This document shows, in pieces, positions 1 through 64,000 of a DNA stretch of 64,000 bases. This stretch comes from Sulfurospirillum sp. (lineage in GTDB: Bacteria; Campylobacterota; Campylobacteria; Campylobacterales; QNZT01). A program made the translations under genes and the position numbers. The stretch is from positions 45,338 through 109,337 of the forward strand of contig JANTGR010000001.1 in the NCBI GenBank assembly GCA_024762875.1. The letters are read 5' to 3'. Below the pieces are notes generated by a model. That model did not search any database. It saw nothing but the letters and a program-made list of their open reading frames with translations, and was not told the origin of the DNA. Numbering within the stretch: position 1 is the first letter of the stretch; each line of letters starts with the position of its first letter.

Positions 1-430
1 AGGCTGGACTGGCACCAAGCCGACGCATCTGATGAAAGATCGCTCCTCCACTGATCTCTTTCCATTCCCAAACCTTTTCCAAAAATGCTTCACGTCCGAT
101 CTCTTCTTTGCTTGTACCCTGAGAGAGGAGTTGTTTTTCAACTACATTTTGGGTTGCGATACCGGCATGGTCCAAACCCGGCTGCCACAGTGTGCGATAT
201 CCGTCCATCCGCTTGTAACGTGTCATGATATCTTGTAGTGTGAAGGTCAGTGCATGCCCGATGTGCAGTGATCCGGTAACATTGGGAGGTGGCATCATGA
301 TAGAGAAGTTTTTTCCCTCTTCCTGGATAGATTTATTACCGTCTATCTCAAAATAACCTCTCTCTTCCCAGATGCTGTAGTAGCTGTCTTCAACAGCTTT
401 TGGATCATAATTCGTACTTTTGTCGCTCAT
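1..430 (-). CDS. valS: valine--tRNA ligase, N-terminal part (gene continues beyond the left edge of the window)
   Basis: My own minus-strand translation from the ATG at 430-428 gives [31 protein letters not shown]...[53 protein letters not shown]. It has the class I HIGH motif and a ValRS-type N-terminus. It is missing from the ORF track because it is open-ended. Confidence 0.9.
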
Positions 431-489
431 ATTTTGGTACCTTTAGGCAAAATTTTGCGTCATATTACCAAAATGTTGGTTAAAACCTT

Positions 490-855
490 TTACTTGGATT
501 CTGATTCGAGTTGATAGAGATCATCAAGATACTCCAAAAAACGTTTTTTCTGCATATATCCGGGAAACTCTTCCAAAATGGTATTGCCATCAGCGGAGAG
601 TATATAGGTTGTAGGAAAATAGACCGGTTTTAAAAAAAGTGGCATATCACCGCTTTCTCTGACTATCTTGAGTATGATATACTGCTTTTGCAATATCTTT
701 CTTGTGGCGGGATCATCGATGATCTCGCGGTCCATTTTATGACACCAGGGGCACCCTTGCATCACGGTATAGACTAACAGCAGTTTTTTATCCTGGGGGA
801 TTGCATCAGCTAAGAGCTGGGAGAGCAACAAGAAAGTGAGTATGAGCAATTTCAT
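490..855 (-). CDS. periplasmic thioredoxin-fold protein
   Basis: 121 aa. It has a signal-peptide-like N-terminus (MKLLILTFLLLSQLLADA) and a thioredoxin-type CxxC motif (GCPWCHKM). Confidence 0.6.
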   Translation of the reverse strand: MKLLILTFLLLSQLLADAIPQDKKLLLVYTVMQGCPWCHKMDREIIDDPATRKILQKQYIILKIVRESGDMPLFLKPVYFPTTYILSADGNTILEEFPGYMQKKRFLEYLDDLYQLESESK

Positions 856-914
856 GGATATCCTTATAGCTGTTCTAATTGAGAAAAGAGATTTGTTTTT
901 CTTATATTTTTAAG

Positions 915-928
915 TTTATCATGATAAA
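915..928. repeat. copy of the iterated palindrome (14-bp perfect palindrome TTTATCATGATAAA), intergenic
   Basis: Read directly from the sequence. The core TATCATGATA is at 917-926, in the spacer between the thioredoxin-fold gene and the Kef-type antiporter gene. Confidence 0.9.
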
Positions 929-953
929 GATAATTTTTATCTTTAACTCTTTA

Positions 954-962
954 TGCTAAAAT
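954..962 (+). promoter_or_regulatory. putative extended -10 promoter (TGcTAAAAT) for the cation:proton antiporter gene
   Basis: TGCTAAAAT lies 24 nt upstream of the ATG at 986. An AGGGAG Shine-Dalgarno sits at about 976-981. No -35 element is expected in this lineage. Confidence 0.4.
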
Positions 963-985
963 AGTACCACTTATAGGGAGTATGC

Positions 986-2593
986 ATGGAACATCTTTTA
1001 GTCTTATTTTTAGCCACTATTTTGATTGCAACAATTTTAAATGTTTTTTTGAAAAAAGTTGGATTGCCAACGATTATCGGCTATATATTTTCAGGCCTGG
1101 CCATTACTTATATATTTCACCTGCAGGATGTCAATAGCGAATCATTAGAACACATTGCTGAATTTGGTATCGTTTTTTTGATGTTTACTATCGGACTTGA
1201 ATTTTCTATGAATCACTTGAAATCTATGAAAAAAGAAGTCTTTCTTTATGGCTTTTTACAAGTATTTTTATCAGGTGTTGTTTTTACAATTTTGGCTTAT
1301 TTTGTCGCTTCTATGGAGCTAAAAAGCGCTATTGTAGTGGGATTTGCCCTTTCGCTTTCATCAACAGCCATTGTCTTAAAAGTTTTAAATGAAAATAGTG
1401 CCATTCACAGCGGGTACGGGCGTGTGACGCTGGGTGTATTACTCTTTCAGGATTTGGCTGTGATTCCTATATTGTTGATGATTTCTATCTTTACCAACCA
1501 GGATCAGTCTATCAGCTATCTACTTTTCAAGACTATGATTTCGGCAATACTGGTTTTTTTGGTGATCTTTGTCATTGGTAAAATATTTATTGAACGTTTT
1601 TTTGAATGGATTATTCATAGTGACTCAGAAGAGATTTTCTTGATCTCTGTATTGTTGATAGTGGTTGCATCAGCCATGATTGCAGATCTTTTTGGCTTTT
1701 CACTCTCTTTGGGTGCTTTTTTGGCCGGTATGACGATCGCTGAAACGAAGTTTAGATACCGTATTGAAGCAGATCTGGTGCCTTTTCGTGATATCTTGCT
1801 GGGAGTCTTTTTTGTCAGTATCGGGATGCAGATAGATCTGGTGACAGCTTGGGACAATGCCGGTATTATTGCTTTGTTATTGATTGTAGTGATGTTGCTG
1901 AAGGGAGTGATCCTTTTTTCTACCTTGCTGCCGTTTATACAAAAAAGAACAGCGATGAAAACTGCTTTGGCACTTTTTCAAATCGGCGAGTTTTCTCTGG
2001 CTATCTTCTCTTTGGCTTTTAGCAATCATCTCATTGATAAAGGAACGAATCAAACCCTCATTATGGTGGTTGTATTATCGATGATTATAACCCCGTTTGT
2101 TTTAAAAAATATTAAAAAAATCGTTGATCCGCTCTTTGTGGAACCGGAACTCAAAATGGAGTCAATAGAGTCAAGTGGCTATCATGATCATTTGATTATT
2201 TGCGGCTATGGTGATTTGGGACAGAAACTGGCTAAAAAATTTAAACAGCTGCATCTTTATTATGTGATATTGGAACATGATATGAAACTGGTAGAACTGG
2301 GCCGATCAGAGGGACAGCCCATATTGCTTGCAAATGCTGCACAAAAATCTGTCCTGGATGCTGTCAATGTAAATGAGTGTCTTGCTATCATGATAGCGGT
2401 AGACAATGCGAAAAAATTACGCCTTATTTGTGAAAATATCGCTTCATTTGATGCTGATATCAACAGTATAGTTAAAGTACGCAATGCTTCTCATGCAGCT
2501 ATTATCAAAGATTTGCATATCAAACACATTGTGAATCAAAGTGAAGAAATGGCAAAAATTCTGATGAATGAGGCGGTTAAATGTCGGATGTAA
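986..2593 (+). CDS. CPA2 (Kef-type) monovalent cation:proton antiporter with C-terminal KTN/TrkA-N domain
   Basis: 535 aa. The N-terminal ~390 aa are polytopic and hydrophobic (Na+/H+ exchanger type). A Rossmann motif follows (HLIICGYGDLGQKLAKKF, GxGxxG). Confidence 0.85.
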   Translation: MEHLLVLFLATILIATILNVFLKKVGLPTIIGYIFSGLAITYIFHLQDVNSESLEHIAEFGIVFLMFTIGLEFSMNHLKSMKKEVFLYGFLQVFLSGVVFTILAYFVASMELKSAIVVGFALSLSSTAIVLKVLNENSAIHSGYGRVTLGVLLFQDLAVIPILLMISIFTNQDQSISYLLFKTMISAILVFLVIFVIGKIFIERFFEWIIHSDSEEIFLISVLLIVVASAMIADLFGFSLSLGAFLAGMTIAETKFRYRIEADLVPFRDILLGVFFVSIGMQIDLVTAWDNAGIIALLLIVVMLLKGVILFSTLLPFIQKRTAMKTALALFQIGEFSLAIFSLAFSNHLIDKGTNQTLIMVVVLSMIITPFVLKNIKKIVDPLFVEPELKMESIESSGYHDHLIICGYGDLGQKLAKKFKQLHLYYVILEHDMKLVELGRSEGQPILLANAAQKSVLDAVNVNECLAIMIAVDNAKKLRLICENIASFDADINSIVKVRNASHAAIIKDLHIKHIVNQSEEMAKILMNEAVKCRM

Positions 2594-3204
2594 AAAGAAC
2601 ACTGATCTTTGATATGGATGGTACTTTGATTGATTCATCCAAAGTGATAGTCAATTCTATCAATTATGTACGCAGTAAATTAGGTCTGGAAGCGATGGAA
2701 GAAGAAAAAATTTTATTTGCTGTCAATGACATGCAGACAGATTCACCACGTTATTTCTATGAGGTAGAAGCTTTTGAACAGCGGCACATTGTATGGTTTC
2801 AGGAGTATTATACACTTTATCATGATAGGGAAGTTGCTTTGTATCCAGATGTAAAAAGTTTCCTGGATAAAGTTTCACAAAAATACCAGCTCTCTTTGGC
2901 TACGAATGCATACAGAGAATCTGCATTACAGATTTTACAGCATCTGGAGATTGAACATTATTTTGATATTGTAGTGTGTGCTGATGATGTGCAAGCCTCC
3001 AAACCTCATCCTGAAATGATAAAAAAAATTCTATTACATTTTGATGAAATACCAGAAAATGCACTGATGATAGGAGACTCATTAAAAGACAAAGAAGCCG
3101 CAAAAAGAGCAGGGGTTGATACTATTTTGGTGGATTGGGGATTTTCTGATTTGGATGGGGCGTGTAAAGAGGTCAAAACATTGGAAAAATTGTTGGGTGT
3201 ATAA
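2581..3204 (+). CDS. HAD-superfamily hydrolase (phosphoglycolate phosphatase-like)
   Basis: 207 aa. HAD motif I is IFDMDGTLIDS, motif II is LSLATNA, and motif IV is MIGDSLKDKEAAKRAG. It overlaps the upstream gene by 13 nt. Confidence 0.8.
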   Translation: MSDVKRTLIFDMDGTLIDSSKVIVNSINYVRSKLGLEAMEEEKILFAVNDMQTDSPRYFYEVEAFEQRHIVWFQEYYTLYHDREVALYPDVKSFLDKVSQKYQLSLATNAYRESALQILQHLEIEHYFDIVVCADDVQASKPHPEMIKKILLHFDEIPENALMIGDSLKDKEAAKRAGVDTILVDWGFSDLDGACKEVKTLEKLLGV

Positions 3205-3240
3205 AAAAGCCTAAAGAGCAAATCCCTTTAGGCTTTTTTT
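3203..3240. terminator. bidirectional rho-independent terminator between convergent genes
   Basis: An 8-bp stem pairs GCCTAAAG (3209-3216) with CTTTAGGC (3226-3233) around a 9-nt loop. An A-run lies 5' and a T-run (3234-3240) lies 3'. Confidence 0.7.
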
Positions 3241-3244
3241 AATA

Positions 3245-4495
3245 CTAAAATTTGTACGATATTCCCGTGCTGATGAGCAGGGCGGCAGCATCTTTGAATG
3301 TGCCGTCTATCTCTGCATTTTGTACGCGTCTTTCATCTTTACTGTCATAGAGGATACTGGCTCCGATTTCTATGGCATCACTGTATTTGTAGCGTACTCC
3401 TCCAGAGAAGAGTGTTGCATCAGAATCAGGCAGTTCAAATCCGATATTTTCCTCAGGTGCCGGGTTTTCATCCACTGCTACAGCACCCATGATGGTTAGT
3501 TTTTTATTGACTTGATGCGTGATACCGACTCTAAATGCATTGGTATCCTGCCAATTTCTCTGCTTTGGTGCATCAAATGCAGCCTGTAAAGCCAAAGGTA
3601 CTGTGTCTTTAAATTGAAAATCAAGTGTTTTATAAGTGGACCAGAAAGTTCTGTCATATTCGAGTTCAAGAACGGTTCCATCAAAATCATAAGAGAGTGC
3701 CAGTGCTGCTACAGCAGGTAGCGGTACTTCTACACTGGCTCCGCCGTCATAGAGTTTTGTCCCGCTGAGATAGAGTTTGGCATTGCCTTCTTCATTGATA
3801 TCTACATTTGAGCGGTATGTTGCTGCGATAGTGAGTGGGGAAACAGGTTTATAGGTAAGTGCCAGATTGTAGCCGTATTCTATCGTATCTGCTTCCATGT
3901 CACGACCTGCAGGTTTATTGATGAGTCCGCCTGAAAGTGCTGTGATCGTCGTTCCGTCACTTTTAACTATTCCTTCACTGTATATCATTCTCAAACCACC
4001 ACCAATGGAAAATTGATCATTCACCTTGTAGGCCATGACAGGATTGAATTCGATAATTTTAAGTGTGAACTCTTCTGCAAAAAGCTTTGCAAAAGCTGAT
4101 CCCCATTTTTTACTCAGTCCCCCTGGAACTGTCATTGAAAAACCATAACGGATCCCGTCGTAATCTTTCGATGTATAGAAAAAAGAAGGAGCAAAAAGAT
4201 TTTCTGCCCCTGATTGTGAGTTTAACAGCGCAGCTCTTGCTGCCTGGCTGTCTGTATAAGTGATTTTACTTAAATTGATATAGGTCAAATCTCCTTCAAT
4301 TTGGTTGGCATTGTCATTGAAAACCATATTGGCCGGGTTATAATAAGCTGTGTCAGCACCATGTGCATTGGCAACATAAGCTGCAGCAAGTGCCGTAGCA
4401 TTCATAGATGATTCGGGCAGTCTGTATCCACTGGCAAAGAGCATGGAAGATGTTAGCAATGAGAGGGCGGTTGTTTTGTATATGATGTTTGTCAT
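3245..4495 (-). CDS. fadL: FadL/OmpP1/TodX-family outer-membrane transporter for hydrophobic compounds
   Basis: 416 aa. It has a signal peptide (LLTSSMLFASG), beta-barrel-like alternating sequence, and an aromatic C-terminal residue (ISYKF). The overall pattern fits the FadL family. Confidence 0.75.
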   Translation of the reverse strand: MTNIIYKTTALSLLTSSMLFASGYRLPESSMNATALAAAYVANAHGADTAYYNPANMVFNDNANQIEGDLTYINLSKITYTDSQAARAALLNSQSGAENLFAPSFFYTSKDYDGIRYGFSMTVPGGLSKKWGSAFAKLFAEEFTLKIIEFNPVMAYKVNDQFSIGGGLRMIYSEGIVKSDGTTITALSGGLINKPAGRDMEADTIEYGYNLALTYKPVSPLTIAATYRSNVDINEEGNAKLYLSGTKLYDGGASVEVPLPAVAALALSYDFDGTVLELEYDRTFWSTYKTLDFQFKDTVPLALQAAFDAPKQRNWQDTNAFRVGITHQVNKKLTIMGAVAVDENPAPEENIGFELPDSDATLFSGGVRYKYSDAIEIGASILYDSKDERRVQNAEIDGTFKDAAALLISTGISYKF

Positions 4496-5772
4496 TATTT
4501 ACTCCTTAATTCTACAAACCATGCAGCCACGGTAGCATAGGCAGGCTGGGCACAGGGTACATGATCGAGTGACGGGCTGATATCTATAGCGGGAACACCC
4601 ATTTTGGCACTTGCAGCAAGTGCCAGACGCGGGTCGATAATAGTATCACCAGAACAGTAATACAACTGTGTCGGTGTTGTTGGCGTATAATCATCTACAC
4701 TGTTGTTAACAAAGTCAACTCTTAATGCATTGTTGGCATTAGTCAGGAAATCACCTCTAAAAGCAGGTACGAAAAAGTCTGCAATTGAGTTGGTTAATTG
4801 TGCCTGGATAAATTCTTTGGTTTTTGTCAAATCTGCTGCATCATATAAAGTAGGCAGTATAGTGTCATACGGCGTAGCCAGGATTTCACTTAAATTATAG
4901 TCATATGTTTTGGCATATGAGTTGATGATACCACCGATAAAGTCTGGTCTTGCCATGCTGTCTTGGCTGACTACACCCATACCGGTCAAGTTCAAATCGT
5001 ACGGTCCGGACATGGGTGCTACGCCCGCGAGGTGGATATCTGGCTGGTTGGCTTCAATCTCTTTAGCTGCCGCCAGTGTCACATAGCCGCCTTCAGAATA
5101 ACCTGTAAGATAGACTTGCCCGTTTAAAGGCAAATTGCTGTCTGTTCCAAATGCAAGTGTCGCTTTGATCATATCAATGACAGGTGAGGCAGACTCTTTT
5201 TCTATAAAGTAGGGATGTGTAGTTGTTTTTGATTCACCATAACCGATCAAATCAGGCTGCACTGTAATGAATCCTGCCACAGCAGAAAAAAGTGTACCTG
5301 TTGCACTGGGCTTGTGCGTCATAATGACTTCTGTAGTAGGAGCCTCGTTATCAGGGAAAATTGTTCCGTGCTGATCACTGACGATAGACATAGAGTAGTC
5401 TTGATGCTTTGCAGCTAAACCCGCAAGTATAGTTTGGCTGGGCACTGGTATGGTAACCAGTCCTGAGACATTGATCTCTTCACCTTTGAGATTGTGTGTT
5501 TTATAGACCATTCTGAAACCTTTGATACCAAAAGCAGGTTGCGGGGGAGTCGATTCATTGACGTCCACAGTGGTGGGATCATCTGCTTTTTGTGTTAAAG
5601 CAGTCACCGTTGGCTGCATCGTGGATGCATTGATGTCAAAAAGCGGTGTCATACTGATCAACTGGGCATCTCCTACAATATTATTGTCTTTGTTGTCAAT
5701 GCCACAGCCGCCAAGCAGCCAAGCTGTCAATGAAACTGTAAACAGCAAACCTGATTTTTTCATTTCTATCAT
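4495..5772 (-). CDS. secreted lipase/esterase-like alpha/beta hydrolase lipoprotein
   Basis: 425 aa. It has a lipobox (AWLLGGC) and a nucleophile elbow (GYSEGG). An AGGAG Shine-Dalgarno lies 5 nt upstream of the ATG at 5772. That ATG is the central ATG of a palindrome copy. Its stop overlaps the fadL-like start by 1 nt. Confidence 0.6.
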   Translation of the reverse strand: MIEMKKSGLLFTVSLTAWLLGGCGIDNKDNNIVGDAQLISMTPLFDINASTMQPTVTALTQKADDPTTVDVNESTPPQPAFGIKGFRMVYKTHNLKGEEINVSGLVTIPVPSQTILAGLAAKHQDYSMSIVSDQHGTIFPDNEAPTTEVIMTHKPSATGTLFSAVAGFITVQPDLIGYGESKTTTHPYFIEKESASPVIDMIKATLAFGTDSNLPLNGQVYLTGYSEGGYVTLAAAKEIEANQPDIHLAGVAPMSGPYDLNLTGMGVVSQDSMARPDFIGGIINSYAKTYDYNLSEILATPYDTILPTLYDAADLTKTKEFIQAQLTNSIADFFVPAFRGDFLTNANNALRVDFVNNSVDDYTPTTPTQLYYCSGDTIIDPRLALAASAKMGVPAIDISPSLDHVPCAQPAYATVAAWFVELRSK

Positions 5773-5852
5773 GATAACTCCTAAAAATTTATATTAAAAA
5801 ATATTATAATGATACAGAAAGCTTCATTAAATCTTTGCTTTACCGATATAAT

Positions 5853-6124
5853 TATAGGGCACCTCTAAAATCCTAGGTACTCATAATGGGTTTTGAAAAG
5901 GTAAGATTTGCATCGAGATTTTTGAAATCCTAGCCGAAGCTAAGATAAAAAAATATCTTTGTGAAGATTGCTTTTTCAAAGCTCACCCAAAGGGCATCAC
6001 TAGCTTTTCCTTAGGCGTTGTTACACACTCTTGAATTAGCTACGGCTAGTCCTGCGAGTGAGTGCCTAGCCTAAAAAAAAGCTAGTGATGTTATGAGTAC
6101 CTAGGATTTTAGAGGTACCCTATA
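5853..6124. repeat. 272-bp nested inverted-repeat element (MITE-like or structured RNA)
   Basis: The outer arms are 5853-5886 and 6091-6124 (34 bp, 1 mismatch). An inner stem pairs 5995-6016 with 6069-6090 (22 bp with a 2-nt mismatch). A third complementary pair, 5930-5943 with 6036-6049 (14 bp, 1 mismatch), crosses the second stem. Confidence 0.7.
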
Positions 6125-6145
6125 GAAAACAGAGCAAGGATGATA

Positions 6146-6733
6146 ATGATTGCAAAACTATTAATGCGACCTTTTGGGTCATTTTGGACGATTAAAGAGA
6201 AGTGTCAACAAGAAAAAAATCCATTGTTAAGAAAAGTCTATACGACATTGTATAAAATGTATCTGTATGAAAACAATGCAGATATCGCGCTAAGTAGTTA
6301 TTTTGCCGGTGAACCCTGTATGCCACACGGTGAAAGAGGTGTATTTGTCTCTGGGGCAACCCAGGTTGGTAAAAATGCTATTATTTTTCAACAGGTTACA
6401 ATAGGTTCTGTCACACTGCCGGATTCCAACGGTTTGGGCGCACCTACTATCGGTGATAATTGTTATATCGGGGCTGGTGCCAAAATAGTCGGAAAAGTGA
6501 CTATCGGTAACAATGTCAGAATCGGTGCCAATGCAGTGGTCTATAAAGATGTGCCTGATAATTCGGTGGTGGTCTCAGCAGAACAAAAGACAATCACCAA
6601 AAAAGAACCATTGATCAATAGATATTATACCTATGATGATGACTTGGAAGGTTGGTCTTATTTTCAAGATGGCAGTTGGGTGAGGGTAGAAGACAAAGCA
6701 CTGATTGCTGTTCTGAGTGGTGAAAGAGCATAA
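6146..6733 (+). CDS. hexapeptide-repeat acetyltransferase, serine O-acetyltransferase-like
   Basis: It has an LbH repeat region (GAPTIGDNCYIGAGAKIVGKVTIGNNVRIGANAVVYKDVPDNSVVV) typical of the CysE C-terminal half. It lacks the SATase N-terminal domain and carries a ~45-aa C-terminal extension. The ATG at 6146 has better AAGG spacing than the ATG at 6140. Confidence 0.65.
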   Translation: MIAKLLMRPFGSFWTIKEKCQQEKNPLLRKVYTTLYKMYLYENNADIALSSYFAGEPCMPHGERGVFVSGATQVGKNAIIFQQVTIGSVTLPDSNGLGAPTIGDNCYIGAGAKIVGKVTIGNNVRIGANAVVYKDVPDNSVVVSAEQKTITKKEPLINRYYTYDDDLEGWSYFQDGSWVRVEDKALIAVLSGERA

Positions 6734-6751
6734 AAGGAAATATGGGCACCT

Positions 6752-8248
6752 TTATATGAAAGTAGGGGCATCATTGGAGAAGAGTATAAGATCTCCACTG
6801 GCTGTATGCTGGCTTAACGTCTCTTCCATGCGTGATTTGTCTTTTAAGAGCAGTTTTTTTGCCTTTTTGATTTCACGGTAGAGTACCTCAGCATTGGTAC
6901 TGCCGGTAATGATCACAGTATCAAAAATGCTGTCCATGATATGAGCAAGTTTGCTGTTACTTGCTTCATCACTTTCGATGATACCTGGAGTGATGAGTAT
7001 CTTGCGTCCTGGAAATTGGCGTACCAGTTCATACGAAGCACGCATCCCCTCAAAGTTTCCATTAAAACTGTCATCAATGATGAGTTTTCCTCCCGCTTCT
7101 ATCTTTTGTAAGCGATGTTCTACCTGTTTTAAGCCTAAGAGTGCTTTTTTGATTTGCGGTATTTCCAGCCCCAGTTCTCTGGCTATCATGATAGCCGCTG
7201 TGAGGTTGATAGCATGAAAGGCACCCAGGAGTGGTGCTTGAAAAGATTCTTCTTTGCCATCGATAGTAAGATCAAAGTGTAAGCCTTCCAATGTTGCTTC
7301 GATATTTGATATATTGTTTCCGTAGAGTGTCACTTTTTCATTTGGTTTGACGTTAGCACTTTCGTGTACAAAAGCTTTTTTGAGTTTGTTGGAATTGAGT
7401 ATTTCCATTTTGGTGTCCCGGATGTTTTGCAGGGTTTTAAAATATTCGATATGCTGGGCACCAATGCTGCCGACGATAGCATAGTCTTCATTTAAAAAAC
7501 GTGCAATTTCATCGATATCACCTCTTGCTCTTGCACCTGCTTCCGCGATATAAATCTGGGTACGCAGCGGGAGTTCTTCGTTGACATCCCGTACCAGCCC
7601 ACCCAGGGTATTGACAGAGCGGGGTGTCATATAGGTTGCAAATTGTGCAGAAAGGATTTGGTAAAGAAAGTTTTTGATACTGGTTTTACCATAGCTGGCT
7701 GTTATAGCGATGATACGCAAATCTTTCATACTGTGGAGCTTTTTTTGTGCCTCTTTTTTAAAACTTAAAAAAAGAAATTTTTCAAACAGATAGCTGGCAC
7801 CCACTGCAGCAACAAGTGGTAAAAAAACACCATCAAGCTGACAGCGCTGACTGACCAGGCAGAGAATATCCTGAAAAATAACGGCCAATGCCAAAAAGAG
7901 AAAAAAGCGTTTGACACGGGGTGTGTAAACCAATTTTTTATCGATCTTTTTTTGCCATAGATATAAAGCTGGCAATAGCCCCAGATAAAAATAGACCCAA
8001 AAATAAAGACCCATTTCAAAATGAAACATCATATAATAGGCAAAAAGCGGCACAACAAAATAAAAAATATGCCACTGCACTTTTTTGTGTTTGAAAAGTA
8101 CCCGTTCGAGTTTATAACTGTACCATTGCAGATTGGTAATAAGATACCAGCCCAGGGTGAGGGTAAAGAGTATATGTGAAAAGAGAGTCAATAATTTAAT
8201 GCTTTGCATGAAGTTCCTTATAAATTTGCTCTTGTATAAAAGCAGCAT
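6752..8248 (-). CDS. murF: UDP-N-acetylmuramoyl-tripeptide--D-alanyl-D-alanine ligase with N-terminal membrane domain
   Basis: It has a Mur-ligase central domain (IAITASYGKTSIKN) and a C-terminal domain (LIIDDSFNGNFEGM). The first ~165 aa are hydrophobic TM segments. An alternative start exists at 8209 (MQSIKLL). Confidence 0.85.
   Translation of the reverse strand: MLLLYKSKFIRNFMQSIKLLTLFSHILFTLTLGWYLITNLQWYSYKLERVLFKHKKVQWHIFYFVVPLFAYYMMFHFEMGLYFWVYFYLGLLPALYLWQKKIDKKLVYTPRVKRFFLFLALAVIFQDILCLVSQRCQLDGVFLPLVAAVGASYLFEKFLFLSFKKEAQKKLHSMKDLRIIAITASYGKTSIKNFLYQILSAQFATYMTPRSVNTLGGLVRDVNEELPLRTQIYIAEAGARARGDIDEIARFLNEDYAIVGSIGAQHIEYFKTLQNIRDTKMEILNSNKLKKAFVHESANVKPNEKVTLYGNNISNIEATLEGLHFDLTIDGKEESFQAPLLGAFHAINLTAAIMIARELGLEIPQIKKALLGLKQVEHRLQKIEAGGKLIIDDSFNGNFEGMRASYELVRQFPGRKILITPGIIESDEASNSKLAHIMDSIFDTVIITGSTNAEVLYREIKKAKKLLLKDKSRMEETLSQHTASGDLILFSNDAPTFI
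7181..7196. repeat. copy of the iterated palindrome extended to a 16-bp perfect palindrome GGCTATCATGATAGCC (inside murF)
   Basis: Read directly from the sequence. On the minus strand it encodes AAIMIAR in MurF. Confidence 0.9.
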
Positions 8249-8924
8249 GTTTTAAAAAAAAGTAGTGATCGCCCTCCAATGGGAAAAAAGAGTTCTCAGG
8301 TATCAATGCAGCTATCTTCTCACCTGTAAAAAGCGGTGTGGCACTGTCATCTTTTCCCCAAAAGAGTAAAGCTTTTTTTTGAAAATGGCTAAAATGCGCT
8401 GAAAAGTCTTCATCTACGACATTTTTGAATGTTTTATACATCGCTTCACTCATACCTTCAACATCTTTGGAAACAAAAAAACGGCGTAAGCTGCTGATAC
8501 CAAAAGGTTTCAAGAGTTTAAAAAGTTTGATTTTTGCTCGTACTTTAAATGACTTGGGTACTATAATACCGGCAGAACTGAGCAAGACCAGCAGATCCGG
8601 ATTGAGCAGGGTGGCAACTTTGCCGCCAAAGGAGTGCCCAAATACGACAGCAGGCTGCACATCCAGCTCTTCTAAAAATTGTATCATGATAGCGGCATAA
8701 TCATGGGTGGTCAATACCGTCTCGTTTGGACTTTTACCAAAGCCCGGCATATCAATATAGAGATGCCTGTGATCTTTAAAATAGTTGCCAAAAGCACTTT
8801 TCATGACTTCTTTGTTACTGCCCCAGCCATGCAGGATGATGATAGTTTCTTCTATCTTTGGATGTATAATCTCATAGTTGATATTGTAGGATATGCCCTG
8901 ATATAGTATCTGCCTGTTTGCCAT
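8196..8924 (-). CDS. alpha/beta-fold hydrolase
   Basis: 242 aa. It has an HG oxyanion motif (ILHGWGS) and a nucleophile elbow (GHSFGG). Confidence 0.75.
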   Translation of the reverse strand: MANRQILYQGISYNINYEIIHPKIEETIIILHGWGSNKEVMKSAFGNYFKDHRHLYIDMPGFGKSPNETVLTTHDYAAIMIQFLEELDVQPAVVFGHSFGGKVATLLNPDLLVLLSSAGIIVPKSFKVRAKIKLFKLLKPFGISSLRRFFVSKDVEGMSEAMYKTFKNVVDEDFSAHFSHFQKKALLFWGKDDSATPLFTGEKIAALIPENSFFPLEGDHYFFLKHAAFIQEQIYKELHAKH

Positions 8925-8957
8925 GAAGTTTTTAACTGCCTTTGGTATAATTGTATA

Positions 8958-9308
8958 ATGAATGATTTTACAAAAATTAAGCTTATCAACTCACTTATTG
9001 ATGTGGTAGAGCATTTTTATCTGTTGAAAAACAGCAAAGAGAGCAAAGAGACGCATCATCTTAAAGGATTTTGTGAAGGCATGGCCTATACGCTGATTGA
9101 GATGGAGTATCTCTCTTCTGATGAGGCTGCCACTATTTTGAAAGGTTTGGGAAAAAAAGAGCAGTTTTTAGAGCCAGAAGAACATGATGAACCCAGTGAT
9201 GAAGCAGCACCATTCATAAACGCTATGTCACAAGCTCTGCCTCAGGATGATCTTGATATCCCTACCTTCATACGTAAAAATAAAGACGCAGCATCTTCTG
9301 ATACATAA
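8958..9308 (+). CDS. small hypothetical protein with acidic linker and FtsZ-like C-terminal peptide
   Basis: 116 aa. A helical N-terminal part is followed by an acidic, probably disordered stretch (EPEEHDEPSDEAAP). After that comes DDLDIPTFIRKNK, which matches the conserved FtsZ C-terminal tail motif. Confidence 0.6.
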   Translation: MNDFTKIKLINSLIDVVEHFYLLKNSKESKETHHLKGFCEGMAYTLIEMEYLSSDEAATILKGLGKKEQFLEPEEHDEPSDEAAPFINAMSQALPQDDLDIPTFIRKNKDAASSDT

Positions 9309-9363
9309 AGAAATCTTCCAAACAGCCGATATAGTTTAGAGTTTTCAAAAGGAGATAGTCTGT

Positions 9364-10440
9364 ATGATTGATTATAAATTGGTGCATGAATATACAAAGT
9401 CTATGCGTATTCTCTATGTTGAGGATAATGCAACTTTGAGAGAAAGTACCCTTCTTGTTCTTGAAAATTTTTTTAAAACTGTTGATACAGCAGTTGACGG
9501 ACTTGATGGTATCGATCATTACAAAACCTATCTCAATCAATATGGCTCTTCTTATGATTTGGTGATCACTGATATCAATATGCCGCATATTGATGGACTG
9601 GAGATGAGTGAAGGGATACGGGAATTGGAACCTGAACAAGCTATCATCTGTATCTCAGCCCACAATGAAACAACTTATCTGCTAAAGGCAATACAAATAG
9701 GGATTTCAAGCTTTTTGCTTAAACCTTTAATCATGCAGAATTTAGCGCAAGAACTCTATAAAATCTGTCAGGCAATCAGTGATAGAAAATTGGTAAGAGA
9801 GTACTATCAGCAGCTAGAAGAGATGAATGAAAGACTTGAAAAGCAAAAAGAAGAGTTGCAGTTAAAGACCCTGGAACAGGAAAAATTGCTGCGTTTACTC
9901 GATACTATCGGAATCAAAAGTGACAATAGAGAAAAATCTGCAGTGCAAAAAAGCATGCAACCAGAGCAAACGCATACACTGAGAGAGAAAGAGGATGTCT
10001 ATTATGCACAAATAGAGGAGCTTATTTGTGAAGATCTTACCGAGTTGCAGGAGCTGCATACTGAGATAGATGCAAATATCATTGCTATTATTGGTGGTGA
10101 TGACAGTTTGATAGAGAAAATATCTTCTCTTTTCACACGGTATGCATCCATTTTAGGAGCGTATTCGAGTTTTGATGCTCTAAGTGCGGCTATGATGGAT
10201 TTTACGCATGCCATGACTATAGAGCCATTACCTAAAAACAGTGCACAAACAAAAGAGATATTTACATTTTTGGAAGCCTTTATGTATATTTTGGGTAAAT
10301 GGCAAAAAGAGTTATTGGCACAAAGTGATAAAAAACTCAATCAATTAGATGTGTCAATTATCGGAGATATCGAAACAATTACCAATATGTGGCTTGCAGG
10401 AGAGGAAAGTTCCCAGGAGTGTGAGGTAGAATTTTTCTAA
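9364..10440 (+). CDS. response-regulator receiver protein with coiled-coil and helical C-terminal domain (no DNA-binding domain recognised)
   Basis: The REC domain reads MRILYVEDNATLRE...DLVITDINMPHIDGLE...LLKPL. A coiled coil follows (EEMNERLEKQKEELQLKTLEQEK). The C-terminal helical region is weakly Hpt-like and ends in EVEFF. Confidence 0.75.
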   Translation: MIDYKLVHEYTKSMRILYVEDNATLRESTLLVLENFFKTVDTAVDGLDGIDHYKTYLNQYGSSYDLVITDINMPHIDGLEMSEGIRELEPEQAIICISAHNETTYLLKAIQIGISSFLLKPLIMQNLAQELYKICQAISDRKLVREYYQQLEEMNERLEKQKEELQLKTLEQEKLLRLLDTIGIKSDNREKSAVQKSMQPEQTHTLREKEDVYYAQIEELICEDLTELQELHTEIDANIIAIIGGDDSLIEKISSLFTRYASILGAYSSFDALSAAMMDFTHAMTIEPLPKNSAQTKEIFTFLEAFMYILGKWQKELLAQSDKKLNQLDVSIIGDIETITNMWLAGEESSQECEVEFF

Positions 10441-11192
10441 ATTTTTTCTGTGCTGCCAACCCAGATGGTATCTTCATCTACTGCAGGATTATTGAGTAGA
10501 ATTTCATGCGGTTTGTACTGCTCTTTATAATTTAAACTATCACAATCCTTAACATAATAACCGAGATAGATCCACTCCAGATCACGTATCTTTGCCATCT
10601 CAATTTGCTTATAAATAGAGTATTTTCCCAATGTTAAATGTGCATAGTCAGGATCATAATAAAAATATATTGCAGAGATGCCATCTTCAAGAAAATCAAC
10701 CAAATCCACCCCGATGAGTTTTTCATCTTTGATATAGAGAATTTCATAACCATAGCTGGAATGTCCTGTAGCATATAAGTCTGCATAAGATTCAGCTGTA
10801 ATAGGATAGTACTCCCACCCTTTTTTCTGCTGCATATAATGGTGATATTTTTCATACAGTGCCAGATGATCAGGTGAGATAGAGGGTTTGCGGACTAAAA
10901 CCCTGGTATTTTCATTTTTTTTGATGACTCTGCGTGCTGATTTGCTGATTTGAAACTGGTTTACATTGATACGCATACTGAGACACTCATTGCAGCCTTC
11001 ACAGGCCGGACGGGAATAATAATGACCAAAACGCCTCCACCCTCTTTGTACCAACTTGGAACTTAAGGAGAGTGAACAATCTTTGATATATTTGTATGCC
11101 ATCTTCATATTTTTCCCTTTTAAATAGACACAGTCAGATTCCAAGGTCGAAAATTCAATAATATCTGTGTCTATAAAAGGTACTTTTCTCAT
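10437..11192 (-). CDS. bpt: arginyl/leucyl-tRNA--protein transferase family (Bpt/Ate-type, N-end rule)
   Basis: 251 aa. ATE_N-type motifs are present (CVYLKGK, GWRRFGHYYSRPACEGCNEC), along with the ATE_C motif IYLGYYVKDCDSLNYKEQYKPHE. Confidence 0.85.
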   Translation of the reverse strand: MRKVPFIDTDIIEFSTLESDCVYLKGKNMKMAYKYIKDCSLSLSSKLVQRGWRRFGHYYSRPACEGCNECLSMRINVNQFQISKSARRVIKKNENTRVLVRKPSISPDHLALYEKYHHYMQQKKGWEYYPITAESYADLYATGHSSYGYEILYIKDEKLIGVDLVDFLEDGISAIYFYYDPDYAHLTLGKYSIYKQIEMAKIRDLEWIYLGYYVKDCDSLNYKEQYKPHEILLNNPAVDEDTIWVGSTEKI

Positions 11193-11194
11193 GC

Positions 11195-11644
11195 TTAAGC
11201 CAATATCCGTTGATACTCTTCGAAGATTTCATCTTTTAGTTTTTCTGCTTCTTCATTACCATGTTTACAATTGCTTTTGATAACAGCTTCGAGACGTTCT
11301 AAAATAGTGATAAAATCCTGTTCTACCTCTTTTTTGGGTTTGTTCTTTGAAAGTACTGTTTCATAAAAAGAGGCTTTTCTGATCAAATCATTTAATTCCC
11401 GCATGACTGCTTTTTCATCACAGTTTTCATTAGGACAAAAGCGTGGGTTAGAGCATTCAATATCACTATCCAAATCTTTTTTCAAAGCCCTGATGTACTC
11501 TTGGAGTTTAGCTGAAAACATCGCATATCTCGGCGAGTTGTCTTTGGTCTTTTCTTCTATCTTTTGTGTTACTTTGTTGATATTTTGGTACATAAAGTAA
11601 GTTACCACTGAACCTACCAATACGACTGAAAATATATCTATCAT
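11195..11644 (-). CDS. hypothetical membrane-anchored protein
   Basis: 149 aa. It has a single N-terminal TM segment (IFSVVLVGSVVTYFMY) and is otherwise charged and helical. I recognised no motif. Confidence 0.45.
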   Translation of the reverse strand: MIDIFSVVLVGSVVTYFMYQNINKVTQKIEEKTKDNSPRYAMFSAKLQEYIRALKKDLDSDIECSNPRFCPNENCDEKAVMRELNDLIRKASFYETVLSKNKPKKEVEQDFITILERLEAVIKSNCKHGNEEAEKLKDEIFEEYQRILA

Positions 11645-11742
11645 CTACAATTCCTCAATTTATTTTGGTACATTATAGTCATAATTTGATTTTAAATCAA
11701 TTTAACACTATAATAATGCAAAAAATTTAAGGGTAGAAGTAG

Positions 11743-13095
11743 ATGAGTAACTGGAATTTAAAGAGCTGGAGAGATAAACCGATCCTCCAACAACCGACTT
11801 ATAAAGATCAAGCACTACTAAAAGAGGTAGAAAAAAAGTTACAAGATTACCCGCCGCTGGTATTTGCAGAAGAGGTAAGAAGTCTGAAAAAACATTTGGC
11901 AGATGTGACAGAAGGAAAAGCATTTTTACTGCAGGGTGGTGATTGTGCTGAGAGTTTTTCCGAATTCAATGCGGATAATATCAAAGATTTTTTCAAAGTA
12001 TTTTTGCAAATGTCTGTCGCATTAACTTTTGCCGGGGGTAAACCTGTCGTAAAAGTAGGGCGTATAGCCGGGCAGTTTGCCAAACCGCGCTCTAGTGATT
12101 TTGAAGAGATAAATGGCGAAAAACTGCCAAGTTACCGTGGTGATATCATCAATAGTATCGAATTTACCCAAGAGGCAAGAGAACCGGATCCTTATAGAAT
12201 GCTCAGTGCTTATAATCAATCTGCTGCAACACAGAATCTTATCCGTGCCTTTGCCAGAGGCGGCTATGCAGATCTAAGACAGGTACACCAATGGAATCTT
12301 GATTTTACCAAAGGATCTGCGGCCAATAAAAGATATCATGAACTGACAAATGATATTGAAAAAGCGCTTGATTTTATGGAAGCGATCGGGATTAATTCCA
12401 ATACAATGCCTTCTTTGAACCAAACTGTACTATATACGTCTCATGAAGCACTGCTTTTAAATTATGAAGAAGCATTGACACGAACAGACAGTCTCTCAGG
12501 AAAATACTATGACTGCTCTGCGCATATGCTTTGGATCGGGGACAGAACACGTCAAGTAGATGGGGCACATGTAGAGTTCTTACGTGGTGTTGAAAATCCG
12601 GTGGGTATCAAAGCAGGGCCTACTACGACAACAGAAGATCTCTTGAGCCTCATTGATGCAATCAATCCTGAAAATGAAGCAGGAAAACTCAATGTCATAG
12701 TACGTATGGGTGCAGATAAAGTGGGTGATCACTTGCCGGCATTGCTGCGTGCTGTAGAAAAAGAAGGTAAAAAAGTACTCTGGTCTTGTGACCCAATGCA
12801 CGGTAATACCATCAAAGCCGGCAATAACTTTAAAACACGTGAATTTGACAATGTATTAAGAGAAGTGACAAATTTTATGCAGATTCATGCCAGTGAAGGA
12901 ACTGTAGCGGGTGGTGTGCACCTTGAAATGACAGGTAAGGACGTCACAGAGTGTATCGGTGGCGCCCAGGCAATAACAGAAGAAAATCTTTCTTCCCGTT
13001 ATCATACCCATTGTGATCCAAGACTCAATGCTTCACAGGCATTGGAACTTTCATTTTTGATCGCAGATGCACTGAAAAACGGGTCAAAAAAATAG
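11743..13095 (+). CDS. class II 3-deoxy-7-phosphoheptulonate (DAHP) synthase
   Basis: 450 aa. Class II signatures are present: [30 protein letters not shown]. Confidence 0.9.
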
Positions 13096-13953
13096 GTGAA
13101 TATCGCTACTGACTGTATCGCCTGTATCTTCAACCAGGCACTTCGTGTGACCAAAGTGCTTGGATTGGAAGATAACAAAAGTAAAGAAGTGCTGGATTTG
13201 GCTGCTTTACATGTCGCTGACTTTTCTTTTTCTCAAACACCACCTACAAATGCTACCCCTCTTTATGAAGATATTGCCAAACTCCTGCATAAAGAAGATC
13301 TATATGCCAAAATAAAAGAAGAATCTATTCAAAAAGCGCAGAAACTGGAACCTAAATGTCTAGCTTTTTTGGCCCAAAGTGAAGATTCATTTTTGACTGC
13401 CACAAAAATTGCTGTGGTAGGCAATGTGATTGATTTGGCTTCAGAGGTGATGTATGATTTGGATGATGAAGTCGATAAAGTGATGCAAACTGATTTTGCT
13501 ATAGATGATACGTCTCAGCTCAAAAAAACCCTCTCAAAGAGTAAGAAAGTCGTTTATTTAGCTGACAATGCCGGTGAAAATGTTTTTGATGCTATCTATA
13601 TTGATCATCTTAAAAAACTTTTACAAGAAATAGAAGTGTATTATTTTGTCAGAGGAAAGCCTATTATCAATGATTTGACACTCAATGATTTGGAAAATGA
13701 CAGACTACATCAGCTGACGACAGTTGTAGATAGTGGTGTTTCTACACCGGGTATTATTTATGAGCAGATGCAAAGTGAAGCGCAACAACTGTTTGACAGT
13801 GCTGATTGTATTATTTCAAAAGGAATGGGAAATTATGAATGTCTGAGCGAAAAAAGTAACTATCCGATCTTTTTTCTCCTCAAAATCAAATGCAATGTTG
13901 TGAGTCGTGCTTTAAATCGTCCACTTGGTGCTATAATATGTAAAAAGTCATAA
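13096..13953 (+). CDS. DUF89 / ARMT1-like damage-control phosphatase family protein
   Basis: 285 aa. It has a GTG start immediately after the DAHP synthase stop. The motifs LADNAGENVFD and SKGMGNYE are typical of DUF89. Confidence 0.7.
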   Translation: MNIATDCIACIFNQALRVTKVLGLEDNKSKEVLDLAALHVADFSFSQTPPTNATPLYEDIAKLLHKEDLYAKIKEESIQKAQKLEPKCLAFLAQSEDSFLTATKIAVVGNVIDLASEVMYDLDDEVDKVMQTDFAIDDTSQLKKTLSKSKKVVYLADNAGENVFDAIYIDHLKKLLQEIEVYYFVRGKPIINDLTLNDLENDRLHQLTTVVDSGVSTPGIIYEQMQSEAQQLFDSADCIISKGMGNYECLSEKSNYPIFFLLKIKCNVVSRALNRPLGAIICKKS

Positions 13954-13963
13954 ATGAGGTTGC

Positions 13964-14737
13964 ATGCTATCACATATAAAGTCTTACTTTCACAGTGTCC
14001 CAGCTACCAAAGAGAGACATCAGTATCTTGTTGTTCCTGACTTACACGGTGTGCACTCTATCTATCAAAAAGTTGAAAAATTTATCAAAAATGAAGTAGA
14101 AAAAAACCGTACCATTATCTTTTTGGGTGATTATATGGATCGCGGTGAAAGTGGGAGTGTTGATGGACAAATCTTTAAAGATGCCGGTTCCTACCTTGTT
14201 TTAAAAGATTTGATAGCCTTGGACAGGTGGGCAAAAGAAGAGGATCGAAAGATCATATTTTTACGCGGGAATCATGAAGTTTTTTATGAAGATTATTATC
14301 TGCATGATGATCAGTATGCTTACCATGAATATGGTTTTTTTAAAAATAGTACAGATTGTTTAAACCATGTTTTTAAAAATGATAAACTTTTTTTTGATGA
14401 TTTTATCCTCTTTTTGAAAAATCTACAGCCTTATTATTTAGATACGGTGTACGATTATCTCTTTATTCATGCCGGCATCGATCCGGATGGAAGAGATTTG
14501 GATCAGCAGGCCAAAGAGGGACTGATATACTGGATCAGGGATAAATTTCTCTTTTCTGAAAAAAAATTAAATTATACGGTCATATTTGGGCACACCCCAT
14601 TTTCCAAGCCTTTTATGCGCAGTGATAAAATTGGTTTAGACTCTGGTGTCTATAAAAGAGGCTTTATCAATCTATTGAAAATAGACAATGCAGACAGCAA
14701 AATTATCCAAATTGCTAAGAACAATACTGACGTTTAA
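13964..14737 (+). CDS. metallophosphoesterase (PPP-family Ser/Thr phosphatase / ApaH-like)
   Basis: The calcineurin-like motifs are VVPDLHG, GDYMDRG, RGNHE and GHTP. Confidence 0.8.
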   Translation: MLSHIKSYFHSVPATKERHQYLVVPDLHGVHSIYQKVEKFIKNEVEKNRTIIFLGDYMDRGESGSVDGQIFKDAGSYLVLKDLIALDRWAKEEDRKIIFLRGNHEVFYEDYYLHDDQYAYHEYGFFKNSTDCLNHVFKNDKLFFDDFILFLKNLQPYYLDTVYDYLFIHAGIDPDGRDLDQQAKEGLIYWIRDKFLFSEKKLNYTVIFGHTPFSKPFMRSDKIGLDSGVYKRGFINLLKIDNADSKIIQIAKNNTDV

Positions 14738-14836
14738 TACAGCAATTAAATAACATCTTTCATTTTTTTCACTTTTTAATATAAATATTTTCTATACCCT
14801 GCCGATATACTTTTATCTAAAATATAGTAGGAAAGT

Positions 14837-16153
14837 ATGAAAAGTAATACAATCTTTGTTGATAATCATATAGCGATTGATTGCTTAGATTATTGTTCTC
14901 TCTCTTTTTTGTCTTTGGCATTACTGGAAGATGAGAAACAAAATATACTCTTTTTTACTTCACAAAACTATCTTTTGGTAAAAAGTGAATTAAATCATCT
15001 GAAAATAAATACAAAAATTTACAAAAACTACCAGGATCGGGTTGATTTTGTATTTTTAAAAACTACGATGCATCACATGGATGATACCTTTTTTCAACTT
15101 TTTGAAGAAAAAGTGCAAAACTTTTCAGGCGATTTGATATATTTTGACCGAATAGATTATTTTTTAGAATTTACGAAATCTGCAGAATATAAAAAAGCCT
15201 TGGAAAAAATAAAAGTTATTGTCAATCAATATCAGAAAAAAATCATCTATATCTACAGTTCAAAAAGTACACATCACAGTTATATCAATACTGCTATCAA
15301 AAAAAATACAACAAAATTAGATTTTATGAATCGCAACAAGAAGGAAATAAAAATGTCAACACTACACGCCTTGCAAGATGAATTATTAGACGATAAGAAA
15401 CAGCAAAGTCACGCATCTTTTGTCCATGATGAAGAGAGTAAAATACAAGTCATGCTGATGAGTGACAATGATGAGCTTAAGAAATTACAGTATTATATCT
15501 TTTCAAGCTCTGAAGGGGTGGATTACTATACTATCGATCTTTTGCCGGATGATGAGATGTCTATTGTAGAAGAGATGGATATCATCATATATAACAAAGA
15601 AGATCAAACATTGAAAAAAGGTATTTTAGAGTATATCCGCAAAAATAAACTGGCAGCTAAATTTTTTGAAATTACCGACAATGACTATCTTAGACAAAAA
15701 GATCTTTTACTGGCCAATATCGCAGGTGTCGACAAGCTTTTTAAGAAAAATTTTTTGATGGAAGATTTTGTGATGTCGATAGAAATGTATCTCAATAGTA
15801 ACTTTTATTCCAAAAGATTGATCAATCTGGATGTTGACAATGAAATTGTACTCAACAAAAAAGAGAGCTTTGATGATAAAATAAATTTACTGCTCTCTAA
15901 AAAAGTCTTTTTCTCCGTATTGACATACCACTATGAAGCTGATGCAGATATAGGAACATACAACATCCAAAAAATTGTCAGGGAATATGATAATATCTAT
16001 ATCAACGCACGGCACAAACAGATGCACTTTCTCATCTTAAATACCATTCCTGATTTTGCGAAAGAGTTGATAGAAGAACGTATACAAAACTTTTCAATTA
16101 TACTGGAAGAAAAAGAGAGAAAATCTGCTTTTGATCTGGTTTTTGATAATTAA
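14837..16153 (+). CDS. hypothetical protein (Lys/Asn-rich, no confident domain)
   Basis: 438 aa. It forms a long ORF in coding-like context. I see only weak resemblance to degenerate RecA/KaiC-like, receiver-like and GGDEF-like segments, and no catalytic motifs. Confidence 0.45.
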   Translation: MKSNTIFVDNHIAIDCLDYCSLSFLSLALLEDEKQNILFFTSQNYLLVKSELNHLKINTKIYKNYQDRVDFVFLKTTMHHMDDTFFQLFEEKVQNFSGDLIYFDRIDYFLEFTKSAEYKKALEKIKVIVNQYQKKIIYIYSSKSTHHSYINTAIKKNTTKLDFMNRNKKEIKMSTLHALQDELLDDKKQQSHASFVHDEESKIQVMLMSDNDELKKLQYYIFSSSEGVDYYTIDLLPDDEMSIVEEMDIIIYNKEDQTLKKGILEYIRKNKLAAKFFEITDNDYLRQKDLLLANIAGVDKLFKKNFLMEDFVMSIEMYLNSNFYSKRLINLDVDNEIVLNKKESFDDKINLLLSKKVFFSVLTYHYEADADIGTYNIQKIVREYDNIYINARHKQMHFLILNTIPDFAKELIEERIQNFSIILEEKERKSAFDLVFDN

Positions 16154-16198
16154 TACCCTCTTGGGTATTTCTCATGTATAAAACCATCCAATATGCCC

Positions 16199-16232
16199 TG
16201 TCATGATAGCTGTAACTATACTATCATGATAG
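16199..16232. repeat. pair of iterated-palindrome copies in an intergenic spacer
   Basis: TgTCATGATA at 16199-16208 matches 9 of 10 positions. CTATCATGATAG at 16221-16232 is a perfect 12-bp palindrome. The centre-to-centre spacing is 23 bp. Confidence 0.85.
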
Positions 16233-16290
16233 ATAAACACTATCTTATCTCCTTTTTTGTACAATCATTTAAAAAGATTTAAGGTTTGTA

Positions 16291-16410
16291 ATGAAAGAGA
16301 TATTTGATATTATCATGATCACAGCTTTTGTACTGTTTATGATATTTATGGTGCGTGGTTTTATGCTGCAGTCACAGGCAAAAAATCGTCACATGCATGA
16401 TGATGAATAA
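16291..16410 (+). CDS. candidate small membrane protein (39 aa)
   Basis: My own translation is MKEIFDIIMITAFVLFMIFMVRGFMLQSQAKNRHMHDDE. It has one TM helix followed by a basic tail, and AAGG lies 6 nt upstream of the ATG. It is below the ORF-track size cutoff. Confidence 0.3.
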   Translation: MKEIFDIIMITAFVLFMIFMVRGFMLQSQAKNRHMHDDE

Positions 16411-16498
16411 GCACATCTTCTTAACACAGAACTGTTTCATACAACTTTTACAACATCTTCGATAAAATCCTTTTACTATTTATAAAAGGCATAATTTG

Positions 16499-18511
16499 AT
16501 GAAAAAATCGCTATTGATTGAAATTGGCGTGGAAGAGCTTCCTGCAATTCCTTTTTTAAAAGAGCTTCCCAGCATAGAGACAAAATGGCAGGCAATATTA
16601 CAGGTATATGCGCTAGAGAGTGATTTTGACTTTTTTTATACTCCCAGAAGACTCTTGTTTTGGCATCGTGAATTTCCTCTCAAGCAGGCAGATACCCTGC
16701 AGGAGTTTTTTGGTGCACCTCTGGATATAGCTTATAAAGAAGGTAAACCCACACCCGCTGCTTTGGGTTTTGCCAAAAAATGCGGTGTATCTATAGATGC
16801 CATCAGTCAAACAGAAAAAAATGGCAAAACAGTGCTTTATTTTCAAAAAGAAGAAGCAGGGCAGGAAGCCCGAAAATTGTTGCCTGACATGATAAGCGAT
16901 TTGCTGGAAAAACTACACTTTGGCAAGTCCATGCGATGGGGAGATGAAAATAAGCATTTTATCAGACCGATTCGTTTTATCGGCTGTATGCTTGATAATG
17001 AGGTGATTGATTTTTCACTATACGGTGTCAAAAGTGACAACAAAAGTTATGGGCATAGAACCATTACCTATGATCCTTTCACTTATACAAGCAGCGGTGA
17101 CTATTTTTGTAAGCTGGACAAAGCGGGCGTCATACTCTATCCCAAAGAACGGGAAAAGATGATCCTGTCACAATTTGAATCTATTGAAAAGGCACATCCT
17201 TACAAGATAGAGATTGATGCCGATTTATTGGCTGAAGTTGTAGCAATCACTGAACATCCATATGCGCTGCTTGGCAGTTTTGACAAAAAGTTTTTAGATC
17301 TGCCGCCTGAAGTAATCATCACTTCCATGAAAGAGCATCAGCGTTATTTTGCTGTTTTTGAAAATGGTAAACTGACCAATAAATTTATTGTTGTTTCCAA
17401 TGCTATTACTGATGATTACAGTGAAATCATCAAAGGAAATGAAAAAGTTTTACATGCTAGATTAAGTGATGGTCTTTTCTTTTATGAAAATGATTTGAAA
17501 GCAGGTTTACAGACAGAAGGCTTGAAAAATATCACTTTTATGCAAGGTGCCGGCACGGTTTATGACAAGACGCTACGAGAAGTCGAAATCGCCAACTACT
17601 TAAATGAATCAGTCGGTGAAGACAAAGCACTTTTAGTCAAGTCTGTCTTATTGACCAAAGCCGATTTACTGACAGACATGGTATATGAGTTTACAGAGTT
17701 GCAGGGGCTGATGGGTTACTACTATGCGCAGGCTGCAGGAGAAGATGAACGCCTTTGCAGAGCACTGAAAGAGCAGTACCTCCCGGATGGAGAAGAGTCT
17801 GATCTGCCTTCGAGTGATTTTTCGGCGATAGTAGCTATGAGTCATAAACTTGACTCTATATTGACACTCTTTAATATCGGTCAGATTCCAACAGGTACAA
17901 AAGATCCTTTTGCCTTGAGAAGGGCAGCAATCGGTATCATTAAAATCGTGCTGGATCGCGGATTTGCCTTTGATATCAAAAAAGATTTGGCATCCCTCTC
18001 TGTCACGTATGAAAATATCGATCTTGCTTTGGTTGAAAACTTTTTTCTTGAAAGAATCAACCAGTATTTTTCTGTCAATGCTTCTGTCATACAGGCAGTA
18101 TTGCAGACAGGAGAGCGTGATATCTGTGAAATAGCCGCCAAGATAGAAGCTTTGGATAAAATGGTCAATGAAGACAATTTCAAAACGTATATGTCCACTT
18201 TTAAAAGGGTAGCCAATATCATTAAAGATATGGATATTGATGGATCTGTCATGATAGAGGAGAGTTTGTTAAGTCTGGATGCTGAAAAAGAACTGTTTAC
18301 AGTGTATTCGAATGTATCGGACAATGAAGAGAAATGTTATCATGATAGATTGGTGAAACTTTTTTCTCTGAAACCACAGATTGATCAATTTTTTGACAAT
18401 GTGATGGTGAATGTTGATGATGAGAAAATCAAGCAAAATCGTAAAAATCTGATCTTGGCTATTTATCTTGCTTTTAGGGATGTGGCAGATATCAAGGAAA
18501 TCACGATTTAG
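16499..18511 (+). CDS. glyS: glycine--tRNA ligase beta subunit
   Basis: About 670 aa. The N-terminus KSLLIEIGVEELP and overall length are typical of GlyS. The ATG at 16499 directly follows the TTG at 16496 used by the ORF track. Confidence 0.95.
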   Translation: MKKSLLIEIGVEELPAIPFLKELPSIETKWQAILQVYALESDFDFFYTPRRLLFWHREFPLKQADTLQEFFGAPLDIAYKEGKPTPAALGFAKKCGVSIDAISQTEKNGKTVLYFQKEEAGQEARKLLPDMISDLLEKLHFGKSMRWGDENKHFIRPIRFIGCMLDNEVIDFSLYGVKSDNKSYGHRTITYDPFTYTSSGDYFCKLDKAGVILYPKEREKMILSQFESIEKAHPYKIEIDADLLAEVVAITEHPYALLGSFDKKFLDLPPEVIITSMKEHQRYFAVFENGKLTNKFIVVSNAITDDYSEIIKGNEKVLHARLSDGLFFYENDLKAGLQTEGLKNITFMQGAGTVYDKTLREVEIANYLNESVGEDKALLVKSVLLTKADLLTDMVYEFTELQGLMGYYYAQAAGEDERLCRALKEQYLPDGEESDLPSSDFSAIVAMSHKLDSILTLFNIGQIPTGTKDPFALRRAAIGIIKIVLDRGFAFDIKKDLASLSVTYENIDLALVENFFLERINQYFSVNASVIQAVLQTGERDICEIAAKIEALDKMVNEDNFKTYMSTFKRVANIIKDMDIDGSVMIEESLLSLDAEKELFTVYSNVSDNEEKCYHDRLVKLFSLKPQIDQFFDNVMVNVDDEKIKQNRKNLILAIYLAFRDVADIKEITI

Positions 18512-18715
18512 TGAAAAAGTGTAGAAAAACTTCACTAATAAATTTTTTTTAACTTATATTAAGACTATATTAACGGTTTTTCGAAATTTTTAACTAGAAT
18601 AGATTAAGCGTTCTAAACATGGGTGTTTATTTCCTAAAGCTTTGACTACCTAGTTGTTCACAAGTCCGTATGTTTAGAACACTCTATTATAAATTAATGT
18701 TAAGGATAAATGTTT

Positions 18716-20044
18716 ATGAAACAAAAAAGATATATGACATTGGGTTTTCTGTCAACTATTGTGGCTGCATCACTGTTTGCCTCTTCAACTGTATTGGCAA
18801 AAAGTAATGCAGTAGCACCAAGTTCCCATGCGATTGCACAGGATAGATTGGCAGCTTTGGCAAAGTATACTAAAGTCATTCAGACGATTGAACAGTATTA
18901 TGTTGATGATACAAATATTACGGGCATAGTTGATAAATCATTGGAAGGTTTGATGTCAAATCTGGATGCGCACTCTTCTTTTATGGACATGAAAAAGTAC
19001 AAAGATATGCAGATTCAAACCAATGGTGAATTTGGTGGTTTGGGCATCACCGTAGGGATGAGAGAAGGTGCTTTGACCGTCATTTCTCCTATTGATGACA
19101 CTCCAGCTGACAAAGCAGGTATCAAATCTGGTGATATTATCCTCAAAATCAATGACAAGTCAACGCTGAATATGACAATTGATGAAGCAGTCAACATCAT
19201 GCGGGGAAAACCAAAAACAAAGATTACACTGACAGTGGTTCGTAAAGATACGCCCAAACCGCTAACGATTGATATCATCAGGGATATTATTAAAGTTGAT
19301 TCTGTTTATACAAAAACAATAGAAAACAGCAATACGCTTTATATACGGGTCAGCAGTTTTGATAAAAAAGTCGTAGATGGTGTAGCAAAAGCTTTGAAAA
19401 AACATCCAAAAGCGGATGGTGTCGCATTGGATTTGAGAAATAATCCTGGCGGTTTACTCAATCAGGCAGTCGGGCTTGTTAATCTTTTTGTAGATAAAGG
19501 TGTCATCGTTACACAAAAAGGCAGAGTAGAGAGTGAAAATCAAATTTACAATGCAACGATGGCGGGTACATACAAAGATTTACCGCTTGTGGTTTTAGTC
19601 AATGGCGGAAGTGCCAGTGCGAGTGAAATTGTTTCAGGTGCACTGCAGGATCATAAACGTGCTGTTTTAATCGGTGAAAAAACTTTTGGAAAGGGAAGCG
19701 TTCAAGTGATATTGCCAATCGGACATGAAGAGGCTCTTCGTTTGACTATTGCCAGATATTATCTTCCAAGCGGCCGGACTATCCAGGCAAAAGGTGTTGT
19801 TCCTGATATCGAAGTGTACCCGGGTGCTGTACCGGTTGAAAAAAATGAGTTTATGATTAAAGAAAAAGACTTAAAAAAACACTTAGAAGGGGAACTGCAA
19901 AAATTAAGCGGGGATACTCTTAAAAAAGAAAAAGATAAAATAAACAAAAAAGTTATTTCCGAGGATGATATCTTGAAAGATATTCAACTCAAAACAGCTA
20001 TAGACAGCTTAAAAATATTAAAATTGACACAGAAAGGAAACTGA
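18716..20044 (+). CDS. ctpA: carboxy-terminal processing protease (S41 peptidase)
   Basis: It has a signal peptide, a PDZ domain ([17 protein letters not shown]), and catalytic region motifs [17 protein letters not shown] and [11 protein letters not shown]. The start could be 18716 or 18710; AAGGA spacing favours 18716. Confidence 0.9.
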
Positions 20045-20760
20045 TGCAGAAAAATGAACTGCTTTATGAAGGGAAAGCAAAAAAACTTTTTACAACAGAA
20101 GATCCCCAACTTCTGATTGCAGAGTTTAAAGATGATTTAACAGCTTTCAATGCTGAAAAAAAAGGCAGTGAAAGTGGTAAAGGTGCATTGAATTGTCAAA
20201 TCAGTACAAACCTCTTTGCACTTTTAAGTGAAAATGGTGTTGCTACGCATTTGGTAGAAACGATAGATGATAATCATCAATTAGTCAAAAAAGTTGACAT
20301 TATCCCTATTGAAGTTGTTGTACGTAATGTCGCTACAGGATCACTCTCTAAAAGACTGGGGATAAAAGATGGAACAGTGTTACCTTTTACGCTGGTTGAA
20401 TTTTATTATAAAGATGATGATTTGAATGATCCTTTGATCAATGATGAGCACTGCTTGATTCTTGATTTGGTCGATGATGTTAAAAAATTGGATATTTTAC
20501 GAGAAAAAGGAAGATTGATTAATGATGTGTTAAAAGGTTTTTTTGCTGCACGTCGTTTAAATCTGGTAGACTTTAAAGTAGAGTTTGGTGTTGATCAAAA
20601 TGGAGAGATACTGTTGAGTGATGAAATTTCACCAGACAGCTGCCGTTTTTGGGATATGGATACCAATGAAAAATTGGATAAAGACAGATTTAGACAAAAC
20701 TTGGGAAATGTAAAAGTTGCTTATGAAGAAGTACTTAAAAGAATAAAAGAGGATAAATAA
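20044..20760 (+). CDS. purC: phosphoribosylaminoimidazole-succinocarboxamide (SAICAR) synthase
   Basis: 238 aa. The N-terminus [11 protein letters not shown] and the motif DSCRFWD are typical of PurC. The start overlaps the ctpA stop (TGATG). Confidence 0.95.
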
Positions 20761-20762
20761 AG

Positions 20763-21005
20763 ATGAAAGCAGTAGTAAATATCGCCTTGAAAAACGGTGT
20801 TCTGGATCCACAAGGTAAGGCCGTACATCATGCTTTGAGTGCATTGAAGTTTAATAATGTTGATGATGTTAGAATCGGTAAACAAATTGTTTTGCAACTG
20901 GATGAAAAGGATGAGAAGAAAGCCAGAGAAGATGTAGAAAAGATGTGTGAAGAATTGCTTGCTAATACTGTTATAGAAGATTATTCGGTTGAGATAGTGA
21001 AATGA
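20763..21005 (+). CDS. purS: phosphoribosylformylglycinamidine synthase subunit PurS
   Basis: 80 aa. It contains VNIALKNGVLDPQGKAVHHAL and lies between purC and purQ. Confidence 0.9.
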   Translation: MKAVVNIALKNGVLDPQGKAVHHALSALKFNNVDDVRIGKQIVLQLDEKDEKKAREDVEKMCEELLANTVIEDYSVEIVK

Positions 21006-21676
21006 AAATAGCGGTTGTAGTCTTTCCGGGAACAAATTGTGAATATGATACAAAATACGCGTATGAAATGCTTGGAGCCACGGTAGAACTGGTATGGCAT
21101 AAAGCAGACAAGTTGCCTGATAATTGTGATTTGGTAGTCTTGCCTGGTGGTTTTTCATATGGTGATGCCTTGAGATCAGGTTCGATTGCCCGTTTTTCTC
21201 CTATTGTCAGTGCTGTGATTGACTATGCCAATGCAGGCGGAAAGGTTCTTGGAATTTGTAACGGTTTTCAAATTTTACTGGAATCAGGTCTTTTGCCTGG
21301 CGCGATGAAGCGTAATGAAAGTGTACATTTTATCTCCCAATACCATCATCTAAAAGTCGAAAACCAGGACAATGCATTTTTAAATCTTTTTGACAAAGGT
21401 GATATCGTCAATATACCGATTGCCCATGCTGAGGGTAATTACTATCTTGAGAAAGAGGCGTTAGCAAAGTTGCATGAAAATGGTCAAATTTTACTGACGT
21501 ATTGTGATGAAAACGGCACACTTTCCAATCCTAACGGATCTAAAGAAGCCATAGCCGGTATCTGCAATAAAAGTAAAAATGTATTTGGTTTGATGCCGCA
21601 CCCTGAACGTGCGATGGAGACCATTTTGGGTTCAAATGATGGTGTTAATATGCTCAAAGGTTTCATGTCTAGATGA
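21002..21676 (+). CDS. purQ: phosphoribosylformylglycinamidine synthase glutaminase subunit PurQ
   Basis: 224 aa. It has the class I amidotransferase motifs GGFSYGD, GICNGFQ and MPHPER. Confidence 0.95.
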   Translation: MKIAVVVFPGTNCEYDTKYAYEMLGATVELVWHKADKLPDNCDLVVLPGGFSYGDALRSGSIARFSPIVSAVIDYANAGGKVLGICNGFQILLESGLLPGAMKRNESVHFISQYHHLKVENQDNAFLNLFDKGDIVNIPIAHAEGNYYLEKEALAKLHENGQILLTYCDENGTLSNPNGSKEAIAGICNKSKNVFGLMPHPERAMETILGSNDGVNMLKGFMSR

Positions 21677-22923
21677 AAACTCTTTTTCTCCCTGTTTTTA
21701 TCCTGCTTTTTGCATTTTCATATCTGCAGGCAGGTTTTTTCTCAAATTTATTTGAGTTTCCGCAAGATAAAAAAGAGAAGCAGTTTGAACAGGTTGAAGA
21801 AGAAGTTATCCCTGCAGATGAGTATTATAATCAAAGTGATGAACCCACTTTTAGTGAGGATGAAAAAGTTTTTTCAGATACACCCAGTGATGATTATAGT
21901 GTTGACAGCAATATTGTCAAAGAAAAAAATATATTTTTATCGTTTCTTGATTATCCTAAAAAAGTGTATGTTAATCAGCATTTTACGATTAAAATCAAAG
22001 CTGTACTTACACAGGAGTATTTAAAAAGTATCAAAGCGTCATTCATTGGCGGAAAAGAGTATAAACTGCTCAATAAAGAGGCTGTCTGGAAAAAACTCGA
22101 CGATAAAAGTTATCTGATAGCTTATACTTTCAAGTTAACTTCCCTTAGTGCTTCTTTGCCAGCTTTTAAAGTGAGTACAACCAATAAAACCGGTACAGCC
22201 AGTCATGAAAAGCTCAAGCCAGAGCCTTTGAGAGTGATAGCTTTAAAAAATGATGAACTTTTCTCAAATATTTTAGCCAATGATTTTTCTTTAATTTCCC
22301 ATCATGAAAAAAAATATGATGAAAAATCAAATATTGTGCTTTTGGAAATCAATGCCACACAATCCAATTTGGAAGATTTTCATCTATCTTACGCAAAAAG
22401 AGAGGGAATTGATTCTTTAAGAAACAATGCAAAGGTGCAAAATATCTTTTATTTTGCTATTGTGCCTTCTTATCAAAAAGAGTTTAAATTTAAATATTTT
22501 AACTTAAACAGTAACAAGTTTAACCGTATCTCTTTTCCGATCATTGTCAGTGATGCCAGTGTCAGTACACAGACAGATTTAAATCCACAGAAAAGTAAAT
22601 ATTTTTTATATAAGGTTATCGCTCTGTTTATTTTGGCTTTTCTGTTTCTGCTTTTATATATCAAATATAAAAAAAATTATTTGTTGATTTTGGCATTAGG
22701 ACTTGTCATTTATACGGTTTATAGTAAATTGATAACCAATAACTTACTTGTAGATCAAAATGTCACCATTAGAATACTACCTACACAAAATTCTACTGTA
22801 TTTTTTAGGACGAGTCAAAAGATGCAGGTAAAAGTACTGTTGAAGAAAAACGGCTATACGAAAGTCTTGTTGCCTGATACCAAAATAGGATGGATAAAAG
22901 ATGATGATCTTTCAAAAAATTAA
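21673..22923 (+). CDS. membrane protein with C-terminal bacterial SH3-like domain
   Basis: 416 aa. It has a signal/TM N-terminus and two TM helices near aa 310-350. The C-terminal segment VTIRILPTQNSTVFFRTSQKMQVKVLLKKNGYTKVLLPDTKIGWIKDDDL looks SH3_3-like. Confidence 0.55.
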   Translation: MKTLFLPVFILLFAFSYLQAGFFSNLFEFPQDKKEKQFEQVEEEVIPADEYYNQSDEPTFSEDEKVFSDTPSDDYSVDSNIVKEKNIFLSFLDYPKKVYVNQHFTIKIKAVLTQEYLKSIKASFIGGKEYKLLNKEAVWKKLDDKSYLIAYTFKLTSLSASLPAFKVSTTNKTGTASHEKLKPEPLRVIALKNDELFSNILANDFSLISHHEKKYDEKSNIVLLEINATQSNLEDFHLSYAKREGIDSLRNNAKVQNIFYFAIVPSYQKEFKFKYFNLNSNKFNRISFPIIVSDASVSTQTDLNPQKSKYFLYKVIALFILAFLFLLLYIKYKKNYLLILALGLVIYTVYSKLITNNLLVDQNVTIRILPTQNSTVFFRTSQKMQVKVLLKKNGYTKVLLPDTKIGWIKDDDLSKN

Positions 22924-23599
22924 AGCTACCTTTATTTTAATTCAATTCATCATTACGGTGACAATTGTCATCACTTTGATGAAGTTTTTTAATCAACATC
23001 ACTGGTATTTCAGAAAAAAGTGGGCTTCACTGCAGGAAAAGTTGATTGGTTATAAATTGACAATCAAAGGAGAACCTGATGAAAGTGCCAAATTGGTTCT
23101 GATGAATCATCAAAGTCTGCTTGATATTGTCATCATGGAAGCAAACTATCCAAAAGATATAGCATGGGTTGCTAAAAAAGAAATTGCCGAATTGACATTT
23201 TTTGGACAAATTTTAACATTGCCCAAAATGATCATTGTGGACAGAGAAGATAAAAGAAAATCACTGGTAAAGTTATTTAAAGATGTTAAAAACAGACTGG
23301 ATGAACAAAGAGTCATTGGTATGTTCCCAGAAGGTACCAGAGGTGATGGAAAAAAATTGCTTCCTTTTAAAACCGGTGCAAAATTGATTGCTGAAAAACT
23401 TGATTTGAAAGTACAGCCTGTTGTCATCGTCAATACACGTGAAATTGTAGATTCACAAAATTTTAGTGCAAAAAAAGGGCATGTTACGCTAGTTTATTTA
23501 GAGAGCATTGACCCTAAGCAAGATAGTGAATGGTTCGAGACTCTACGTAAAAATATGCAAGAAACTTTACAAAATGAACTAAACCTTCTTGATAAATAA
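22901..23599 (+). CDS. plsC: 1-acyl-sn-glycerol-3-phosphate acyltransferase
   Basis: It has the HX4D motif (NHQSLLD) and the FPEGTR motif, plus an N-terminal TM helix. Confidence 0.85.
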   Translation: MMIFQKIKATFILIQFIITVTIVITLMKFFNQHHWYFRKKWASLQEKLIGYKLTIKGEPDESAKLVLMNHQSLLDIVIMEANYPKDIAWVAKKEIAELTFFGQILTLPKMIIVDREDKRKSLVKLFKDVKNRLDEQRVIGMFPEGTRGDGKKLLPFKTGAKLIAEKLDLKVQPVVIVNTREIVDSQNFSAKKGHVTLVYLESIDPKQDSEWFETLRKNMQETLQNELNLLDK

Positions 23600-23608
23600 C
23601 AAATTTTT

Positions 23609-23617
23609 TGCTATAAT
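23609..23617 (+). promoter_or_regulatory. putative extended -10 promoter (TGcTATAAT) of htpG
   Basis: TGCTATAAT lies 31 nt upstream of the ATG at 23648. An AAGGAG Shine-Dalgarno is at 23634-23639. Confidence 0.5.
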
Positions 23618-23647
23618 CCTTTGAAATTTTAATAAGGAGAACAAAAT

Positions 23648-25480
23648 ATGTCAAAATATGAATTTCAAACCGAGGTTTCAGACCTCTTAAATTTAATGAT
23701 TCACTCTCTTTATTCGCATAAAGAGATTTTTTTGCGTGAACTTATTTCAAATGCATCAGATGCACTTGATAAATTAAATTATTTAACACTAACTGATGAT
23801 GAATTTAAATCATTGCAATATAATCCAAAAATTACGCTTTCTGTGGATGACGAGAAAAAAATCTTGACTGTTTCAGATAATGGTATTGGTATGGATAAAG
23901 ATGATTTGATCAATAATCTGGGAACTATCGCAAAAAGCGGTACCAAATCATTTGTCCAGCAATTGAGTGGGGATGCTAAAAAAGATTCTTCGCTTATAGG
24001 ACAATTTGGTGTCGGGTTTTATGCTGCTTTTATGGTCGCAAAAAAGATTGATGTCATTAGTAAAAAAGCTGGTACTGAGAGTGCACATAAGTGGTCAAGC
24101 AGTGCAGGAAGTGAATTTAGCATTACCGATGCAAAACGACAAGAGCAGGGGACAACGATCATTTTACATCTGAGAAAAGATGATGAAGAATTTTTACAAG
24201 AATATCGCCTCAAACAAATCATTGAAAAATACTCCAATCATATACCTTTTCCTATCTTTTTAGAAAAAATGGAAGATGATAAACCTGTAGAAGAACAAAT
24301 TAATAAAGCTTCCGCATTGTGGAGACTTAGCAAAAACGACATTAGTGAAGACGAATATAAAGATTTTTATAAAACGATATCCCATGACAGCGAAGACCCG
24401 TTGTTATATATCCACACTAAAGCTGAAGGTACTTTAGAATACAGTACCCTTTTTTATATCCCTAAAACTGCACCAATGGATCTTTTTCGGGTTGACTATG
24501 AGTCGGGTATCAAACTCTATGTAAAACGTGTTTTTATATCAGATGATGATAAAGAATTACTGCCGACTTATCTGAGATTTGTCAAAGGAATTGTTGATGT
24601 AGAAGATCTTCCACTCAATGTAAGCCGTGAAATTTTACAGCAAAATGTGGTACTTTCTAAAGTAAAAAAAGCTTCAGTCAAAAAAATACTCAGTGAACTC
24701 AAAAAGCTTAAAACCAAAGATAGCGCAGCTTATCTTGATTTTTACAAAACATTTGGTCGTGTGCTTAAAGAAGGTATCATGAGTGAATTTGACAATAAAG
24801 ATCTTTTGCTTGATCTGCTGATGTTTAAATCGACAAAAAGCAATGATGAATATATTGATCTGGCAACTTATAAAGAGCGTATGCAAGAAGAGCAAAAAGA
24901 AATTTTCTATCTTGTCGGTGAAGATGCCAATATGCTGAAGCATTCACCTTTGCTGGAATCTTATAAAGAAAAAGATATTGAAGTATTGTTATTGGATGAA
25001 GAAGTTGACAGCATTGTGATACCAAATATCGGTGCTTACAAAGAGGTGCCTTTGGCAGCTATCAATCATGCTGATATGGAAGAGGATAAAGATCTACTCA
25101 AAGAGCAGGAAGAAAACTTTAAAGAGTTGACACTGAAACTCAAAGAAGCACTCAAAGATAATGTAAAAGACGTGAAAGTAACAGGACGTTTAAAATCCTC
25201 ACCATCATGTTTGGTATATGATAAAAATGACCCTGATTTTGCAATGCAGCAAATGTTAAAACAGATGGGACAAACGGAAATGCCAGATATTAAGCCAATC
25301 CTTGAAATCAATCCGGAACATCCTATTTTTGCTAAATTAAATGCGTCAAAAGATTTTAATAAACTGACAGAACTATCGACAGTATTGTTAGACTTGGCCA
25401 AACTCAATGAAGGTATGAAAATTGACGACGCATTCGATTTTTCAGAAAAAATCACAAAATTGATCGAAAAAAGTATCTAG
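23648..25480 (+). CDS. htpG: molecular chaperone HtpG (Hsp90)
   Basis: 610 aa. The N-terminus FQTEVSDLLNLMIHSLYSHKEIFLRELISNASDALDK is diagnostic. Confidence 0.95.
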   Translation: MSKYEFQTEVSDLLNLMIHSLYSHKEIFLRELISNASDALDKLNYLTLTDDEFKSLQYNPKITLSVDDEKKILTVSDNGIGMDKDDLINNLGTIAKSGTKSFVQQLSGDAKKDSSLIGQFGVGFYAAFMVAKKIDVISKKAGTESAHKWSSSAGSEFSITDAKRQEQGTTIILHLRKDDEEFLQEYRLKQIIEKYSNHIPFPIFLEKMEDDKPVEEQINKASALWRLSKNDISEDEYKDFYKTISHDSEDPLLYIHTKAEGTLEYSTLFYIPKTAPMDLFRVDYESGIKLYVKRVFISDDDKELLPTYLRFVKGIVDVEDLPLNVSREILQQNVVLSKVKKASVKKILSELKKLKTKDSAAYLDFYKTFGRVLKEGIMSEFDNKDLLLDLLMFKSTKSNDEYIDLATYKERMQEEQKEIFYLVGEDANMLKHSPLLESYKEKDIEVLLLDEEVDSIVIPNIGAYKEVPLAAINHADMEEDKDLLKEQEENFKELTLKLKEALKDNVKDVKVTGRLKSSPSCLVYDKNDPDFAMQQMLKQMGQTEMPDIKPILEINPEHPIFAKLNASKDFNKLTELSTVLLDLAKLNEGMKIDDAFDFSEKITKLIEKSI

Positions 25481-25487
25481 TTCTATC

Positions 25488-25919
25488 ATGATAATGAAAT
25501 TTTTATTGCTACTTTTGACAACCTCCCTTTTGGGGGAGGTTTACAGTGTCAATAACTTCGAGAGTGACATCTTTTCACGTAACGGTAATAAACTGAAAAA
25601 AGTGGCGATGAGCCTCAGGATAGAAGGACGGGATTTAAAAGAGAATGATTATAAAATTACAGATGCTCTGAATATCATCATCAGCAGTTTTTATATGGAA
25701 GACTTGTTTACCTCCCAGGGGAAGGAACGGTTTAAAACCTCCCTTTCAAAATATCTTGAAAAAAAATACAGCGTAGAAGCTGATACTATCTATCTACAAA
25801 AATTCAAACTATCACAGGCCTCTACTGATGTAGATGAACTTATCGCTGCATTAAAAGCCGAGGGATGTTGTCATAAAGAAAATAGCGTCAAAAAAGCCTT
25901 TGCTCCAATTAGTGAATAA
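25488..25919 (+). CDS. FliL-like periplasmic protein (tentative)
   Basis: 143 aa. It has a signal peptide. The segment NGNKLKKVAMSLRIEGRDLKENDYKITDALNIIISSF...TIYLQKFKL follows the FliL-family pattern. The start is 25488 or 25494. The first ATG is the centre of a palindrome copy. Confidence 0.4.
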   Translation: MIMKFLLLLLTTSLLGEVYSVNNFESDIFSRNGNKLKKVAMSLRIEGRDLKENDYKITDALNIIISSFYMEDLFTSQGKERFKTSLSKYLEKKYSVEADTIYLQKFKLSQASTDVDELIAALKAEGCCHKENSVKKAFAPISE

Positions 25920-25978
25920 TATAGGTCTCCTTTATCTTATTTTGTTATAATAAGCCCAATTTTTCAGAGGATATAATA

Positions 25979-27676
25979 ATGGAACTTAATGGATCACAGA
26001 TGGTGATTGAAGCCCTAAAAAAAGAGGGTGTAACTGTCGCTTTTGGATACCCCGGCGGAGCAATTATGAATGTGTATGATGAAATTTATAAACAAGAAGG
26101 TTTTAAGCACATATTAACACGACATGAACAGGCATCCATTCATGCAGCTGATGGCTATGCCAGGGCAACTGGCGAAGTAGGTGTTGCTATCGTTACCAGC
26201 GGACCTGGTTTCACCAATGCTGTCACTGGACTGGCAACAGCTTTTACTGATTCTATCCCGATGGTTGTCATTTCGGGGCAGGTGCCTATTACTTTGATAG
26301 GTACGGATGCTTTTCAAGAGATTGATGCTGTTGGTATAAGCCGTCCCTGTACAAAGCATAATTATTTGGTAAAAACAATTGAGGAGTTACCACACATTAT
26401 CAAAGAAGCTTTTTTTGTAGCGCGCAGTGGTCGTCCGGGTCCCGTGCACATTGATATACCAAAAGATATTACTGCCCAAATGGGTGAATTTAATTATCCT
26501 GATGAGATTACATTGGAAACGTACAAACCAACATACAAAGGTAGTCAAAAACAGATCAAAAAAGCCATTGCAGCGATAAAAGAGTCCAAAAAACCGATTT
26601 TATATCTTGGTGGCGGACTTATTAGCGCGGGTGCCAGTGATTTGATCCGGGAATTTATGGATATAACCGGTATTCCAGCTGTTGAGACATTGATGGCTAG
26701 AGGTGTTGTGGGGCATGAAAATCCCTTATTGCAGGGGATGGTCGGTATGCATGGAAATTACTCTTCAAATATGGCAATGAGTGAAGCTGACTTGATGATA
26801 GCGCTTGGACCCCGTTTTGATGACAGGGTAACAGGACGATTGGATGAGTTTGCCAAACATGCCAAGATTATTCATGTTGATATTGATCCCAGCAGTATTG
26901 GAAAACTATTAAATATCGACTTCCCGATAGTTGGTGATTTGAAAAATGTACTGACTGAGATGGTCGCTTTGGTGAAAGAAGATTTTGATAAAGAGCGCTA
27001 TGACTCCTGGAGAGAATTATTAAAAAGATACAATGAAATCCATCCTCTCTCATACAAAGAAGATTCTGAACGTATCAAGCCGCAATGGGTTATTGAGCGT
27101 GTGGGTGAATTATTAGGCGAGAATGCGATTATCTCTACGGATGTTGGACAGCATCAGATGTGGGCAGCGCAGTTTTATCCTTTTTCCCAACCTAGACAGT
27201 GGATCACCAGTGGCGGCCTTGGGACAATGGGATTTGGTTTCCCCGCTGCGATGGGTGTCAAAGTGGCCAGAGAAGAGAAAACAAGTATCAATTTTACCGG
27301 TGATGGTTCAATCTTGATGAATATACAGGAATTGATGACAGCAGTAGAAAATAAAATCCCTGTCATCAATATCATTCTCAATAATAATTATCTTGGTATG
27401 GTTAGACAGTGGCAAACATTCTTTTATGATAAACGGTATGCAGAGACAGACCTCAGTATGCAACCTGATTTTGTGAAGCTTGCTGAAAGTTTTGGCGGTA
27501 TTGGTTATCGTGTTGAAACAAAAGAAGAGTTTGATGCTGCATTAAAAGATGCTGTGGAAAAAAATGTTGTTGCGATGATTGATGTTGTTGTTGACAGGTT
27601 GGAAAATGTATTGCCGATGGTTCCATCAGGAGGAACACTTTATAATATGTTGTTAGAAGATAAGGATGTGTCATGA
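25979..27676 (+). CDS. ilvB: acetolactate synthase (biosynthetic) large subunit
   Basis: 565 aa. It has the TPP-binding motif GDGSILMNIQEL...NNNYLGMV and an N-terminal TPP pyrimidine-binding domain. Confidence 0.95.
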   Translation: MELNGSQMVIEALKKEGVTVAFGYPGGAIMNVYDEIYKQEGFKHILTRHEQASIHAADGYARATGEVGVAIVTSGPGFTNAVTGLATAFTDSIPMVVISGQVPITLIGTDAFQEIDAVGISRPCTKHNYLVKTIEELPHIIKEAFFVARSGRPGPVHIDIPKDITAQMGEFNYPDEITLETYKPTYKGSQKQIKKAIAAIKESKKPILYLGGGLISAGASDLIREFMDITGIPAVETLMARGVVGHENPLLQGMVGMHGNYSSNMAMSEADLMIALGPRFDDRVTGRLDEFAKHAKIIHVDIDPSSIGKLLNIDFPIVGDLKNVLTEMVALVKEDFDKERYDSWRELLKRYNEIHPLSYKEDSERIKPQWVIERVGELLGENAIISTDVGQHQMWAAQFYPFSQPRQWITSGGLGTMGFGFPAAMGVKVAREEKTSINFTGDGSILMNIQELMTAVENKIPVINIILNNNYLGMVRQWQTFFYDKRYAETDLSMQPDFVKLAESFGGIGYRVETKEEFDAALKDAVEKNVVAMIDVVVDRLENVLPMVPSGGTLYNMLLEDKDVS

Positions 27677-28149
27677 GTGCTGAAGTTAGAAGAGTTTTAT
27701 CTGTCATTGTGAAAAATGAACACGGGGTTTTATCCCGAATATCCGGGCTATTTGCCGGACGAGGGTATAATATCGAGTCTTTGACTGTTGCACCAATCCC
27801 TGAGAGTGATCTCTCCCGTTTTACTATCGTGACAAAAGGTAGTGAACGTGTGATAGAACAGATCGTGAAGCAACTGCATAAATTGATTCCTACGTACAAA
27901 GTAGTAGAAAGCCAGGATGTTGTTGAAAAAGAGATGCTTTTGGTGAAAATTCCTCTAGCAACCAATATGAGCGGGCTTGATGCGATTTTAAAAGGGTATA
28001 ATGGCATTGTAGCCAATGCTACAGAAGAGTCACTGATATTGATGGCTGTTGATGATGCTGACAGAATTTGTAATTTTATTAAAATAATCAAAAAGTTCAA
28101 TCCAACAGAGGTAATACGTGGTGGTTCTGTTTCTATGGAAAAAATATGA
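27673..28149 (+). CDS. ilvN: acetolactate synthase small (regulatory) subunit
   Basis: 158 aa. It has the ACT domain LSVIVKNEHGVLSRISGLFAGRGYNIESLTV and overlaps the ilvB stop. Confidence 0.9.
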   Translation: MSAEVRRVLSVIVKNEHGVLSRISGLFAGRGYNIESLTVAPIPESDLSRFTIVTKGSERVIEQIVKQLHKLIPTYKVVESQDVVEKEMLLVKIPLATNMSGLDAILKGYNGIVANATEESLILMAVDDADRICNFIKIIKKFNPTEVIRGGSVSMEKI

Positions 28150-29096
28150 AACTAAGCCAACTTGCCAAAGATCTTCTACTCTCTTATCATGATAAGGATT
28201 TTGATGTAGAGGCAATCAATACCTTAAGCAATGCCAAAAAAGATGAAATATCTTTTTTTGATAACAAAAAATATATAGACAATTTAAAAAATACCCAGGC
28301 AGGTGCTGTTTTTATAACAGAAGAGTTTGTCTCTTTTTTACCTGCAGGAGTTGGGGCAATTGTGAGTGAGAACCCTTATCTTTCGATGGCCAAAGCGACA
28401 CACTATTTTGCAAAAGATTTAATCAGAGAGAATCTTGATTCAAAGATAGATGCATCTGTCATGATAGGAAAACATGTTCATATAGGACATGGTGTGGTGA
28501 TTGAAAAAAATGTTATTATATTAGATGGTGCCTTTGTCGGGGAAAATGTTTTTATAGGGGAGGGGAGTATTATCCATCCCAATGTAACACTCTACAATGA
28601 TACAGTTATTGGCAAGTTTTGTATTGTGCATGCCGGTGCTGTTATCGGGAGTGACGGTTTTGGATATGCACATACCCAAACAGGTGAACATATCAAGATA
28701 CATCATAATGGTCATGTAGAGCTAGAAGAAAGTGTAGAGATTGGTGCCAATAGTGCCATCGATAGAGCAGTTTTTGGTTTAACACTGATAAAAAGTGGAA
28801 CCAAGATAGACAATTTAGTTCAAATAGGACATAATTGTGAAATAGGCGCACAATCAATCATAGTCTCACAAGCTGGTATTTCAGGTTCCAGTATATTGGG
28901 GAAAAATGTTGTGATGGGTGGGCAGAGTGCAACAGCCGGTCATTTAGAAATTGGTGATTTTGCAACGATTGCCGCACGTGGCGGTGTAACAAAAAGCATT
29001 GCCGGTGGAAAAACATACAGTGGTTTTCCACTCATGTTACACAGTGATTGGCTGAAATTGCAGGCAAAAATAGCAAAATTTTTTAAAAACAAATAG
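28146..29096 (+). CDS. lpxD: UDP-3-O-(3-hydroxyacyl)glucosamine N-acyltransferase
   Basis: 316 aa. It has hexapeptide repeats and the motif GSDGFGYA. Confidence 0.9.
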   Translation: MKLSQLAKDLLLSYHDKDFDVEAINTLSNAKKDEISFFDNKKYIDNLKNTQAGAVFITEEFVSFLPAGVGAIVSENPYLSMAKATHYFAKDLIRENLDSKIDASVMIGKHVHIGHGVVIEKNVIILDGAFVGENVFIGEGSIIHPNVTLYNDTVIGKFCIVHAGAVIGSDGFGYAHTQTGEHIKIHHNGHVELEESVEIGANSAIDRAVFGLTLIKSGTKIDNLVQIGHNCEIGAQSIIVSQAGISGSSILGKNVVMGGQSATAGHLEIGDFATIAARGGVTKSIAGGKTYSGFPLMLHSDWLKLQAKIAKFFKNK

Positions 29097-29104
29097 GAGA
29101 AACA

Positions 29105-29338
29105 ATGAGTAAAGATTCAAAAATATTAAAAACATTTCCATTAGCAGGAACCAAAACAGGAACGATTTCAGTATCACATATTGAAGAGCCATATGGAGAA
29201 AATTCGGCAGCAGTTGTCAGTATCGGTATCTCGTTAAAAGGAGATATTAATGAACCAGATTGGAAAGCGCATATCCCATATGAGAATTTAAGTGATTTAA
29301 TTGATGCCTTAAATGCAGCAAAAAAAGAGCAGGCATAA
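29105..29338 (+). CDS. small hypothetical protein
   Basis: 77 aa. AGGAGA lies upstream. I recognised no motif. Confidence 0.45.
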   Translation: MSKDSKILKTFPLAGTKTGTISVSHIEEPYGENSAAVVSIGISLKGDINEPDWKAHIPYENLSDLIDALNAAKKEQA

Positions 29339-29407
29339 CAATATAGCTTTATTTAAGCTAATAATCGCTACAATCCGCGACTATTTAAACTAAAGAAGGA
29401 AAAATTT

Positions 29408-29542
29408 ATGAAAAGAACATATCAACCACACAATACACCAAGAAAAAGAAAACATGGTTTTAGAGCTAGAATGAAAACTAAAAACGGAAGATTGGTTATC
29501 AAAGCAAGACGTGCAAAGGGTAGAAAAAGATTAGCCGTTTAA
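29408..29542 (+). CDS. rpmH: 50S ribosomal protein L34
   Basis: My own translation is [44 protein letters not shown] (44 aa). It is below the ORF-track cutoff. Confidence 0.95.
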
Positions 29543-29868
29543 GAGACTTTACTACACTTAAATCGACAAAAGAATTTTCTTATGTATATCATAATGCTAA
29601 GAAATTTCATACCAATGCAGTCTTGGTTTTTTATAAAAAATCTCCCCAAAAACGTATCGGCTTTACAGCCAGTAAAAAGGTTGGTAATTCCGTTGAACGT
29701 AATTTTTCTAAAAGAAGACTAAGGGCTGTATTCTTGGATTTTCAGGAAAAGTTGGATGATGGTATATTTGTTTTTGTGGCTAAAAAAGATATTTTATCTA
29801 TTGGATATAAAGAGTTACAAAAGAACCTTCAATATGCTTTTAAAAGGGTAGGTGCTTTTAAAAAGTGA
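29530..29868 (+). CDS. rnpA: ribonuclease P protein component (start codon uncertain)
   Basis: The frame is open from 29524. RnpA-like sequence ([31 protein letters not shown]...[19 protein letters not shown]) begins at about 29542. The first canonical start is the TTG at 29623, and the only plausible upstream initiator is the ATT at 29530. Confidence 0.8.
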
Positions 29869-30221
29869 TAAAAAAATGTGTACTCTATTTTTTAAAAATT
29901 TATCAAAAATTTTTTACACTTCTGGGTTACGGTTCCTGTCGTTATTATCCCACTTGCTCCGAGTATGCCAAATGGCAGTTTCAGGAAAATTCCTTTTTTA
30001 AAGCACTCTATTTTTCTATACTGCGCATTCTAAAATGCAATCAACTTTTTCCAGGTGGTATTGATTATCCTATTGTAAAAAAGAGCTTAAATTGTAATAA
30101 AGTTTGTTCTCATCAACAAGACAAAAAGCTTTTTTTTGTAAAATTTTATCTTGTTCCAAAGGGACAGCAAAAAAACAGTTATTACCTCATAAAAAGTTTC
30201 AAAAAGGACAACATTGATTGA
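29865..30221 (+). CDS. yidD: membrane protein insertion efficiency factor YidD
   Basis: It has the motif SCRYYPTCSEYA. The GTG start overlaps the rnpA stop (GTGA). At 118 aa it is longer than typical. Confidence 0.85.
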   Translation: MIKKCVLYFLKIYQKFFTLLGYGSCRYYPTCSEYAKWQFQENSFFKALYFSILRILKCNQLFPGGIDYPIVKKSLNCNKVCSHQQDKKLFFVKFYLVPKGQQKNSYYLIKSFKKDNID

Positions 30222-30225
30222 CAAA

Positions 30226-31824
30226 ATGACCCAACAGCAAAGAATGATACTTGCATTAGTATTAAGTTTTATATTTTTTATGGCTTATGAATACTATATG
30301 GTACCGCAAAAAGGTACTTTAAATGCCACAGATACAAATAAGACAAGCATGGTCAAAAGCGGCCAGCCTGCTTCGCCAGTGACTACTGCTTCATCAGCAC
30401 CGATATCAGAAGCTCCTGTCTCTTCTCAAGGTAAAAGTGAAGTGATAGATGTCCACCAAAATGATCATGTTATTACCAGTGTCAATGCGAAAAAATTTAG
30501 AGCGCAGTTTGATGAATTGGGCCGCATTCAGAAATATGAAGTTTTAATTGAAAGATTTAAAGATAAAGATGGGAACTATCCCAATATTATAGCTGATAAA
30601 AGCCCTTTAAAACCATTGGAAATACGTTTTTCTGATGCTGCTTTGAATAATGAAGCATTTAAGACACCTTATACTGCAGACAAAACTGTTTTAGAGGTCA
30701 ACAATGGTGATGAAGTTTTAACATTGACACAGAAACTCTCATCCACTACTGTTATTAAAAAAATCACTTTTCATACTGATGGTTCTTATCAATTGCATAT
30801 TACACTCTCTGATGATGTGCCTTATTTTGTATCTCCTGGTTTTCGTCCTGATGCAGAAGCGGATATGTACACATTCAAAGGTGTCTTGATTGGTAAATCA
30901 GAAGGAAGTATCGAAACAATTGAAGATGGTGATGCCAAAGGAGATGAAATTTTCCATGGTGCAACAATTACTGCTGCTTCAGACAAGTACTACACAACCT
31001 CTTTTTATGATTTTGATAATGCGATGAATACTTTTATCTCCAAAGATGCCAATGAAGATCCTTTGGCATTTGTAAAAGGAAGCAGCAATTTAACACTCAA
31101 TGGATATATCGGTGCTAAAGAGTATGATGCCCTGGCTTCCATAGATAAACGTTTAACAAAAATAATCGAGTATGGCTTTTTTACATTTATCTCAAAGCCT
31201 GTTTTTCTCTTTTTAAAATATATCCATTCTATAGTTGGTAACTGGGGATGGGCTATTATTATTATTACTTTATTAATTCGATTGGCCTTGTATCCTTTGA
31301 CATATAAAGGCATGGTCTCCATGAATAAACTCAAAGCACTTTCTCCCAAAATAAAAGAGATCCAAAAGCAGCACAAGGGTGATCCGCAAAAAATGAATGC
31401 CAAGATGATGGAACTGTATAAAAAACATGGTGCAAATCCTATGGGTGGCTGTTTGCCGATGTTGATGCAAATTCCAGTATTTTTTGCTATTTATCGTGTA
31501 CTTTTAAATACAATTGAGCTCAAGCATGCTCCATGGATGGGATGGATTCATGATCTTTCTGTCATGGACCCTTATTATGTATTGCCTATCCTTATGGGCG
31601 CGAGTATGTTCTGGCAACAGCGTATCACACCGACCAATTTTACAGACCCTATGCAAGAAAAAATTATGAAGTTCCTACCACTGATCTTTACATTTTTCTT
31701 TGTTACTTTCCCTGCAGGATTAACACTGTATTGGTTTGTGAACAATCTTTTCTCTGTAGCACAGCAATACTATGTCAACAGTATTTTTGCAAAACAAGAA
31801 AAAGAGAAAGCTGCCCTGTCATGA
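30226..31824 (+). CDS. yidC: membrane protein insertase YidC
   Basis: It has a periplasmic domain plus a conserved C-terminal core (GWAIIIITLLIRLALYPL, GGCLPMLMQIPVFFAIY). The ATG at 30226 is preferred over the in-frame TTG at 30214. Confidence 0.95.
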   Translation: MTQQQRMILALVLSFIFFMAYEYYMVPQKGTLNATDTNKTSMVKSGQPASPVTTASSAPISEAPVSSQGKSEVIDVHQNDHVITSVNAKKFRAQFDELGRIQKYEVLIERFKDKDGNYPNIIADKSPLKPLEIRFSDAALNNEAFKTPYTADKTVLEVNNGDEVLTLTQKLSSTTVIKKITFHTDGSYQLHITLSDDVPYFVSPGFRPDAEADMYTFKGVLIGKSEGSIETIEDGDAKGDEIFHGATITAASDKYYTTSFYDFDNAMNTFISKDANEDPLAFVKGSSNLTLNGYIGAKEYDALASIDKRLTKIIEYGFFTFISKPVFLFLKYIHSIVGNWGWAIIIITLLIRLALYPLTYKGMVSMNKLKALSPKIKEIQKQHKGDPQKMNAKMMELYKKHGANPMGGCLPMLMQIPVFFAIYRVLLNTIELKHAPWMGWIHDLSVMDPYYVLPILMGASMFWQQRITPTNFTDPMQEKIMKFLPLIFTFFFVTFPAGLTLYWFVNNLFSVAQQYYVNSIFAKQEKEKAALS

Positions 31825-32480
31825 TAAGAATAACAGCAGATACTCTTGAAGAGGCTTATACTAAAGCCTCTAATGCATTAAACAAGTCTGTTGTTGATTT
31901 GGATATCGAAGTTTTACAGGCTCCGTCAAAAGGTATTTTGGGGCTTTTTAAAAAGCCGGCTATTATCAAAGCTGTTATCAAAGGCGCTTCTTCTTCGTAC
32001 AAACCAGAAACAGATTCTTCTGACAGTATCCAATCGGATATCCAAACCGGTATTCAGACACTACTGGAAAATGCCTGTTTTGATGTAGAACTGGTAGAAG
32101 TAAAAGTCAATGACGACTTGGTTTATATCAAAATTGATGGTAAAGATGCGGCCTTGATGATAGGCAAAGAAGGTTATCGTTATAAAGCACTATCCTATAT
32201 ACTGCATAATTGGATAAAAATCAAATACAATAAAAATATATCCCTGGAAATTGCCGAATTTTTAAAAAATCAGGATCTGATGATTGAAGAGTATCTTCTC
32301 TCGATCAAAGAACGTGTCAATGAAAATGGCAAAGCCCAAACCAAACCACTGGATGGTATCTTGGTGAAATTGGCACTTGAAAAGTTGCGGGCAGCTTACC
32401 CTGAAAAGTATGTGGCTATCAGAACATTGCGTGATGGCAGAAAAATTGTAATCGTCAACGAATATAGAAAGGACAACTAA
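31821..32480 (+). CDS. jag: Jag/KhpB-family RNA-binding protein
   Basis: It has a Jag_N-like N-terminus (MIRITADTLEEAYTKASNAL...GLFKKPAIIKA) and a KH-like region (IGKEGYRYKAL). The ATG overlaps the yidC stop (ATGA). I reject the upstream ORF-track start at 31731. Confidence 0.8.
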   Translation: MIRITADTLEEAYTKASNALNKSVVDLDIEVLQAPSKGILGLFKKPAIIKAVIKGASSSYKPETDSSDSIQSDIQTGIQTLLENACFDVELVEVKVNDDLVYIKIDGKDAALMIGKEGYRYKALSYILHNWIKIKYNKNISLEIAEFLKNQDLMIEEYLLSIKERVNENGKAQTKPLDGILVKLALEKLRAAYPEKYVAIRTLRDGRKIVIVNEYRKDN

Positions 32481-33817
32481 TCGATACAATATGCGCGATT
32501 GCAACTGCTCATGGAGTAGGGGGGATTGCAATTGTACGGCTGAGTGGAAATGAGGCATATAGCATTGCCCTTAAAATGACGCAAAAAGATTTGTTAAAAC
32601 CACGTTATGCCACACTGACTAATCTATATGACGAGCACCATCAATTACTCGATGAGTCCATCATTATCTATTTTAAAAATCCACACAGTTTTACTGGAGA
32701 AGATGTCATAGAGTTTCAATGCCATGGTGGTTTGGTGGTAGCAGATATGATACTAAGCACTGCTCTTTCTTATGGTGCACGCTTGGCTACAGCTGGTGAA
32801 TTTAGCAAACGTGCTGTCATTAACGGGCGTATGGATTTAACCAAAGCGGAAGCGACGGCTAAGCTTATTGAAACTAAAAGTGTGGATGCTGCACGTATTC
32901 TTACGAAGCAGCTAAAAGGGGATTTATTTGATTTTGTCAATGCTTTGCGAGACTCATTGGTAGAAATCCTTGCCTTTGTTGAAGTCAATATTGATTATGC
33001 GGAAGAAGACCTTCCAGAGGATTTGGTAGATCAAATGCAGCAGAAATTGGAACAAAATGCCGCATTATTAGAAAAAAGTGTCATAGCCAGTGAGAGCAGG
33101 GAAGGGCTCTTAAATGGTTTTAAAGTCTCCATTATCGGCAAACCTAATGTTGGGAAAAGCTCATTGTTAAATGCCCTGCTATCTTATAATCGGGCTATTA
33201 TTTCCGATATTGCCGGTACCACGAGAGATACCATTGAAGAAGAGATTAAGATTGGTACACATTTGATCAAGATTGTAGATACTGCCGGTATCCGTGATGC
33301 AGATGAAGAGATCGAAAAAATTGGCATAGAACGCTCTATTGCAGCGATTGAAGAGTCTGAAATAGTGATTGCCTTGTTTGATGGCAGTCGAATCAAAGAT
33401 GAAGATGATGAAAAAATCATAGAGTTGATAAACCGCTATCATGATAAGAAAGAGATTATTATCGCTGTGAATAAAAAAGATTTGAAACAGCTCTTTGATA
33501 TAAGAGCTTTACCGCCACACACTATCAGTGTTTCTTCAAAAGAGAGTACGATTGAAATTACAGAAAAACTAAAAAAATATTTGGACTCTCAGACGATGGA
33601 AGATGAGATGATACTGATCTCTAAGCGACAAGTAACAGCAGTGAAGAGTGCTTTGAGGGCTATCAACGAGTCGCGTACACTCTTGATCAATGGAGAATTG
33701 GAGCTCTTTGCTTACCATATCAATGAATCGATTGAAGCTATCTCTTCAATCACAAAATCTTTTGAACGTGATGAAATTCTGGATAAAATGTTTTCCAGTT
33801 TTTGTTTGGGTAAGTAA
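32480..33817 (+). CDS. mnmE: tRNA modification GTPase MnmE (start codon non-canonical or uncertain)
   Basis: The frame is open from 32468. The conserved N-terminus IDTICAIATAHGVGGIAIVRLSG lies upstream of the first ATG (32576). The G-domain motif is GKPNVGKSSLLNAL, and the protein ends in the C-terminal FCLGK. The candidate initiator is the ATC at 32480, which overlaps the jag stop. Confidence 0.9.
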   Translation: MDTICAIATAHGVGGIAIVRLSGNEAYSIALKMTQKDLLKPRYATLTNLYDEHHQLLDESIIIYFKNPHSFTGEDVIEFQCHGGLVVADMILSTALSYGARLATAGEFSKRAVINGRMDLTKAEATAKLIETKSVDAARILTKQLKGDLFDFVNALRDSLVEILAFVEVNIDYAEEDLPEDLVDQMQQKLEQNAALLEKSVIASESREGLLNGFKVSIIGKPNVGKSSLLNALLSYNRAIISDIAGTTRDTIEEEIKIGTHLIKIVDTAGIRDADEEIEKIGIERSIAAIEESEIVIALFDGSRIKDEDDEKIIELINRYHDKKEIIIAVNKKDLKQLFDIRALPPHTISVSSKESTIEITEKLKKYLDSQTMEDEMILISKRQVTAVKSALRAINESRTLLINGELELFAYHINESIEAISSITKSFERDEILDKMFSSFCLGK

Positions 33818-33829
33818 GCATAGCATACA

Positions 33830-33862
33830 TTGAAACTATTTAATACACCTAGATAGTTTCAA
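33830..33862. terminator. AT-rich hairpin between convergent mnmE and rmuC (possible bidirectional terminator)
   Basis: A 10-bp perfect stem pairs TTGAAACTAT (33830-33839) with ATAGTTTCAA (33853-33862) around a 13-nt loop. Confidence 0.4.
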
Positions 33863-33900
33863 TAGGTACTTGGTTAACATAATATATATTCTCTTGAATA

Positions 33901-35124
33901 CTATTTGGTATTTTCTTTTATCTCTTTTGTATGCACCACTCCCTCAAGAGATTTTAAGTCTTGTGCCTTTTGCATGAGATTACCTTTGCCATTGCTGAGT
34001 TTTTTAAATGCATCATCATAGGCATCCTGTGCTTTATGCAATGCTGTATCTATTTTTTGCATCTCAAGTACAAAATTTGAAAACTTATCATACATTTCAC
34101 CTGCTTTTTTGGCTATCACTTTTGCATTTTTGTTTTGGTACTCAATACGCCAGCTGTTTTCTATGATACGCAAAACAGGTAATAATGTAGAAGGAGAAAC
34201 CAAAAAAATATTTTTTTGATAGGCAGTCATAAAAAGATTATTATCATGCTCCTGTGCCAAGAGCAAAGCCCCTTCAATAGGTACAAACATCAAGACGAGA
34301 TCCAGAGAATCTAATCCTTCTAAATTCTGATATGATTTGTTACTCAGTTGTTTGATATGAGTATGTATAGAATTTATAAAGGGTTTTATACTTTGATTTT
34401 CCCTATCATGATAGTAGTTTTCATAAGATTTTAATGAGACTTTAGAGTCTATAATCACATCACGGTTTTCTGGCAGTTTGATAAGTACATCTGGTCTAAA
34501 ACGTTCTCCCTTCTTGTTATTAAACGAAGGCTGAATTAGATACTCACGCCCTCTTTTCAAGCCTGAACTCTCCAATACCCGTTCCAGTACCATTTCTCCC
34601 CAGTCTCCCTGTAATTTGTTGTTCCCTTTGAGTGCATTGGTCAGATCATGGGCATCTTGACTGATTTGTTGATTGAGCTGCTGTAACTGCTTAACCTCTT
34701 TTGTTAAAGAGAAGCGTTCTTTTGATTCTTTGTCATAATAAGCAGCAAGCTGTGTATGAAGTGCTTGCATATCTTCTTTAAAGGGATGGATGATATTATG
34801 TAGATTGTGACTGTTTTGTTGTGTGAGATCTGCACTGTTTTTTCTCAGAATATGATGTGCAATATTTTCAAACTCTTCTTTCATGAGCAGTTTGGATTGA
34901 TTCATTTGTTCCAAGCGCTCTTTATAGGTAGAGAGTGTGAGAGTAAGGCTGTGGTTTTGTTCTTTTTGTTCCTGCAGTCTATCTACAAGTCCCCTGCTCT
35001 CATAGCGAAGTTTTTGAAATTCTCTCTCTTTTTTGATGTAATACCACCAAAAAAAAAGTCCACAAACCAATAGTGCTGATAAAAAGCCTAACAATACATT
35101 GATATATACTTCATCTATAAACAT
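33901..35124 (-). CDS. rmuC: DNA recombination protein RmuC
   Basis: 407 aa. It has an N-terminal TM helix, a long coiled coil, and an RmuC nuclease-like C-terminus (RPDVLIKLPENRDVIIDSKVSL, LVLMFVPIEGA). Confidence 0.9.
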   Translation of the reverse strand: MFIDEVYINVLLGFLSALLVCGLFFWWYYIKKEREFQKLRYESRGLVDRLQEQKEQNHSLTLTLSTYKERLEQMNQSKLLMKEEFENIAHHILRKNSADLTQQNSHNLHNIIHPFKEDMQALHTQLAAYYDKESKERFSLTKEVKQLQQLNQQISQDAHDLTNALKGNNKLQGDWGEMVLERVLESSGLKRGREYLIQPSFNNKKGERFRPDVLIKLPENRDVIIDSKVSLKSYENYYHDRENQSIKPFINSIHTHIKQLSNKSYQNLEGLDSLDLVLMFVPIEGALLLAQEHDNNLFMTAYQKNIFLVSPSTLLPVLRIIENSWRIEYQNKNAKVIAKKAGEMYDKFSNFVLEMQKIDTALHKAQDAYDDAFKKLSNGKGNLMQKAQDLKSLEGVVHTKEIKENTK

Positions 35125-35132
35125 CTGCTTAG

Positions 35133-35146
35133 TTTATCATGATAAA
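35133..35146. repeat. copy of the iterated palindrome (14-bp TTTATCATGATAAA), 9 bp upstream of the rmuC start
   Basis: Read directly from the sequence. It is identical to the 14-mer at 915-928. Confidence 0.9.
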
Positions 35147-35162
35147 GCATAGAAGCGCTAAA

Positions 35163-35313
35163 ATATTTCAATTTGAAATATGGTCATCTCCAATGCCATT
35201 AAGTTCAGAGATTTTAAGCACGGTTTATCTGTGCGTGAGCCCTCCGCTGAGGAGAACTTAGCGTTAGCGTAGCTTTTGGGACTTTGTTCCAAAAGCGTTA
35301 ACTTAATGGCATT
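35163..35313. repeat. structured intergenic spacer: 19-bp AT palindrome, 14-bp inverted repeat pair and internal hairpin
   Basis: ATATTTCAAtTTGAAATAT spans 35163-35181. AATGCCATTAAGTT (35192-35205) pairs with AACTTAATGGCATT (35300-35313). The hairpin pairs GCTTTTGG (35272-35279) with CCAAAAGC (35289-35296). Confidence 0.6.
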
Positions 35314-35324
35314 AATGAACACCT

Positions 35325-36017
35325 CTAAAATGGCCAGACACTTTTTATGACTTTTGAGCCCCAGGGCTGTTTTGTTGCTTCTTGGATGTCATCTTCATTG
35401 AGATAAAGAATCTTTGCATCTGCTATGTATTTTGAATTGATTGTATTGTATTGATCGATATCATTGGAGCGGATAACGCCAGTTACTTGTACAATCTGTT
35501 TAGAGTCATTGATAAATATTTCTCTTCGACCCGCTATGAAATAATTACCGTTATGCAGTATCTTTATCACACGTGCGGTGATAGTCGTATTAAATTTTTC
35601 ATTTCTTGAGGCAGCACCGGTACCTGAAAAGGTATTGTTTGAATTGGTTTTAAAGCTCATATCTGTCAAACCATTGAGGTTTTTGAGAACCCCTCCTCCA
35701 AATACGCCGCCACCAAGGTTATTTTGTGACAAATCGGATATTTTTTTATTTCCAACTGATGACTGTGTCGCACTTTCATTGATAACGACAGTCACAATAT
35801 CATTGACATGCATAGCTTTATTATCTGAAAATATAGGGTTTTGCCCTCTTCCATACACACTGCCTTCATGTGCATAACATTTTTTATTGGCTGTAGTTGA
35901 TGGGTATTGCACATAATTAGGCGGTGTCATATCTATTTGTGGTGAAGCTGTATGGGCACTGCAGCCATTGAATATGATGATCATGCCTATCATGATAAAT
36001 GTTTTTATATATGTCAA
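35325..36017 (-). CDS. flgH: flagellar basal-body L-ring protein FlgH
   Basis: 230 aa. It has a lipobox (IIFNGCS) and FlgH-type sequence (GSVYGRGQNPIFSDNKAMHVNDIVTVVINE, ITARVIKILHNGNYFIAG). Confidence 0.9.
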   Translation of the reverse strand: MTYIKTFIMIGMIIIFNGCSAHTASPQIDMTPPNYVQYPSTTANKKCYAHEGSVYGRGQNPIFSDNKAMHVNDIVTVVINESATQSSVGNKKISDLSQNNLGGGVFGGGVLKNLNGLTDMSFKTNSNNTFSGTGAASRNEKFNTTITARVIKILHNGNYFIAGRREIFINDSKQIVQVTGVIRSNDIDQYNTINSKYIADAKILYLNEDDIQEATKQPWGSKVIKSVWPF

Positions 36018-36076
36018 CTTTTTTCCTAATATTGTATTGGTTATAATAAAAGCAAAATATGTGCCAAAGGATAGTA

Positions 36077-36523
36077 ATGCATGATGTAAAGAGCAGATTA
36101 CAAGCAGATTTAAAAGCTGCGATGATTGCCAAAGAGAATTTTACAAGAGATACCATTCGTTTTTTGATGGCTGCTATTAAACAAATAGAAGTAGATGAAC
36201 GTATTGAGATGGATGATGCCGGAATTTATAAATTGATTCAAAAATCACTCAAGCAGCGTGAGGATGCTGCCAAGCAGTACCAGGCAGCCAACCGTAATGA
36301 CCTTTATGAAAAAGAGATGGCAGAAGCAGATATACTCAAAACATATCTGCCTAAGCAGATGAGTGAAGATGAACTGACTGAAGTAATCAAAACGATTATA
36401 GCTGATGAAGGTGCAAGCAGCATGAAAGATATGGGCAAAGTGATGAAAAGTGTTACAGCGCAGGTAGGCTCCAGTGCAGACGGTAAAACCATCAGCACAC
36501 TTGTAAAGAAATTATTAATATAA
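36077..36523 (+). CDS. yqeY: GatB/YqeY-domain protein
   Basis: It reads MHDVKSRLQADLKAAMIAKENFTRDTIRFLMAAIKQIEVDER...MGKVMKSV. AAAGGA lies 5 nt upstream of the ATG at 36077. Confidence 0.85.
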   Translation: MHDVKSRLQADLKAAMIAKENFTRDTIRFLMAAIKQIEVDERIEMDDAGIYKLIQKSLKQREDAAKQYQAANRNDLYEKEMAEADILKTYLPKQMSEDELTEVIKTIIADEGASSMKDMGKVMKSVTAQVGSSADGKTISTLVKKLLI

Positions 36524-36610
36524 TTTAAATTAAATAATTAATATTTTAAATTTATTAAACTATAAAAGACTTTATTAGATAATAAAGATGTTTATATATA
36601 GGAGAATATT

Positions 36611-37705
36611 ATGAATTTAAATGTAAGTAGCAATGCACCGATTTTACTTTCCGCAGCGGTAGCATTGGCACTCAGTGGTTGTGCAGAAAAGAAAAGCTGC
36701 ATGACAGGAACGCCTGCTGTGAAGACTGCAAAAGTAATTGCCGTCAGTGATGATAAAGATTTGCAGATTGCCGCTTTAAAAGCAGCTATTGCTGAAGCAA
36801 GAAGCAAAAAGAAAACTATCATAAAAGAAGTGCCTGGTGAAGGTTCTTTGTATCCGCCTAATGCCAAACCGGGTGAATGTTATGCCAGAGTACTCACTCC
36901 TGCAAAATATGAAATCCAAACTGAAAAAGTATTGGCAAAAGATGCCAGTGAAAATCTCCAGGTTATTCCCGCAAAATACACTTGGACCACAAAAAAAGTA
37001 CTTGTTAAAGAAGCCAGCAACAAGATTGTATCTGTACCCGCAACATACAAGAGTGTAAAAGAAAAAGTATTGGTCTCTCCGGCTACTGAAAAACTGGTAT
37101 CTGTGCCAGCAGTATATGGTACAGTAACAGAGAAGATCCTGGTTCGCGATGCCCATACTGCATGGAAAAAGGGACGAGGTCCGGTTGAAAAACTAAATGG
37201 CGGTACAGGTGAAATTATGTGCCTTGTGAATGTACCTGCTGTGTACAAAAGCATTACAAGACGTGTTTTGAAGTCTCCAGCAACGACAAAAAGTATAGCT
37301 GTACCAGCTGTCTATAAAACAGTCACTACCCGTGTTGTAGCAACACCGGCAACAACCAAAACTGTAACTATCCCAGCTGTTTATAAAACAGTCAAAGTGA
37401 AAGAATTGGTTGAACCAGCAACTGTGAAACACACACCAATTCCTGAACAGTATCGTACTGTATCCAAGCGTGTAAAAGTGAGTGATTCATTCTTGAAATG
37501 GCAGCCTGTATTATGTAAAACACATATGACAAAGGTCAATATCCTCAGTGTACAAAAAGCATTAAAACATGCAGGTTTTAATCCTGGTCCATTAGACGGT
37601 ATCATGGGTTGGAGAACAAAAGCAGCACTGAATAAATTTCAAAAATCAAAAGGCATTTCTACAGGCGCTTTAACAAAAGAGACATTAAACGCATTGTCTT
37701 TGTAA
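36611..37705 (+). CDS. lipoprotein with ~23-aa tandem repeats and C-terminal peptidoglycan-binding (PG_binding_1-like) domain
   Basis: It has a lipobox (LALSGC), about 7 repeats of the form (V/I)PAxYKxVxxxVLVxPATxKxVx, and the C-terminal segment VQKALKHAGFNPGPLDGIMGWRTKAALNKFQKSKG. Confidence 0.75.
   Translation: MNLNVSSNAPILLSAAVALALSGCAEKKSCMTGTPAVKTAKVIAVSDDKDLQIAALKAAIAEARSKKKTIIKEVPGEGSLYPPNAKPGECYARVLTPAKYEIQTEKVLAKDASENLQVIPAKYTWTTKKVLVKEASNKIVSVPATYKSVKEKVLVSPATEKLVSVPAVYGTVTEKILVRDAHTAWKKGRGPVEKLNGGTGEIMCLVNVPAVYKSITRRVLKSPATTKSIAVPAVYKTVTTRVVATPATTKTVTIPAVYKTVKVKELVEPATVKHTPIPEQYRTVSKRVKVSDSFLKWQPVLCKTHMTKVNILSVQKALKHAGFNPGPLDGIMGWRTKAALNKFQKSKGISTGALTKETLNALSL
36896..37480 (+). 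repeat. diverged ~69-bp (23-codon) tandem repeat region inside the lipoprotein gene
   Basis: The repeat units are visible in translation: IPAKYTWTTKKVLVKEASNKIVS / VPATYKSVKEKVLVSPATEKLVS / VPAVYKSITRRVLKSPATTKSIA / VPAVYKTVTTRVVATPATTKTVT / IPAVYKTVKVKELVEPATVKHTP. The region also generates several spurious overlapping ORFs in other frames. Confidence 0.75.
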
Positions 37706-37720
37706 AAAGAGATGGACAGT

Positions 37721-37748
37721 GGGAGAGAGCATCTCCCCTGCCCTTTTT
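37721..37748 (+). terminator. putative rho-independent terminator
   Basis: A GC-rich 6-bp stem pairs GGGAGA (37721-37726) with TCTCCC (37732-37737) around a 5-nt loop. A T5 run follows at 37744-37748. It sits between convergent genes. Confidence 0.5.
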
Positions 37749-37774
37749 ATCTAAAATGATATAGTGTTTGTAAA

Positions 37775-39979
37775 CTATATATCTTGTTCTACTATTTCTT
37801 CAAAAGTATTAAAATAAACTTTTTTGAGTTGATTTAAATCTTTTTTCACATCATTACAGATAAATTGTGTATCACTGCTGACTTTACCGATTCTATCTAT
37901 CATGATATGCTGTTCTTTGGCAAATGCTTCAAAAGCATCTGTATCTTCCACTTCAACAATAGCGCGTGAAAAGCTCTCTGAAAAGATATCCCTTTCATCT
38001 TCAACACGTATACCGCAGGCTGCAGATTTCCCACCAAGTACAGCCATTTTGGCTAAAGCTATGACGATACCGCCAACATTGACATCTTTGGCAGATTGTA
38101 AGAGTCCTTTTTGATTGGCTTCGATCACAAAATCCCACAACTTTAACTCTTTGTCCAAATCAATAGGGGCCAAAGTACCTTCCACTTTGTCAAAAAGCTC
38201 TTTCATGTATAGACTTCCACCAAAGTGATGACCGCTTTCACCTATGAGATAAAGAGCATTGCCCTCTTTTTGAAAAGAAGAAAAAAGTATGTTGTTTTGA
38301 TCTTCATTGACACCAACCATAGCGATTGCAGGTGTTGGGAAAACACCGACACCGTCAGTTTCATTGTAGAGTGAAACATTGCCACTGACTACAGGGGTAT
38401 GCAGCGCCTTACATGCTTCTTTAATACCTTCACATCCTTGTGCAAACTGCCACATGGTTTCAGGTTTTTCAGGATTACCGTAATTGAGACAATCTGTGAT
38501 TGCCAACGGCCTTGATCCTGTCATGGCTACATTTCTGCCACTCTCCATGACTGCAGCACTGGCACCACCCTGTGGATCGATATAACAATAACGCGGATTA
38601 CAGTCACTACTCATGGCAATGGCACGATTGGTCTCTTTTACACGCACCACACTGGCATCCAGACTACCGGGACCTTTTATAGAATTTGTTTGTACCATAG
38701 AATCATATTGTTTGTATATCCATGCTTTATTGACAACTTCTGCTGATGAAAATAATGTGTCAAAGGCACTGTTATTATCAACTTTTTCAAAATCGTCAAT
38801 TGTTGTATCTTTGATTTTATCCAAATAATCAGGTCGTTTGGTTGGACGATCAAGGATAGGTGCTTCTTCTGTGATAGGATCAATCGGCATATCTGCAACT
38901 TTTTCGTTATGCCAAAAAAGTTCCATATTTCCTGTATCAGTTACTTCTCCTATAATTGCCGCATCTAAATCCCATTTTTCAAAGATTTCAACAATCTTGT
39001 CTTCATATCCTTTTTTTGCACAAATCAGCATACGCTCTTGTGATTCAGAGAGCATAAAGTCGTATGGTGTCATATTTTCTTCACGCGCAGGCACTTGGTC
39101 AAGATGCATGATCATACCTGATCCACTTCTGCCCGCCATCTCAAATGAACTTGAAGTCAGTCCTGCTGCACCCATATCTTGGATACCGACGACATAGTCA
39201 TGTTGAAAAAGTTCCAAACAGGCTTCAAGTAATAATTTTTCAGCAAAAGGGTCACCTACCTGTACTGTAGGCCGCAGTGATTTACTCTCTTCTGTAAAAC
39301 TGTCACTACTCATCACAGCTCCACCTAGTCCATCTCGTCCGGTTTTACTACCGACATAGATGACAGGGTTTCCTACGCCTTCTGCTTTACCATAAAATAT
39401 TTCATCACTTTTACAGGTACCAAGAGTAAATGCATTGACAAGAATATTACCGTTATAAGCATCATCAAAAAAAGTTTCACCACCAATGGTCGGTACACCC
39501 ATACAGTTTCCATAGTCACCAATACCGGCTACAACACCACGTACCAGGTACCGTTGATGTCTTCCTATATCATCATCACGGGTGATATTGCCAAAACGCA
39601 GTGCATTCATATTGGCAATGGGTCTGGCACCCATGGTAAAGACATCTCGCAGTATCCCCCCTACTCCTGTTGCAGCACCCTGGTAAGGTTCTATAAACGA
39701 AGGATGGTTATGTGATTCCATTTTAAACACCGCAGCCATACCATCTCCGATATCTATGACACCGGCATTTTCACCAGGTCCCTGTATCACCCAGGGGGCA
39801 GATGTAGGGAAACCGTTAAGATATTTTTTACTAGATTTATAGGAGCAGTGTTCACTCCACATAGCAGAGAAAATACCGATTTCTAAAAGATTGGGCTCAC
39901 GCCCCAAGATAGTTTTAATATGTTCATAATCCAGCAGTGAAAGTTTGTGTGCATTTAATATCTCTTCGATATTTTCCAT
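37775..39979 (-). CDS. purL: phosphoribosylformylglycinamidine synthase subunit PurL
   Basis: 734 aa. It has PurL (small-type) AIR-synthase-like repeats and the motif ESHNHPS. Confidence 0.95.
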
Positions 39980-40051
39980 AAAATCCCTTTAGTAATTTTG
40001 CTAATTTTACTAAAAAAGTCCTTGCTTACAAGTAAAATAGCGCATGTTTGC

Positions 40052-40063
40052 TTATCATGATAA
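40052..40063. repeat. copy of the iterated palindrome (12-bp TTATCATGATAA), intergenic
   Basis: Read directly from the sequence. It lies between the purL start and the stop of the response-regulator gene. Confidence 0.9.
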
Positions 40064-40075
40064 ACAAATGGGAAA

Positions 40076-40822
40076 TTAGGCTGTTTCTGTCAGAGGTACA
40101 TAAAGTTTATATCCAATCCCATAGATACTCTCTATACAGTCAACTGGCAGTTTTTTTCTCAATTTGGAAACCAGGGAGCGAATATTGTCTTTTGAGAGTA
40201 CTATCTCTTCATATTCAAAATGGTGTATAATTTCATCGTTGGTACAAATTTTATTGATATTTTTAGAAAGAAGTTTCATAAATACCAGCTCATTTTTGGT
40301 CAATTTCAGTAAATTTCCTGCGTGAAAAAATGCATTTTTTTCGATATCAAAATAGCTTTCATGACTAAAATTAAGTCGATTATTTTCTATCTCCATCTGA
40401 TAGTTGTTATTGATTTTTTTAGTGACTTTATACAAGATATTCAGCATATTATCATGATCAATCGGCTTGGTGATAAATTGTTCAATACCTATATTGATCA
40501 GTGTCAGCAGGTACTCTGATTCATGATGGGCAGAGAGGACGACAATGGGCTGTGCGGGATTGATCTTATAAATTTCTTTAACAAGCGAAATTCCATCCAT
40601 CTCCGGCATCTTGATATCGGTAATAACCAAATCAAAATAAGCATTGTTTTTATCATGATAGGCTTTGTATTGTTTGAGACCTTCTTTGCCGTCTACGGCC
40701 CCTTCACAATACTCAAAATAATTATCTAATATTTCGATTGTATTTTCACGCAGTTCTGCATAATCTTCAACAAAGAGCATATTTAAATTTTTTGTTTCTT
40801 CATACAATAATTGGTAGCTCAT
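40076..40822 (-). CDS. OmpR-family two-component response regulator (REC + winged-helix)
   Basis: The REC domain reads LFVEDYAELRE...DLVITDIKMPEMDG...ITKPI. The C-terminal Trans_reg_C-like region reads LTKNELVFMKLL...VSKLRKKL...IESIYGIGYKL. Confidence 0.85.
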   Translation of the reverse strand: MSYQLLYEETKNLNMLFVEDYAELRENTIEILDNYFEYCEGAVDGKEGLKQYKAYHDKNNAYFDLVITDIKMPEMDGISLVKEIYKINPAQPIVVLSAHHESEYLLTLINIGIEQFITKPIDHDNMLNILYKVTKKINNNYQMEIENNRLNFSHESYFDIEKNAFFHAGNLLKLTKNELVFMKLLSKNINKICTNDEIIHHFEYEEIVLSKDNIRSLVSKLRKKLPVDCIESIYGIGYKLYVPLTETA

Positions 40823-40913
40823 GGGAATGCCTCTTCATTTTTTAGAGATGTCCCTATTATAATAAAATATACTTAATATAATCGTAAAATATTTTGGAAG
40901 AAAATGTATAAGA

Positions 40914-40997
40914 TGGTGCGACCGGGGAGATTTGAACTCCCACACCCGAAGGCACTACCCCCTCAAGGTAGCGTGTCTACCGTTCCACCACGATCGC
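40914..40997 (-). tRNA. tRNA-Leu (anticodon GAG)
   Basis: I folded the minus-strand sequence GCGATCG-TG-GTG-GAACGGTAGA-CAC-G-CTACC-TTGAGGG-GGTAG-(13-nt variable arm)-GGGAG-TTCAAAT-CTCCC-CGGTCGC-A-CCA by hand. It has a 7-bp acceptor stem with one G-U pair, a class II long variable arm, G37, and an encoded CCA. Confidence 0.9.
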
Positions 40998-41019
40998 ACA
41001 GTTTGAAAGAAAATGAGGG

Positions 41020-41053
41020 AGTAGAGATCTGTTAAGGCAGATCTCTACTTTTT
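41020..41053. terminator. rho-independent terminator downstream of atpE (hairpin with flanking A/T runs)
   Basis: An 11-12 bp perfect stem pairs (A)GTAGAGATCTG (41020-41031) with CAGATCTCTAC(T) (41038-41049) around a 6-nt loop. T-rich sequence lies on both sides. Confidence 0.6.
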
Positions 41054-41055
41054 AC

Positions 41056-41370
41056 TTATCCAAGAAATGGATTAGCATAAAGCGCGATAAGAGCAATAAC
41101 AAGTGCATAAATAACTTGTGCTTCAATCATCGCAAGAGCAATAAACATAGTTGTCATAAGTTTACCACCCAAACCTGGGTTTCTAGCAGTACCTGCGATT
41201 GTTGCAGCAGCTGTATGACCCATACCGATAGCACCACCGAGTGCAGCCAAACCAAGACCAACACCAGCAGCTAAAACTGAATAACCTTTTAATGTTTCGT
41301 TAGCAACAGCACCGTCACTAGCAAATGCAGCAGTTGCAATAGCAACCATCAAAAATAGAATCTTCTTCAT
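41056..41370 (-). CDS. atpE: F0F1 ATP synthase subunit c
   Basis: The protein from the ATG at 41370 reads MKKILFLMVAIATAAFASDG...GTARNPGLGGKLMTTMFIALAMIEAQVIYALVIALIALYANPFLG. A GGAGAAAC Shine-Dalgarno lies upstream. I reject the longer ORF-track start at 41436. Confidence 0.9.
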   Translation of the reverse strand: MKKILFLMVAIATAAFASDGAVANETLKGYSVLAAGVGLGLAALGGAIGMGHTAAATIAGTARNPGLGGKLMTTMFIALAMIEAQVIYALVIALIALYANPFLG

Positions 41371-41448
41371 GAAGTTTCTCCTTATAAAAATATTGTTTTC
41401 TTGAGTCCGTTCGGCTTGCGTATCCCTACTTAACACTTAAGAAGCGAT

Positions 41449-41457
41449 ATTTTAGCA
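41449..41457 (-). promoter_or_regulatory. putative extended -10 promoter (TGcTAAAAT) of atpE
   Basis: The minus strand reads TGCTAAAAT about 80 nt upstream of the atpE ATG. It is the same 9-mer as upstream of the antiporter gene at 954-962. Confidence 0.4.
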
Positions 41458-41471
41458 AAACAATCTTAAAA

Positions 41472-43682
41472 TTAAACTTTTTCTATGAATCCCAATTCGA
41501 TTTTATTGCCTTTTTGACCCAAAATCTTTACTTTAACCTTATCATCAATATTGACAATATCTGTCACTTTCTCTACACGGTCATCAGAGAGTTTTGAGAT
41601 ATGCAGCAATCCATCCACACCTCCTGGCAACTCTACAAAAGCACCAAAATCAACAATACGTTTTACAAGTCCGTCAAAAACTTGTCCCTCTTTAAACACA
41701 GGTGTCGGTTTTTTGTCTCTTTTTTGTTCATTTCTGGCAGCTGCTACTTCTCGTATATGATCACATGCTGCTTCTACTTTGGCATTATTTTCACCTTCTA
41801 CCTTCACTTTGCCGCTGTCACGATCCAGGTCAATTGATACTTCAAACTTTTCTATGATTTCTTTGATGTTTTTGCCGGCTTGTCCGATGATAGCACCAAA
41901 GGTTGAAGGATCCAGCGAAAAGATAGACTGAGATGGCAGCACTTCTTCATTTAAGACGATGGCATCACTTGCTTTTTCCATGATGTCCAGGATATGATCA
42001 CGTGCTTCACTGGCTTGGTAGATTGCTTCTTTCAGTGTCTGCTGGTCGATACCTCCGAGTTTGATATCCATCTGTAATGCTGTGATACCATCTCTTGTCC
42101 CGGCTATCTTAAAGTCCATATCACCATCATGATCTTCAAGTCCCATAATATCTGTTAAAATAGCATATTGATCCTCTTCCACTACCAATCCCATTGCGAC
42201 ACCAGCAACCAGCTTTTCCACATCCAAATCTGCCGCTTTCAAGGCCAGAGAACCGCCACAGACTGTTGCCATAGAAGAGGAACCATTAGACTCCAAAATT
42301 TCTGATACAAGACGTACTGTTTCACTTTTATCCAAGTTGATAGAAGGTTCGATAGCACGTTTTGCCAAGTTGCCATGTCCCAGTTCCCGTCTGCCTGGAG
42401 CTCTTAGCATGGAGGCTTCACCCACAGAAAAACCAGGAAAATTATAATGTACCATGAAATTTTCATACTGTGTCTCTTTTGCAGTCAACAGATCATACTG
42501 CTGTGCATCTTTTGCATTACCTAAGGTCAAAGCAACCAGTGCCTGTGTCTGCCCTCTGGTAAAGAGGCATGAACTATGAACAGATGGGAGAATATTTGTC
42601 TCGATGCTGATATCTCTTACATCTTTAAGTCCTCTGCCGTCTGCTCGTTTGCCTTCACGCAATATCATCGAACGTACCAGCCCTTTTTTATATTTGTTAA
42701 CCATATTTTCGATGAGTGTAAAATCCCAGTTTTCTTTGATTGCTGTATCATCGAGCATGATCTCTTTGGAAATTTTGGCCAGTTCACCTGCTCTTTCACT
42801 TTTCGCCATCTGTTGGATTGCGGCTACAATCTTATCATGATAGAACTCTTGTATATAGGTTAGAAGGTTACTGTCTTCCTTGCTCTGGGTGAAGCTTAAA
42901 ACTGCATCTTCTTTTTTATAAGGCGTAAACCCTTCTTCGTAAGCCAAAGAAGCTACTTTGATAGCTTCACCCGCAAAAGACAAAGCTTCTAAAACTTCAT
43001 CATTGCCAAGTTCATTCATCTTGTGTACAGAGATGATATTTTCACCCATACCTGTGGACATCATAGGATCGATATCCACAACAGAAACGACTTCATTTTC
43101 TTCTGTAGCATTGACTTTCATCTCTATCATCAAAAGTTCATCTTTGGTACCTGCTACAAACAGGTCCAAGGTACTCTCTTCCAGGGCAGACTGGCTTGGA
43201 TTGATGATCAGTTGATCATCAACTTTTCCAATACGCACACCACATACATTTTTATTGACAGGAATATCAGAGAGGAAAAGTGCGGCAGATGCTGCATTGA
43301 TAGCCATTGTTTGTAAATCTACATCACTATCTGCACTCATGACCATGATTGTTATCTGTGTCGGATAGGTATAGCCTTTTGGAAAAAGCGGTCTTAAACT
43401 TCGATCAACAATACGGGATGTTAATGTTTCAAAGTCACCCGGTCGATTCTCTCTTTTGATAAAACCGCCTGGTATTTTACCTACGGCATAGGCTTTTTCA
43501 ACATATTGGACAGTCAAAGGAAGAAAATCTTCTTCACTGGGTTTTTCATCATAGGCAACTGTTGCCAAAACGACAGCTTTGCCATTTCTCAGCATCACTG
43601 CACCACTTGCCTGTTTGGCTACTTTGTCTATCTCATAGATCTCTATTTTATTATTGACTTCTACTTTTACACTACAACTCAT
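41472..43682 (-). CDS. pnp: polyribonucleotide nucleotidyltransferase (PNPase)
   Basis: It has two RNase PH domains, a KH domain ([11 protein letters not shown]) and an S1 domain ([20 protein letters not shown]). The start is at 43682 (MSCSVKVEV), with GGAGAAAG upstream. Confidence 0.95.
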
Positions 43683-44379
43683 TATCTTTCTCCTTCTGAT
43701 ATGGCAAATAATATGCACTTTCTTCTAATTTTTTTCGTATTTTTTTCCCGGGTATGCGCTCCAGGCTATCATAATATCGCTCAACAGATATAAAGTTTTC
43801 TATCTGATGATTGGTATAAATTTTATCGACTTTCAAATCCAAACTGTGAAATAGATCATCTGCGATGACAGGTGTGGCCAGCAGTACTTTTTTTGTTTGT
43901 AGGTTCAGCACCGACTTTAAAGCACACATTGTACTAAGACCAGTTTCACAGCCCTCATCTATCAATAAAACAGTTTTATCTTTTAAGTTTGAAAGAGGCA
44001 GTGCTTTTCTAAATTTATAAATGTTATCTAAAATATCATCATTATAGCGCCTTTGGGCCTCAGCATAGATATAATCTTCTGAGATCCCAAAAGCATGCAC
44101 CAACTCTTCATGCATCACGATTTCTTTTGTCTCACTGACCATTGCAATCTGACAGTCATCATTGTTGGGTGCAACAATAGGTTTGACAATAAAAATATCA
44201 AAAAAGAGAGAAAGCTTTTGTGCTATCTCTTCTGCCATTTCAACACTTCCCCGTGAAAGTGCCAATAAGATCCACTGCTCTTTTTGCATCAATTGCTGGG
44301 GTAAAATTGCCAGTAAATCCTCTACAGCTTCCTGTCTGTTTTTATAAATATAGTCTTTAGAATCTGAATTTACTGGCAT
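43672..44379 (-). CDS. phosphoribosyltransferase-family protein
   Basis: It has a PRTase PRPP-binding-like motif ([16 protein letters not shown]). The start at 44379 (MPVNSDSKD) is uncertain. It overlaps both neighbouring genes. Confidence 0.65.
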
Positions 44380-44626
44380 GATTACTTTCTGGAAACTGTT
44401 TTTGTATCTCTTCTTCACTAAATGTGAATCTAAAATTAAGCGCATATGCTTTTAAAAGCGCGTAAGCTGCATTTATTTCAACCATTTTACTATTTTCTTT
44501 ATTAATATCAGGATGATGCTGTTTGCTCAGTGTGCGATAACGTGATTTTATCTCATTTAATGAGACCAGGGTTGGAAGGTTTAACACATCCAAGGCATGG
44601 TGAATCTCTTTTTCAATGTTACGCAT
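44357..44626 (-). CDS. small J-domain (DnaJ-like) protein
   Basis: 89 aa. The J-domain carries the HPD motif (IKSRYRTLSKQHHPDIN). Confidence 0.75.
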   Translation of the reverse strand: MRNIEKEIHHALDVLNLPTLVSLNEIKSRYRTLSKQHHPDINKENSKMVEINAAYALLKAYALNFRFTFSEEEIQKQFPESNHASKFRF

Positions 44627-46062
44627 TATCTGGCAAAAGATCCCAAGCTTTGTGACATAATCAATGTTTTTAAATCATCATCATAAAAATTGACACCAAG
44701 ACCCAAAAAGATATTGGAAGCATCTTTATTTAAGAAGTTATCTACACCTCCATAGAGATCCAGATGCTTTAAGAGTGTGTATCTGGCAGAGAGTTTGGTA
44801 TGAGGCTTGGTTCCACGAATATCTTTTTCAGCATTAAAATCAAAAACTTCTGCAGAAGTCTTTAATGCATCATTTAAGAGATAATAATCCAACCCGGCAC
44901 CAAAAGTACTTTCAATCAGTCCCGCACGCAAGGTAGCATCATCAAAGCGTTTGGCAATTTGAGCCGACACCAGCAACTTTGTTTTATCATGCAGCGCAGG
45001 GGAGATCAAATTCCCTTCTGTATCTGTTTTGGTATAATTATCCATGCCGACAATGTCCAGTTTGTAACTTTTAGAGTCACTTGGTTTATAGTTAAGTGAC
45101 AAGTAGCCTTTGTTGTATTTATCCTTGCTCATCCATTGTGAATACATCGCTACTTTCAATTTGACTTTATCAATGGCACCTAAGAGATTATCTACTTTTG
45201 TAAAGGTATCTTCACCAGAAGAGAAGAATGAATCTGCAGAAGTAAGCGTAGAGTTTAACGGTTTTCTATTTTCATTGATAATAGCTTCCAAATTATTGCC
45301 AATAGCAGTAAATTTATCTGCTAAATCAGGCACTTTTGTTTTTATTTGACGGCTTGCTACTTTTAAATCTTTTACCAAATTGTCAAGATTGGCCATAATG
45401 GCAGGTAACTTTCCGTTGATAATATCTGCTGTTTTAGAAAACTTTTCTCCTGTGACGGACAAGTTTTTTGCCATATTATTAAAATTGTCAGCTGTTTCAT
45501 TCAGGCGGTTTAACTTTGCAAACTCTTTTAACTGGTCTGTAATGGCTTCCAAATTGGCAAATGTCTTACGTAAATTATCCCTGGACTGTAGATCAAAGAC
45601 TTTTCTAAAATCCACGATAAAAGCTTTAAACTCATCGGCTGCAGCACTCATTGAATCACTCGCTTTATTGATACTGGCGAGACTTTTTCCGCTTTTTATT
45701 TCGTCATTTTGTTTCAACAAACTGTTTGAACGGCCTAGTTGAATACCTGCATATTTCCCACCCAGCATCGACTCTTGCATTGGTGTTAAAACTGAGTCGT
45801 CAGGGATTTTGGTCCCCTCATTGATAAAAATCTTTGCAAGAATTTTATCATGGTCAATACTTAAAGAATTGATATATCCGACATCAATACCATTGGCCTT
45901 TACTTTTGAATTTTTTTCCAAGCCGGCGGCATTTTCCAAATGGGTATAAAGGGTATAACCTTTTTTTGAAAGGTTCTTAAAACTCCCTACCTGCGTTGTC
46001 AGGAAAAAAAGCAGGATCATACTGATAAAAACAAATATACCTACTTTGACTTCACTTTTCAT
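44626..46062 (-). CDS. MCE/MlaD-family protein with long helical and beta-rich C-terminal extension
   Basis: 478 aa. It has an N-terminal TM helix and an MCE domain (YTLYTHLENAAGLEKNSKVKANGIDVGYINSLSI). About 170 aa of helical repeats follow, then about 180 aa of beta-rich sequence. Confidence 0.7.
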   Translation of the reverse strand: MKSEVKVGIFVFISMILLFFLTTQVGSFKNLSKKGYTLYTHLENAAGLEKNSKVKANGIDVGYINSLSIDHDKILAKIFINEGTKIPDDSVLTPMQESMLGGKYAGIQLGRSNSLLKQNDEIKSGKSLASINKASDSMSAAADEFKAFIVDFRKVFDLQSRDNLRKTFANLEAITDQLKEFAKLNRLNETADNFNNMAKNLSVTGEKFSKTADIINGKLPAIMANLDNLVKDLKVASRQIKTKVPDLADKFTAIGNNLEAIINENRKPLNSTLTSADSFFSSGEDTFTKVDNLLGAIDKVKLKVAMYSQWMSKDKYNKGYLSLNYKPSDSKSYKLDIVGMDNYTKTDTEGNLISPALHDKTKLLVSAQIAKRFDDATLRAGLIESTFGAGLDYYLLNDALKTSAEVFDFNAEKDIRGTKPHTKLSARYTLLKHLDLYGGVDNFLNKDASNIFLGLGVNFYDDDLKTLIMSQSLGSFAR

Positions 46063-48149
46063 TTTAATCCTTCTAAATTATTCAAATCCAGTGTTGACTC
46101 TTGATTGTATTTATACGACATACCACCAAAGGGTGAAAAACGTACAAATAGTAATACCCCTCTTTTTACAAGAGATTCAGTTCCGGCACTGGTCAAACTT
46201 GGTGTGATTGATTCTTTATAACGAAATCTATAATCCCAACATCGTTTTTTCATACTCCAGCCCAAAGACCATTCTTTGGCAAAGTTATCTTCAATATCAT
46301 AATCAAAAGAAGCAAATATATCATAATTTGCATCTATTTTAGAATTGAAATCCGCTGTGATAAAATTTGTATTTTTATCATCTACTTTATTTTCATAAGT
46401 ATGGTTCAAATTCAAGGCATACTGTTTATTATGATAGTGTAAGCCAGTTTGCAATTTTTTTATTCTATCATATTTATGAGAAAAAAAGAGCGTATTGTAG
46501 ATATAAAAGTCCGGAGAAAATTTATAGATCATTTGATTTTCCAAATCACCATATTTGTAAAATGCAGCATCATCATAAAAAACCTGTCTGAAACGGTGGA
46601 TAAAAAAATCAAAACCGTCCAGGGTATAAAAATATTGATTGACTTTAACCGCTAAGGATTTGGTCTCTAAATTAAAAGGCAAAAAATCGGCGAAATAGCC
46701 GCTTTTATGCTCAAAACTGGGTAATATCATACTCATATCTGCCTGCATATTATGGATATAGTCCCCACCCTCTCTTGTCAGATCAGAGTTGAGTGATAGT
46801 TTGTGATAGTTGGAAAAATAGTCTGCATTGACAGTCGTAACATTACCTTCACTGTAATGCACCCGTGAATAATAAAAATTTTCAGATATTGCAAAATGGA
46901 GATAATCACCAAACAGGCTTTTGTTGAAAGTAATGGGAATAGCTATTTCATGCTGCCTGGCATTGAGTCCGACTGAACGATAGTTGTTTTTATATTTATA
47001 ATCCATTGCATACAGAATATTGGGAATGCCAATCGCTTTTAAAAACCGGTGATACTGGATAGACGGCAAAGTCTGAAGGGTGTCAGCATTGCTCGTTTTT
47101 TCAGTATCAATGAAGTATTTTCCATAAATACCTAAAAAATCTTCATCTCGATAAAAAACATAGTTGGCTCTTGATGTGACAAGCTTGGACTCTGCCCAAT
47201 CTTTTTTGTGGTCAAGATTGTGATAGTCAATGTCATTGAGGTAGGTAGCATCAATCATCAAGCCATCATGATAACGGTGATTTTTCAAAGCAGAGGTTAA
47301 AAGTGCAGAGTTTTGGTAGGTGACTTCCATTCCAAAATGTGATCTATTTTCCAAATTATTTGCCTCAAAATAAGCTTTATTCTCTTTGAATAATCCTGTA
47401 TTAATTGCACCAAATGAATGATCAGAGTCAACAAATCTTAATGTACTATAAAGCCCTACTCCCCTGTTTAATCGTATTTGCGGATCTATTTCCAGATCCC
47501 AGTTATCCTCATTGGCAATATAATATGGCTGTACAAAAAATAAATTTTCACTGCTTTCAAAACCAATAATGGGTTTTAAAAATCCGCTCTTTCTTTTGTT
47601 GTTGACCGAGAAAGCAAACCAGGGCAGATACAGTAAAGGTATATTGCCAGCATAAAAAGTGGGATTGTAGATAGATACATATTCTTTTTTACTATCATAA
47701 ATACCTGTACTAAATTTAATTTTCCAGTCAGGGTTGGATCGTTCACAACTTGAAATAATGGTATCTTTCAAGTTATATTTGGATGCATTATGATCGGTTG
47801 ATGCGGTATTAAACCACATGTGACTATCCAGATCATAAGCAAAAAGATTGTCACCTTTAAAAGTTTTTGTTTTGAGATTAAAAGTAGTTTGATCGATCTT
47901 TATGAGTAATTTTTGACGCAGAAAAATATCAACATTTCCCCACAAGTCCAGATTACCGCTATCTCTATGGTAACGGGTTTTATCTGCACGAAAAGAGTAC
48001 TCTTTTGAATAGATAACCACATCACCTTCTGCGATGATGGTCTCTTTTTCAGTGTGTATATTCTTGGCTAAAAGTTCATATTCCTTGGTTAGTGCCTGCG
48101 CATGAACAAAAGTGAGCAAAAATAGTAAAACAAGCAGGAACCTAAGCAT
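46059..48149 (-). CDS. lptD: LPS-assembly outer-membrane protein LptD (OstA family)
   Basis: 696 aa. It has a signal peptide, an OstA_N-like N-terminus (IIAEGDVVIYSKEYSFRADKTRYHRDSGNLDLWGNV), and a large beta-barrel-like, Tyr/Phe-rich remainder. Confidence 0.8.
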   Translation of the reverse strand: MLRFLLVLLFLLTFVHAQALTKEYELLAKNIHTEKETIIAEGDVVIYSKEYSFRADKTRYHRDSGNLDLWGNVDIFLRQKLLIKIDQTTFNLKTKTFKGDNLFAYDLDSHMWFNTASTDHNASKYNLKDTIISSCERSNPDWKIKFSTGIYDSKKEYVSIYNPTFYAGNIPLLYLPWFAFSVNNKRKSGFLKPIIGFESSENLFFVQPYYIANEDNWDLEIDPQIRLNRGVGLYSTLRFVDSDHSFGAINTGLFKENKAYFEANNLENRSHFGMEVTYQNSALLTSALKNHRYHDGLMIDATYLNDIDYHNLDHKKDWAESKLVTSRANYVFYRDEDFLGIYGKYFIDTEKTSNADTLQTLPSIQYHRFLKAIGIPNILYAMDYKYKNNYRSVGLNARQHEIAIPITFNKSLFGDYLHFAISENFYYSRVHYSEGNVTTVNADYFSNYHKLSLNSDLTREGGDYIHNMQADMSMILPSFEHKSGYFADFLPFNLETKSLAVKVNQYFYTLDGFDFFIHRFRQVFYDDAAFYKYGDLENQMIYKFSPDFYIYNTLFFSHKYDRIKKLQTGLHYHNKQYALNLNHTYENKVDDKNTNFITADFNSKIDANYDIFASFDYDIEDNFAKEWSLGWSMKKRCWDYRFRYKESITPSLTSAGTESLVKRGVLLFVRFSPFGGMSYKYNQESTLDLNNLEGLK

Positions 48150-48594
48150 TTACAACCAAAGTTTTTGCAAATTTGTCATGCCAGGTTTCACGCAGTGGTG
48201 TGAAATTTGCCCAGATAAATCCAATATAAAAAAAGATTTCACTAAGCGCCCTTACAAAAGCACGTTTGAAAGACTCAATCCAGTCAGGCTGATCAAAATG
48301 TTCACGGCTCATCACACGAATCTTAAGCGCCATTTTACCCAAAGTAGCACCATAGAGTGCCACAAAAATAGTTTGATACAGTGTTTTGACCGTTATGATA
48401 TAGATAAAAAGGGAGTTGATAAAGAGAACCAGTGTCTGGGGATCTGTAATGGCTTTAAATTTATCCCAAAATATAATGGTAAAAAGCAAAGAGATGATGA
48501 TATCATCAATCATAAATGCCAAAGCTCTTTTATTAAAAGAGGCCAACGCGATATTTTCTCTTTTTAGTTGGCTTGCTACTGCTTCATCATCCAT
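48142..48594 (-). CDS. RDD-family membrane protein
   Basis: 150 aa. It has the RDD signature region (KRALAFMIDDIIISLLF) and 3 TM helices. Confidence 0.7.
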   Translation of the reverse strand: MDDEAVASQLKRENIALASFNKRALAFMIDDIIISLLFTIIFWDKFKAITDPQTLVLFINSLFIYIITVKTLYQTIFVALYGATLGKMALKIRVMSREHFDQPDWIESFKRAFVRALSEIFFYIGFIWANFTPLRETWHDKFAKTLVVNA

Positions 48595-49859
48595 TAAAGA
48601 GCCTGATATGCAATATCGTTTCTAAATTTTTTACCAAAGAAATGAACTTGTCCAGCCAGCATATAAGCATTGTCTCTGGCTTCCTGTATGCTCTCACCCA
48701 GCCCGACACAGACCAATACCCTGCCGCCTGTAGCAAAAAGTTTGCCTTCTTCTTTTGTCACCCCGGCATATGCGATATGGGCTTTGTTTTGAAGGTTTTC
48801 ATGCACAATATCATCTACCACAATTTCAGCGGGCATGGAGCTTTTATAAGGATAATCCTTGCTTGCCATCACCACACCTACAGAGAACTGGTCAGATATT
48901 TTGATATCCAGCGATTTGAGATCTTTCGTCGCCCCTTTGTAAAACAGGTCAAAAACAGAGCTTTTGATCAAAGGCATCAATATTTCACATTCCGGGTCAC
49001 CAAAACGGACATTGTATTCCAGAACTTTTACGGCGCCACCCACTATCATGATACCGATAAACAGTACACCTTCAAAAGGCATGCCCTCTTTTTTCATACC
49101 GGCAAGTGTAGGAATGACCACTTTTTCATCAATCTCCTGATATAAGGCTTCGTTTATCAGTGGTGTTGGGGCATATGCACCCATTCCCCCGGTATTTGGC
49201 CCTTTATCATGATCGAGCAATCTTTTATGATCCTGCGCTGCTGGTAATATTTTGAAATCTTCACCATCACAAATAGCAAAAACAGAGAGTTCATATCCAT
49301 CCAGATACTCTTCTACAATGATGGCTTTTCCTGCATCACCAAAACTCTCTCCGCTGAGCATACCCTGGGCTGCAGACTTAGCTTCTGCATGGCTTTGCGC
49401 GATAATAACACCTTTGCCTGCACAAAGACCGTCTGCTTTGACAACAATAGGGGCAGTCAGCGTATCGATAAAGGCTGATGCTTTTGCCAAGTCGTCAGTT
49501 TCAATAAAACGTGCTGTAGGGATGCCATATTTTTGGAGGAAGTTTTTCATAAATATTTTTGAGCCTTCAAGCTGACTGGCAGCTTTGCCTGGTCCAAAAA
49601 TCGTTAAACCTTTTGCTTTAAAGATATCCACAACACCATCAACCAATGGAGCCTCCGGCCCGACAATCGTCAAATCAACAGCATGTTCTTTGGCAAAATC
49701 AGCCAAAGCATCATAATCTTTTATATCAAGGTTCTCACCAAGTTTATCTGTGGCACCATTGCCGGGAGAAAAATAGAGCTTTTTTACTTTTTCTTCTTTT
49801 TTCAGCGCTAAAGCTATTGCATATTCTCTACCGCCGCTACCTATGATTAAAACATTCAT
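48594..49859 (-). CDS. purD: phosphoribosylamine--glycine ligase
   Basis: 421 aa. It reads [19 protein letters not shown], has an ATP-grasp domain, and ends with a C-terminus typical of PurD. Confidence 0.95.
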
Positions 49860-50080
49860 ATAAATTATTATCTCTTATTTTGATTTACAACCCGAGAGAG
49901 CGTCCCATGATTTGATGTAGCCTTTAAAGCTAAAAAATTTAGGAACGATACTCTCTTTAGGGGCAGCTTACGGCTTAGAGCCTTAGCAAAACCGCCGCAC
50001 ACCAAGCGCATACGAGTTCCCTGTACAAGTACAATGTTAGACCCTCGTTAATATGGTTATCGCATCCCTCAGGCATCTCT
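49860..50080 (-). promoter_or_regulatory. structured, comparatively GC-rich 5' leader of purD (candidate purD RNA motif / riboswitch-like element)
   Basis: This is a ~220-nt non-coding gap 5' of purD, with a TATAAT -10 on the minus strand at 50087-50082. Complementary segments include CCCGAGAGAG (49891-49900) with CTCTCTttaGGG (49951-49962), and CGTCC (49901-49905) with GGaACG (49942-49947). A conserved RNA motif 5' of purD has been described for Campylobacterales. Confidence 0.5.
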
Positions 50081-50088
50081 AATTATAG

Positions 50089-50730
50089 TCAGTTTTGGCT
50101 TAATTTATAAGCGGTTTCTATACAGGAGGGGATGGTTTGTTTATTAGCTTGCTGATAGTGTATGTCTAGGGGCATATAGGAGGCTGTTTTTTCACCAATT
50201 ACCACTGCCTGATAACTCTCATCCCAGGAAAAACAGTTGAAAAAACAGCTGATGGTAGAAGGAGATGAAAAGATAATAACTGCATTTTTTTCAGGCTTTT
50301 TCAATTGCTCACATTTAGCACATATGGTTTCATACAGGACAGCTTCATCGAGTAAAACACCCGCATCCAAGAGAATTGTATTTAAAGAAGAGGTTACCAC
50401 TTTGGGGCGAATAAAAAGAACTTTTTTACCTTTCAGCCTGCTTTTGATCTCTTTGGCAAAATGATCTCCATAGGAGCTGTTTGCCTGATAGATGCAGCTG
50501 CCATTTAGTGACTGTATGGCTTCACAAGTGGCCAAACCGATAGCAAAAGAGGGTTTTTCTTTCCACGCTTTATTACACTGCTCCATTGCGGCGACACCAT
50601 TTTTAGAGGAAAAAATCAAAGCATCATAGTCTGATACATCTATCTTTTGCGGTAAAAACCGTATATTGATACAGGGCAGATTCTCTGCACCCGCATATTT
50701 TTTTTCACTAAGGATATAAATTGCAGCCAT
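50089..50730 (-). CDS. hemD: uroporphyrinogen-III synthase
   Basis: 213 aa. It has a HEM4-like two-lobe pattern (YDALIFSSKNGVAA ... AVIIFSSPSTI), and its size is typical for the epsilonproteobacterial HemD. Confidence 0.7.
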   Translation of the reverse strand: MAAIYILSEKKYAGAENLPCINIRFLPQKIDVSDYDALIFSSKNGVAAMEQCNKAWKEKPSFAIGLATCEAIQSLNGSCIYQANSSYGDHFAKEIKSRLKGKKVLFIRPKVVTSSLNTILLDAGVLLDEAVLYETICAKCEQLKKPEKNAVIIFSSPSTISCFFNCFSWDESYQAVVIGEKTASYMPLDIHYQQANKQTIPSCIETAYKLSQN

Positions 50731-50731
50731 G

Positions 50732-51646
50732 TTAGTGAAAAATCTTTATGATAGCAGTGAGAGATTTTATCTTATCATGATAATGTTTGGCAACATCGAA
50801 TGTAAAATGATCAAACACGGAAACAGCAAAAGGATTTGTTTGATGATAATAAGCAATGTAGATATGATCTTTGGTATAAGAAACAGCCACCGCTTTGTTT
50901 TGAAGCGGTATCAGTTGCTGTAGTGTGGTATCATTTATATCCCCATACAGTGTCCATCCCTGCACTTTTTTGCTTCTAGTGCTATCAGCAAAGAATGCCT
51001 GCATCACCAGATTGTTTTTAGCAACCAGCTGTGAGAGTTTTTCACTTACCACTATACCTTCATGGTGATTGCTGCGAGAAATAGTGACAATAAAACCATC
51101 AAAAACATTTTGGTTAAAACGTTCTACCGCTGCATTTTCTTTGGTACTGAAAAGCAAATGTACATAGGCAAATGAAGCATTATCAGCCTGATAAATATCA
51201 TCAGATTGCAACACTTTGATTGATGGTGCAAAAAGATGAGTATGGCTTAATTGCTCTTTGCTAAGTTTATTGTCTGTATAGTGAAAGCCCTCTGTTTCCG
51301 TAATGGGGGAAATAATCTTTTTTTTATAGAGGGTTTCATAAGCCACAATATTTGGAGCGGAATTTCGAAGTGTCAGATAACCCGCTGCTATCATGACAAG
51401 GGCTACAATCACACCGGTAAGTTTAAAAAATTTGGCAAAAAGAATAAAGATAAAAAGTGCAGCTACGCCTGAGACGATATAAGCGGTTTTTCTTTTTGCT
51501 GCAGCTTCTTTGACATTTTGCAGTGCAGTATAGGCTGGCTGCAGTGTTTGTTGATAGAGCTGATTGAGTTCAGGTTCAGAGGCAGTGCCTTGTAGTGGTG
51601 CGAACATGAAGGTAAACAACAGAAAAGTTTTGAGAAAATATTGCAT
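50732..51646 (-). CDS. hypothetical membrane protein (possibly DUF3137-like)
   Basis: 304 aa. It has a signal-like N-terminus and two adjacent TM helices (aa ~55-95), followed by a soluble domain. The family assignment is from memory only. Confidence 0.45.
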   Translation of the reverse strand: MQYFLKTFLLFTFMFAPLQGTASEPELNQLYQQTLQPAYTALQNVKEAAAKRKTAYIVSGVAALFIFILFAKFFKLTGVIVALVMIAAGYLTLRNSAPNIVAYETLYKKKIISPITETEGFHYTDNKLSKEQLSHTHLFAPSIKVLQSDDIYQADNASFAYVHLLFSTKENAAVERFNQNVFDGFIVTISRSNHHEGIVVSEKLSQLVAKNNLVMQAFFADSTRSKKVQGWTLYGDINDTTLQQLIPLQNKAVAVSYTKDHIYIAYYHQTNPFAVSVFDHFTFDVAKHYHDKIKSLTAIIKIFH

Positions 51647-51701
51647 TTTTACTCCTTATTGTACTATGAAAAGAGTTGGGGAACACCCGTTTAGCTGCAG
51701 A

Positions 51702-53240
51702 TTATTCCCACTCTATGGTTCCTGGCGGTTTAGATGTGATATCATAGACAACGCGATTGATACCATCCACTTCATTGATGATACGGCTGGAGATGGTATC
51801 AAGCAGATCATGCGGCAAATGTGCAAATGTAGCCGTCATACCATCAACACTTTCCACCATCCGTACACAAACAGTATTGTCATAGGTACGGTTATCACCC
51901 ATAACGCCGACACTTTTAACATTGAGCAAAACACAAAATGCCTGCCATACTTTATCATAATAGCCATTGGATTTCAAAACATCTATCATGATAGTATCTG
52001 CTTTTCGAAGCAGCGACAAATCAGGCTGATTGACTTCTCCCATGATGCGGATCGCCAGACCAGGTCCTGGGAAAGGGTGACGACCAATCATATCTTTGGG
52101 TAATCCCAGCTCAAGTCCCAGTTTTCGCACTTCATCTTTAAATATTTCTCTGAGCGGTTCAATCAGTTCAAACTGCATCCAATCCGGAAGACCACCGACA
52201 TTGTGATGGGATTTAATCGTTTTACTTGGCCCTTTGACAGAGACAGATTCTATGACATCAGTGTAGAGTGTGCCTTGTGCCAAAAAAGAGATCCCATCAT
52301 GCCTTTGTGCCTCTTTGTCAAAAACTTCAATGAAAGTTTCGCCAATGATTTTACGTTTTTTCTCCGGATCAGTTACACCGGCCAATTTAGAGATAAACTC
52401 TTCCGATGCATCGACAGTGATAAGCTCTGCACCAACACGATTTTTAAACATCGCTTCGACCTGTGCCCTTTCATTGGCCCTCAGCAGTCCCTGATCTACA
52501 AAAACCGGTACGAGCTGATCACCGATTGCCTCATGTAAAAGCGTTGCAACAACAGAACTGTCCACACCGCCGCTGACACCGCAGAGAACTTTTTTGTCTC
52601 CGACTTTTTCTTTGATCTTTTGAATCTGCTCTTTGGCAAATGAACCCATATTCCAGGTAGATTCACAGCCGCATATTTTTTTAGCAAAATTTTTCAGTAA
52701 AATAGTGCCAAATTCAGAATGATAGACTTCCGGATGAAACTGAAATGCATAAATTTCTGCTTCCGTACTTTTAATAGCAGCATAGGGTGAATTGTCAGAG
52801 TATCCTACCCGGATAAAATTTTCAGGCAGCATATCCACAAGGTCCCCATGACTCATCCAGACAGTTTGACCATCTGGTGTATCATCAAAAAGATGACAGG
52901 TGTCTTCAAAATGCAGCTGTGCTTTGCCATATTCATGATGGTCAGCAGGGATAACCACACCACCAAAGTGCTGTGTAAGAAGCTGCATGCCATAACATAT
53001 GCCAAGGATAGGAAGGCCAAGTTCAAATATGGCATTGTCAGGATGATAGGCATTTTTATCATACACAGATGCAGGTCCGCCTGAAAGGATGATTCCTTGA
53101 GGCTGTTTTTCTTTGATAGTCTCTATTTTTTCATTATAAGGGAGGATTTCACAGTAGATACCGCTTTCTCTGAGTTTTCTGGCAATAAGCTGTGTATATT
53201 GCGATCCAAAATCTAATACGATGATGGGGACATTTTTCAT
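51702..53240 (-). CDS. guaA: glutamine-hydrolysing GMP synthase
   Basis: 512 aa. It has a GATase domain (GICYGMQ), the ATP-PPase P-loop motif SGGVDSSV, and a C-terminus ending in PPGTIEWE. Confidence 0.95.
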
Positions 53241-53326
53241 GAAGTTCCTTAAAGAGGTGTAATTTTCGGTGATTTTAGTGAAAAATTACTTTACACCATC
53301 TTTAAGAAAGAAGTTAGTTCTTTGTG

Positions 53327-54694
53327 CTAGTAAATACCTAATATCTCAAATTGAAAATACCATACTAGGATAGAAATGATATATCCGACCAAAATAGTCC
53401 AGGCAAATTTTAAATGAGAACCAAAGGTATAGATGCCTCTTAGTTTACCCATCACACCAACACCGGCAGCTGAACCAAAAGAGATCAAACTACCACCGAT
53501 ACCTGCTGTAAGTGTCACTAACATCCATTGTGCAATATCCATTTGAGGATCTGCTTTTAAAATAGCACTCATGACAGGTACATTGTCTACGATGGCAGAA
53601 AGGAAACCGACACCGATATTACCTGCTGTTGCACCAATGACATCAAAGAGATCGACGATATATGCCAAAAATCCCAAAAAGTGCAATGCCCCTACTGCTG
53701 CCAGGATACCAAAGAAAAAGAGCAGTGTATCATTTTCGACTTTTTGCATATTGACAAAGATATCAAAAGATTCACCTTCTGTCTGTTTGAGTCTAAATGC
53801 ATACATTTTCAAAATGGCAAGTCCAAACATCATACCCCACATAGCCGGATAATGAAAGAACTGGTGCGACAAAACAGCCATTGCAATGGTACCAACACCC
53901 ATCCAGATAATTACTTTTGCACCCGGTTTCAAGGCTTCTTGCTTATCAGTTTGTTCTGAAAATGGCGGTTGTCCCGCTGGTACCACACGAGAAAGCAGAT
54001 AAGCTGTTATTCCCCAACCGACAATAGCCGCAGGGAAAAGGGCTAAAAAGTCAACCACTGTCCCTTTACCCGCTGTCCAAGCCATAAGCGTAGTGATATC
54101 ACCAAATGGACTCCATGCGCCACCGGCATTGGCAGCAACAACAATGTTGATTGCCCCTGGAACCAGGAATTCTTTATTGGTTTTATCGATCGTGAAGAGT
54201 ACTGTAGATAAAATCAATGCCGTAGTGAGGTTATCTGCCACTGGCGAGATAAAAAATGCCAAAAGGCCGGTTAGCCAAAAGAGTTTTTTATAGGTATACC
54301 CTTTTGATACCAACTTAAACTTTAAGACATCAAATACATTACGTTCTATCATGGTTTCGATATAGGTCATCGCTACAAAAAGAAAGAAGAATATTTCGGC
54401 AATTTCCAGAATTAAATGTTCCATTTCAAGATGCAGAGGTTCAACCGGTAATCCATTGATTGCAAAATAAACACCAATCAGCATAAACATCAAGGTACCG
54501 ATGAAGAGTGCCGGTTTTGCTTTATTGATTTCAAACTTTTCTTCAGTAGCTATGAAATAATAGCCTATGACAAAGATTGCCAGTGACAGTATGCCAATCC
54601 ATGTTCCTGTTAGATCGCCATGTTCAGCAACAGCTGCCCCCTCTGATGCAATTCCAAATGTTGTTAAATATATTAACATCAATATAATCCTCAT
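53327..54694 (-). CDS. NhaD/ArsB-superfamily Na+/H+ antiporter-like permease
   Basis: 455 aa. It is polytopic with about 12 TM helices. The composition and motifs (SPVADNLTTALI, SAIVDNVP) resemble the NhaD family. Confidence 0.65.
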   Translation of the reverse strand: MRIILMLIYLTTFGIASEGAAVAEHGDLTGTWIGILSLAIFVIGYYFIATEEKFEINKAKPALFIGTLMFMLIGVYFAINGLPVEPLHLEMEHLILEIAEIFFFLFVAMTYIETMIERNVFDVLKFKLVSKGYTYKKLFWLTGLLAFFISPVADNLTTALILSTVLFTIDKTNKEFLVPGAINIVVAANAGGAWSPFGDITTLMAWTAGKGTVVDFLALFPAAIVGWGITAYLLSRVVPAGQPPFSEQTDKQEALKPGAKVIIWMGVGTIAMAVLSHQFFHYPAMWGMMFGLAILKMYAFRLKQTEGESFDIFVNMQKVENDTLLFFFGILAAVGALHFLGFLAYIVDLFDVIGATAGNIGVGFLSAIVDNVPVMSAILKADPQMDIAQWMLVTLTAGIGGSLISFGSAAGVGVMGKLRGIYTFGSHLKFAWTILVGYIISILVWYFQFEILGIY

Positions 54695-54697
54695 ATA

Positions 54698-56149
54698 TTA
54701 CTTCCTTTCATTTTTAATATAATGTGCTCCAAGTGACTCTTTTCTGGATATCGCACTTTCGATGATATTTTTTGATACCTTCAACCGCAATCTGAGCAGT
54801 TTCCCTATATCTTTTTGCAAGAGTGAGTCAATTCTACCCAGTGCAGCCTGCAATGACGACATTTCACGCACAATCGAGACAGCATTCCACATGATCTGGC
54901 GTAATTCTTCTTTGATAGCAGCGTCGCCTTCTTTGATCAAAACTTCACAATCATTGTCAAAGACTTTCAGTTTAAAATAGACACTGCGTGCGAGAATATC
55001 TTCTACTGCTCTTTTGGAAAAGACCAGCCCTTCCAGCAGTGAGTTACTCGCCAGCCGGTTTGCACCATGCACACGTGTGGAGGCTACTTCACCCACTGCA
55101 TAGAGATTGGCACAACCGGGGACTTTGCCATTTAGATCCGTTTCTATGCCGCCCATTGCATAGTGAAAGGCAGGCGAAATAGGTACATCTTCAAAAGGAA
55201 GATTGAAACCCATATCTTTCATATTAAAATAGATCGTAGGGAAACGCTCATGAAAGGCTTCTTCTTCAAAATCAGGAAAAGAGAGATAGACTTCCAAACC
55301 TGTTTTTTCTTTCCAGTCATAAATCGCTTTACTAACAAGACTGCGGGGACTGAGTTCTCCACGTTTGTCATATTCAAACAAAAAGCGCTTACCGTTCTCA
55401 TCTATGATGTGTGCCCCCTCCCCTCTTAAAGCTTCTGTCAAAAGTTGTTTTCTTGCACCTTTGTTATGGATAAAAACTGTAGGATGAAACTGGGTCATCT
55501 CCATGTCTCTTAGTGCCAGGCCTTTTTCTAGACAAATTCCCTGGATATCGCCAGAGATTGTTCTGGCATTGGTATGATATGCATAGAGTGAGCCGATTCC
55601 ACCACTGGCGATAATCACACTGCGGGCATAGTAGTTTTTACATTTTCCATCATGATAGACCGATACACCATGACAAATTCCATCCTCAATTAACAGGTCT
55701 GTTACGGTTGATTTATAAAGCAGGGGCTGTCTATTTTGCTGCATCAGAAAATGATGTACTTCTCTTCCGGTTGCATCACCGCCGGCATGAATAATTCTCT
55801 CTTTTGAATGGGCAGCTTCTTTGGTATAGAGCAGATTTCCCTCTGCATCTGTATCAAAAGGCATACCCCGGGCAATGAGGTCTGCAATCACTTTGATACC
55901 GTCATGACAGAGTATATCCACTGCTTTTTCATCACAAAGACCCGCTCCGGCAGCCAGTGTATCAGCGATATGTGCCGGAATATCATCTTTATCTGTCGCA
56001 ACAGCGATTCCGCCCTGGGCATAAAAGGTGTTACAGTCCCAGGAATTTTCTTTGCAGATTATCAGGACATTTTTGTTTTTGGGAAAAGCAGCTGCGGCAT
56101 TGAGTCCTGCTATGCCTGAGCCGATGATGATGGCATCATAAACTATCAT
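54698..56149 (-). CDS. nadB: L-aspartate oxidase
   Basis: 483 aa. It has an FAD-binding N-terminus (YDAIIIGSGIAGLNAA) and succinate-dehydrogenase/fumarate-reductase flavoprotein-like motifs (QGGIAVA, HYAMGGI). Confidence 0.9.
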   Translation of the reverse strand: MIVYDAIIIGSGIAGLNAAAAFPKNKNVLIICKENSWDCNTFYAQGGIAVATDKDDIPAHIADTLAAGAGLCDEKAVDILCHDGIKVIADLIARGMPFDTDAEGNLLYTKEAAHSKERIIHAGGDATGREVHHFLMQQNRQPLLYKSTVTDLLIEDGICHGVSVYHDGKCKNYYARSVIIASGGIGSLYAYHTNARTISGDIQGICLEKGLALRDMEMTQFHPTVFIHNKGARKQLLTEALRGEGAHIIDENGKRFLFEYDKRGELSPRSLVSKAIYDWKEKTGLEVYLSFPDFEEEAFHERFPTIYFNMKDMGFNLPFEDVPISPAFHYAMGGIETDLNGKVPGCANLYAVGEVASTRVHGANRLASNSLLEGLVFSKRAVEDILARSVYFKLKVFDNDCEVLIKEGDAAIKEELRQIMWNAVSIVREMSSLQAALGRIDSLLQKDIGKLLRLRLKVSKNIIESAISRKESLGAHYIKNERK

Positions 56150-56229
56150 TGGGTGCTCTCTTGTGTAGGTTTATAAACAGGGTTGGCTTTGTAGCCGCAA
56201 CCTGTAAAGAGTAATATCAAAAAAATAAA

Positions 56230-56238
56230 TGTTATAAT
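56230..56238 (+). promoter_or_regulatory. putative extended -10 promoter (TGtTATAAT) placed for a leaderless transcript
   Basis: TGTTATAAT ends 6 nt before the ATG at 56245. No Shine-Dalgarno lies between them. Confidence 0.4.
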
Positions 56239-56244
56239 CATTGT

Positions 56245-56688
56245 ATGAAAAGTGCTAAAAGTATTATTGAACATCTGAAACATCAACCTCGAAATTCTAA
56301 AGTATTGGAAATAGCGTGTTATGAAAAAGTGAAAGCTTTTCTGCCGCCTAGGCTGGCAGCTTCAGTGCTCTTTATCTATAAAAAAAATCAAACACTCTAT
56401 TTTGTCCTCAATCATCCGGGGATGAAAATGGAATTTAATTATAAGCATACTTTAATAAAAAGCTTATTAAATAAGTTAAAAGAAGTAGATGCAAAGTGTA
56501 AAGATATCGAAATTAATGAAGTGAAGTCTTTTGTCAGCAATAAAATTCCGACAGTCGTTTCTGCCCCTGCTGAAAAAAAACGCTTTTTTGTAGAAAAATC
56601 AAAAGGAGCGTTTTTAAATCACGCGCAGGATAAGGAGCTCAAAGGCATCTTTGAACAAATCAAAAAAATGTTAGAAGAAAAGCAATGA
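56245..56688 (+). CDS. hypothetical protein (possibly DUF721/DciA-like)
   Basis: 147 aa. It reads ...LPPRLAASVLFIYKKNQTLYFVLNHPGMKMEFNY. The resemblance to DUF721 is weak and from memory. Confidence 0.35.
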   Translation: MKSAKSIIEHLKHQPRNSKVLEIACYEKVKAFLPPRLAASVLFIYKKNQTLYFVLNHPGMKMEFNYKHTLIKSLLNKLKEVDAKCKDIEINEVKSFVSNKIPTVVSAPAEKKRFFVEKSKGAFLNHAQDKELKGIFEQIKKMLEEKQ

Positions 56689-58472
56689 CATTAGAAAAGA
56701 AGATACAGCAGCTGCCGCCCCTGCCCGGTGTGTACCAATATTTTGATGCGAATGATAAATTACTCTATATCGGTAAAGCAAAAATTTTGAAAAACCGTGT
56801 AAAAAGTTATTTTAGATTTCAGCCGCAATTCTCCCCTGCTCCCAATCTCTCACCCCGTATCGCTATCATGATAGGTGAAACAGTACGATTGGAATATATC
56901 GTAGTAGAGAGTGAACATGATGCCTTGATTTTAGAAAATTCTCTCATAAAGCAGCTGCGGCCGAAGTATAATATCCTGCTGCGTGATGATAAAACCTATC
57001 CTTACATTTATATCGATTTAAACGATGCTTTTCCCCGTTTTGAAATTACCCGTAAAGTCCTTAAAGGCAAACAGATAAAATATTTTGGTCCTTTTTCCCA
57101 GTCTGCCAGAGAGATAGTGGATTCACTTTATGACATTTTTCCACTTGTGCAGAAAAAATCCTGTCTGAAAGGTAAAAAGCTCTGTCTTTTTTATCAAATC
57201 AAAAAGTGTTTGGGACCCTGTGAAGGTAAAGTGAGTGAAGCAGTCTATAAAAAAATGGTGGATGAAGCGATGCATCTGCTTTACAATAAAAAGGCACTGC
57301 AGCAGAAGCTGGAGAAAAAAATGCTTTTTTATGCTGAAAATCTTTTATTTGAAGAAGCCAGCCGTCTGCGGGATCGCATCAATAAGATAAAAGCGAGTCA
57401 GAGTATCTCTCACATCGATTTGGCAAAACTCGCGGATTATGATATTTTTGCTATTGAAACTGCCAAAAACAGTGCCTGTGGAGTACGGCTTTTTATCCGT
57501 GACGGAAAGGTTGTTTCCAGTGCACACTCTCTTTTTAAATCAGATACAGGGTTTGACCGTGATGAACTCTACAAAAGGCTTTTACTGGAGTATTATCATC
57601 AGGAATTACCGATGGTTAAAAATATATTGGTGTATGAAGATTTTGATGAAAAAGAGAGTCTTCAGAATTTGCTCAGTGATCGTTTTGGCAAGTCTATCAT
57701 GATAAACATTCCCCAAAAAGGTGAAAAAAAACATTTAGTCAACTTGGCACATACCAATGCAAAAGAGATTTTACGGACAGGGAAAAACCAGGACAATACA
57801 ATCTTGTCAGAACTTAAAACACTGTTTAATTTAGATAAAACACCTTTTGTCATAGAAGGATATGACAACTCACATTTACAGGGCGAAGCGACTGTAGGAG
57901 CGATGATAAAATGGGAAAACGGTTTTTGTAAAAAAGCGTACAGGCACTACAATCTCAGTGCACGTGACGAGTATGCCCAGATGAAAGAGATGCTTGAACG
58001 CCGTTGTGAAAGTTTTGATAAAAATCCTCCACCTGATTTGATGGTGATCGATGGTGGAGAAACACTGTTGAAATTGGCGATTAAAATAGTTAAACAAAGT
58101 GGTGCTAATGTCGATATAGTTGCAATTGCAAAAGAGAAGCGGGAAAACAAGGCGCAAAGAGCCAAAGGAAAAGCAAATGACATCCTTTGCAGCAAAGAAG
58201 GAATCCTGAAATTATCACATGATGATAAAAGGCTGCAGTTTCTGCAAACGATACGAGATGAATCACACCGTTTTGTGATTGCATTTCATCGTAAGCAAAA
58301 ACGCAAAGCAGATAAAGAGATTTCATTATTGGCTAAAAAAGGTGTGGGCGAAGCCACTGTCAAAAAACTTTTGCAATATTTTGATACATTTGGCAATATT
58401 GAAAATGCAAGCTTTGAAGAATTGGAAAAGGTTGTTGGCACAAAAATTGCTTTAAATATTCAAAATATTTAA
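56685..58472 (+). CDS. uvrC: excinuclease ABC subunit C
   Basis: 595 aa. It has a GIY-YIG domain (PGVYQYFDANDKLLYIGKAKILKNRVKSY), a UVR domain, an RNase H-like endonuclease domain, and a C-terminal (HhH)2 motif. Confidence 0.95.
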   Translation: MTLEKKIQQLPPLPGVYQYFDANDKLLYIGKAKILKNRVKSYFRFQPQFSPAPNLSPRIAIMIGETVRLEYIVVESEHDALILENSLIKQLRPKYNILLRDDKTYPYIYIDLNDAFPRFEITRKVLKGKQIKYFGPFSQSAREIVDSLYDIFPLVQKKSCLKGKKLCLFYQIKKCLGPCEGKVSEAVYKKMVDEAMHLLYNKKALQQKLEKKMLFYAENLLFEEASRLRDRINKIKASQSISHIDLAKLADYDIFAIETAKNSACGVRLFIRDGKVVSSAHSLFKSDTGFDRDELYKRLLLEYYHQELPMVKNILVYEDFDEKESLQNLLSDRFGKSIMINIPQKGEKKHLVNLAHTNAKEILRTGKNQDNTILSELKTLFNLDKTPFVIEGYDNSHLQGEATVGAMIKWENGFCKKAYRHYNLSARDEYAQMKEMLERRCESFDKNPPPDLMVIDGGETLLKLAIKIVKQSGANVDIVAIAKEKRENKAQRAKGKANDILCSKEGILKLSHDDKRLQFLQTIRDESHRFVIAFHRKQKRKADKEISLLAKKGVGEATVKKLLQYFDTFGNIENASFEELEKVVGTKIALNIQNI

Positions 58473-58489
58473 TACAATAAGGAATTATT

Positions 58490-60199
58490 TTGATTTTATA
58501 TGACCAAAACTATGATTTTATCGGTGTAAGCAATGAAACACTCAGTTATCTGGGGTATGAAGATTTATCAGATTTTACTTCACAACACAGTGATTTTGCC
58601 AATCTTTTGGTACAAAAAGAAGGATATATTTACAAATTCCAAAATTTTTCCTGGATTGATTTTATTCTTTATAGTGGTTCACCCAACAAATCAGCCATAT
58701 TGAAACTCAAAGGCGGAGATGAACTGGAGATCAAACTCAGTGTGAAAGAGATTTTTTTAACCACAGAGTTAAATAACAGCAAAAAATTTTATGCTGTACG
58801 TATTCTGAGTGATAATTTTGTCAATATTGCAGCAAAAACAGATGCCACCATTACAAAGCAGTCACCTGCTAAAAATCAATTTAATTTAAATAATCTTATT
58901 ACAGAAGAAGCCGCCCCTGATATGGCTGCGCCAGAGCCAGAGAATATATCTCTTGATGTTCCCCCATCTATTCCTGTAGAAGAACCCAAAGAGCGTCAAG
59001 ATGATTTTGTATTGAATTTTCCTTATATGGATGAGATAGAAGAAAAAGAAGAGACTCCTACGGTAGATTTACGAGAAGAAGATACATCATTTACACTTTC
59101 GATGCCAGAAGAGCCGCAGGCAGAAGCATCTGATTTTAAATTGGATTTTGGGCATGATACAGCAACTAGGGAGCAATCTTCTACGCAAAATATATCAGAA
59201 GAGTTGTCTCTGGATTTTTTAAAACCGGAAACAACCAAAACAGAGGCTGTTTCTCAAGAGAGTGAAGTTGAGAATGCAGTACAAATGAAAGAGGAAGCCC
59301 AGGATCTGACACTGAACTTTTTAAAAGAGGATAGTAGTGTTGAAGCTGAGCACTCCTCCCCCGGTTTACCTGATACAAGAGAAGCAGCAACATCTGATTT
59401 TAAATTACGGTATGCCAAAGAGGATGATGAGCAAGAAGAGCCTAATCTTCACTTTTTAAAGACTGATGAAGCAGAAGAGCCAACAGAAAATCCGGTACGT
59501 GAAACGCTCATAAGTGAAGAGAGTGCACCTACGCTTGATTTTCTCAAAGAGCAGACCAGTCATGAAGAGGATAGCCAAGACAATCCGGCAAAAAAAGCTC
59601 AAATTATTGCCCAAATCAAAAATGATATTGAAGAGATAGATTCACTGAGTACATCAGAAGAGAATGAGAATACGACAGAGGCTCTCAATAGTTATCTTTT
59701 TAATAAAAATGAAGCTAAAAATGAGAAAAAGTCATTTACAAAGACACTTTCATCCCTCTTTGCAAAAGAGCAGACACCCTCTGTTAAAGATACAAGAGAG
59801 AATGAAACCGCCGTGTTAAAAAAAAATGACAAGGAAGAAAAAACAGATTTCATAGCCAGGGATATGCTGCAAGAGTACCGGTTCCCGACACTGGCAACTT
59901 TGGGACTGGAAAAAGCGGAAGAAGATGATTTGATTGCTGAGTTTGTCAATGATACCAAAAACAATATGAGGCTCTTTAAAGACTGTATCGATTCTCATGA
60001 TCTAAACCAGGCTGAATATACACTCATCAAGATGCAAAGCTCGGCTTCTCTTTTGAATTTAAATGATATAATTCACACTTTGGATACTATCAAAACAGCT
60101 TGCAATACAGAACAGTTTGAGGATATCAATCCTTTGATGAAAAATTTAAACAATCAGGTACATACCTTGGAAAGCTACTTAGAGAGTGAACCTGCCTAA
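58490..60199 (+). CDS. acidic signalling-associated protein: PAS-like N-terminus, repeated LxFLK-type motifs, C-terminal Hpt-like helix bundle lacking the His
   Basis: 569 aa with a TTG start. The N-terminal ~110 aa look PAS-like. The central Glu/Asp-rich region contains at least 7 copies of a short motif ([66 protein letters not shown]). The C-terminus [15 protein letters not shown] resembles the Hpt HxxKGSS region without the His. Confidence 0.6.
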
Positions 60200-60222
60200 C
60201 ACTCATAGGGGAATTAAAGAAG

Positions 60223-63200
60223 ATGAAAATTAAAAATAATTTAAAATTAATAACCATTGTACCAATTGTCTTGTTGACACTGGTATCGGGTTATTTTTTA
60301 GTAAAAGCGTATCAAAACTACAGTGACAATCAGCAGATTACAAAGCTTGCTTATGAAAGTAAGCTGCTCAAGTCTCTCTCTATCAATTTAGCCAGAGAAC
60401 GTGGACTCAGTACACTCTATACCTTAAGTAAACAAGAGAAAACGCAAAGCCTGTTACAGAAGCAAAGAGCCAGTACAGACCAGGCCGTGCAATATGTCAA
60501 GCAATACTATCATACCCATTCTCCTTCACCACTCGTAGAGAGTAAAGTTTTGACCAAATTAAATGCTTTAAACAGCATCCGGGAAAAATTAAACGATTTT
60601 GCACTGCGCTATGAATCTTCATTTGCCTACTTTGACACTATTAACAGTGCAATTATCCAGGAAATTCAATCTACACTGAAGAGTCAAAAAAATGTCCAAA
60701 TCAATAACCTAGCTCTTGGTTATACTAAAACGATGCAATTGATGCGGGCAGTATCCAATGAACGAGACTATGTCACCAATGTCTTGAGCAATTCTACCCA
60801 AAAAGAGCCTCTTTTGCTTTTAAATATCTTTCAAAACAGCAGTATCAAGCCGGCTATAGACAGTCTGGATGAAGAGACAAAAGCAGATTTGAAAGAAGTG
60901 TTAAATGAGCGGGAGTTATTAACAGTCATCAAAGAGACGCAGGAGATGAAGAAAGAACTGCTGCAAAGTAATAATTATACTATTAACCCCATAAACTGGT
61001 TTACCAAAGAGACACAAAAAATAATGTCAATCAATAAAGTGACCAATAGTATATTCAATAAAATCGAAAATGCATTGACCGAGAGTCAAAATCAGTCCTA
61101 TTTATTGGCTGCCATTGCAGGGCTGTTATTTTTGTTGTCACTTTATATGTTATATACCTATAAAAAGTTTTATGAGTATCTATACTCAACCAAAGGGTTG
61201 GAAGGTATTTTAAATAAAATTATTGATTATGCCCTGATTGAAGATACAATAGATTTGGGAACAACTGAAGGTATCGACAAGACGTATTCTGTGATTGAAA
61301 ATACAGTAGATAAAATTGCTGTTGAAAAAAGAAAAGCAGAAAGATCCAATGCGGCCAAAAGTATCTTTTTAGCCAATATGTCCCATGAAATACGTACGCC
61401 TATCAATGGAATCATCGGTTTTACAGAACTCCTTAAGAAAAGTGACCTGGGTGAGGAAGAGAAAGAGTATGTCGATATCATTGACAAAAGTACTGAAAAC
61501 TTACTGGAGATCATCAACAATATCCTTGACCTTTCAAAAATAGAGAGTAAAAAAATAGAATTGGATGAGATACTTTTCTCACCGGTAGAAGAGTTTGAAA
61601 ATGCAGTCGATGTCTATATGCCAAAAGCAGCAAGCAAAAATATCAATCTTTCGCTGCTGATGGATCCTGGATTTGACAATTATCTGCTGGGTGATGGTGT
61701 TAAAATCAAAGAAATCCTGTTAAACCTGATTTCCAATGCTATCAAATTTACACCAGAAAATGGCCAAATATCTGTTTTGATCAAAAATCTTTCACAGCCT
61801 CAAGATGTAAAACAAAAGATCTATTTTGAAGTGAGTGATTCTGGAATCGGAATCAGTGAGGAAGAGATGTCTGATATCTTTGATGCCTTTTCTCAGGCTG
61901 ATTCGACCATCACAAGAAAATACGGCGGAACCGGACTCGGATTGACGATTTCATCTAATTATGTTTCACTGATGGGCGGTAAATTGGAAGTAAGCAGTAA
62001 AAAAGATGTAGGCAGTAATTTTTACTTTACAATTGAATTACAAAAAGAAAAACCACTGAAAGTCAGTCAAAAAAACAGATTTTCAACGATGCATGCTTTG
62101 ATACTCTCTGCAAATAACAAACTGCTCTGTGAAGAAGAAAAAGCGTATATGCAATATTTTGGCAGCAAAGCCGCTGTTATGAGTCTGAATGAATTTAAAA
62201 AAATCAAGCCGGATAAAAATACAATCATCATTGCGCAGTATGCCACCTTGAAAAAAGCAGATTACAGTTATCTCAAAGAACAAAAACAGCCGGTTATCAT
62301 GATCATGCCGACCAAGTATCATACCAGATTGTCTGAATATAGAACCAAGAGCGTTTTCCCGACCTTTGAGCCAGTCAATCTATCCAGATTTGTCAAGGTG
62401 TTAACTGATATCGCTACCAAATATCATATCAACTTTGTTCCGGAAATCAGTGATCAAAAAATACCTGTCAAAAAACGCAGCAATAAAATAAAAAGAGAGA
62501 TTTTGATTGCGGAAGACAATGAAATAAACCAAAAACTCTTAAGTCGGATTATCAAAAATTTTGATTTGAATGTCAGTTCTGTCGTAAATGGCAAAGAGGC
62601 GGTAGAAGCTGTTAAAAATGGGCATTTTGATCTGATATTTATGGATATTGCGATGCCGGTAATGGATGGTGTCAGTGCGACCAAAGCCATCATCGCTTAT
62701 GAAAAAGCACAAGGTGTGGAGCATACACCTATTGTTGCATTGACAGCCAATGCACTCAAAGGGGATAAAGAACGCTTTTTAAACGATGGTTTGGATGATT
62801 ATATCGCCAAGCCGGCAAAAGAAAAGGATATCAAAGCCGTTTTGGAAAAATATGATATAACACTCAATATCAGTGATGCAGAGCGTGCAGCGGCAGAAGA
62901 AGAATCCGAAGTTGAAGCAGTGCCGCCGGCAGTTATCTCTGATCCATTAGCCAAACAAAAAGAGATGAAAAATATTCTTGTGTATAAAAAAAGCAAGGTA
63001 GAAACCAAAATATTTGAAAAAGTACTGAGTAAAGATTATGATGATATTGAAACAGTCAATGATCTGGAGACGTTCTTTACAAAACTGCGTGATAATGTCT
63101 ATCGTGTGGTAATGGTTGATAAAGAAATCGAGGGGCTGGATCTTCGTGTGATGCTTGATAACATTGAAGAGCGGGATAGAACTGCCCTGCTTTTGTTTAG

Positions 63201-63309
63201 AAGTTTTGATTCTATTATAGATGATCAAATGAGACGGGAGTTTGATGAGGTACTAATCAACAGTGCGGATCAAACCTATCTCAAGCTTATCCTGGACAAT
63301 TACCTCTAA
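60223..63309 (+). CDS. hybrid sensor histidine kinase (NIT-like sensor, HisKA, HATPase_c, receiver, extra receiver-like domains)
   Basis: 1028 aa. It has an N-terminal TM helix and a sensor region with NIT-like motifs ([23 protein letters not shown]), then a second TM helix. The H-box is [19 protein letters not shown], and the N/G boxes are [15 protein letters not shown] and GGTGLGL. The REC domain reads [11 protein letters not shown]...[14 protein letters not shown]...KPA. Confidence 0.9.
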
Positions 63310-63316
63310 ATAAAAC

Positions 63317-63344
63317 TATCATGATAAAAGCTCTATCATGATAG
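63317..63344. repeat. two perfect copies of the iterated palindrome 17 bp apart in a convergent intergenic spacer
   Basis: TATCATGATA occurs at 63317-63326 and at 63334-63343, the second within CTATCATGATAG. The pair fills most of the 46-bp gap between the kinase stop (63309) and the minus-strand gene stop (63356). Confidence 0.9.
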
Positions 63345-63355
63345 TGGCAGGATGT

Positions 63356-64000
63356 TTATTGGGAAGGTGTATCCTTTTTGCCATGAGCATAGATATATGC
63401 ATATAAATCAGCAACCCATTCCTTTTTTACATTTTCCACATGGGGACAGATATTGTGTACTTCATGAACAAAACTTTCTACGTTTCTAAGCTCTTCCCAC
63501 TCTGTCTGTGTGTGTTTTTCTGCAAGTTCTCTGCCCGTCATACCGCAGCGTTTTTGTAAATAGTCCTCGTAGATTTTTTGGCCGCGCTGCTGGTCATCAC
63601 TGATAATTTCCATTTGTGCTTTTGCCACTTCAACTGCAGCAACAGATTGTGATATTTTGGCCAAGGCATCTGCCTGTGCAACTTTGACAGCACCTACTGA
63701 TTCTGCCATCGTTTTTGCTGCCACAGCTTTCGCATCTGCCAACTCTTTGGAATCTTCACCATAAAGTCTTTTATTCATCTCTACCACAGCTATACTCTTG
63801 GACATCTTGACAGCAGCATCAGCTTTGACCTCTTCAACATCTGCCATGGAATGAGCTATTTTGCCTTTTTCCTGTTCTTTTAACGCTTCAATTGAAATAG
63901 CTGGTCTTGGATTAGTGGCTGCCCTGGCTGCTTCTACAGAGTTGACGGAGGCAGCGATGGTTGCAGCAGCTGCAGCCTGGGCTGCTTTCACCTCATGAAC
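63356..64000 (-). CDS. hypothetical Ala-rich repeat protein with Cys-containing C-terminal domain (partial; frame stays open to the window edge)
   Basis: The frame is open upstream of the GTG at 63991 (VHEV...). The protein has Ala-rich amphipathic repeats (SVNSVEAARAA, SIAVVEMNK, SVGAVKVAQADALAKISQSVAAVEVAKAQ). The C-terminus reads GQKIYEDYLQKRCGMTGRELAEKHTQTEWEEL...HNICPH, which is cytochrome-c-like in layout but has no CxxCH. Confidence 0.45.
   Translation of the reverse strand, partial: VHEVKAAQAAAAATIAASVNSVEAARAATNPRPAISIEALKEQEKGKIAHSMADVEEVKADAAVKMSKSIAVVEMNKRLYGEDSKELADAKAVAAKTMAESVGAVKVAQADALAKISQSVAAVEVAKAQMEIISDDQQRGQKIYEDYLQKRCGMTGRELAEKHTQTEWEELRNVESFVHEVHNICPHVENVKKEWVADLYAYIYAHGKKDTPSQ

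Follow-up and report, generated by a model that had tools for sequence, protein, structure and literature searches.

YTATCATGATAR: a hyper-abundant palindromic word in a deeply branching uncultured Campylobacterales clade

Copies of the Word in the Window

The DNA analysed here is a 64-kb stretch of Sulfurospirillum sp. (JANTGR010000001.1:45338-109337; hereafter the window), in which an exact search located 25 copies of the 10-bp palindrome TATCATGATA, scattered over both strands and every class of gene; the copies are given without strand. The initial annotation had reported the same number, and 23 of its 25 copy coordinates were exact, whereas two were off by 10 (37898, not 37908; 56864, not 56874). 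As it had also stated, 8 of the 25 copies are intergenic or lie on a start codon; the non-coding share of the window is about 6% by a crude ORF call, and the enrichment of copies in spacers is about 5-fold.

The first intergenic copy (917..926) separates a thioredoxin-like gene (490-855, minus strand) from a divergent CPA2/KefC-like gene (986-2593, plus strand) and forms the 14-bp palindrome TTTATCATGATAAA. The ATG start codon of the gene at 4495-5772 (minus) comes from the copy at 5767..5776, and the copy at 25484..25493, between htpG (end 25480) and the next gene, provides the ATG of the latter (25488-25919, plus). Further spacer copies are present 3' of the gene at 14837-16153 (plus) and 5' of glyS (16222..16231), with the rmuC start 11 bp downstream (35135..35144), and between the purL start and the end of a response-regulator gene (40053..40062). 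The last two copies (63317-63326 and 63334-63343) are 7 nt apart, directly after the stop codon of a hybrid histidine kinase gene (63309) and between convergent genes. A 12-bp hairpin can form from the two, and a motif pair occurs at the same place in two other genomes of the clade, L241 and L246. Motif pairs past gene ends form terminator-like hairpins of 12-16 bp, one followed by a T-run, and thus resemble DUS pairs, which are known for this arrangement.

Two thirds of the copies are inside unrelated housekeeping genes. The frame ATC-ATG-ATA (I-M-I) is used in the KefC-like gene (2386..2395, ..AIMIA..), a Mur-ligase-like gene at 6752-8248, minus (7184..7193, within the 16-bp palindrome GGCTATCATGATAGCC, 7181-7196), an alpha/beta-hydrolase gene at 8196-8924, minus (8682..8691, the sole copy with G at -1), flgH (35988..35997, minus) and purL (37898..37907, minus). 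The frame TAT-CAT-GAT-A (Y-H-D) is used in a HAD hydrolase gene (2818..2827, ..YHDR..), glyS (18338..18347), lpxD (28185..28194, 14-bp palindrome CTTATCATGATAAG), mnmE (33437..33446), rmuC at 33901-35124, minus (34404..34413) and the OmpR-type response-regulator gene at 40076-40822, minus (40651..40660). The copies in pnp, purD, guaA, uvrC and one further gene are described below.

This distribution bears on the proposal of a large regulon in which a transcription factor uses the word as its operator. A dyad-symmetric 12-mer enriched 5-fold in spacers would suit an operator, as would the copies near promoters or over start codons. The same 10-mer is also clustered locally, in an operator- or promoter-like manner, in some phage contigs. 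The genic distribution argues against the proposal, however; neither the distance nor the orientation of the intergenic copies relative to gene starts is consistent and several are located 3' of stop codons, and one copy per 1.5-2.6 kb is denser than any known regulon. An operator is considered highly improbable.

Abundance, Flanks and Near-Matches

TATCATGATA is about 100 times more frequent than expected by chance in genes and spacers of one uncultured Campylobacterales clade. In 100 dinucleotide-preserving shuffles of the window the mean was 0.12 copies and the maximum 1, and the earlier rough expectation of 0.2 was correct. On both strands, 50 occurrences were observed versus 0.3-2.2 expected under Markov orders 0 to 4, and the excess persisted with Markov correction at orders 0 to 5, the observed/expected ratio at none of them being near 1. 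TATCATGATA ranks top among the 10-mers of the window, and ATCATGAT among its 8-mers. The maximal-order Markov comparison is uninformative in the window because nearly all occurrences of TATCATGAT sit inside the motif. The "fairly even" spread that had been described is no special property, since the coefficient of variation of the spacing (0.86) is that of random placement (P = 0.29).

Chi sites are likewise over-represented genome-wide, and the word could act as a Chi-like recombination hotspot for AddAB/RecBCD, active in both orientations as a palindrome and enriched through the protection and repair it affords self DNA. The HIP1 transformation data can be read, among other ways, as a Chi-like effect, and copies are found in or next to uvrC and rmuC, an excess that is not significant. 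Known Chi sites, however, are asymmetric, 5-8 nt long and enriched a few-fold, as in E. coli (1008 versus 151 expected; table in PMC1939737), whereas the excess here is >100-fold, and a palindrome cannot show the dependence on orientation by which Chi function is defined. Such a role is regarded as very doubtful.

The 5' neighbour of TATCATGATA is a pyrimidine in 24 of the 25 window copies and the 3' neighbour a purine in 23, which reproduces the flank bias noted initially and extends the word to YTATCATGATAR; all 8 intergenic copies have Y..R flanks. The 14-bp and 16-bp palindromes listed at 915, 2384, 7181, 28183 and 35133 were likewise correct. Flank information beyond -1/+1 is at most 0.19 bit, and the copies are therefore not derived from a longer repeat.

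One-mismatch variants number 21 in the window; at least 15 had been claimed, and four of the positions given were off by 10 (the correct ones are 28457, 46427, 47264 and 55648). The window together with the clade genome L001 contains 25 such variants versus 8.9 expected. The enriched neighbours are mainly transitions, namely TGTCATGATA (7 observed versus 0.37 expected), CATCATGATA (4 versus 0.65) and TATTATGATA (4 versus 0.58). L239 and L241 have a perfect motif in place of the variant TATCATGAcA at 51389..51398, which is therefore a decayed or unfinished site; TATCATGATc at 62295..62304 is perfect in L239, L243 and L246. Both bear out the earlier view of the variants as decaying or nascent copies. 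The core TCATGA outside ATCATGAT occurs 29 times in 64 kb, which is background and the rate also seen in outgroups, and outside the extended word both TCATGA and CATG are at background frequency.

Clade Distribution and Words of Neighbouring Lineages

The DNA examined comprised the window (about 64 kb), some 90 kb of other sequence that is mostly orthologous, and pair-ascertained contigs totalling 69 kb, and not whole genomes. The members of the clade are uncultured MAGs that share only 69-80% DNA identity, the window representing the basal member. The word was found 9 times in 17.2 kb of L001, 15 times in 21.8 kb of L239, 12 times in 21.8 kb of L241, 9 times in 16.7 kb of L243 and 9 times in 14.4 kb of L246; it is the leading over-represented 10-mer in L001 and the top 10-mer in each of the other four. 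Its density in these five genomes, which stand at about 70% identity in nucleotides, and in about 13 metagenome contigs is 4-7 copies per 10 kb, so that the copies are not confined to the window. The 13 contigs, from unrelated genome positions, contain 74 copies with the same Y/R flanks, and NCBI, JGI and Logan assemblies, made independently, all contain the word. No copy was found in the outgroups L244, L245, L247 and L248, and essentially none in about 75 more distant AT-rich Campylobacterales loci, relatives of the same GC content included. Among the other 79 GuaA loci, 76 have no copy, and L030 and L069 have one each.

Of 6 sites in the window, 4 recur at the orthologous position in L001, whereas the rate for aligned 10-mers overall is 6.9% (P about 3e-4), and three sites are kept in all clade genomes. 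The GIMI site of purD (49044..49053, minus) is kept in 5 of the 5 clade genomes covering it, outgroups having G[LV]M[IV]; the TIMI site of guaA (51984..51993, minus) is likewise kept in 5 of 5, with AIMQ in 52 of 80 relatives; and the SIMI site of uvrC (57695..57704) is kept in 6 of 6, 19 of 20 UvrC clusters of the clade having IMI there and outgroups KIxI-type residues. The AIMI site of uvrC (56864..56873), where 50 relatives have [LIVY]KML-type residues, is common within the clade only to L001 (and to P0004 and P0014 at the protein level), so narrow a sharing that a parallel gain is likely. The YHDK copy in pnp (42833..42842, minus) is specific to the window lineage, since relatives have YK/YQ there, and the YHDK copy at 50773..50782, in a gene of unknown function (50732-51646, minus), is window-specific too. 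Copies, once they exist, are kept much better than 10-mers in general.

The hyper-abundant genomic word YTATCATGATAR is the defining feature of a single deeply branching uncultured Campylobacterales clade, and it is, at the very least, almost certain that the word is real, DNA-level and clade-wide. The Markov tests, the spread over the clade and the absence from relatives support the original comparison with genome-wide words of the HIP1 or uptake type, as distinct from a regulon, a MITE or a local duplication. No earlier account of this Campylobacterales word was found in the literature, and it adds a new counterpart to cyanobacterial HIP1 and the DNA-uptake sequences.

The nearest outgroup has an entirely different iterated palindrome, TAGATCTA/AGATCT (19 and 48 occurrences, respectively, in 21.8 kb of L244), and other lineages have GGTACC (9 in L003) or TAGTACTA (6 in L008). 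That the nearest outgroup is loaded with TAGATCTA/AGATCT instead suggests that the specificity module may be swappable, as a Type-II-like methyltransferase could be. The word might be a by-product of methyltransferase-linked repair bias, with function not required: in an Elhai-type HIP ratchet, methylation of TCATGA/CATG by an orphan or Type II methyltransferase, coupled with methylation-sensitive repair or nicking, would turn near-matches into matches. TCATGA and CATG, the core, are classic Type II targets, as are the cores AGATCT/GATC, GGTACC and AGTACT of neighbouring lineages' words, a pattern that Elhai described for variant HIPs and their methyltransferases (PMC4390886); the mainly transitional near-matches TGTCATGATA, CATCATGATA and TATTATGATA would also fit. 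On the other hand, 10-12 specified bases are needed while TCATGA outside ATCATGAT stays at background, the C-to-T neighbour TATTATGATA is enriched and not depleted, the opposite of a VSP-type signature, and the clade DNA screened showed neither a methyltransferase nor a Vsr-like gene. Many Campylobacterota are also not known to have methyl-directed repair of the MutL/MutH type. We consider the ratchet unlikely.

Pressure on DNA and Its Footprint in Proteins

Genic copies are confined to the two stop-free frames, with counts of 8 + 9 in the window and 21 + 27 in the metagenome contigs; these frames encode I-M-I or Y-H-D. Of 11 IMI tripeptides, 9 (82%) are spelled ATC-ATG-ATA, versus 9.4% from codon usage. 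The tripeptides are themselves enriched in the proteome, IMI about 3-fold (11 observed versus 3.2 expected) and YHD 11-fold (11 versus 1.0). Comparison with up to 80 relatives revealed that copies arose via amino-acid replacements, such as [LI]KML to AIMI in UvrC; all 20 UvrC clusters of at least 75% identity contain 1-3 IMI tripeptides each, and none of the 40 examined at or below 70% identity contains any. Genic copies align with orthologues without gaps, by substitutions only, and are therefore not 8-bp insertions. The pressure maintaining the word acts on the DNA sequence, not on the protein, and YTATCATGATAR has reshaped the proteins of the clade. Point substitutions create the word wherever coding sequence tolerates the change; tolerated sites are I-M-I and Y-H-D-[KR] frames, ATG starts, ATGA stop/start overlaps, spacers and terminator-like hairpin stems.

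These comparisons also refute the explanation that no dedicated element exists and that the copies reflect codon or peptide bias, local duplication, MITE/REP elements, transposon excision footprints or assembly artefact. It is true that the word is made of common codons (TAT, CAT, GAT, ATC, ATG) and that TA-TCA-TGA-TA has what we take to be the form of a mariner/IS630-type excision footprint. The codon choice within IMI (82% versus 9%), the enrichment of both peptides in this clade only, the flanks devoid of information past +/-1, the gapless alignments, the independent assemblies and the relatives of the same GC content without the word leave it hardly credible.

A Possible Self-DNA Tag in Natural Transformation

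Our tentatively favoured reading, with a probability of about 0.4, is by analogy that the word tags DNA as self and that a symmetric protein, DNA-binding or DNA-modifying, reads this tag, most likely in natural transformation. Two-fold symmetry over 10-12 bp would suit a symmetric (dimeric) protein that recognises double-stranded DNA, and this reader, most likely of the natural-transformation pathway, would label DNA as "self", possibly by recognising a methylated TCATGA/CATG core. Word-bearing fragments would be preferred in uptake or recombination, and better-matching alleles would therefore be over-transmitted (molecular drive) and spread by biased uptake and recombination, until copies had built up to about one per 1.5-2.6 kb. 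A model for the reading of a methylated core is C. jejuni, where, according to a secondary account, DNA is taken up only if methylated (by CtsM) at the palindrome RAATTY (PMC10046745, citing Beauchamp 2017). Core methylation alone cannot explain the word, since TCATGA/CATG is at background outside the extended word. We know of no Type II methyltransferase with a specificity as long as 10-12 bp.

Neither Pfam/NCBIfam scans of every gene in the window nor a screen for methyltransferase signature motifs brought to light a competence receptor, a DNA methyltransferase or a restriction gene in about 250 kb of clade DNA, and the word could not be linked to any methyltransferase, competence receptor or binding protein; with neither reader protein nor methyltransferase found, the mechanism is one that we infer. 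The sole ComF-like candidate, a PRTase-domain protein, did not hold up.

Conservation, proteome footprint and clade restriction are predicted equally by an intracellular function of the word. It could be the chromosomal site of an abundant nucleoid-associated, chromosome-organisation or repair protein, its density being selected for chromosome structure. A perfect dyad of 10-12 bp is typical for dimeric DNA-binding proteins, the sites are conserved well over background, the word occurs on both strands and in every gene class, and nucleoid structure is among the functions proposed and argued for HIP1 (PMC5861425). Against this, the spacing in the window is random-like, 64 kb being too short for the 10-90 kb periodicity reported for HIP1, and no candidate protein was found. 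By itself such a site also leaves unexplained the entirely different word of the nearest outgroup and the accumulation of copies despite amino-acid replacements in conserved enzymes. This function is viewed as unlikely.

The self-DNA tag reading draws further on likenesses to known systems. Methylation of HIP1 boosts cyanobacterial transformation, and an uptake-sequence role has now been proposed for it. Uptake sequences about double their encoded tripeptides and favour poorly conserved residues (PMC2817400). The spacer enrichment of the present word and its hairpin-forming pairs after genes are uptake-sequence-like. Counting against the reading, the known uptake sequences DUS and USS are asymmetric, not palindromic.

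Abundance and Extent of the Word

The perfect 10-bp palindrome TATCATGATA, hereafter the word, was found by exact search in 25 copies in the 64-kb window, whereas 100 dinucleotide-preserving shuffles gave a mean of 0.12 copies and a maximum of 1. On both strands together, 50 occurrences were observed against 0.3-2.2 predicted by Markov models of order 0 to 4 for the window, the G+C content of which is 37.5%. The word ranked first among the 10-mers of the window, and its inner part ATCATGAT ranked first among the 8-mers. The initial annotation had listed 25 copies; the count was confirmed and 23 of the 25 coordinates were exact, but two were off by ten, the true positions being 37898 and 56864. 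The maximal-order Markov comparison that it had proposed predicted 49.5 occurrences against 50 observed and is uninformative, because nearly all 9-mers of TATCATGATA occur solely inside the word; the excess stands at the lower orders. The spacing of the copies, described as fairly even, proved to be statistically random, and a regular spacing was rejected (CV 0.86, P = 0.29).

The enrichment was seen with the longer words only. CATG was present in 232 copies in the window, which equals expectation, and TCATGA in 63 copies, of which the 29 outside ATCATGAT correspond to background, whereas ATCATGAT itself was present in 34 copies against about 2-4 expected, and 25 of these 34 carried the T...A extension. 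The base at -1 was a pyrimidine in 24 of the 25 copies and the base at +1 a purine in 23, and this flank preference is not imposed by codons because all eight intergenic copies conform to it. Beyond ±1, the flanks held at most 0.19 bit of information. The element is therefore the 12-bp degenerate palindrome YTATCATGATAR in its full extent, and it is no part of a longer repeat. A MITE, a REP element and a tandem or local duplication were rejected, as the flanks lacked similarity and the genic copies aligned without gaps to their orthologs; a transposon footprint was likewise rejected, since the genic copies are gap-free substitutions. In the window, the word is thus a perfect short palindrome, at least 10 times more frequent than composition predicts and among the commonest words, as in the HIP class.

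Gene Context and Paired Copies

About 58 genes were recognized in the window, which is about 94% coding, and all of them have ordinary housekeeping functions; they include a kefC-like gene, glyS, htpG, ilvIH, lpxD, rnpA-yidD-yidC-mnmE, rmuC, flgH, purL, pnp, lptD, purD, guaA, uvrC and a hybrid histidine kinase gene. The rnpA-yidD-yidC-mnmE cluster (29623-33817) is located near the replication origin in many bacteria, and from its presence the window may be origin-proximal. Seventeen copies (68%) are genic, on both strands, and the eight non-coding copies are five times as many as the non-coding share of the window would give. Intergenic copies were seen at gene starts, behind stop codons and in the gaps of convergent gene pairs: the word supplies the ATG start codon at 5767 and 25484, and a pair at 63317 and 63334 directly follows the histidine kinase gene's stop codon, in the gap between two convergent genes. 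This distribution, with most copies inside genes and the others at starts, stops and convergent gaps, makes it very improbable that the word is the operator of a regulon.

Enrichment in DNA-repair genes has been reported for the DNA uptake sequence (DUS). Every clade genome had one to three copies in uvrC, and in the window rmuC had one copy inside and one upstream, but the numbers are too small for significance. Pfam and NCBIfam scans of all 58 window genes detected no DNA methyltransferase, restriction or recognizable competence gene, and a regular-expression screen of about 250 kb of clade DNA including the window detected no N6A, N4C or C5 methyltransferase motifs. The PRTase-domain protein encoded at 43672-44445 was considered as ComF and rejected, as it is not ComF-like.

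A single 10-bp palindrome without a spacer cannot fold on itself. The pair behind the histidine kinase gene was found at the same place in the clade relatives L241 and L246, and in these two and the further loci L215, L189 and L125 a pair and a few complementary bases form stems of 12-16 bp, with folding energies of -15 to -28 kcal/mol for the folded regions; a T-run comes after the stem of L246. Inverted DUS pairs serve as terminators in Neisseria, and the word pairs after genes resemble them (a comparison also discussed in PMC1939737).

Pressure on DNA and Footprint on Proteins

The genic copies in the window occupy only the two stop-free reading frames, TAT-CAT-GAT-A (Tyr-His-Asp-Lys/Arg, n = 8) and ATC-ATG-ATA (Ile-Met-Ile, n = 9), and none occupies the third, TGA-containing frame. 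The tripeptide Ile-Met-Ile (IMI) was encoded by ATC-ATG-ATA in 9 of 11 cases, against 9.4% predicted from codon usage, and Tyr-His-Asp (YHD) by TAT-CAT-GAT in 11 of 11, with A as the next base in eight. Both tripeptides were in excess, with 11 against 3.2 expected for IMI and 11 against 1.0 for YHD. Comparison with orthologs from up to 80 relatives revealed that the word arose at motif sites by amino-acid replacement: in UvrC, AIMI replaced [LI]KML (50 relatives) and SIMI replaced KIxI; in GuaA, TIMI replaced AIMQ; in PurD, GIMI replaced G[LV]M[IV]; and in Pnp, YHDK replaced YKxx. The pressure thus acts on DNA and overrides protein sequence. Tripeptides are inflated and copies are placed at poorly conserved residues, as for uptake sequences. 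An origin through codon bias, through a mobile element or excision footprints, or as an artifact has negligible probability; it is excluded by the codon statistics, by the gap-free alignments with orthologs and by the occurrence of the word in independent assemblies.

Distribution in the Clade

The DNA examined for the word amounted to about 64 kb in the source genome and about 160 kb in relatives. A GuaA-based scan with one genome per species gave 80 Campylobacterales loci. The closest of these, L001 (89% protein identity), contained nine copies in 17 kb; among the remaining 79, 76 had no copies and L030 and L069 had one each. The UvrC of the window grouped with about 20 protein clusters at 75-100% identity, the next clusters being at 70% or less, and the four loci taken from this group (L239, L241, L243 and L246) contained 9-15 copies per locus (5.4-6.9 per 10 kb), with TATCATGATA as the top 10-mer in each. 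The outgroup loci L244, L245, L247 and L248 contained none. One to three IMI tripeptides were present in 20 of 20 UvrC clusters at 75% identity or more and in none of the 40 examined at 70% or less, so that the protein-level footprint in UvrC coincides exactly with the clade.

Across the six clade genomes, the density is 3.9-6.9 copies per 10 kb. At the loci examined, the word is thus about as dense in the clade as uptake sequences are (about one copy per 1-2.5 kb) and, as expected of these, is almost entirely absent from more distant relatives. The six genomes share only 69-80% DNA identity over about 17 kb of synteny, with the window as the most divergent member, and the feature is therefore old.

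When metagenomes were scanned for pairs of the word at short distance, 120 hits were obtained, most of which were isolated pairs or longer repeats. About 13 contigs, however, represented other genomic positions and contained 74 dispersed copies; their G+C content (0.32-0.44, mostly 0.36-0.41) is similar to that of the window clade. L218 and L137, where the 10-mer lies inside a longer repeat, were left out of this set. A pyrimidine preceded 67 of the 74 copies and a purine followed 59, the genic copies occupied the same two frames (21 and 27) and never the third, and several copies lay on start codons or ATGA stop/start overlaps. The word belongs to the clade and not to the window alone.

Conservation and Turnover of Copies

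In the alignment with L001 (72% identity), shared orthologous copies made up four of the six copies of the window and four of the nine of L001, whereas 6.9% of all aligned 10-mers were conserved (P about 3e-4), and 10% of those with the same GC content. Orthologous copies are thus kept more than control words, as in the HIP class. In the six-genome alignment, site 57695 was present in all six genomes and sites 49044 and 51984 in all five covering genomes, at about 70% DNA identity; two further sites were present in all genomes but the window, and other sites were patchy. Site 56864 was found only in the window, which is basal, and in the nested L001, which points to a parallel gain because the genomes between them retain an outgroup-like lysine codon.

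One-mismatch copies had been interpreted as decaying or nascent, and this idea gained support, since those at 51389 and 62295 are perfect words in relatives. Such neighbors were about 3-fold enriched (25 against 8.9 expected in the window and L001), mainly through transitions and through changes at outer positions, as has been described for words subject to molecular drive (PMC1939737). A functionless ratchet of methyltransferase and repair is a rather unlikely source of the word; the depletion of C-to-T neighbors that a VSP-type process would leave was not seen among the one-mismatch variants.

Palindromic Words in Neighboring Lineages

The closest outgroup, L244 (UvrC 68% identity; JGI 3300045637, Ga0486129_000182, 1-21791), is without TATCATGATA. 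Its 21.8 kb contained TAGATCTA in 19 copies against 0.9 and AGATCT in 48 against 7.5 (order-0 expectations), and 17 of the 19 TAGATCTA copies were in the frame xTA-GAT-CTA ([ILV]-Asp-Leu). AGATCT was also present nine times in 6.6 kb of the outgroup locus L247 (UvrC cluster P0021, 70% identity to the window). Two weaker cases were found in other Campylobacterales MAG loci. In L003, GGTACC occurred nine times against 0.86 expected and TGGTACCA six times (2354, 6660, 7647, 10259, 11925 and 12228), and in L008, TAGTACTA occurred six times against 0.34 expected (2783, 5537, 9979, 11560, 12965 and 19602); these palindromes may be additional lineage-specific words. All cores in the neighboring lineages are classic targets of Type II restriction-modification systems and have T(A)...(T)A around them, which suggests a mechanism shared across lineages with a replaceable specificity module. 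The same situation was described by Elhai for variant HIPs and their methyltransferases (PMC4390886).

In the window, CCTGCAGG occurred five times against 0.61 expected (1120, 3906, 16696, 28341 and 31711), and CTGCAG 33 times. CCTGCAGG was absent from the five clade relatives examined and could represent a second palindromic word, though a weak one, specific to the window lineage. GATATC was 3-9-fold over-represented in many Campylobacterales loci (L008, L019, L043, L048, L056 and L239) and occurred 49 times against 15 expected in the window; this excess is probably an Asp-Ile codon-pair effect rather than a dedicated word. In the relative L013 (1-17122), CATG occurred six times in 17 kb against 2-4 per kb in other relatives, a scarcity that reads as the signature of avoiding a CATG-specific restriction system. 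The top words of L069 (235-2566) and L037 (2172-2267) were rejected as genomic words, the former being thrombospondin-type Asp-rich Ca-binding coding repeats with a period of 66 nt and the latter a perfect 12-bp × 8 tandem coding repeat.

Comparison With Known Words and Possible Function

To our knowledge, the hyper-abundant words recognized in bacteria fall into only three classes, namely Chi, uptake sequences and HIP1. TATCATGATA is established as a DNA-level, clade-wide, hyper-abundant palindromic word, and it behaves like HIP1 and uptake sequences in every computable respect. The initial proposal of a HIP1- or uptake-like word family, and not a regulon or MITE, was borne out by the clade-wide spread, the genic copies and the lack of flank information beyond ±1. 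A full-text literature search found no relevant paper with the 10-mer or the 8-mer, and none linking iterated palindromes with Campylobacterota. By sequence and lineage, the word is distinct from HIP1, DUS and the uptake signal sequence (USS), yet it is of their kind.

The cyanobacterial HIP1 (GCGATCGC) is, like the word, a short perfect palindrome, over-represented 15-300-fold as compared with more than 100-fold for the word. Both are dispersed in genes and spacers without flanking homology, are better conserved at orthologous sites than control words, tolerate mismatches mostly at outer positions, have a classic methyltransferase target as core (CATG and TCATGA in the word), and may be represented by a different palindrome in related lineages. 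However, HIP1 has 8 bp and the word 10-12 bp; the word is AT-rich, of another sequence and from another phylum; HIP1 spans almost a whole phylum, whereas the word is confined to one narrow clade; and HIP1 is associated with methyltransferases, whereas no methyltransferase that would go with the word was seen in the approximately 250 kb of clade DNA. Periodicity was reported for HIP1, and the spacing of the word was followed over 64 kb. As sequence and phylum differ, the word is an analog of HIP1 and not a member. After 30 years, the function of HIP1 is only beginning to be linked to transformation, and transformation or uptake is now favored.

The DUS (Neisseriaceae, 12-mer) and the USS (Pasteurellaceae, 9-mer core) resemble the word in length (9-12 nt), in density (about one per 1-2.5 kb), in being present in genes and enriched in spacers, in inflated tripeptides and copies at poorly conserved residues, in inverted pairs that form terminator-like hairpins, and in enriched one-mismatch copies (molecular drive) and lineage-specific variants. 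They are asymmetric, whereas the word has the symmetry of a perfect palindrome; competence, a receptor of ComP or ComN type and a bias in uptake have been demonstrated for them and are hypothetical for the word; and they form graded "dialects", whereas the neighbor lineage of the word has an unrelated sequence (AGATCT). In the same phylum, according to PMC10046745 citing Beauchamp 2017, Campylobacter jejuni takes up DNA only if it is methylated at the palindrome RAATTY (CtsM, RA(m6)ATTY), a self-DNA mark for the transformation machinery. Its core is, like that of the word, of the type read by Type II methyltransferases, but RAATTY is a degenerate 6-mer and the word has 10-12 specified positions; no report of RAATTY as a hyper-abundant word was found in the literature.

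We consider the word to be tentatively a self-DNA tag of natural transformation (probability roughly 0.4). Since the dyad is exact over 10-12 bp, a symmetric protein would read double-stranded DNA at the word, and the word would be spread by biased uptake followed by homologous replacement. Specificity would reside in a swappable methyltransferase or reader, so that sister lineages could easily come to differ in the entire word. The self-tag is favored because published hallmarks of uptake sequences recur in the word, namely a footprint on the proteome, sites at variable residues, an excess in spacers, terminator pairs and enriched near-matches (PMC2817400, PMC1939737), because C. jejuni accepts RAATTY-methylated DNA only, because transformation rises up to 100-fold with methylated HIP1, for which a role as uptake sequence is now proposed, and because a swappable specificity fits the change of word in the sister lineage. 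Against it, methylation of a 4-6 bp core alone cannot give 12-bp specificity, reader, writer and competence genes were not found in the scanned DNA, and the known DUS and USS are asymmetric. A site of intracellular chromosome organization is an unlikely alternative use of the same word, though a less unlikely one than the ratchet. Chi, like the word, is an over-represented genome-wide oligomer and acts on DNA during recombination, but it is asymmetric, orientation-dependent, 5-8 nt long and few-fold enriched, as opposed to a palindrome of 10-12 bp enriched more than 100-fold, and a Chi-like hotspot is improbable.

It is conceivable, though doubtful, that the self-tag is one of a fast-switching family of lineage-specific palindromes in uncultured Campylobacterales, each a methylation-dependent self-DNA tag of the transformation machinery. 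The family would include TATCATGATA in the clade, TAGATCTA/AGATCT in the nearest outgroup and possibly GGTACC- and AGTACT-based words elsewhere. If so, it would be the first uptake-signal system of the phylum that leaves a genome-wide word and a natural bridge between HIP1, DUS/USS and CtsM/RAATTY, and independent switches of specificity would make the reader and writer proteins findable by phylogenetic profiling.

The word is an independent and equally extreme case in another phylum; its clade boundary is usefully sharp, its mark on proteins is measurable, and the sister lineage has apparently switched specificity. The word offers a comparative handle on which methyltransferase, pilin, ComE-like and DNA-binding genes switch along with it; co-switching genes could identify the machinery and test palindromic words as general self-DNA tags. 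In practice, the word can serve as a diagnostic marker for binning and classifying the clade in metagenomes, and it would be a design rule for a future genetic system, with the word placed in transforming DNA, perhaps methylated.

Unrelated Occurrences and Minor Observations

A scan of viral sequences for pairs revealed a different phenomenon and nothing else: local pairs resembling operators, tandem repeats, and a single cluster that resembles a phage promoter. Two IMG/VR phage contigs (L098, 443-2147; L102, 520-2207) carried about 14 copies of the 10-mer within 2 kb of non-coding DNA, in the form GGTATCATGATACC and often with a -10-like cctataatataa box or TATAAT downstream; this cluster looks like a promoter or operator family unrelated to the dispersed word. 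The 10-mer was also found inside longer repeats in L218 (62-606), L137 (159-508) and the Ga0209122, Ga0209149, Ga0209428 and Ga0056xxx sample loci, one such repeat being ttcccgagattatcTATCATGATAaatatttgtgtttt in seven copies, while in another three sites spaced by 24+11 bp recur; such loci probably represent repeats or mobile elements from unrelated organisms. Clade genomes encode, farther downstream than the syntenic block, a fusion of DinB_2, FGE-sulfatase and methyltransferase domains (L239, 21739-21788; L241, 19927-21788; L242, 13646-15507); it belongs to OvoA/EgtB-like thiol-histidine biosynthesis and is a small-molecule, not a DNA, methyltransferase.

Follow-up and report, generated by a model that had tools for sequence, protein, structure and literature searches.

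The window, as the whole stretch of 64,000 nucleotides analysed here is called, comes from an uncultured member of the Campylobacterales and carries 25 copies of the word TATCATGATA, by far its commonest 10-mer, against 0.12 expected (mean of dinucleotide-preserving shuffles; shuffle maximum 1). The full extent of the word is the 12-base palindrome YTATCATGATAR: 47 of the 50 bases flanking the window copies fit Y...R, the base preceding the core being almost always C or T (the sole exception, the 8682 copy, is preceded by G), and no conserved sequence is found around these copies beyond one base on either side of the core. Seventeen copies lie in the two stop-free reading frames, two at start codons and six between genes. 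The copies are as follows, with their occurrence in relatives A to D where this bears on the argument; private copies are those private to the window's genome.

917..926, intergenic, between divergent genes
2386..2395, Kef-type antiporter (TrkA_N domain), A-I-M-I-A
2818..2827, HAD hydrolase, Y-H-D-R
5767..5776, ATG is the first in-frame start codon of a lipase-like ORF (4495-5772, minus strand)
7184..7193, minus strand, MurF, A-I-M-I-A
8682..8691, alpha/beta hydrolase, A-I-M-I-Q
16222..16231, intergenic, upstream of glyS
18338..18347, GlyS beta subunit, Y-H-D-R
25484..25493, ATG is the start codon of a FliL-like gene (25488-25919), the called start in relatives too
28185..28194, LpxD N-terminus, Y-H-D-K
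33437..33446, MnmE, Y-H-D-K; common to B and D
34404..34413, minus strand, RmuC, Y-H-D-R
35135..35144, intergenic, 10 nt upstream of the RmuC start codon; private
35988..35997, FlgH signal peptide, F-I-M-I-G; common to B and D
37898..37907, PurL, H-I-M-I-D; present in D, missing in B
40053..40062, intergenic, between purL and the response-regulator gene; private
40651..40660, response regulator, Y-H-D-K; present in B, missing in D
42833..42842, PNPase, Y-H-D-K; private
49044..49053, PurD, G-I-M-I-V; common to A, B and D
50773..50782, hypothetical protein, Y-H-D-K; private
51984..51993, GuaA, T-I-M-I-D; common to A, B and D
56864..56873, UvrC residues 61-63, A-I-M-I-G; private
57695..57704, UvrC residues 338-340, S-I-M-I-N; identical DNA in A, B and C
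63315..63345, minus strand, word pair (63317 and 63334) as a hairpin, then a T-run

Assignment of the 25 copies to ORF frames bears out the nine IMI-frame and eight Y-H-D-K/R coding copies counted in the initial annotation. The peptides it quoted are all correct and its gene names hold by Pfam matches, gene lists and PDB matches; 15 of its 17 coordinates stand, while two are off by 10: PurL has its copy at 37898 (given as 37908) and UvrC its first copy at 56864 (given as 56874). Its reasoning on the third frame is also correct, as TA-TCA-TGA-TA gives a stop on both strands. Relatives nevertheless place the word in this frame precisely at the ends of genes, and there it provides a TGA stop and an overlapping ATG start (L081 21735). 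Two of its generalizations apply to the window only: YHD is followed there by K or R, but in relatives also by S, N, M, I or T, and the two permissive frames are used about equally there, but relatives' loci favour the IMI frame about threefold. In the lipase-like ORF, translation could instead begin at another ATG, three codons further downstream. The hairpin at 63315..63345 (14-bp stem, 3-nt loop, -17.1 kcal/mol, z = -3.5) looks like a terminator for the gene at 63356-63991, and L083 and L085 carry such a pair at the orthologous position. Copies are about four times denser between genes (1.3/kb) than in coding sequence (0.3/kb).

The word leaves a clear imprint on the encoded proteins. IMI occurs 11 times in the ORFs of the window against 3.2 expected (3.4-fold), YHD 11 times against 1.0 (11-fold), and YHD[KR] 8 times against 0.12. 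All 11 YHD peptides are encoded by TAT CAT GAT and 9 of 11 IMI peptides by ATC ATG ATA, near-invariant codons that include the non-preferred ATA. The codon choice at word sites, which had been proposed as a check, is biased: resampling of synonymous codons with the proteins kept yields 3.4 +/- 1.5 coding words, and shuffling of codon order 0.25, against 17 observed. The bend towards the word is about 13-fold in amino-acid sequence and about 5-fold in codon choice.

An alternative is that the peptides are the selected entity, IMI and YHDK/R being functional motifs and the word merely reflecting preferred codons. The codon statistics disagree with this, both in the 3.4 words expected with proteins kept and in the invariant codon choice, which includes the non-preferred ATA, as does the C or T that nearly always precedes the word, and the word stands in two frames, in intergenic DNA and at start and stop codons. 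Orthologue columns, covering 15 of the 17 coding sites, bear on it directly; UvrC, PNPase and GlyS were aligned with 120 sequences each, RmuC with 150 representatives and PurL with 70 loci, in addition to PDB orthologues. The test set beforehand, which the DNA-level claim survives, asked whether orthologues encoded by word-free genomes keep the peptides; the full IMI or YHD[KR] is conserved in them at 0 of the 15 sites. The full peptides are missing from outgroup orthologues at 14 of 15, PurD being a near exception.

Usually one or two residues pre-existed and the rest changed only in the clade. At residue 61 of UvrC, K-M-I is found in 93 of 120 orthologues and I in only 3 clade members; GCC AAA ATG ATT TTT (A-K-M-I-F), as in relatives, has become GCT ATC ATG ATA GGT in the window. 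At residue 338, M is found in exactly the 20 clade members; all 20 of their proteins read IMI, and no outgroup protein does. The GuaA column reads I-F-I or I-F-M in four PDB orthologues. PNPase has Y-K-D-[ADE] elsewhere, with H in 2 of 120 sequences, and 0 of 16 other clade proteins carry the word copy. GlyS shows the pattern Y-x-[DE]-[RK]-L, with Y in 118 of 120 sequences and R/K and L conserved; H is present in 20 of 120, nearly all of them clade members. The Kef site falls on a hydrophobic strand that carries V, I or L instead of M (L-L-V-I-A, W-L-I-L-T, A-I-L-A-L and V-L-I-N-A at the same strand of PDB homologues). The corresponding residues of MurF are A-A-L in E. coli, A-A-A in P. aeruginosa and V-A-F in Acinetobacter, and those of LpxD L-H-G-D in E. 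coli and F-Q-G-N in Chlamydia; within the clade, the LpxD site holds the word in genome A and TTACCACGGTGA (TAC CAC GGT) in genome B. No IMI is found among the 70 orthologous PurL loci, which have G-[LIV]-x-x-x in a variable region. Four further sites also lie in variable regions: the cap domain of the HAD hydrolase (judged from PDB homologues), MnmE (Y-A-S-S, I-K-E and V-E-G in outgroup loci), the hypothetical protein (Y-A-K-S and Y-A-R-M in relatives), and an indel-rich loop of RmuC past the conserved SLxAYERY, where aspartate occurs in 3 of 151 sequences; the RmuC copy is also present in genome D, and genome B differs by one base.

PurD comes nearest to a conserved peptide. Its G-[IL]-M-[IL] is kept in PDB orthologues across bacteria and out to human, and the sister genome has AATCATCAGA at this site; the copy needed conservative and synonymous changes only. 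This conservation, together with that of single Y, D, M and I residues at several sites, is what can be said for selection on the peptides, a reading that is scarcely credible and is refuted by the orthologue columns and the intergenic copies. Summed over UvrC, PNPase and GlyS, IMI and YHD number 81 in 60 in-clade proteins against 8 in 300 outgroup orthologues. The bending of protein sequence to carry the word, suspected initially, is real but mostly mild; the word mostly settles on sites that held part of the peptide already or that lie in variable stretches of protein.

Within one small group of uncultured Campylobacterales, the palindrome YTATCATGATAR recurs about every 2 kb. Its density is 0.39-0.73 copies per kb across six genomes of this genus-level clade, to which it is confined: zero copies were found in 22 kb examined of a sister lineage, whose PNPase is 72% identical, and zero in 288 kb from 23 genomes of other Campylobacterota. 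Maintenance may be uneven across the clade, because density is lowest in the window's genome, where several copies have decayed. The core 10-mer also forms local clusters on two viral contigs (L107 and L111) that resemble operator or iteron arrays; proteins binding the word therefore plausibly exist.

In four pairwise comparisons with relatives, which are phylogenetically non-independent, 4/5, 7/13, 2/3 and 6/9 of the copies (54-80%) are identical, as against 6.6-7.6% of random 10-mers at about 73% nucleotide identity. Conservation of the copies is about nine times that of background, and once formed they outlast neighbouring sequence by far. Copies are also lost, and every lineage has gains of its own: at least five one-off variants in the window align with perfect copies in relatives, and five copies are private to the window's genome. 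At orthologous positions relatives differ by substitution, not insertion, and new copies arise through ordinary substitutions, synonymous and non-synonymous, at part-matching sites or in variable protein regions. Descent of the copies from a very small mobile element, be it a REP, a MITE or a target-site footprint, might be suggested by a short, much repeated palindrome enriched between genes. It is contradicted by these substitution-only differences, by conservation that stops one base beyond the core on each side, and by coding copies that preserve both the frame and the length of conserved, well-aligned host proteins, and retains next to no probability. The initial view, in which maintenance acts on the DNA word rather than on the peptide, is supported by orthologue columns, codon statistics, clade restriction and persistence, and is very probably right.

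What maintains the word is less directly visible. Persistence of copies fits selection of binding sites as well as drive, and the word could be the selected site of a dimeric chromosomal protein acting in nucleoid organisation, segregation or replication. A perfect 12-bp palindrome is expected for a dimeric DNA binder, conservation of copies is about nine times background, the viral clusters are operator- or iteron-like, and the conservation of HIP1, the highly iterated palindrome of cyanobacteria, has been interpreted likewise (PMC5861425). This reading is nevertheless unlikely, for about 1,000 sites per genome are too many, many copies are private to one genome so that positions turn over, and the spacing of the 25 window copies looks close to random. 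The known sets of architectural sites (parS, matS, SBS, NBS) are, to our knowledge, all far below about 1,000 per genome. Xu et al. reportedly took HIP1 to be a chromosomal binding site of this sort.

Neutral mutational or repair bias would make the word functionless, for example if a CATG or TCATGA methyltransferase with a Vsr-like nuclease converted near-matches. Very-short-patch (Vsr) repair corrects a single position within a short site and is unable to dictate all 12, Y/R flanks included. One-off variants of the word are five-fold enriched, mainly at outer positions, and restriction to a single clade would fit the gain of one enzyme; however, CATG stands at its compositional expectation in the window (232 observed, about 220-260 expected), private gains required four to six substitutions inside 12 bp, and no such enzyme is seen in the window. 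The nesting of typical type II sites (CATG, TCATGA) in the word, comparable to GATC and CGATCG in HIP1 (PMC4390886), also speaks for this bias, which on balance is judged rather improbable.

The I-M-I and Y-H-D-(K/R) peptides are, in all likelihood, by-products of the hyper-abundant palindrome YTATCATGATAR, maintained in the clade by what we infer to be a sequence-specific bias in the cell's handling of DNA, whether in uptake, recombination or methylation, as with the uptake sequences (USS/DUS) and HIP1. In its likeliest form, word-bearing DNA would be preferentially taken up or recombined in natural transformation, the bias possibly being read via methylation of the nested CATG or TCATGA site, and word-improving mutations would spread by molecular drive, as in USS/DUS. 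This uptake or recombination version is put forward tentatively, at somewhat less than an even chance. The characterised uptake sequences are, as far as we know, all asymmetric, and the perfect palindrome found here counts against it. No word-reading protein was identified, and no DNA methyltransferase, nuclease or competence genes were seen by Pfam and gene lists, in the 64 kb or the fetched loci of relatives.

Three known systems invite comparison. C. jejuni, of the same phylum, takes up only DNA with a methylated RAATTY motif, a short palindrome that marks self DNA (as cited in PMC10046745). As a common hexamer, RAATTY requires no enrichment and has no visible proteome imprint, whereas the word here is a rare 12-mer enriched about 200-fold.

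The word resembles HIP1 (GCGATCGC) and other highly iterated palindromes in being palindromic with a short, symmetrically extended core (PMC4390886, PMC5861425), in an observed/expected ratio within the range 15-300, in lying inside and between genes, and in nested palindromes of the type II methyltransferase kind. HIP1 copies are likewise conserved between genomes (PMC5861425), here above background, and HIP1 raises transformation when methylated (recent preprint, 10.1101/2024.09.10.611283). The word differs from the 8-bp HIP1, found in most of a phylum, in its AT-rich sequence of 10-12 bp, its different phylum and its much narrower, genus-level clade, and no cognate methyltransferase is seen in the 64 kb or the fetched relatives' loci.

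Like the USS of Pasteurellaceae and the DUS of Neisseriaceae, the word is short and exact, reaches roughly 0.4-1 copy per kb in related species of one lineage, is denser between genes, and in pairs makes terminator-like hairpins. It also shares their use of permissive coding frames, their commoner encoded tripeptides and their preference for poorly conserved or compatible residues; for USS/DUS, the encoded tripeptides are roughly doubled and poorly conserved sites preferred (Findlay and Redfield 2009, PMC2817400). An imprint on encoded peptides has been documented before for DNA uptake sequences; the present word and lineage are previously undescribed. Unlike the asymmetric USS/DUS, the word is a perfect palindrome, its host is an uncultured Campylobacterales clade, and the tripeptide excess in the window, 3.4-fold for IMI and 11-fold for YHD, exceeds their about 2-fold.

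The 64-kb window contains 25 copies of the 10-mer TATCATGATA, against an expected mean of 0.12 and a maximum of 1 in 100 dinucleotide-preserving shuffles. By these shuffles the observed/expected ratio is ~200-fold; for coding DNA, a codon shuffle gives 68-fold. This word is the top 10-mer of the window by a wide margin, its core ATCATGAT is the top 8-mer, and CATG and TCATGA are nested inside it. Its palindromic symmetry is perfect and takes in the flanks: C or T stands before the word and A or G after it in 47 of 50 half-sites, which makes the 12-bp palindrome YTATCATGATAR the real unit. No conservation was found outside ±1 base around the window copies. One-mismatch variants are also in excess (21 versus ~4.4 expected), the outer positions being mostly affected.

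According to the ORF map, nine copies encode I-M-I, eight encode Y-H-D-K/R, two lie at start codons and six are intergenic, with 17-19 of the 25 copies genic. Within genes the word is limited by coding constraints, which account for its confinement to two frames, start and stop codons and variable regions, and for its higher intergenic density (1.3 per kb, six copies in 4.7 kb, versus ~0.3 per kb in coding DNA). The frame argument of the initial annotation is correct, as the third frame, TA-TCA-TGA-TA, carries a stop on both strands. Its list of copies is right overall with two coordinates amended (37898 for 37908, and 56864 for 56874), and its gene names hold by Pfam, relatives' gene lists and PDB matches. 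The equal use of both coding frames that it described holds for the window (nine and eight copies); in relatives, copies in the IMI frame outnumber those in the YHD frame about threefold. Likewise, Y-H-D is followed by K or R in the eight window copies, and in relatives also by S, N, M, I or T.

Lysine after Y-H-D is nearly always encoded by AAG, which raised the question of a 14-bp extension of the palindrome (C at -2, G at +2). This extension was rejected: C is lacking at -2, as is G at +2 in the intergenic copies, so the AAG/AGG bias is not a simple palindrome extension. Over the Y-H-D copies of the window (28185, 33437, 42833 and 50773) and of the fetched loci L085, L087 and L129, lysine is AAG in 8 of 10, though AAA makes up 84% of lysine codons, and arginine is AGG in 3 of 6, though AGA makes up 80% of AGR codons.

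PurL assigns the window to the Campylobacterota, and its best matches among those listed (GTDB representatives) are MAGs of 72-76% identity that carry the labels Sulfurospirillum, Campylobacterales, Sulfurimonadaceae and Nitratiruptor. The resulting set of 23 loci (L001-L023, 288 kb), with no clade member among the matches listed, was used as the outgroup panel and contains zero copies of the word; synteny in this panel is weak, orthologues being obtained for PurL and MnmE only. Homologue searches with UvrC, PNPase and GlyS alike give a tight group of ~17-23 proteins with 68-84% identity, followed by a drop in identity. Loci syntenic with the window were fetched from five genomes of this group, which consists of recent MAGs, and their word copies, too, have mostly Y...R flanks.

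Word density in the six clade genomes
Window: 0.39 copies per kb
Genome A, GCA_054040595.1: 0.62 copies per kb
Genome B, GCA_054041865.1: 0.48 copies per kb
Genome C, GCA_054019895.1: 0.62 copies per kb
Genome D, JGI 3300045637: 0.54 copies per kb
Genome E, GCA_054020755.1: 0.73 copies per kb

The nearest sister lineage, GCA_054040575.1 (locus L089; PNPase 72% identical, partly syntenic), has neither the word nor any other iterated 10-mer in 22 kb. As the word is present in six clade genomes and absent from the sister and the outgroups, it is a trait of one roughly genus-level clade. A seeming exception was rejected: a clade-type UvrC/PNPase contig of 19,385 bp is not the word-less outgroup locus L008 but a separate record, with 10 words in 13.8 kb.

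The word is also encountered on contigs from other sources. Dispersed, Y...R-flanked copies at 0.5-1.5 per kb are found on metagenome contigs of 36-41% G+C (L146, L225, L154, L172, L136 and L226), which probably come from the clade or its close kin, some being denser than the window; on L146, L225, L154 and L172 the density is ~1 per kb. Two IMG/VR viral contigs of 27-30% G+C (L107, 443-2147; L111, 520-2207) each contain 14 copies of TATCATGATA within ~2 kb, with flanks that do not follow the Y...R rule; these clusters resemble iterons or operators to which a palindrome-binding protein would attach, and not a genome-wide phenomenon. Tandem arrays containing the word, with periods of ~171, 23 and 36 bp, occur on viral and metagenome contigs of other composition, and their copies are unrelated to the dispersed ones.

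Tandem arrays containing the word
L109, 9552-11255
L121, 14-3921
L214, 7-208
L248, 4-82
L229, 62-606

Phages carrying the word genome-wide were considered and rejected, as the viral double words (≤30 nt) are chance pairs, tandem repeats or the 2-kb clusters with other flanks.

The imprint of the word on proteins was counted over the window's 19,862 codons.

Observed and expected tripeptides in the window ORFs, with expectation from amino-acid frequencies
IMI: observed 11, expected 3.2
YHD: observed 11, expected 1.0
YHD followed by K or R: observed 8, expected 0.12

The codons are biased as well: all 11 YHD peptides are encoded by TAT CAT GAT, and 9 of the 11 IMI peptides by ATC ATG ATA after a T-ending codon. 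The 17 coding words of the window compare with 0.25 when codon order is shuffled within genes, and with 3.4 ± 1.5 (maximum 9 in 2,000 trials) when proteins are kept and synonymous codons resampled. From these two nulls, the excess is ~13-fold in amino-acid sequence and ~5-fold in codon choice. In UvrC, PNPase and GlyS, IMI and YHD occur 81 times in 60 clade proteins versus 8 times in 300 outgroup orthologues. In the window ORFs and orthologue alignments, the coding copies both raise the encoded tripeptides and occupy permissive residues.

Orthologous columns were examined for 15 of the 17 coding sites; the hydrolase and response regulator stand without outgroup comparison, and FlgH, whose copy lies within the signal peptide, is counted through in-clade comparison only. 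At none of the 15 is the full peptide conserved in word-less orthologues, which agrees with the earlier claim that the DNA word, and not the peptides, is maintained. The word is a DNA-level entity gained by substitution at partly matching sites. At UvrC 61-63, orthologues have K-M-I (K in 93 and M in 120 of 120) and I is found only in three clade members; the relatives' GCC AAA ATG ATT TTT corresponds to GCT ATC ATG ATA GGT in the window, a conversion combining synonymous and non-synonymous changes. At UvrC 338-340, M is present in exactly the 20 clade proteins, outgroups having [IVT]-x-I, and a third site (257-259) is IMI in 14 clade members and absent in the window. GuaA has I-F-I or I-F-M in E. 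coli, Coxiella, Neisseria and one further solved orthologue, PurL has G-[LIV]-x-x-x across 70 loci, and MurF orthologues have A-A-L, A-A-A and V-A-F. The Kef site lies in a hydrophobic strand with V, I or L where the window has M. PurD, with G-[IL]-M-[IL] conserved as far as human, is the one site where the peptide nearly pre-existed. Among the Y-H-D sites, PNPase has Y-K-D-[ADE]; 2 of 120 sequences carry H, and the window alone carries the word. This column was taken from the homologue search, the segment around the word having no PDB match. The conserved residues of GlyS are Y (118 of 120), [DE], [RK] and L, its H being essentially clade-only. LpxD has L-H-G-D in E. coli, and genome B has TAC CAC GGT versus TAT CAT GAT in the window and genome A. 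The sites in MnmE, RmuC, the HAD hydrolase and the hypothetical protein lie in variable or indel-rich regions.

Word copies are kept far longer than background. They are identical in relatives at 4 of 5, 7 of 13, 2 of 3 and 6 of 9 sites (54-80%), versus 6.6-7.6% for random window 10-mers, at ~73% nucleotide identity. Turnover is nevertheless visible in both directions: five window copies are private (35135, 40053, 42833, 50773 and 56864), and relatives hold copies at places where the window differs from the word by one or two bases. The one-off variants at 16311, 18247, 28457, 31817 and 51389 align with perfect copies in relatives, the one-mismatch forms at such sites including TGTCATGATA, TATCATGATC and TATCATGACA. 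Within the clade, the UvrC 338 site is fixed (20 of 20) and the PNPase site is a singleton (1 of 17), the two ends of the range of site frequencies. At 0.39 per kb the window genome is the sparsest of the six, and its lineage may be losing copies, or other lineages may be gaining them. The word is not a mobile insert, since there is no flanking similarity. REP and MITE elements lie outside genes, measure at least 20-40 bp and have conserved flanks or terminal repeats; such an element was rejected, 17-19 of the 25 copies being genic and nothing being conserved past ±1 base. A Chi-type recombination hotspot is an asymmetric word co-oriented with replication, and was rejected for a palindrome without orientation.

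The word also takes part in gene punctuation. The TGA-containing frame is used in relatives exactly at gene ends: at L081 21735-21744, a GAPDH gene ends on the word's TGA, and the OvoA-like gene that follows begins on its overlapping ATG. The word's ATG is also, in relatives, the called start of a FAD-binding protein gene, and in the window it starts the FliL-like (25484) and lipase-like (5767) ORFs.

Word copies acting as gene punctuation
L081, 21735-21744: stop and overlapping start
L081, 9463
L083, 9460 and 19923
L085, 11595
Window, 5767 and 25484: by the ORF map, the first in-frame start codon comes from the word

Paired copies 7-13 nt apart fold into a long hairpin directly past a gene end, at the few paired-word loci seen. 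The window copies at 63317 and 63334 form a hairpin with a 14-bp stem and a 3-nt loop, followed by a T-run (-17.1 kcal/mol, z = -3.5). The same layout recurs in L083 and L085, where the spacer itself is palindromic, and the intergenic copy at 63317 is common to four genomes. In layout these hairpins resemble paired uptake sequences acting as terminators.

Paired-word hairpins
Window, 63315-63345, minus strand
L083, 16568-16600
L085, 9321-9351
L250, 12624-12651

The half-word TATCAT matches the -10 element TATAAT at 5 of 6 positions on both strands (window 63293-63365, and 917), so intergenic copies such as 917 could, from their sequence, be weak bidirectional promoter elements. GC skew follows the gene strand, being positive at plus-strand genes (~9-34 kb and 56-63 kb) and negative over minus-strand genes (~34-56 kb). 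This pattern is probably a transcription- or replication-linked asymmetry, and it cannot relate to the word, a palindrome being without orientation.

As for the force behind the word, we tentatively infer an uptake or recombination bias that would recognise the palindrome, perhaps via CATG or TCATGA methylation, and so act as a molecular drive. This reading is favoured by an anatomy that matches uptake sequences and HIP1, together with the finding that C. jejuni takes up only DNA with a methylated RAATTY motif (PMC10046745). There are two rival explanations: that the copies are selected binding sites for a chromosomal protein is unlikely, and a pure repair bias is slightly less likely still. 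The transcription-factor reading, as with the mobile-element and Chi readings, was rejected on anatomy. No protein that would read the word was found: the 30 Pfam-scanned window ORFs and the gene lists of the relatives' fetched loci contain no DNA methyltransferase, nuclease or competence gene, and the Pfam scans gave no restriction enzyme.

The word presents a clean natural case of protein sequence shaped by a DNA-level constraint and not by protein function. Conserved residues have given way to others (UvrC, K to I; GuaA, F to M; PNPase, K to H), and dozens of housekeeping genes show a fixed choice of codons. The imprinted peptides also warn against taking short conserved motifs as functional. 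In practice, the word serves as a sensitive marker, both in binning and in detecting recently transferred DNA in clade genomes. Given the sharp clade boundary and a sister without copies, a gene-content comparison could reveal what reads such words, a question that, to our knowledge, has been pending for 30 years for HIP1 and also stands for the Pasteurellaceae USS receptor.

In the USS and DUS systems, competent cells preferentially take up word-bearing DNA via a dedicated receptor. Both strands carry these sequences, at ~0.5-1 copy per kb and well in excess of chance, and the present word, at 0.39-0.73 per kb, is similarly shared by six related genomes and absent from the sister L089 and L001-L023. 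Uptake sequences double the encoded tripeptides, favour poorly conserved positions and form paired terminators (PMC2817400); the word likewise raises tripeptides at permissive residues, is enriched between genes and forms terminator-like hairpins from inverted pairs. That a DNA word bends the proteome, as the initial annotation suggested here, is already established for USS and DUS. The difference is that characterised uptake sequences are asymmetric, whereas the word is a perfect palindrome. It is possible, if somewhat doubtful, that YTATCATGATAR is a palindromic self-recognition tag for natural transformation in an uncultured Campylobacterales genus, read by a dimeric receptor or via methylation of the CATG/TCATGA core. 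If so, it would be the first uptake-sequence-like system outside Pasteurellaceae and Neisseriaceae, and would provide a mechanistic link between the asymmetric USS/DUS, the methylated Campylobacter RAATTY tag and cyanobacterial HIP1.

HIP1 is palindromic and conserved, with methylation sites nested inside it (PMC4390886, PMC5861425), and its methylated form has recently been reported to raise transformation up to 100-fold (10.1101/2024.09.10.611283). Palindromes of the HIP class have observed/expected ratios of tens to hundreds, as does the word (~200-fold), and are conserved between genomes beyond background, within and between ORFs, as are the word copies (54-80% versus ~7%). Such palindromes also nest the target of a cognate, often orphan, methyltransferase; CATG and TCATGA are nested in the word, but no methyltransferase was found in the window or in the fetched loci. 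HIP1 proper (GCGATCGC, cyanobacteria) differs from it in sequence and phylum. No report of the word as a genomic repeat, and no description of an uptake sequence or iterated palindrome in Epsilonproteobacteria, was found in the searchable literature. What is new here is the instance, a word that is palindromic, unlike characterised uptake sequences, and lies outside cyanobacteria, unlike HIP1. The presence of such a palindrome in a phylum with methylation-guided uptake suggests that uptake sequences and iterated palindromes may be two faces of one phenomenon.

Follow-up and report, generated by a model that had tools for sequence, protein, structure and literature searches.

Transposable elements of the IS630/Tc1-mariner group insert at TA dinucleotides, and the TA is duplicated (PMC2170065). 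The miniature inverted-repeat elements of bacteria (MITEs) typically carry TA at their termini and give rise to long stem-loop transcripts (PMC2229807). The Correia repeats (NEMIS) of Neisseria are co-transcribed with their neighbours, and their long stem-loops are cleaved by RNase III; the orientation-dependent effects of the ERIC (IRU) sequences on mRNA stability point to roles at the RNA level (PMC2229807). The Stowaway elements of plants are also MITEs (PMC1925063).

In the window, that is, the whole 64-kb stretch of DNA analysed here, a spacer of 367 bp (positions 5773–6139) lies between a LIP-family lipase gene (minus strand) and a hexapeptide acyltransferase gene (plus strand), and the neighbouring genes also include those of a FadL-type porin, a Mur ligase and hydrolases. 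An identical lipase is encoded on a contig from another sample (L130), which begins inside the element described below. We consider it probable that this short divergent spacer contains a non-autonomous transposable element (MITE) of 268 bp, inserted at a TA. The terminal arms (5853–5886 and 6091–6124) are 34 nt long and 97% complementary, with the single mismatch that an earlier note on this DNA had reported; the arm pattern occurs at two sites only in the 64-kb window and was matched in none of 100 shuffles. The nested pairings described in the same note were recovered as well: a 22-nt stem between 5995–6016 and 6069–6090 (91% complementary), a 14-nt complementarity between 5930–5943 and 6036–6049 (93%), and the segment AAATCCTAG, found at 5868 and 5925 and as an inverted copy at 6101. 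An imperfect hairpin is present besides these at 5887–5985. It was also confirmed that the interior is richer in G+C (0.397) than the neighbouring spacers (mean of 0.308 for 20 other spacers) and that the element has no ORF, the longest stop-free stretch being of 45 codons and no ORF of at least 40 aa starting within it. Its size (268–272 bp, non-coding) is that of a MITE. The outermost TA on each side (5853–5854 and 6123–6124) is most readily taken for the duplicated target, which leaves 5855–6122 (268 bp) as the element itself. The arm pattern and the family profile both indicated one copy of the element in the window. Its parts are the following:

5853..5854, no strand: TA, left copy of the presumed target-site duplication (flank counts over 54 elements; TA at the L129 empty-site junction).
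5855..5886, no strand: left terminal inverted repeat, TAGGGCACCTCTAAAATCCTAGGTACTCATAA (pairs with 6091–6122, one mismatch).
5887..5985, plus strand: hairpin A, a degenerate counterpart of hairpin B in reverse complement (folding, covariation, minus-strand profile match).
5986..5994, no strand: mini-hairpin CCC-AAA-GGG of 3 bp, on which the pseudo-palindrome is centred (CCC/GGG in 52–54 of 54 elements).
5995..6090, plus strand: hairpin B, more conserved than any other module of the family (inverted repeat 5995–6016/6069–6090; retained in short forms).
6030..6055, plus strand: core motif CTTGAATTAGC-TACG-GCTAGTCCTGC (4-bp helix, variable loop of 3–6 nt, invariant internal loop UUGAAU/GUCCUGC).
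6091..6122, no strand: right terminal inverted repeat (pairing with the left repeat).
6123..6124, no strand: TA, right copy of the presumed target-site duplication (flank counts; junction comparison).

Lipase homologues 75–76% identical to that of the window are encoded on contigs L129 and L127, where the order of genes is syntenic with the window: hydrolase, Mur ligase, acyltransferase and, divergently, lipase, FadL-type porin, HAD hydrolase and Na/H exchanger. The lipase/acyltransferase spacer measures 106 bp in L129 and 198 bp in L127, compared with 367 bp in the window. Both relatives align with the window on either side (CCGATATA..., with the lipase promoter and leader over their full length) but have no counterpart of the 272 bp. 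The junction in L129 reads ...TTTAT-TA-GAGAATATATCGG, and that of the window, in the same orientation, ...TTTTC-TA-(element)-TA-ATTATATCGG. A second set of filled and empty sites was found in Gammaproteobacteria, where L103 carries the element and L176, L178 and L179 are empty. The rpmJ stop codon is TAA in the three empty sites, and it lies 90–96 bp ahead of rpsM in the two contigs in which rpmJ was called (L176 and L179). In L103, the element directly follows the TA of the rpmJ stop codon, and this TA together with the first G of the element forms TAG; the far flank is CA, so only one flank is TA and the duplication is only half intact there. The search for empty sites in relatives that the earlier note had recommended thus revealed both states at two loci, and these sequence comparisons establish the window element as an insertion relative to its syntenic relatives.

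The same comparisons bear on two other explanations of the segment. According to the first, it would be the gene of an independent, structured non-coding RNA, or else would act in cis as a regulatory leader of the acyltransferase mRNA, with the outer stem as the closing helix. The end of the element, 11 nt before the ribosome-binding site of the acyltransferase, would suit a leader, but the syntenic relatives keep both genes without the element. According to the second, a segment of about 200 bp enclosed by 34-bp inverted repeats and placed between divergently transcribed genes could be an inverton, an invertible promoter segment that switches one of the two genes. However, the relatives lack the segment as a whole, and no recombinase domain was detected in the seven ORFs tested within about 5 kb. 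A scan of the spacer for promoters and terminators yielded nothing above the shuffled expectation, which speaks against an RNA gene and against an inverton alike.

To find relatives of the element, metagenomes were scanned with the pattern TGAATTAGC-N(3-6)-GCNAGTCCTG, and at least 120 loci were obtained. A few of the matches listed are chance matches in coding sequence; the rest have one architecture, consisting of TA, a terminal inverted repeat of 32–35 bp, hairpin A, the CCC/GGG mini-hairpin, hairpin B, the second terminal repeat and TA. Among the matches listed, 54 distinct full elements of 264–283 bp could be delimited and were aligned. Across these 54, the sequence of the mini-hairpin triloop is free, and hairpin B of the family contains the invariant CUUGAAUUAGC-loop-GCUAGUCCUGC. 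Short forms of about 160–170 bp are composed of the arms and hairpin B, which is kept, hairpin A being missing (e.g., in L002). Also among the matches listed, host backgrounds range from about 30% to more than 60% G+C, and the nearest copies to that of the window are L003 (85.8%) and L119 (82.8%), both in different gene contexts.

The copies are dispersed. For pairs of listed elements with an identity of 88% or more over 230 nt or more, the flanks were unrelated in 39 of 40. Two copies on one contig were observed in L028 and in L095 (two different subfamilies). Elements cut by a contig end amounted to 18 of about 108 among the matches listed, approximately twice a rough expectation, which lends weak support to repetition; a repeat family would also explain why vent and sediment metagenome assemblies break at this sequence. 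No gene recurs as a neighbour across the family in the matches listed, and the element occurs in both orientations relative to adjacent gene starts. One copy lies inside a 16S rRNA gene in sense (L115), one inside a 23S gene in antisense (L020) and one shortly after the end of a 16S gene, in what is presumably the 16S–23S spacer (L052). The hosts include Campylobacterota, uncultured Gammaproteobacteria (one subfamily) and the other bacteria whose rRNA genes contain copies; the RpoA of L103 has 91% identity with a protein under the name 'MAG: Gammaproteobacteria bacterium'. An apparent cluster of 23 loci with YchF as partner gene was rejected as an artefact of the ORFs, since stop-to-stop ORFs read through the element itself, and extra matches to the terminal repeat in L050, L099 and L103 were chance matches inside coding sequence.

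Outside the metagenomes, a similarity search of phage and plasmid collections gave a single match, on a plasmid of Sulfurovum mangrovi, and in the same collections neither the high-G+C members nor the terminal repeats by themselves gave a match. This 395-kb plasmid carries one copy of the family, flanked by icd and an mdh-like gene; its interior and that of the window copy are 78% identical, and the 35-bp outer arms differ in sequence and still pair with each other. A scan of species-representative genomes with the core pattern added two more homologues, one without hairpin A in a Sulfurimonas MAG and one upstream of gatA in a Campylobacterales MAG. When viral contigs were scanned with the terminal repeat of the window, 45 single chance matches were obtained, none of which fits the family profile.

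Taken at the level of sequence, these results demonstrate a large family of dispersed repeats of 264–283 bp with additional short forms. Homologues thus exist in many unrelated genomic contexts, and the repeat character that had been proposed for the element applies to the family; in the window itself there is a single copy only, which, like the single copy on the Sulfurovum mangrovi plasmid, counts against a MITE. The distribution argues against an RNA gene on several counts: the neighbouring genes are unrelated and are met in both orientations, near-identical copies occupy unrelated loci, and there are truncated copies and copies in rRNA genes, sense as well as antisense. It is equally difficult to reconcile with an inverton, given that members of the family are also found at gene ends, between convergent genes and in rRNA genes, and that the interior is kept as a folded structure; we therefore regard a promoter switch as extremely unlikely.

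Folded as a single strand, the 272 nt adopt a Y shape with a predicted energy of −136.5 kcal/mol for the plus strand and −127.7 kcal/mol for the minus strand, whereas shuffled 272-nt sequences reach about −63 and −60 kcal/mol, respectively (z of about −15 on both strands). In the 54-sequence alignment, RNAalifold predicted 85 pairs, 76 of them with double changes. The proportion of paired cells was 91.7%, whereas column shuffles gave 58.6% and controls with slid partners no more than 45.5%, and the covariation score was 0.841 versus 0.216. Every one of the 27 pairs of the outer stem has double changes across the 54 homologues; helices 2–6 of hairpin A are 82–95% paired with a double change in every pair, and helices 8–12 of hairpin B are 88–99% paired, all pairs of the variable helices 8–11 having double changes. 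Hence, the nested hairpins seen in the window covary massively among homologues, and the alignment demonstrates a predicted Y fold that compensatory changes have preserved in Campylobacterota, Gammaproteobacteria and other bacteria. The extreme stability of the fold and the strong covariation in all helices are features that would fit a structured RNA. The pseudoknot that had been deduced from the crossing 14-nt complementarity was not supported, as the pairing between the hairpin apices is canonical in 69% of cases across the family, compared with 83% and 99% for the local helices, and it breaks where the helix of hairpin A has changed without compensation. The crossing complementarity arises because hairpin A is the reverse complement of hairpin B.

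As the core served as the search pattern, ascertainment explains part of its invariance within hairpin B. Independently of this pattern, hairpin A of many subfamilies carries the reverse complement of the core, GGACU-helix-AAUUCAAG, and its small helix covaries (UAGC/GCUA, UCCC/GGGA, UAAC/GUUA, UACC/GGUA). The sequence profile of the family matches both strands of every element, with nearly equal scores in some subfamilies (113/97 bits in L081 and 112/135 bits in L095), and it matches the minus strand of the window at 5979–6078 with E = 7.8e-9. On sequence grounds, the whole element forms a degenerate palindrome with the mini-hairpin at its centre, in which hairpin A repeats hairpin B in inverted orientation. 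The recurrence of the conserved loops as reverse complements in hairpin A is unexpected if only one strand were functional, as in an RNA gene.

The mismatches in the helices were unevenly distributed. In the outer stem, G.U (65) and A.C (54) showed no G.U bias, whereas hairpin A had 166 G.U and 17 A.C and the variable columns of hairpin B 5 G.U and 28 A.C; the two invariant U.G pairs of hairpin B accounted for 103 G.U and no A.C. All of these counts ignore shared ancestry. The overall pairing is 91.7% for the plus strand and about 86% when A.C is counted instead. An RNA gene would account for the better pairing of the plus strand and for its G.U excess in hairpin A, but not for outer-stem mismatches without a preference for G.U. 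From these patterns, the outer arms appear to behave like two copies of a duplex-DNA site, and each hairpin appears to behave as a single-strand structure of the strand whose 5' to 3' direction points inward from the terminus of that hairpin. Because the wobble tolerance is mirrored between the two inverted hairpins, the module would be symmetric and single-stranded: the inverted hairpin modules would act in the same manner at both ends, in the form of single-stranded DNA during transposition or replication, or of read-through RNA from either flank. The mirror-symmetric wobble and the inverted hairpin copy fit a two-ended mobile DNA better than a one-strand RNA gene, and, all in all, we consider an RNA gene or leader unlikely. 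Accordingly, of the structured-RNA interpretation in the earlier note, the covarying hairpins stand; the inverted hairpin copy, the mirrored wobble, the occurrence in both orientations and the result of the promoter and terminator scan count against it.

Single-strand folding at both ends also recalls palindromes mobilised by HUH/Y1 enzymes, of the REPIN/RAYT or IS200/IS605-PATE kind, in which the hairpins would be the structures recognised by the enzyme. Consistent with such a mechanism, each end has a hairpin with an invariant loop, the two being inverted relative to each other like those of REP doublets; the mirrored wobble tolerance suggests that one DNA strand folds per end; and a loop length of 3–6 nt favours a hairpin over a double-stranded recombinase core site. 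Nevertheless, near-perfect terminal repeats of 32–35 bp with TA on both sides in a YTAR context are features of DDE cut-and-paste transposition, and elements of the IS200/IS605 kind are not known to carry inverted repeats or to make duplications. In addition, no RAYT or TnpA gene adjoins any of the copies among the matches listed, the sole transposase found beside a copy is of the IS630 type, and the elements, of about 270 bp, greatly exceed in size the REP units of 20–40 bp (PMC3733652). We judge this mode of mobilisation to be very unlikely, and membership in the REP or REPIN-RAYT class was rejected on account of the unit of about 270 bp, the terminal repeats of 32–35 bp, the TA flanks and the absence of a recurrent neighbouring gene among the matches listed. 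Other candidates were also discarded: a retron msr-msd, as a reverse transcriptase is not among the neighbours and no neighbour is conserved across the family, and a group I intron, a ribozyme, a tracrRNA nexus, an IncP nick site and a sigma-54 promoter, for which the spacing or order is wrong and there was no Rfam support. Each of these last five presumably has a short string in common with the core.

Returning to the MITE reading, the flanks of the 54 elements were counted after anchoring on the conserved termini. The left flank has T in 40 of 54 and A in 48, and the right flank T in 44 and A in 38. One position further out, pyrimidines prevail on the left and purines on the right, so that the pattern is YTA|element|TAR; a TA also stands at the junction of the L129 empty site and at empty sites of the L103 type. 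The check for target-site duplications recommended in the earlier note thus showed TA flanking most copies; the duplication is a presumed one, since TA is palindromic and a duplicated TA is not formally separable from a TA that belongs to the inverted repeat. On the basis of the flanking sequence, the TA in a YTAR context is a signature of IS630/Tc1-mariner transposition. The stop codons of incoming genes overlap the ends of the element in at least 20 loci, and start codons are often located 1–25 nt beyond the ends. The first base of the elements is G or A, so that an element inserted at the TA of TAA or TAG restores a stop codon; this would explain why many copies are placed exactly at gene ends, and it offers a simple rule for where these elements are tolerated.

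A link with a transposase was found in one lineage. The region 787–2015 of L011 is a decayed insertion sequence of the IS630 family that directly abuts a short-form element. Three of its ORF fragments match the NCBIfam model of the IS630 transposase NF033545 (at 13–108, 130–199 and 227–299) and also Pfam HTH_32 and DDE_3. This insertion sequence is flanked by TA and has the termini GTACAACGTCCAGTT and GTACCTCGTCCAGTT, which can be compared with those of the gammaproteobacterial MITE subfamily (GTACTCCGACCAGT in L010 and GTACTCCGTCAAC in L046): GTACnnCGnCCAGT is common to both, the first 14 bases or so are largely alike, and there is no likeness beyond the termini. No other IS630 copy was detected among the collected loci, and for the termini of the subfamily to which the window belongs (TAGGGCACCTCTAAAA) no transposase or parent insertion sequence was found in the plasmid, phage and viral collections or among the collected loci, which counts against the model. 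We propose that a DDE transposase of the IS630/Tc1-mariner type mobilises the element in trans; the enzyme would bind the terminal repeats, excise the element and paste it into a TA, thereby duplicating the TA. Such mobilisation fits the target-site evidence and the terminal similarity observed in one lineage.

At the locus of the window, the acyltransferase probably starts at the ATG at 6146, since the acyltransferase of the relatives begins with ATGATTGCAAAA; with this start, AAGGA at 6136–6140 would be its ribosome-binding site. The element lies 11 nt upstream of this site and 80 nt upstream of the lipase start. The ribosome-binding site is left free and the conserved lipase promoter region is untouched, and the insertion in front of the ribosome-binding site means that 272 bp of very stable structure part the acyltransferase from any promoter in the spacer. 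The element would probably be co-transcribed into the 5' leader of the acyltransferase as a very stable structure, and the 32-bp terminal duplex of the transcript may be a substrate of the RNase III type and could be cleaved. Both proposals are based on the anatomy of the locus and on the precedent of Correia and ERIC (PMC2229807).

The classification as a MITE is supported by small size, lack of coding capacity, terminal inverted repeats (34 nt in the window and 32–35 nt in the family), dispersed copies and filled and empty sites. Thus, the MITE interpretation put forward in the earlier note gained support from the dispersed homologues, from the two states of the insertion sites and from the TA-flanked ends, and the covariance-model scan that the note had recommended pointed to no RNA family: with Rfam 15, the region of the window gave no relevant match up to E = 10 (only chance microRNA-like matches), and ten other members of the family, including high-G+C ones, gave none up to E = 1, a result that also disfavours an RNA gene. 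Literature searches, one of them with the literal core sequences, yielded no description of such an element. Yet the family departs from a plain MITE model in one aspect. Bacterial MITE families, to our knowledge, as a rule stay within a genus and keep their ends conserved; here the interior is conserved across phyla and the terminal repeats are wholly divergent, which is the reverse of the usual pattern and counts against a plain MITE. A conserved interior with diverging ends implies a function beyond the transposon model. We tentatively suggest, as a possibility that we consider less likely than not, that the interior may be a functional nucleic-acid module carried on interchangeable ends of the IS630 type, either as a small structured RNA set free from host transcripts by RNase III cleavage of the terminal duplex or as a structure of single-stranded DNA or RNA on which the element would depend for transposing or for rendering insertions harmless. 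If this is true, these would be cross-phylum 'RNA-carrying' MITEs, and the invariant loop UUGAAU/GUCCUGC would bind a widely conserved partner. For this genome, the consequence is a matter of routine annotation, namely a MITE that lengthens the acyltransferase leader and is to be masked as a repeat; the interest of the family resides in ends that change completely while the Y-shaped interior and its invariant loop are kept, which suggests an unrecognised function of a mobile element.

Compared with described systems, insertion sequences of the IS630 family such as ISY100 share with the element the terminal inverted repeats, the TA target and the TA duplication (PMC2170065). They differ in that they encode a transposase, which the element does not, and the approximately 14 terminal bases in common with the L011 insertion sequence concern one subfamily only. 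The RUP element of pneumococcus resembles the family in being non-coding, with terminal inverted repeats, inserted at TA and dispersed intergenically, and in its presumed mobilisation in trans by a transposase of the IS630 family, attributed to IS630-Spn1 (PMC2229807). In contrast, RUP is 107 bp long, has 9-bp repeats and occurs in one species (PMC2229807), whereas the family described here is of about 268 bp, has repeats of 32–35 bp and extends over at least two phyla. Unlike in RUP, its conserved part is the Y-shaped fold of the interior and not the ends.

The Correia repeats (NEMIS) of Neisseria have in common with the family the TA termini, the long terminal inverted repeats (24 bp) and the occurrence of long forms alongside short ones, distinguished by an internal segment (PMC2229807). 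They are different in their length of 107–155 bp, their restriction to a genus and their IHF site, while the element studied here has no known protein site and a three-way-junction interior. The Correia repeat begins with TATAG too, and is not known to have any further sequence relationship to the family. The ERIC (IRU) sequences of enterobacteria are likewise imperfect palindromes in transcribed intergenic regions and are unusually conserved across genera (PMC2229807). However, their length is 127 bp, their terminal repeats are of 7 bp and they form one long hairpin. We know of no sequence similarity between ERIC and the family. Stowaway elements, which derive from Tc1/mariner, duplicate TA, are non-coding, have a strong potential for secondary structure and resemble their autonomous partner only at the termini of the repeats. 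Nevertheless, they are eukaryotic, and in them the terminal repeat is the conserved part and the interiors are not conserved between families. The family therefore differs from RUP, Correia, ERIC and Stowaway in its size, in the breadth of its distribution and in its conserved interior.

The family member in the gammaproteobacterial locus L103 (L103:2353-2617) lies exactly at the stop codon of rpmJ, in the alpha-operon region. Comparison with the empty sites of two relatives (L176:1462-1557 and L179:964-1053) revealed that the insertion changed this stop codon from TAA to TAG and placed 265 bp of extra sequence ahead of rpsM.

In the window, the listed ORF of the acyltransferase gene that follows the element starts at position 6140 (ATGATAATG...). 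Because relatives begin with ATGATTGCAAAA, the ATG at 6146 is probably the true start, with AAGGA (6136-6140) as the likely ribosome-binding site. The element itself includes a 15-codon ORF on the plus strand (5886-5933; MGFEKVRFASRFLKS) that begins on the inner edge of the left repeat and terminates at a TAG in the apex of hairpin A. ORFs of the same length were observed in the copies of L003, L119 and L092, the counterpart in the Sulfurovum mangrovi plasmid (L001) has 18 codons, and the short form of the family does not have it. This ORF probably exists as a by-product of conservation at the nucleotide level.

In L127, a syntenic relative of the window, the spacer at the empty site (2803-3000) exceeds that of L129 by about 90 bp and contains an unrelated stretch with a small GC hairpin, GCCGGAATTTCGGC; this stretch may be a further small insertion. 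In the S. mangrovi plasmid (L001:3892-3951) and in the Sulfurimonas MAG L002 (about 4068-4130), a conserved hairpin distinct from the element, its arms 26 nt long, is located just outside it and precedes the mdh-like gene.

The 2.8-kb contig L095 carries two oppositely oriented copies (155-428 and 2030-2307) that differ in subfamily and in terminal repeats; therefore, distinct subfamilies coexist within one genome.

Short-form elements were also found in or beside rRNA genes of uncultured, AT-rich bacteria, in both sense and antisense orientations:

L115, about 1712-1746, in the 16S rRNA gene
L020, about 676-699, in the 23S rRNA gene
L052, about 2097-2120, downstream of the 16S rRNA gene

In rRNA precursors, these elements would be intervening sequences. 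Another short-form member (L011:620-786) directly abuts a decayed insertion sequence of the IS630 family (L011:787-2015), whose ORF is broken by frame into three fragments, whose termini begin with GTAC and which is flanked by TA.

Follow-up and report, generated by a model that had tools for sequence, protein, structure and literature searches.

A small Campylobacterales protein family with an FtsZ-type C-terminal peptide tethered to an unrelated, predicted three-helix head

Introduction

The C-terminal peptide of FtsZ is a central hub contact of cell division, which has so far been treated as the private handle of FtsZ. The peptide comprises 8 residues, among them a conserved D, P and F, and it is here that FtsA, ZipA, SepF, ZapD, MinC and SlmA dock (PMC9939409); in E. 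coli the FtsZ tail is additionally a ClpXP recognition signal, or degron (PMC8138137). In the window studied here, the whole stretch of 64,000 nucleotides that was analysed, the first-pass annotation drew attention to a 116-aa open reading frame (ORF116) that appeared to end in such a peptide while bearing a small head unrelated to FtsZ. The question raised by this locus is whether a protein other than FtsZ carries a copy of the FtsZ tail and, if so, what the protein might do with it.

ORF116 is a gene under purifying selection

ORF116 starts with ATG and ends with TAA, and its encoded residues are exactly those quoted in the first-pass annotation. The protein is identical to P0001 of public assemblies. 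ORF116 is a real gene under selection, with dN/dS values of 0.14–0.35 between close pairs of the family genes described below. Around it, the window consists of ordinary housekeeping DNA of the chromosome; ftsZ was not found within its 64 kb, and the signature GGGTG[ST]G was absent from all six of its frames. The gene, its promoter box and the segments of the protein lie as follows:

8943..8951, + strand: extended -10 box TGgTATAAT, read from the sequence, its end 6 nt upstream of the ATG
8958..9308, + strand: gene for the 116-aa protein, from the list of open reading frames and the sequence, with the stop codon at 9306-9308
8958..9161, + strand: head domain, residues 1-68, three-helix bundle according to AlphaFold2 and conservation
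9162..9245, + strand: disordered acidic linker, residues 69-96, QFLEPEEHDEPSDEAAPFINAMSQALPQ, assigned from pLDDT and composition
9246..9284, + strand: FtsZ-type C-terminal peptide, residues 97-109, DDLDIPTFIRKNK, assigned from the PSSM, hhalign and the PDB profile match
9285..9305, + strand: variable extension, residues 110-116 (DAASSDT), at the position of the C-terminal variable region of FtsZ

A family of narrow range that keeps its tail

Searches for homologues, which the first-pass annotation had advised, recovered a conserved family. A search of 5.8 billion proteins returned 85 homologues of 93–147 aa, a second search seeded with distant members extended this to ~130 clusters, and HMMER, run in full against 1.84 billion representatives, yielded only 22. 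The family is small and limited to one narrow clade, and therefore cannot be a general component of the divisome. All members with informative names stem from metagenome-assembled Campylobacterales or 'Epsilonproteobacteria', none of them with a functional name, and the named carriers are uncultured Campylobacterales MAGs of deep-sea and vent bacteria. The protein has no match in Pfam (E <= 10 for ORF116) or in NCBIfam, and the family is undescribed.

Conservation of the tail had been set beforehand as the point on which the reading could be refuted, and the tail turned out to be kept across 128 members, with P and R invariant. The residue counts (L 127, D/E 128, P 128, T 125, R 128 and K 107 among the 128 members) are reflected in the family logo [N/D/E]-[D/N/S]-L-[D/E]-[I/V/L]-P-T-[I/F/V/Y]-[F/L/I/M]-R-K-[K/N/E/Q]. 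This is the most constrained segment of the protein (75% identity), and the invariant R is followed by a further 2–16 residues of non-conserved sequence. In one subclade (P0034, P0036-P0038, P0058, P0063, P0071, P0075 and P0080, among others) a second motif, (S/T)TPD(S/N/D)SL(I/T/V/A)-COOH, is located C-terminal to the FtsZ-type peptide; it is absent from the window protein and may serve as an additional signal for docking or recognition.

Resemblance of the tail to the FtsZ C-terminal peptide

The first-pass annotation equated the tail of ORF116 (DDLDIPTFIRKNKDAASSDT) with the FtsZ C-terminal peptide, and the comparison holds at each level at which it was made. The tail conforms to the consensus of FtsZ-type peptides, acidic-L-D-[IV]-P-x-[FY/φ]-[LM/φ]-R-[KRN], and, as in FtsZ, is located near the C-terminus with a variable disordered linker upstream. 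Of the reference peptides named at the outset, the B. subtilis LDIPTFLRNRN was confirmed, and FtsZ tails are quoted for both E. coli (DIPAFLR...KQAD) and B. subtilis (DIPTFLR...NRNKRG) in the literature (PMC6657595). Within the window, the regular expression D[IVL]Px[FYVIL][FLIMV]R[KRNQ] has a single match in six frames.

FtsZ from the same phylum was represented by 120 retrieved Campylobacterota sequences, which do not include the FtsZ of the window organism; the query was an approximate H. pylori FtsZ, 94% identical to database entries, and the retrieved sequences alone served as evidence. Outside H. pylori, these proteins terminate in …(E/D)D(I/Y)LD(I/V/T)PTFLR(K/N/R)QMD, as exemplified by DFLDIPTFLRKQMD and DILDIPTFLRNQMD. 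A PSSM built solely from 57 distinct Campylobacterota FtsZ tails assigns 28.3 bits to DDLDIPTFIRKN of ORF116, compared with 18.7–40.3 bits for the FtsZ tails themselves. This 12-mer ranks first among the 71,338 stop-free 12-mers of the window (background mean -27.3, sd 7.1, corresponding to z ~7.8), the runner-up reaching 6.5 bits. Judged by this position-specific model, the ORF116 tail is indistinguishable from the FtsZ tails of its phylum. In addition, 97 sequences scanned with the PSSM all have their best site near the C-terminus (10.7–38.3 bits) with the exception of P0083, which is without a recognisable tail, and among the 296,830 12-mers of 30 related loci every match of at least 10 bits is the tail of a family member or of FtsZ.

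Profile comparisons lead to the same peptide. Alignment of the family with FtsZ C-termini by hhalign is restricted to 17 tail columns (probability 89.7%, E 1.8e-6), and the family profile, searched against all PDB sequences, finds FtsZ first and at its tail (P. aeruginosa, E 0.011; B. subtilis, E 0.72). We note that the P. aeruginosa FtsZ in question (PDB 2VAW) has two peptide-like repeats, DLDRPTVMRNQ and LDIPAFLRRQAD. The family and FtsZ share the invariant positions L(-3), D/E(-2), P(0) and R(+4), as well as T at +1 and a hydrophobic or aromatic pair at +2/+3, and the information content per position is correlated between the two sets of tails (r = 0.78).

These figures bear directly on the possibility that the tail carries no biological meaning, being a product of chance, a membrane-targeting amphipathic end or part of an untranslated ORF. 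Such a reading could draw on the shortness of the motif and on searches of the PDB with single peptides, where phmmer with the tail alone gave one match, to the C-terminus of FtsZ but not significant (E 2), and two variant family tails found nothing. It is opposed by the PSSM score (z ~7.8, with no false positives), by the invariance of P and R and the presence of L in 127/128 members, by the low dN/dS (0.14–0.35) and by the conserved synteny and promoter box described below, and the strict L-D-x-P-T segment would have no role in a simple membrane anchor. Chance is effectively excluded as an explanation, and the reading as a whole, which we regard as highly improbable, is largely refuted.

Departures from the FtsZ peptide

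The tail does not reproduce every feature of FtsZ. The terminal Q-(M/K)-D-COOH of FtsZ is not copied; in its place, family members have K-K/N and then a variable end. At position +3, F is present in 72/128 family members, but L or M in 73/88 sampled FtsZ tails, where F is not among the four commonest residues. The FtsZ tail of T. maritima, DIPAIYR, has an I-aromatic pair like the I-F of the family; a search of the literature did not return the T. maritima peptide string. Campylobacterota FtsZ linkers (P0157-P0218) have a second conserved patch, R(K/R)(V/I)(V/S)GG, located 15–20 residues before the C-terminal peptide, and family members lack the patch R(K/R)VVGG. The absence of Q-(M/K)-D, the F at +3 and the location of the gene, which is never beside ftsA or ftsZ, weaken the simple view of the tail as a perfect mimic.

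Motifs of ~9 residues can converge on different partners, and the tail could be a convergent or diverged motif that binds a receptor outside the division machinery, or a ClpXP-type degradation or recognition signal. The preference for F at +3, the residue after +4 and the C-terminus, all of which differ from FtsZ, speak for this, as does the lack of a genomic link to ftsAZ, and the degradation variant is in keeping with the fact that FtsZ of E. coli has its tail listed among ClpXP degrons (PMC8138137). Nevertheless, the whole core L-D-x-P-T-φ-φ-R matches FtsZ of the same phylum, and nothing else matched among ~368,000 twelve-residue windows of six-frame translations, such that we consider a different receptor rather unlikely.

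A conserved head and a variable linker present the tail

AlphaFold2, using a 40-sequence alignment, predicts three helices within the head (residues 2-26, 29-48 and 54-64) with pLDDT ~83-96, and the same three-helix bundle is predicted for P0097, a distant member of 80 aa. The head encompasses the conserved motifs KLINSLID, LKGFCEG and ILKGLGKK and 21 invariant positions. Relatives of the head were sought by Foldseek against the PDB and by sequence in Pfam, NCBIfam and the PDB, and none was significant; the best Foldseek match, bS20 (E 0.5), is a generic three-helix bundle. The nearest candidate by sequence was B. subtilis YnzC/UPF0291 (PDB 2HEP), which is likewise small, with a helical head and a disordered C-terminus, and which gives a weak local match in helix 2 (LKGF…TL; hmmsearch E 0.15 over 37 residues; hhalign probability 42% over 26 columns). 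However, YnzC has no FtsZ-type tail and no DUF896 match is listed for family members, and the resemblance, weak and not significant, is unconvincing and was not adopted as a relationship.

The head is followed by a linker (residues 69-96) that contains 7 acidic and 0 basic residues, and the AlphaFold2 model falls below pLDDT 50 for residues 73-97 before residues 103-111 form a short low-confidence helix. Across the 128 members, the linker spans 13–86 aa (median 27) and is E/K-rich, and in P0096 and P0097 its length is near zero with the tail kept as ELDIPTIYRGT or EFEVPTILRTK. Mean identity to ORF116 is 65% for the head (1-68), 9% for the linker (69-96) and 75% for the tail core (99-107). The order of head, disordered linker and tail proposed in the first-pass annotation is thus borne out by the AlphaFold2 model and by the identities of the segments. 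With a linker that varies in sequence and length between a conserved head and a tail that is kept, this pattern is, as far as sequence and model can tell, characteristic of a folded domain to which a short linear docking motif is tethered.

The close association of head and tail could also mean that the head is itself a receptor for such peptides, binding its own tail in an autoinhibited form or in chains, and possibly the tail of FtsZ, so that FtsZ filaments would be linked to another tail. In favour of this, strong conservation extends to both head and tail, neither of which is seen without the other, and in the members that lack a linker the tail directly follows the head. Yet AlphaFold2 does not pack the tail confidently on the head (pLDDT ~59 in ORF116; 72 down to 53 in P0097), and the head is unlike any known receptor of the FtsZ tail. 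We therefore consider a receptor function of the head improbable, and favour the tail as a tethered motif that docks elsewhere.

The gene occupies one chromosomal slot

Across 20 species representatives, every one a MAG, the family gene occupies one fixed slot between estV-murF and ate. It is oriented divergently from estV (a bioV-like hydrolase gene) and murF, and convergently with ate and the gene for a hypothetical protein of 149 aa, after which comes a class-II DAHP synthase gene. The genes for the distant members P0092 and P0093 are also divergent from a hydrolase gene, beyond which the P0092 locus has a Mur-ligase gene. The most distant family-like protein, P0096 (76 aa, with the tail EFEVPTILRTK), lies in a different neighbourhood, represented by 13 contigs; around its gene (6001-6231 in L143; L143-L145) the surroundings are rich in toxin-antitoxin genes, and it adjoins an ankyrin-repeat gene. 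In the loci examined, neither ftsA nor ftsZ ever adjoins the family gene, the fixed neighbours being estV-murF and ate.

Two further genes of the neighbourhood deserve mention. In the window, a response-regulator gene (9364-10440, + strand), which encodes a receiver domain and ~230 aa without a family match, begins 55 nt downstream of ORF116 with its own AAGGAG and no predicted terminator between them; apart from the window, only L002 and L003 have it, and elsewhere the family gene abuts ate directly. The conserved 149-aa protein (window 11195-11644, - strand) always accompanies ate beside the family gene, has no family match and, judged by eye, appears to have an N-terminal membrane helix.

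A carrier of the family gene may be compared with its own FtsZ in a single case (n=1), the MAG named Campylobacteraceae bacterium 4484_4 at NCBI, where the family protein P0091 and the FtsZ P0211 both derive from run SRR6301444 and P0211 is encoded in an ftsA-ftsZ operon. This carrier therefore has a normal FtsA/FtsZ pair in addition to the family protein. The tails of P0091 (SLDIPTIFRKKRQKEP) and P0211 (DDDLDYPTFLRRQMD) are identical at 5/12 positions (SLDIPTIFRKK vs DLDYPTFLRRQ), with the core L, D, P, T and R in common. A second FtsZ, P0204, was discarded as a same-genome partner because it belongs to other assemblies.

The arrangement of the locus also bears on whether the protein is a pure decoy, that is, a dedicated competitive inhibitor that would sequester FtsA or further tail receptors at the expense of FtsZ and so brake division, the head serving only for stability, dimerisation or regulation. 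The evidence from the tail is identical for such a decoy and for an adaptor, and small regulators are commonly encoded, as here, by a gene that stands alone behind a promoter of its own, placed immediately ahead of the ATG. On the other hand, the constraint on the head, with 21 invariant positions and the likely surface motifs KGFCEG and GLGKK, exceeds what a passive carrier would need, and the gene is a fixed component of a chromosomal housekeeping region in every genome seen, not of a stress island or prophage. A pure decoy is, in our estimation, unlikely.

Relation to known proteins and motifs

The likeness to FtsZ is limited to the tail region, where, as in the 'grappling hook' of FtsZ, a variable disordered linker leads to L-D-[IV]-P-[TA]-φ-φ-R-[KN] close to the C-terminus, with a short variable end behind it, and where ORF116 shares 9/12 residues with some Campylobacterota FtsZ tails, such as that of P0184 (DFLDIPTFLRKQ). 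In contrast to FtsZ, the family has no GTPase core (neither PF00091 nor PF12327 among the families listed for 40 members), and its head is an unrelated three-helix bundle by prediction. ORF116 was rejected as an FtsZ on these grounds and because hhalign similarity does not extend beyond the 17 tail columns. The claim that its small head is unrelated to FtsZ stands for the same reasons: the head contains no FtsZ domain and the similarity is limited to tail columns. An origin of the gene in a 3' piece of ftsZ gains no support from hhalign, which detects no similarity outside the peptide, but is not contradicted by it either.

The C-terminal tip of SSB, …DDDIPF-COOH, is another hub-binding tail on a disordered linker that recruits partners, and it must end in Phe-COOH. 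Both have a disordered linker that ends in acidic residues and then D-I-P-(x)-F, but the family tail has an invariant R, usually followed by K, and 2–16 residues after the R, and an SSB-type tip was rejected. MciZ, SulA, phage Kil and T7 Gp0.4 are small FtsZ inhibitors that bind the FtsZ core or filament ends. We know of no report that any of these four has an FtsZ-like tail. Like ORF116 they are small, and they modulate division by way of FtsZ and its partners, as is proposed for the ORF116 family, but they share no sequence similarity with it; T7 Gp0.4 is counted among the small protein inhibitors of FtsZ (PMC4944311). Searches of Pfam, NCBIfam and PDB sequences returned no match that would place the family with ZapA-D, SepF, ZipA, MinC, SlmA, EzrA, MciZ or SulA, and the only PDB sequence match of the family profile tied to division is the FtsZ tail.

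Phage-borne mimics were sought by scanning viral contigs with a degenerate DNA pattern for LDIPTF[LI]RK, and none of the 107 matches was a mimic. The pattern code MGN also admits Ser, and matches in more than 100 IMG/VR contigs (L036-L142) are to a conserved DNA element that reads FDIPTFLSK, in short frames bounded by stops, mostly of 19–34 aa and up to 92. This element is probably a non-coding frame of a conserved gene and unrelated to the family. Of the remaining matches, one is internal to a 1669-aa protein and the rest are FtsZ-type C-termini.

A precedent for one terminal motif on FtsZ and an unrelated protein, both docking at one hub, exists in S. aureus, where a GpsB-recognition motif is present on the C-termini of FtsZ and PBP4 (PMC11062636). 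That case differs in its Arg-rich motif, its hub (GpsB) and its phylum, and there it is FtsZ that carries a PBP-type motif, whereas in the present family the canonical FtsZ peptide is borne by a protein other than FtsZ. In the literature searched, the strings DIPTFLR and DIPAFLR occur in FtsZ contexts only, and no natural FtsZ-tail mimic was found, in agreement with the initial statement that ORF116 is not a described divisome component. Shared hub-docking motifs in general have precedents, but a chromosomal scaffold bearing an FtsZ tail is a new kind of thing.

A possible modulator of Z-ring anchoring

The observation of a small protein with an FtsZ-type tail is confirmed, and each prediction that sequence analysis could check was borne out. 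The functional interpretation as a whole is partly supported by the sequence comparisons, according to which the protein probably connects to the division machinery or competes for it. We suggest that it is a cytoplasmic protein of three parts, the tail of which would be a functional copy of the FtsZ C-terminal peptide and would dock at the receptor sites that bind the tail of FtsZ itself. The main candidate receptor is FtsA, since it is encoded beside ftsZ in these bacteria; MinC or ClpX, where present, would also be possible. Docking would bring the conserved head, together with whatever the head binds, to the membrane-proximal face of the divisome, and would necessarily compete with FtsZ for receptor sites, so that the protein would act both as an adaptor and as a modulator of Z-ring anchoring. 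The binding partner and the cellular location are inferred, as is the relative weight of recruitment and competition. That the protein works in this manner, with its tail docked on FtsA or on other receptors of the FtsZ tail, appears to us an evenly balanced proposition, though the best supported of the readings considered, and the strong conservation of the head, with its 21 invariant positions, favours it over a passive decoy.

More ambitiously, the family may represent the first natural chromosomal mimic of the FtsZ tail, with the protein as a second physiological ligand of the FtsZ pocket of FtsA, and perhaps of further tail receptors, that employs the docking peptide and tether of FtsZ to deliver a new three-helix effector to the divisome and tunes the strength of Z-ring anchoring to the membrane; we view this as a serious possibility that falls somewhat short of even chances. 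If true, FtsZ would have to share, and contend for, the hub sites of FtsA and the regulators, which would add a new layer of control on Z-ring anchoring. The protein of ~100 aa, or a 13-residue peptide, would then also offer a compact natural reagent with which to probe or block the FtsZ-FtsA contact, a target site for antibiotics. Because the tail differs little from the FtsZ peptides of B. subtilis and Campylobacterota, the idea is testable in culturable hosts. Such a finding would surprise division specialists, within the limits set by the uncultured native hosts and the narrow taxonomic range.

Promoter architecture and minor features of the window

The apparently leaderless mRNA is, like the undescribed head domain, a point of smaller interest. 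No Shine-Dalgarno sequence precedes the ATG of ORF116, and a -10-like box (TATAAT or TATACT) ends 5–7 nt upstream of the ATG, again without a Shine-Dalgarno sequence, in ~20 of 23 related loci. The closeness of the -10 box to the ATG and the lack of a Shine-Dalgarno sequence suggest that the mRNA of the family gene is probably leaderless. In L003 and L011, an insertion separates the -10 box from the ATG, and L011 then has a GGAGG. A generic promoter scan of the window found an overlapping copy of TATAAT that ends at 8959, as well as an upstream site at 8878-8907.

Elsewhere in the window, the ORFs at 14837-16153 and 21673-22923 (both + strand; 438 and 416 aa, respectively) have no Pfam match at E <= 1e-5, and a purD RNA motif (Rfam RF01069, 48.6 bits) at 49890-50013 on the - strand is the sole Rfam family to reach its gathering score.
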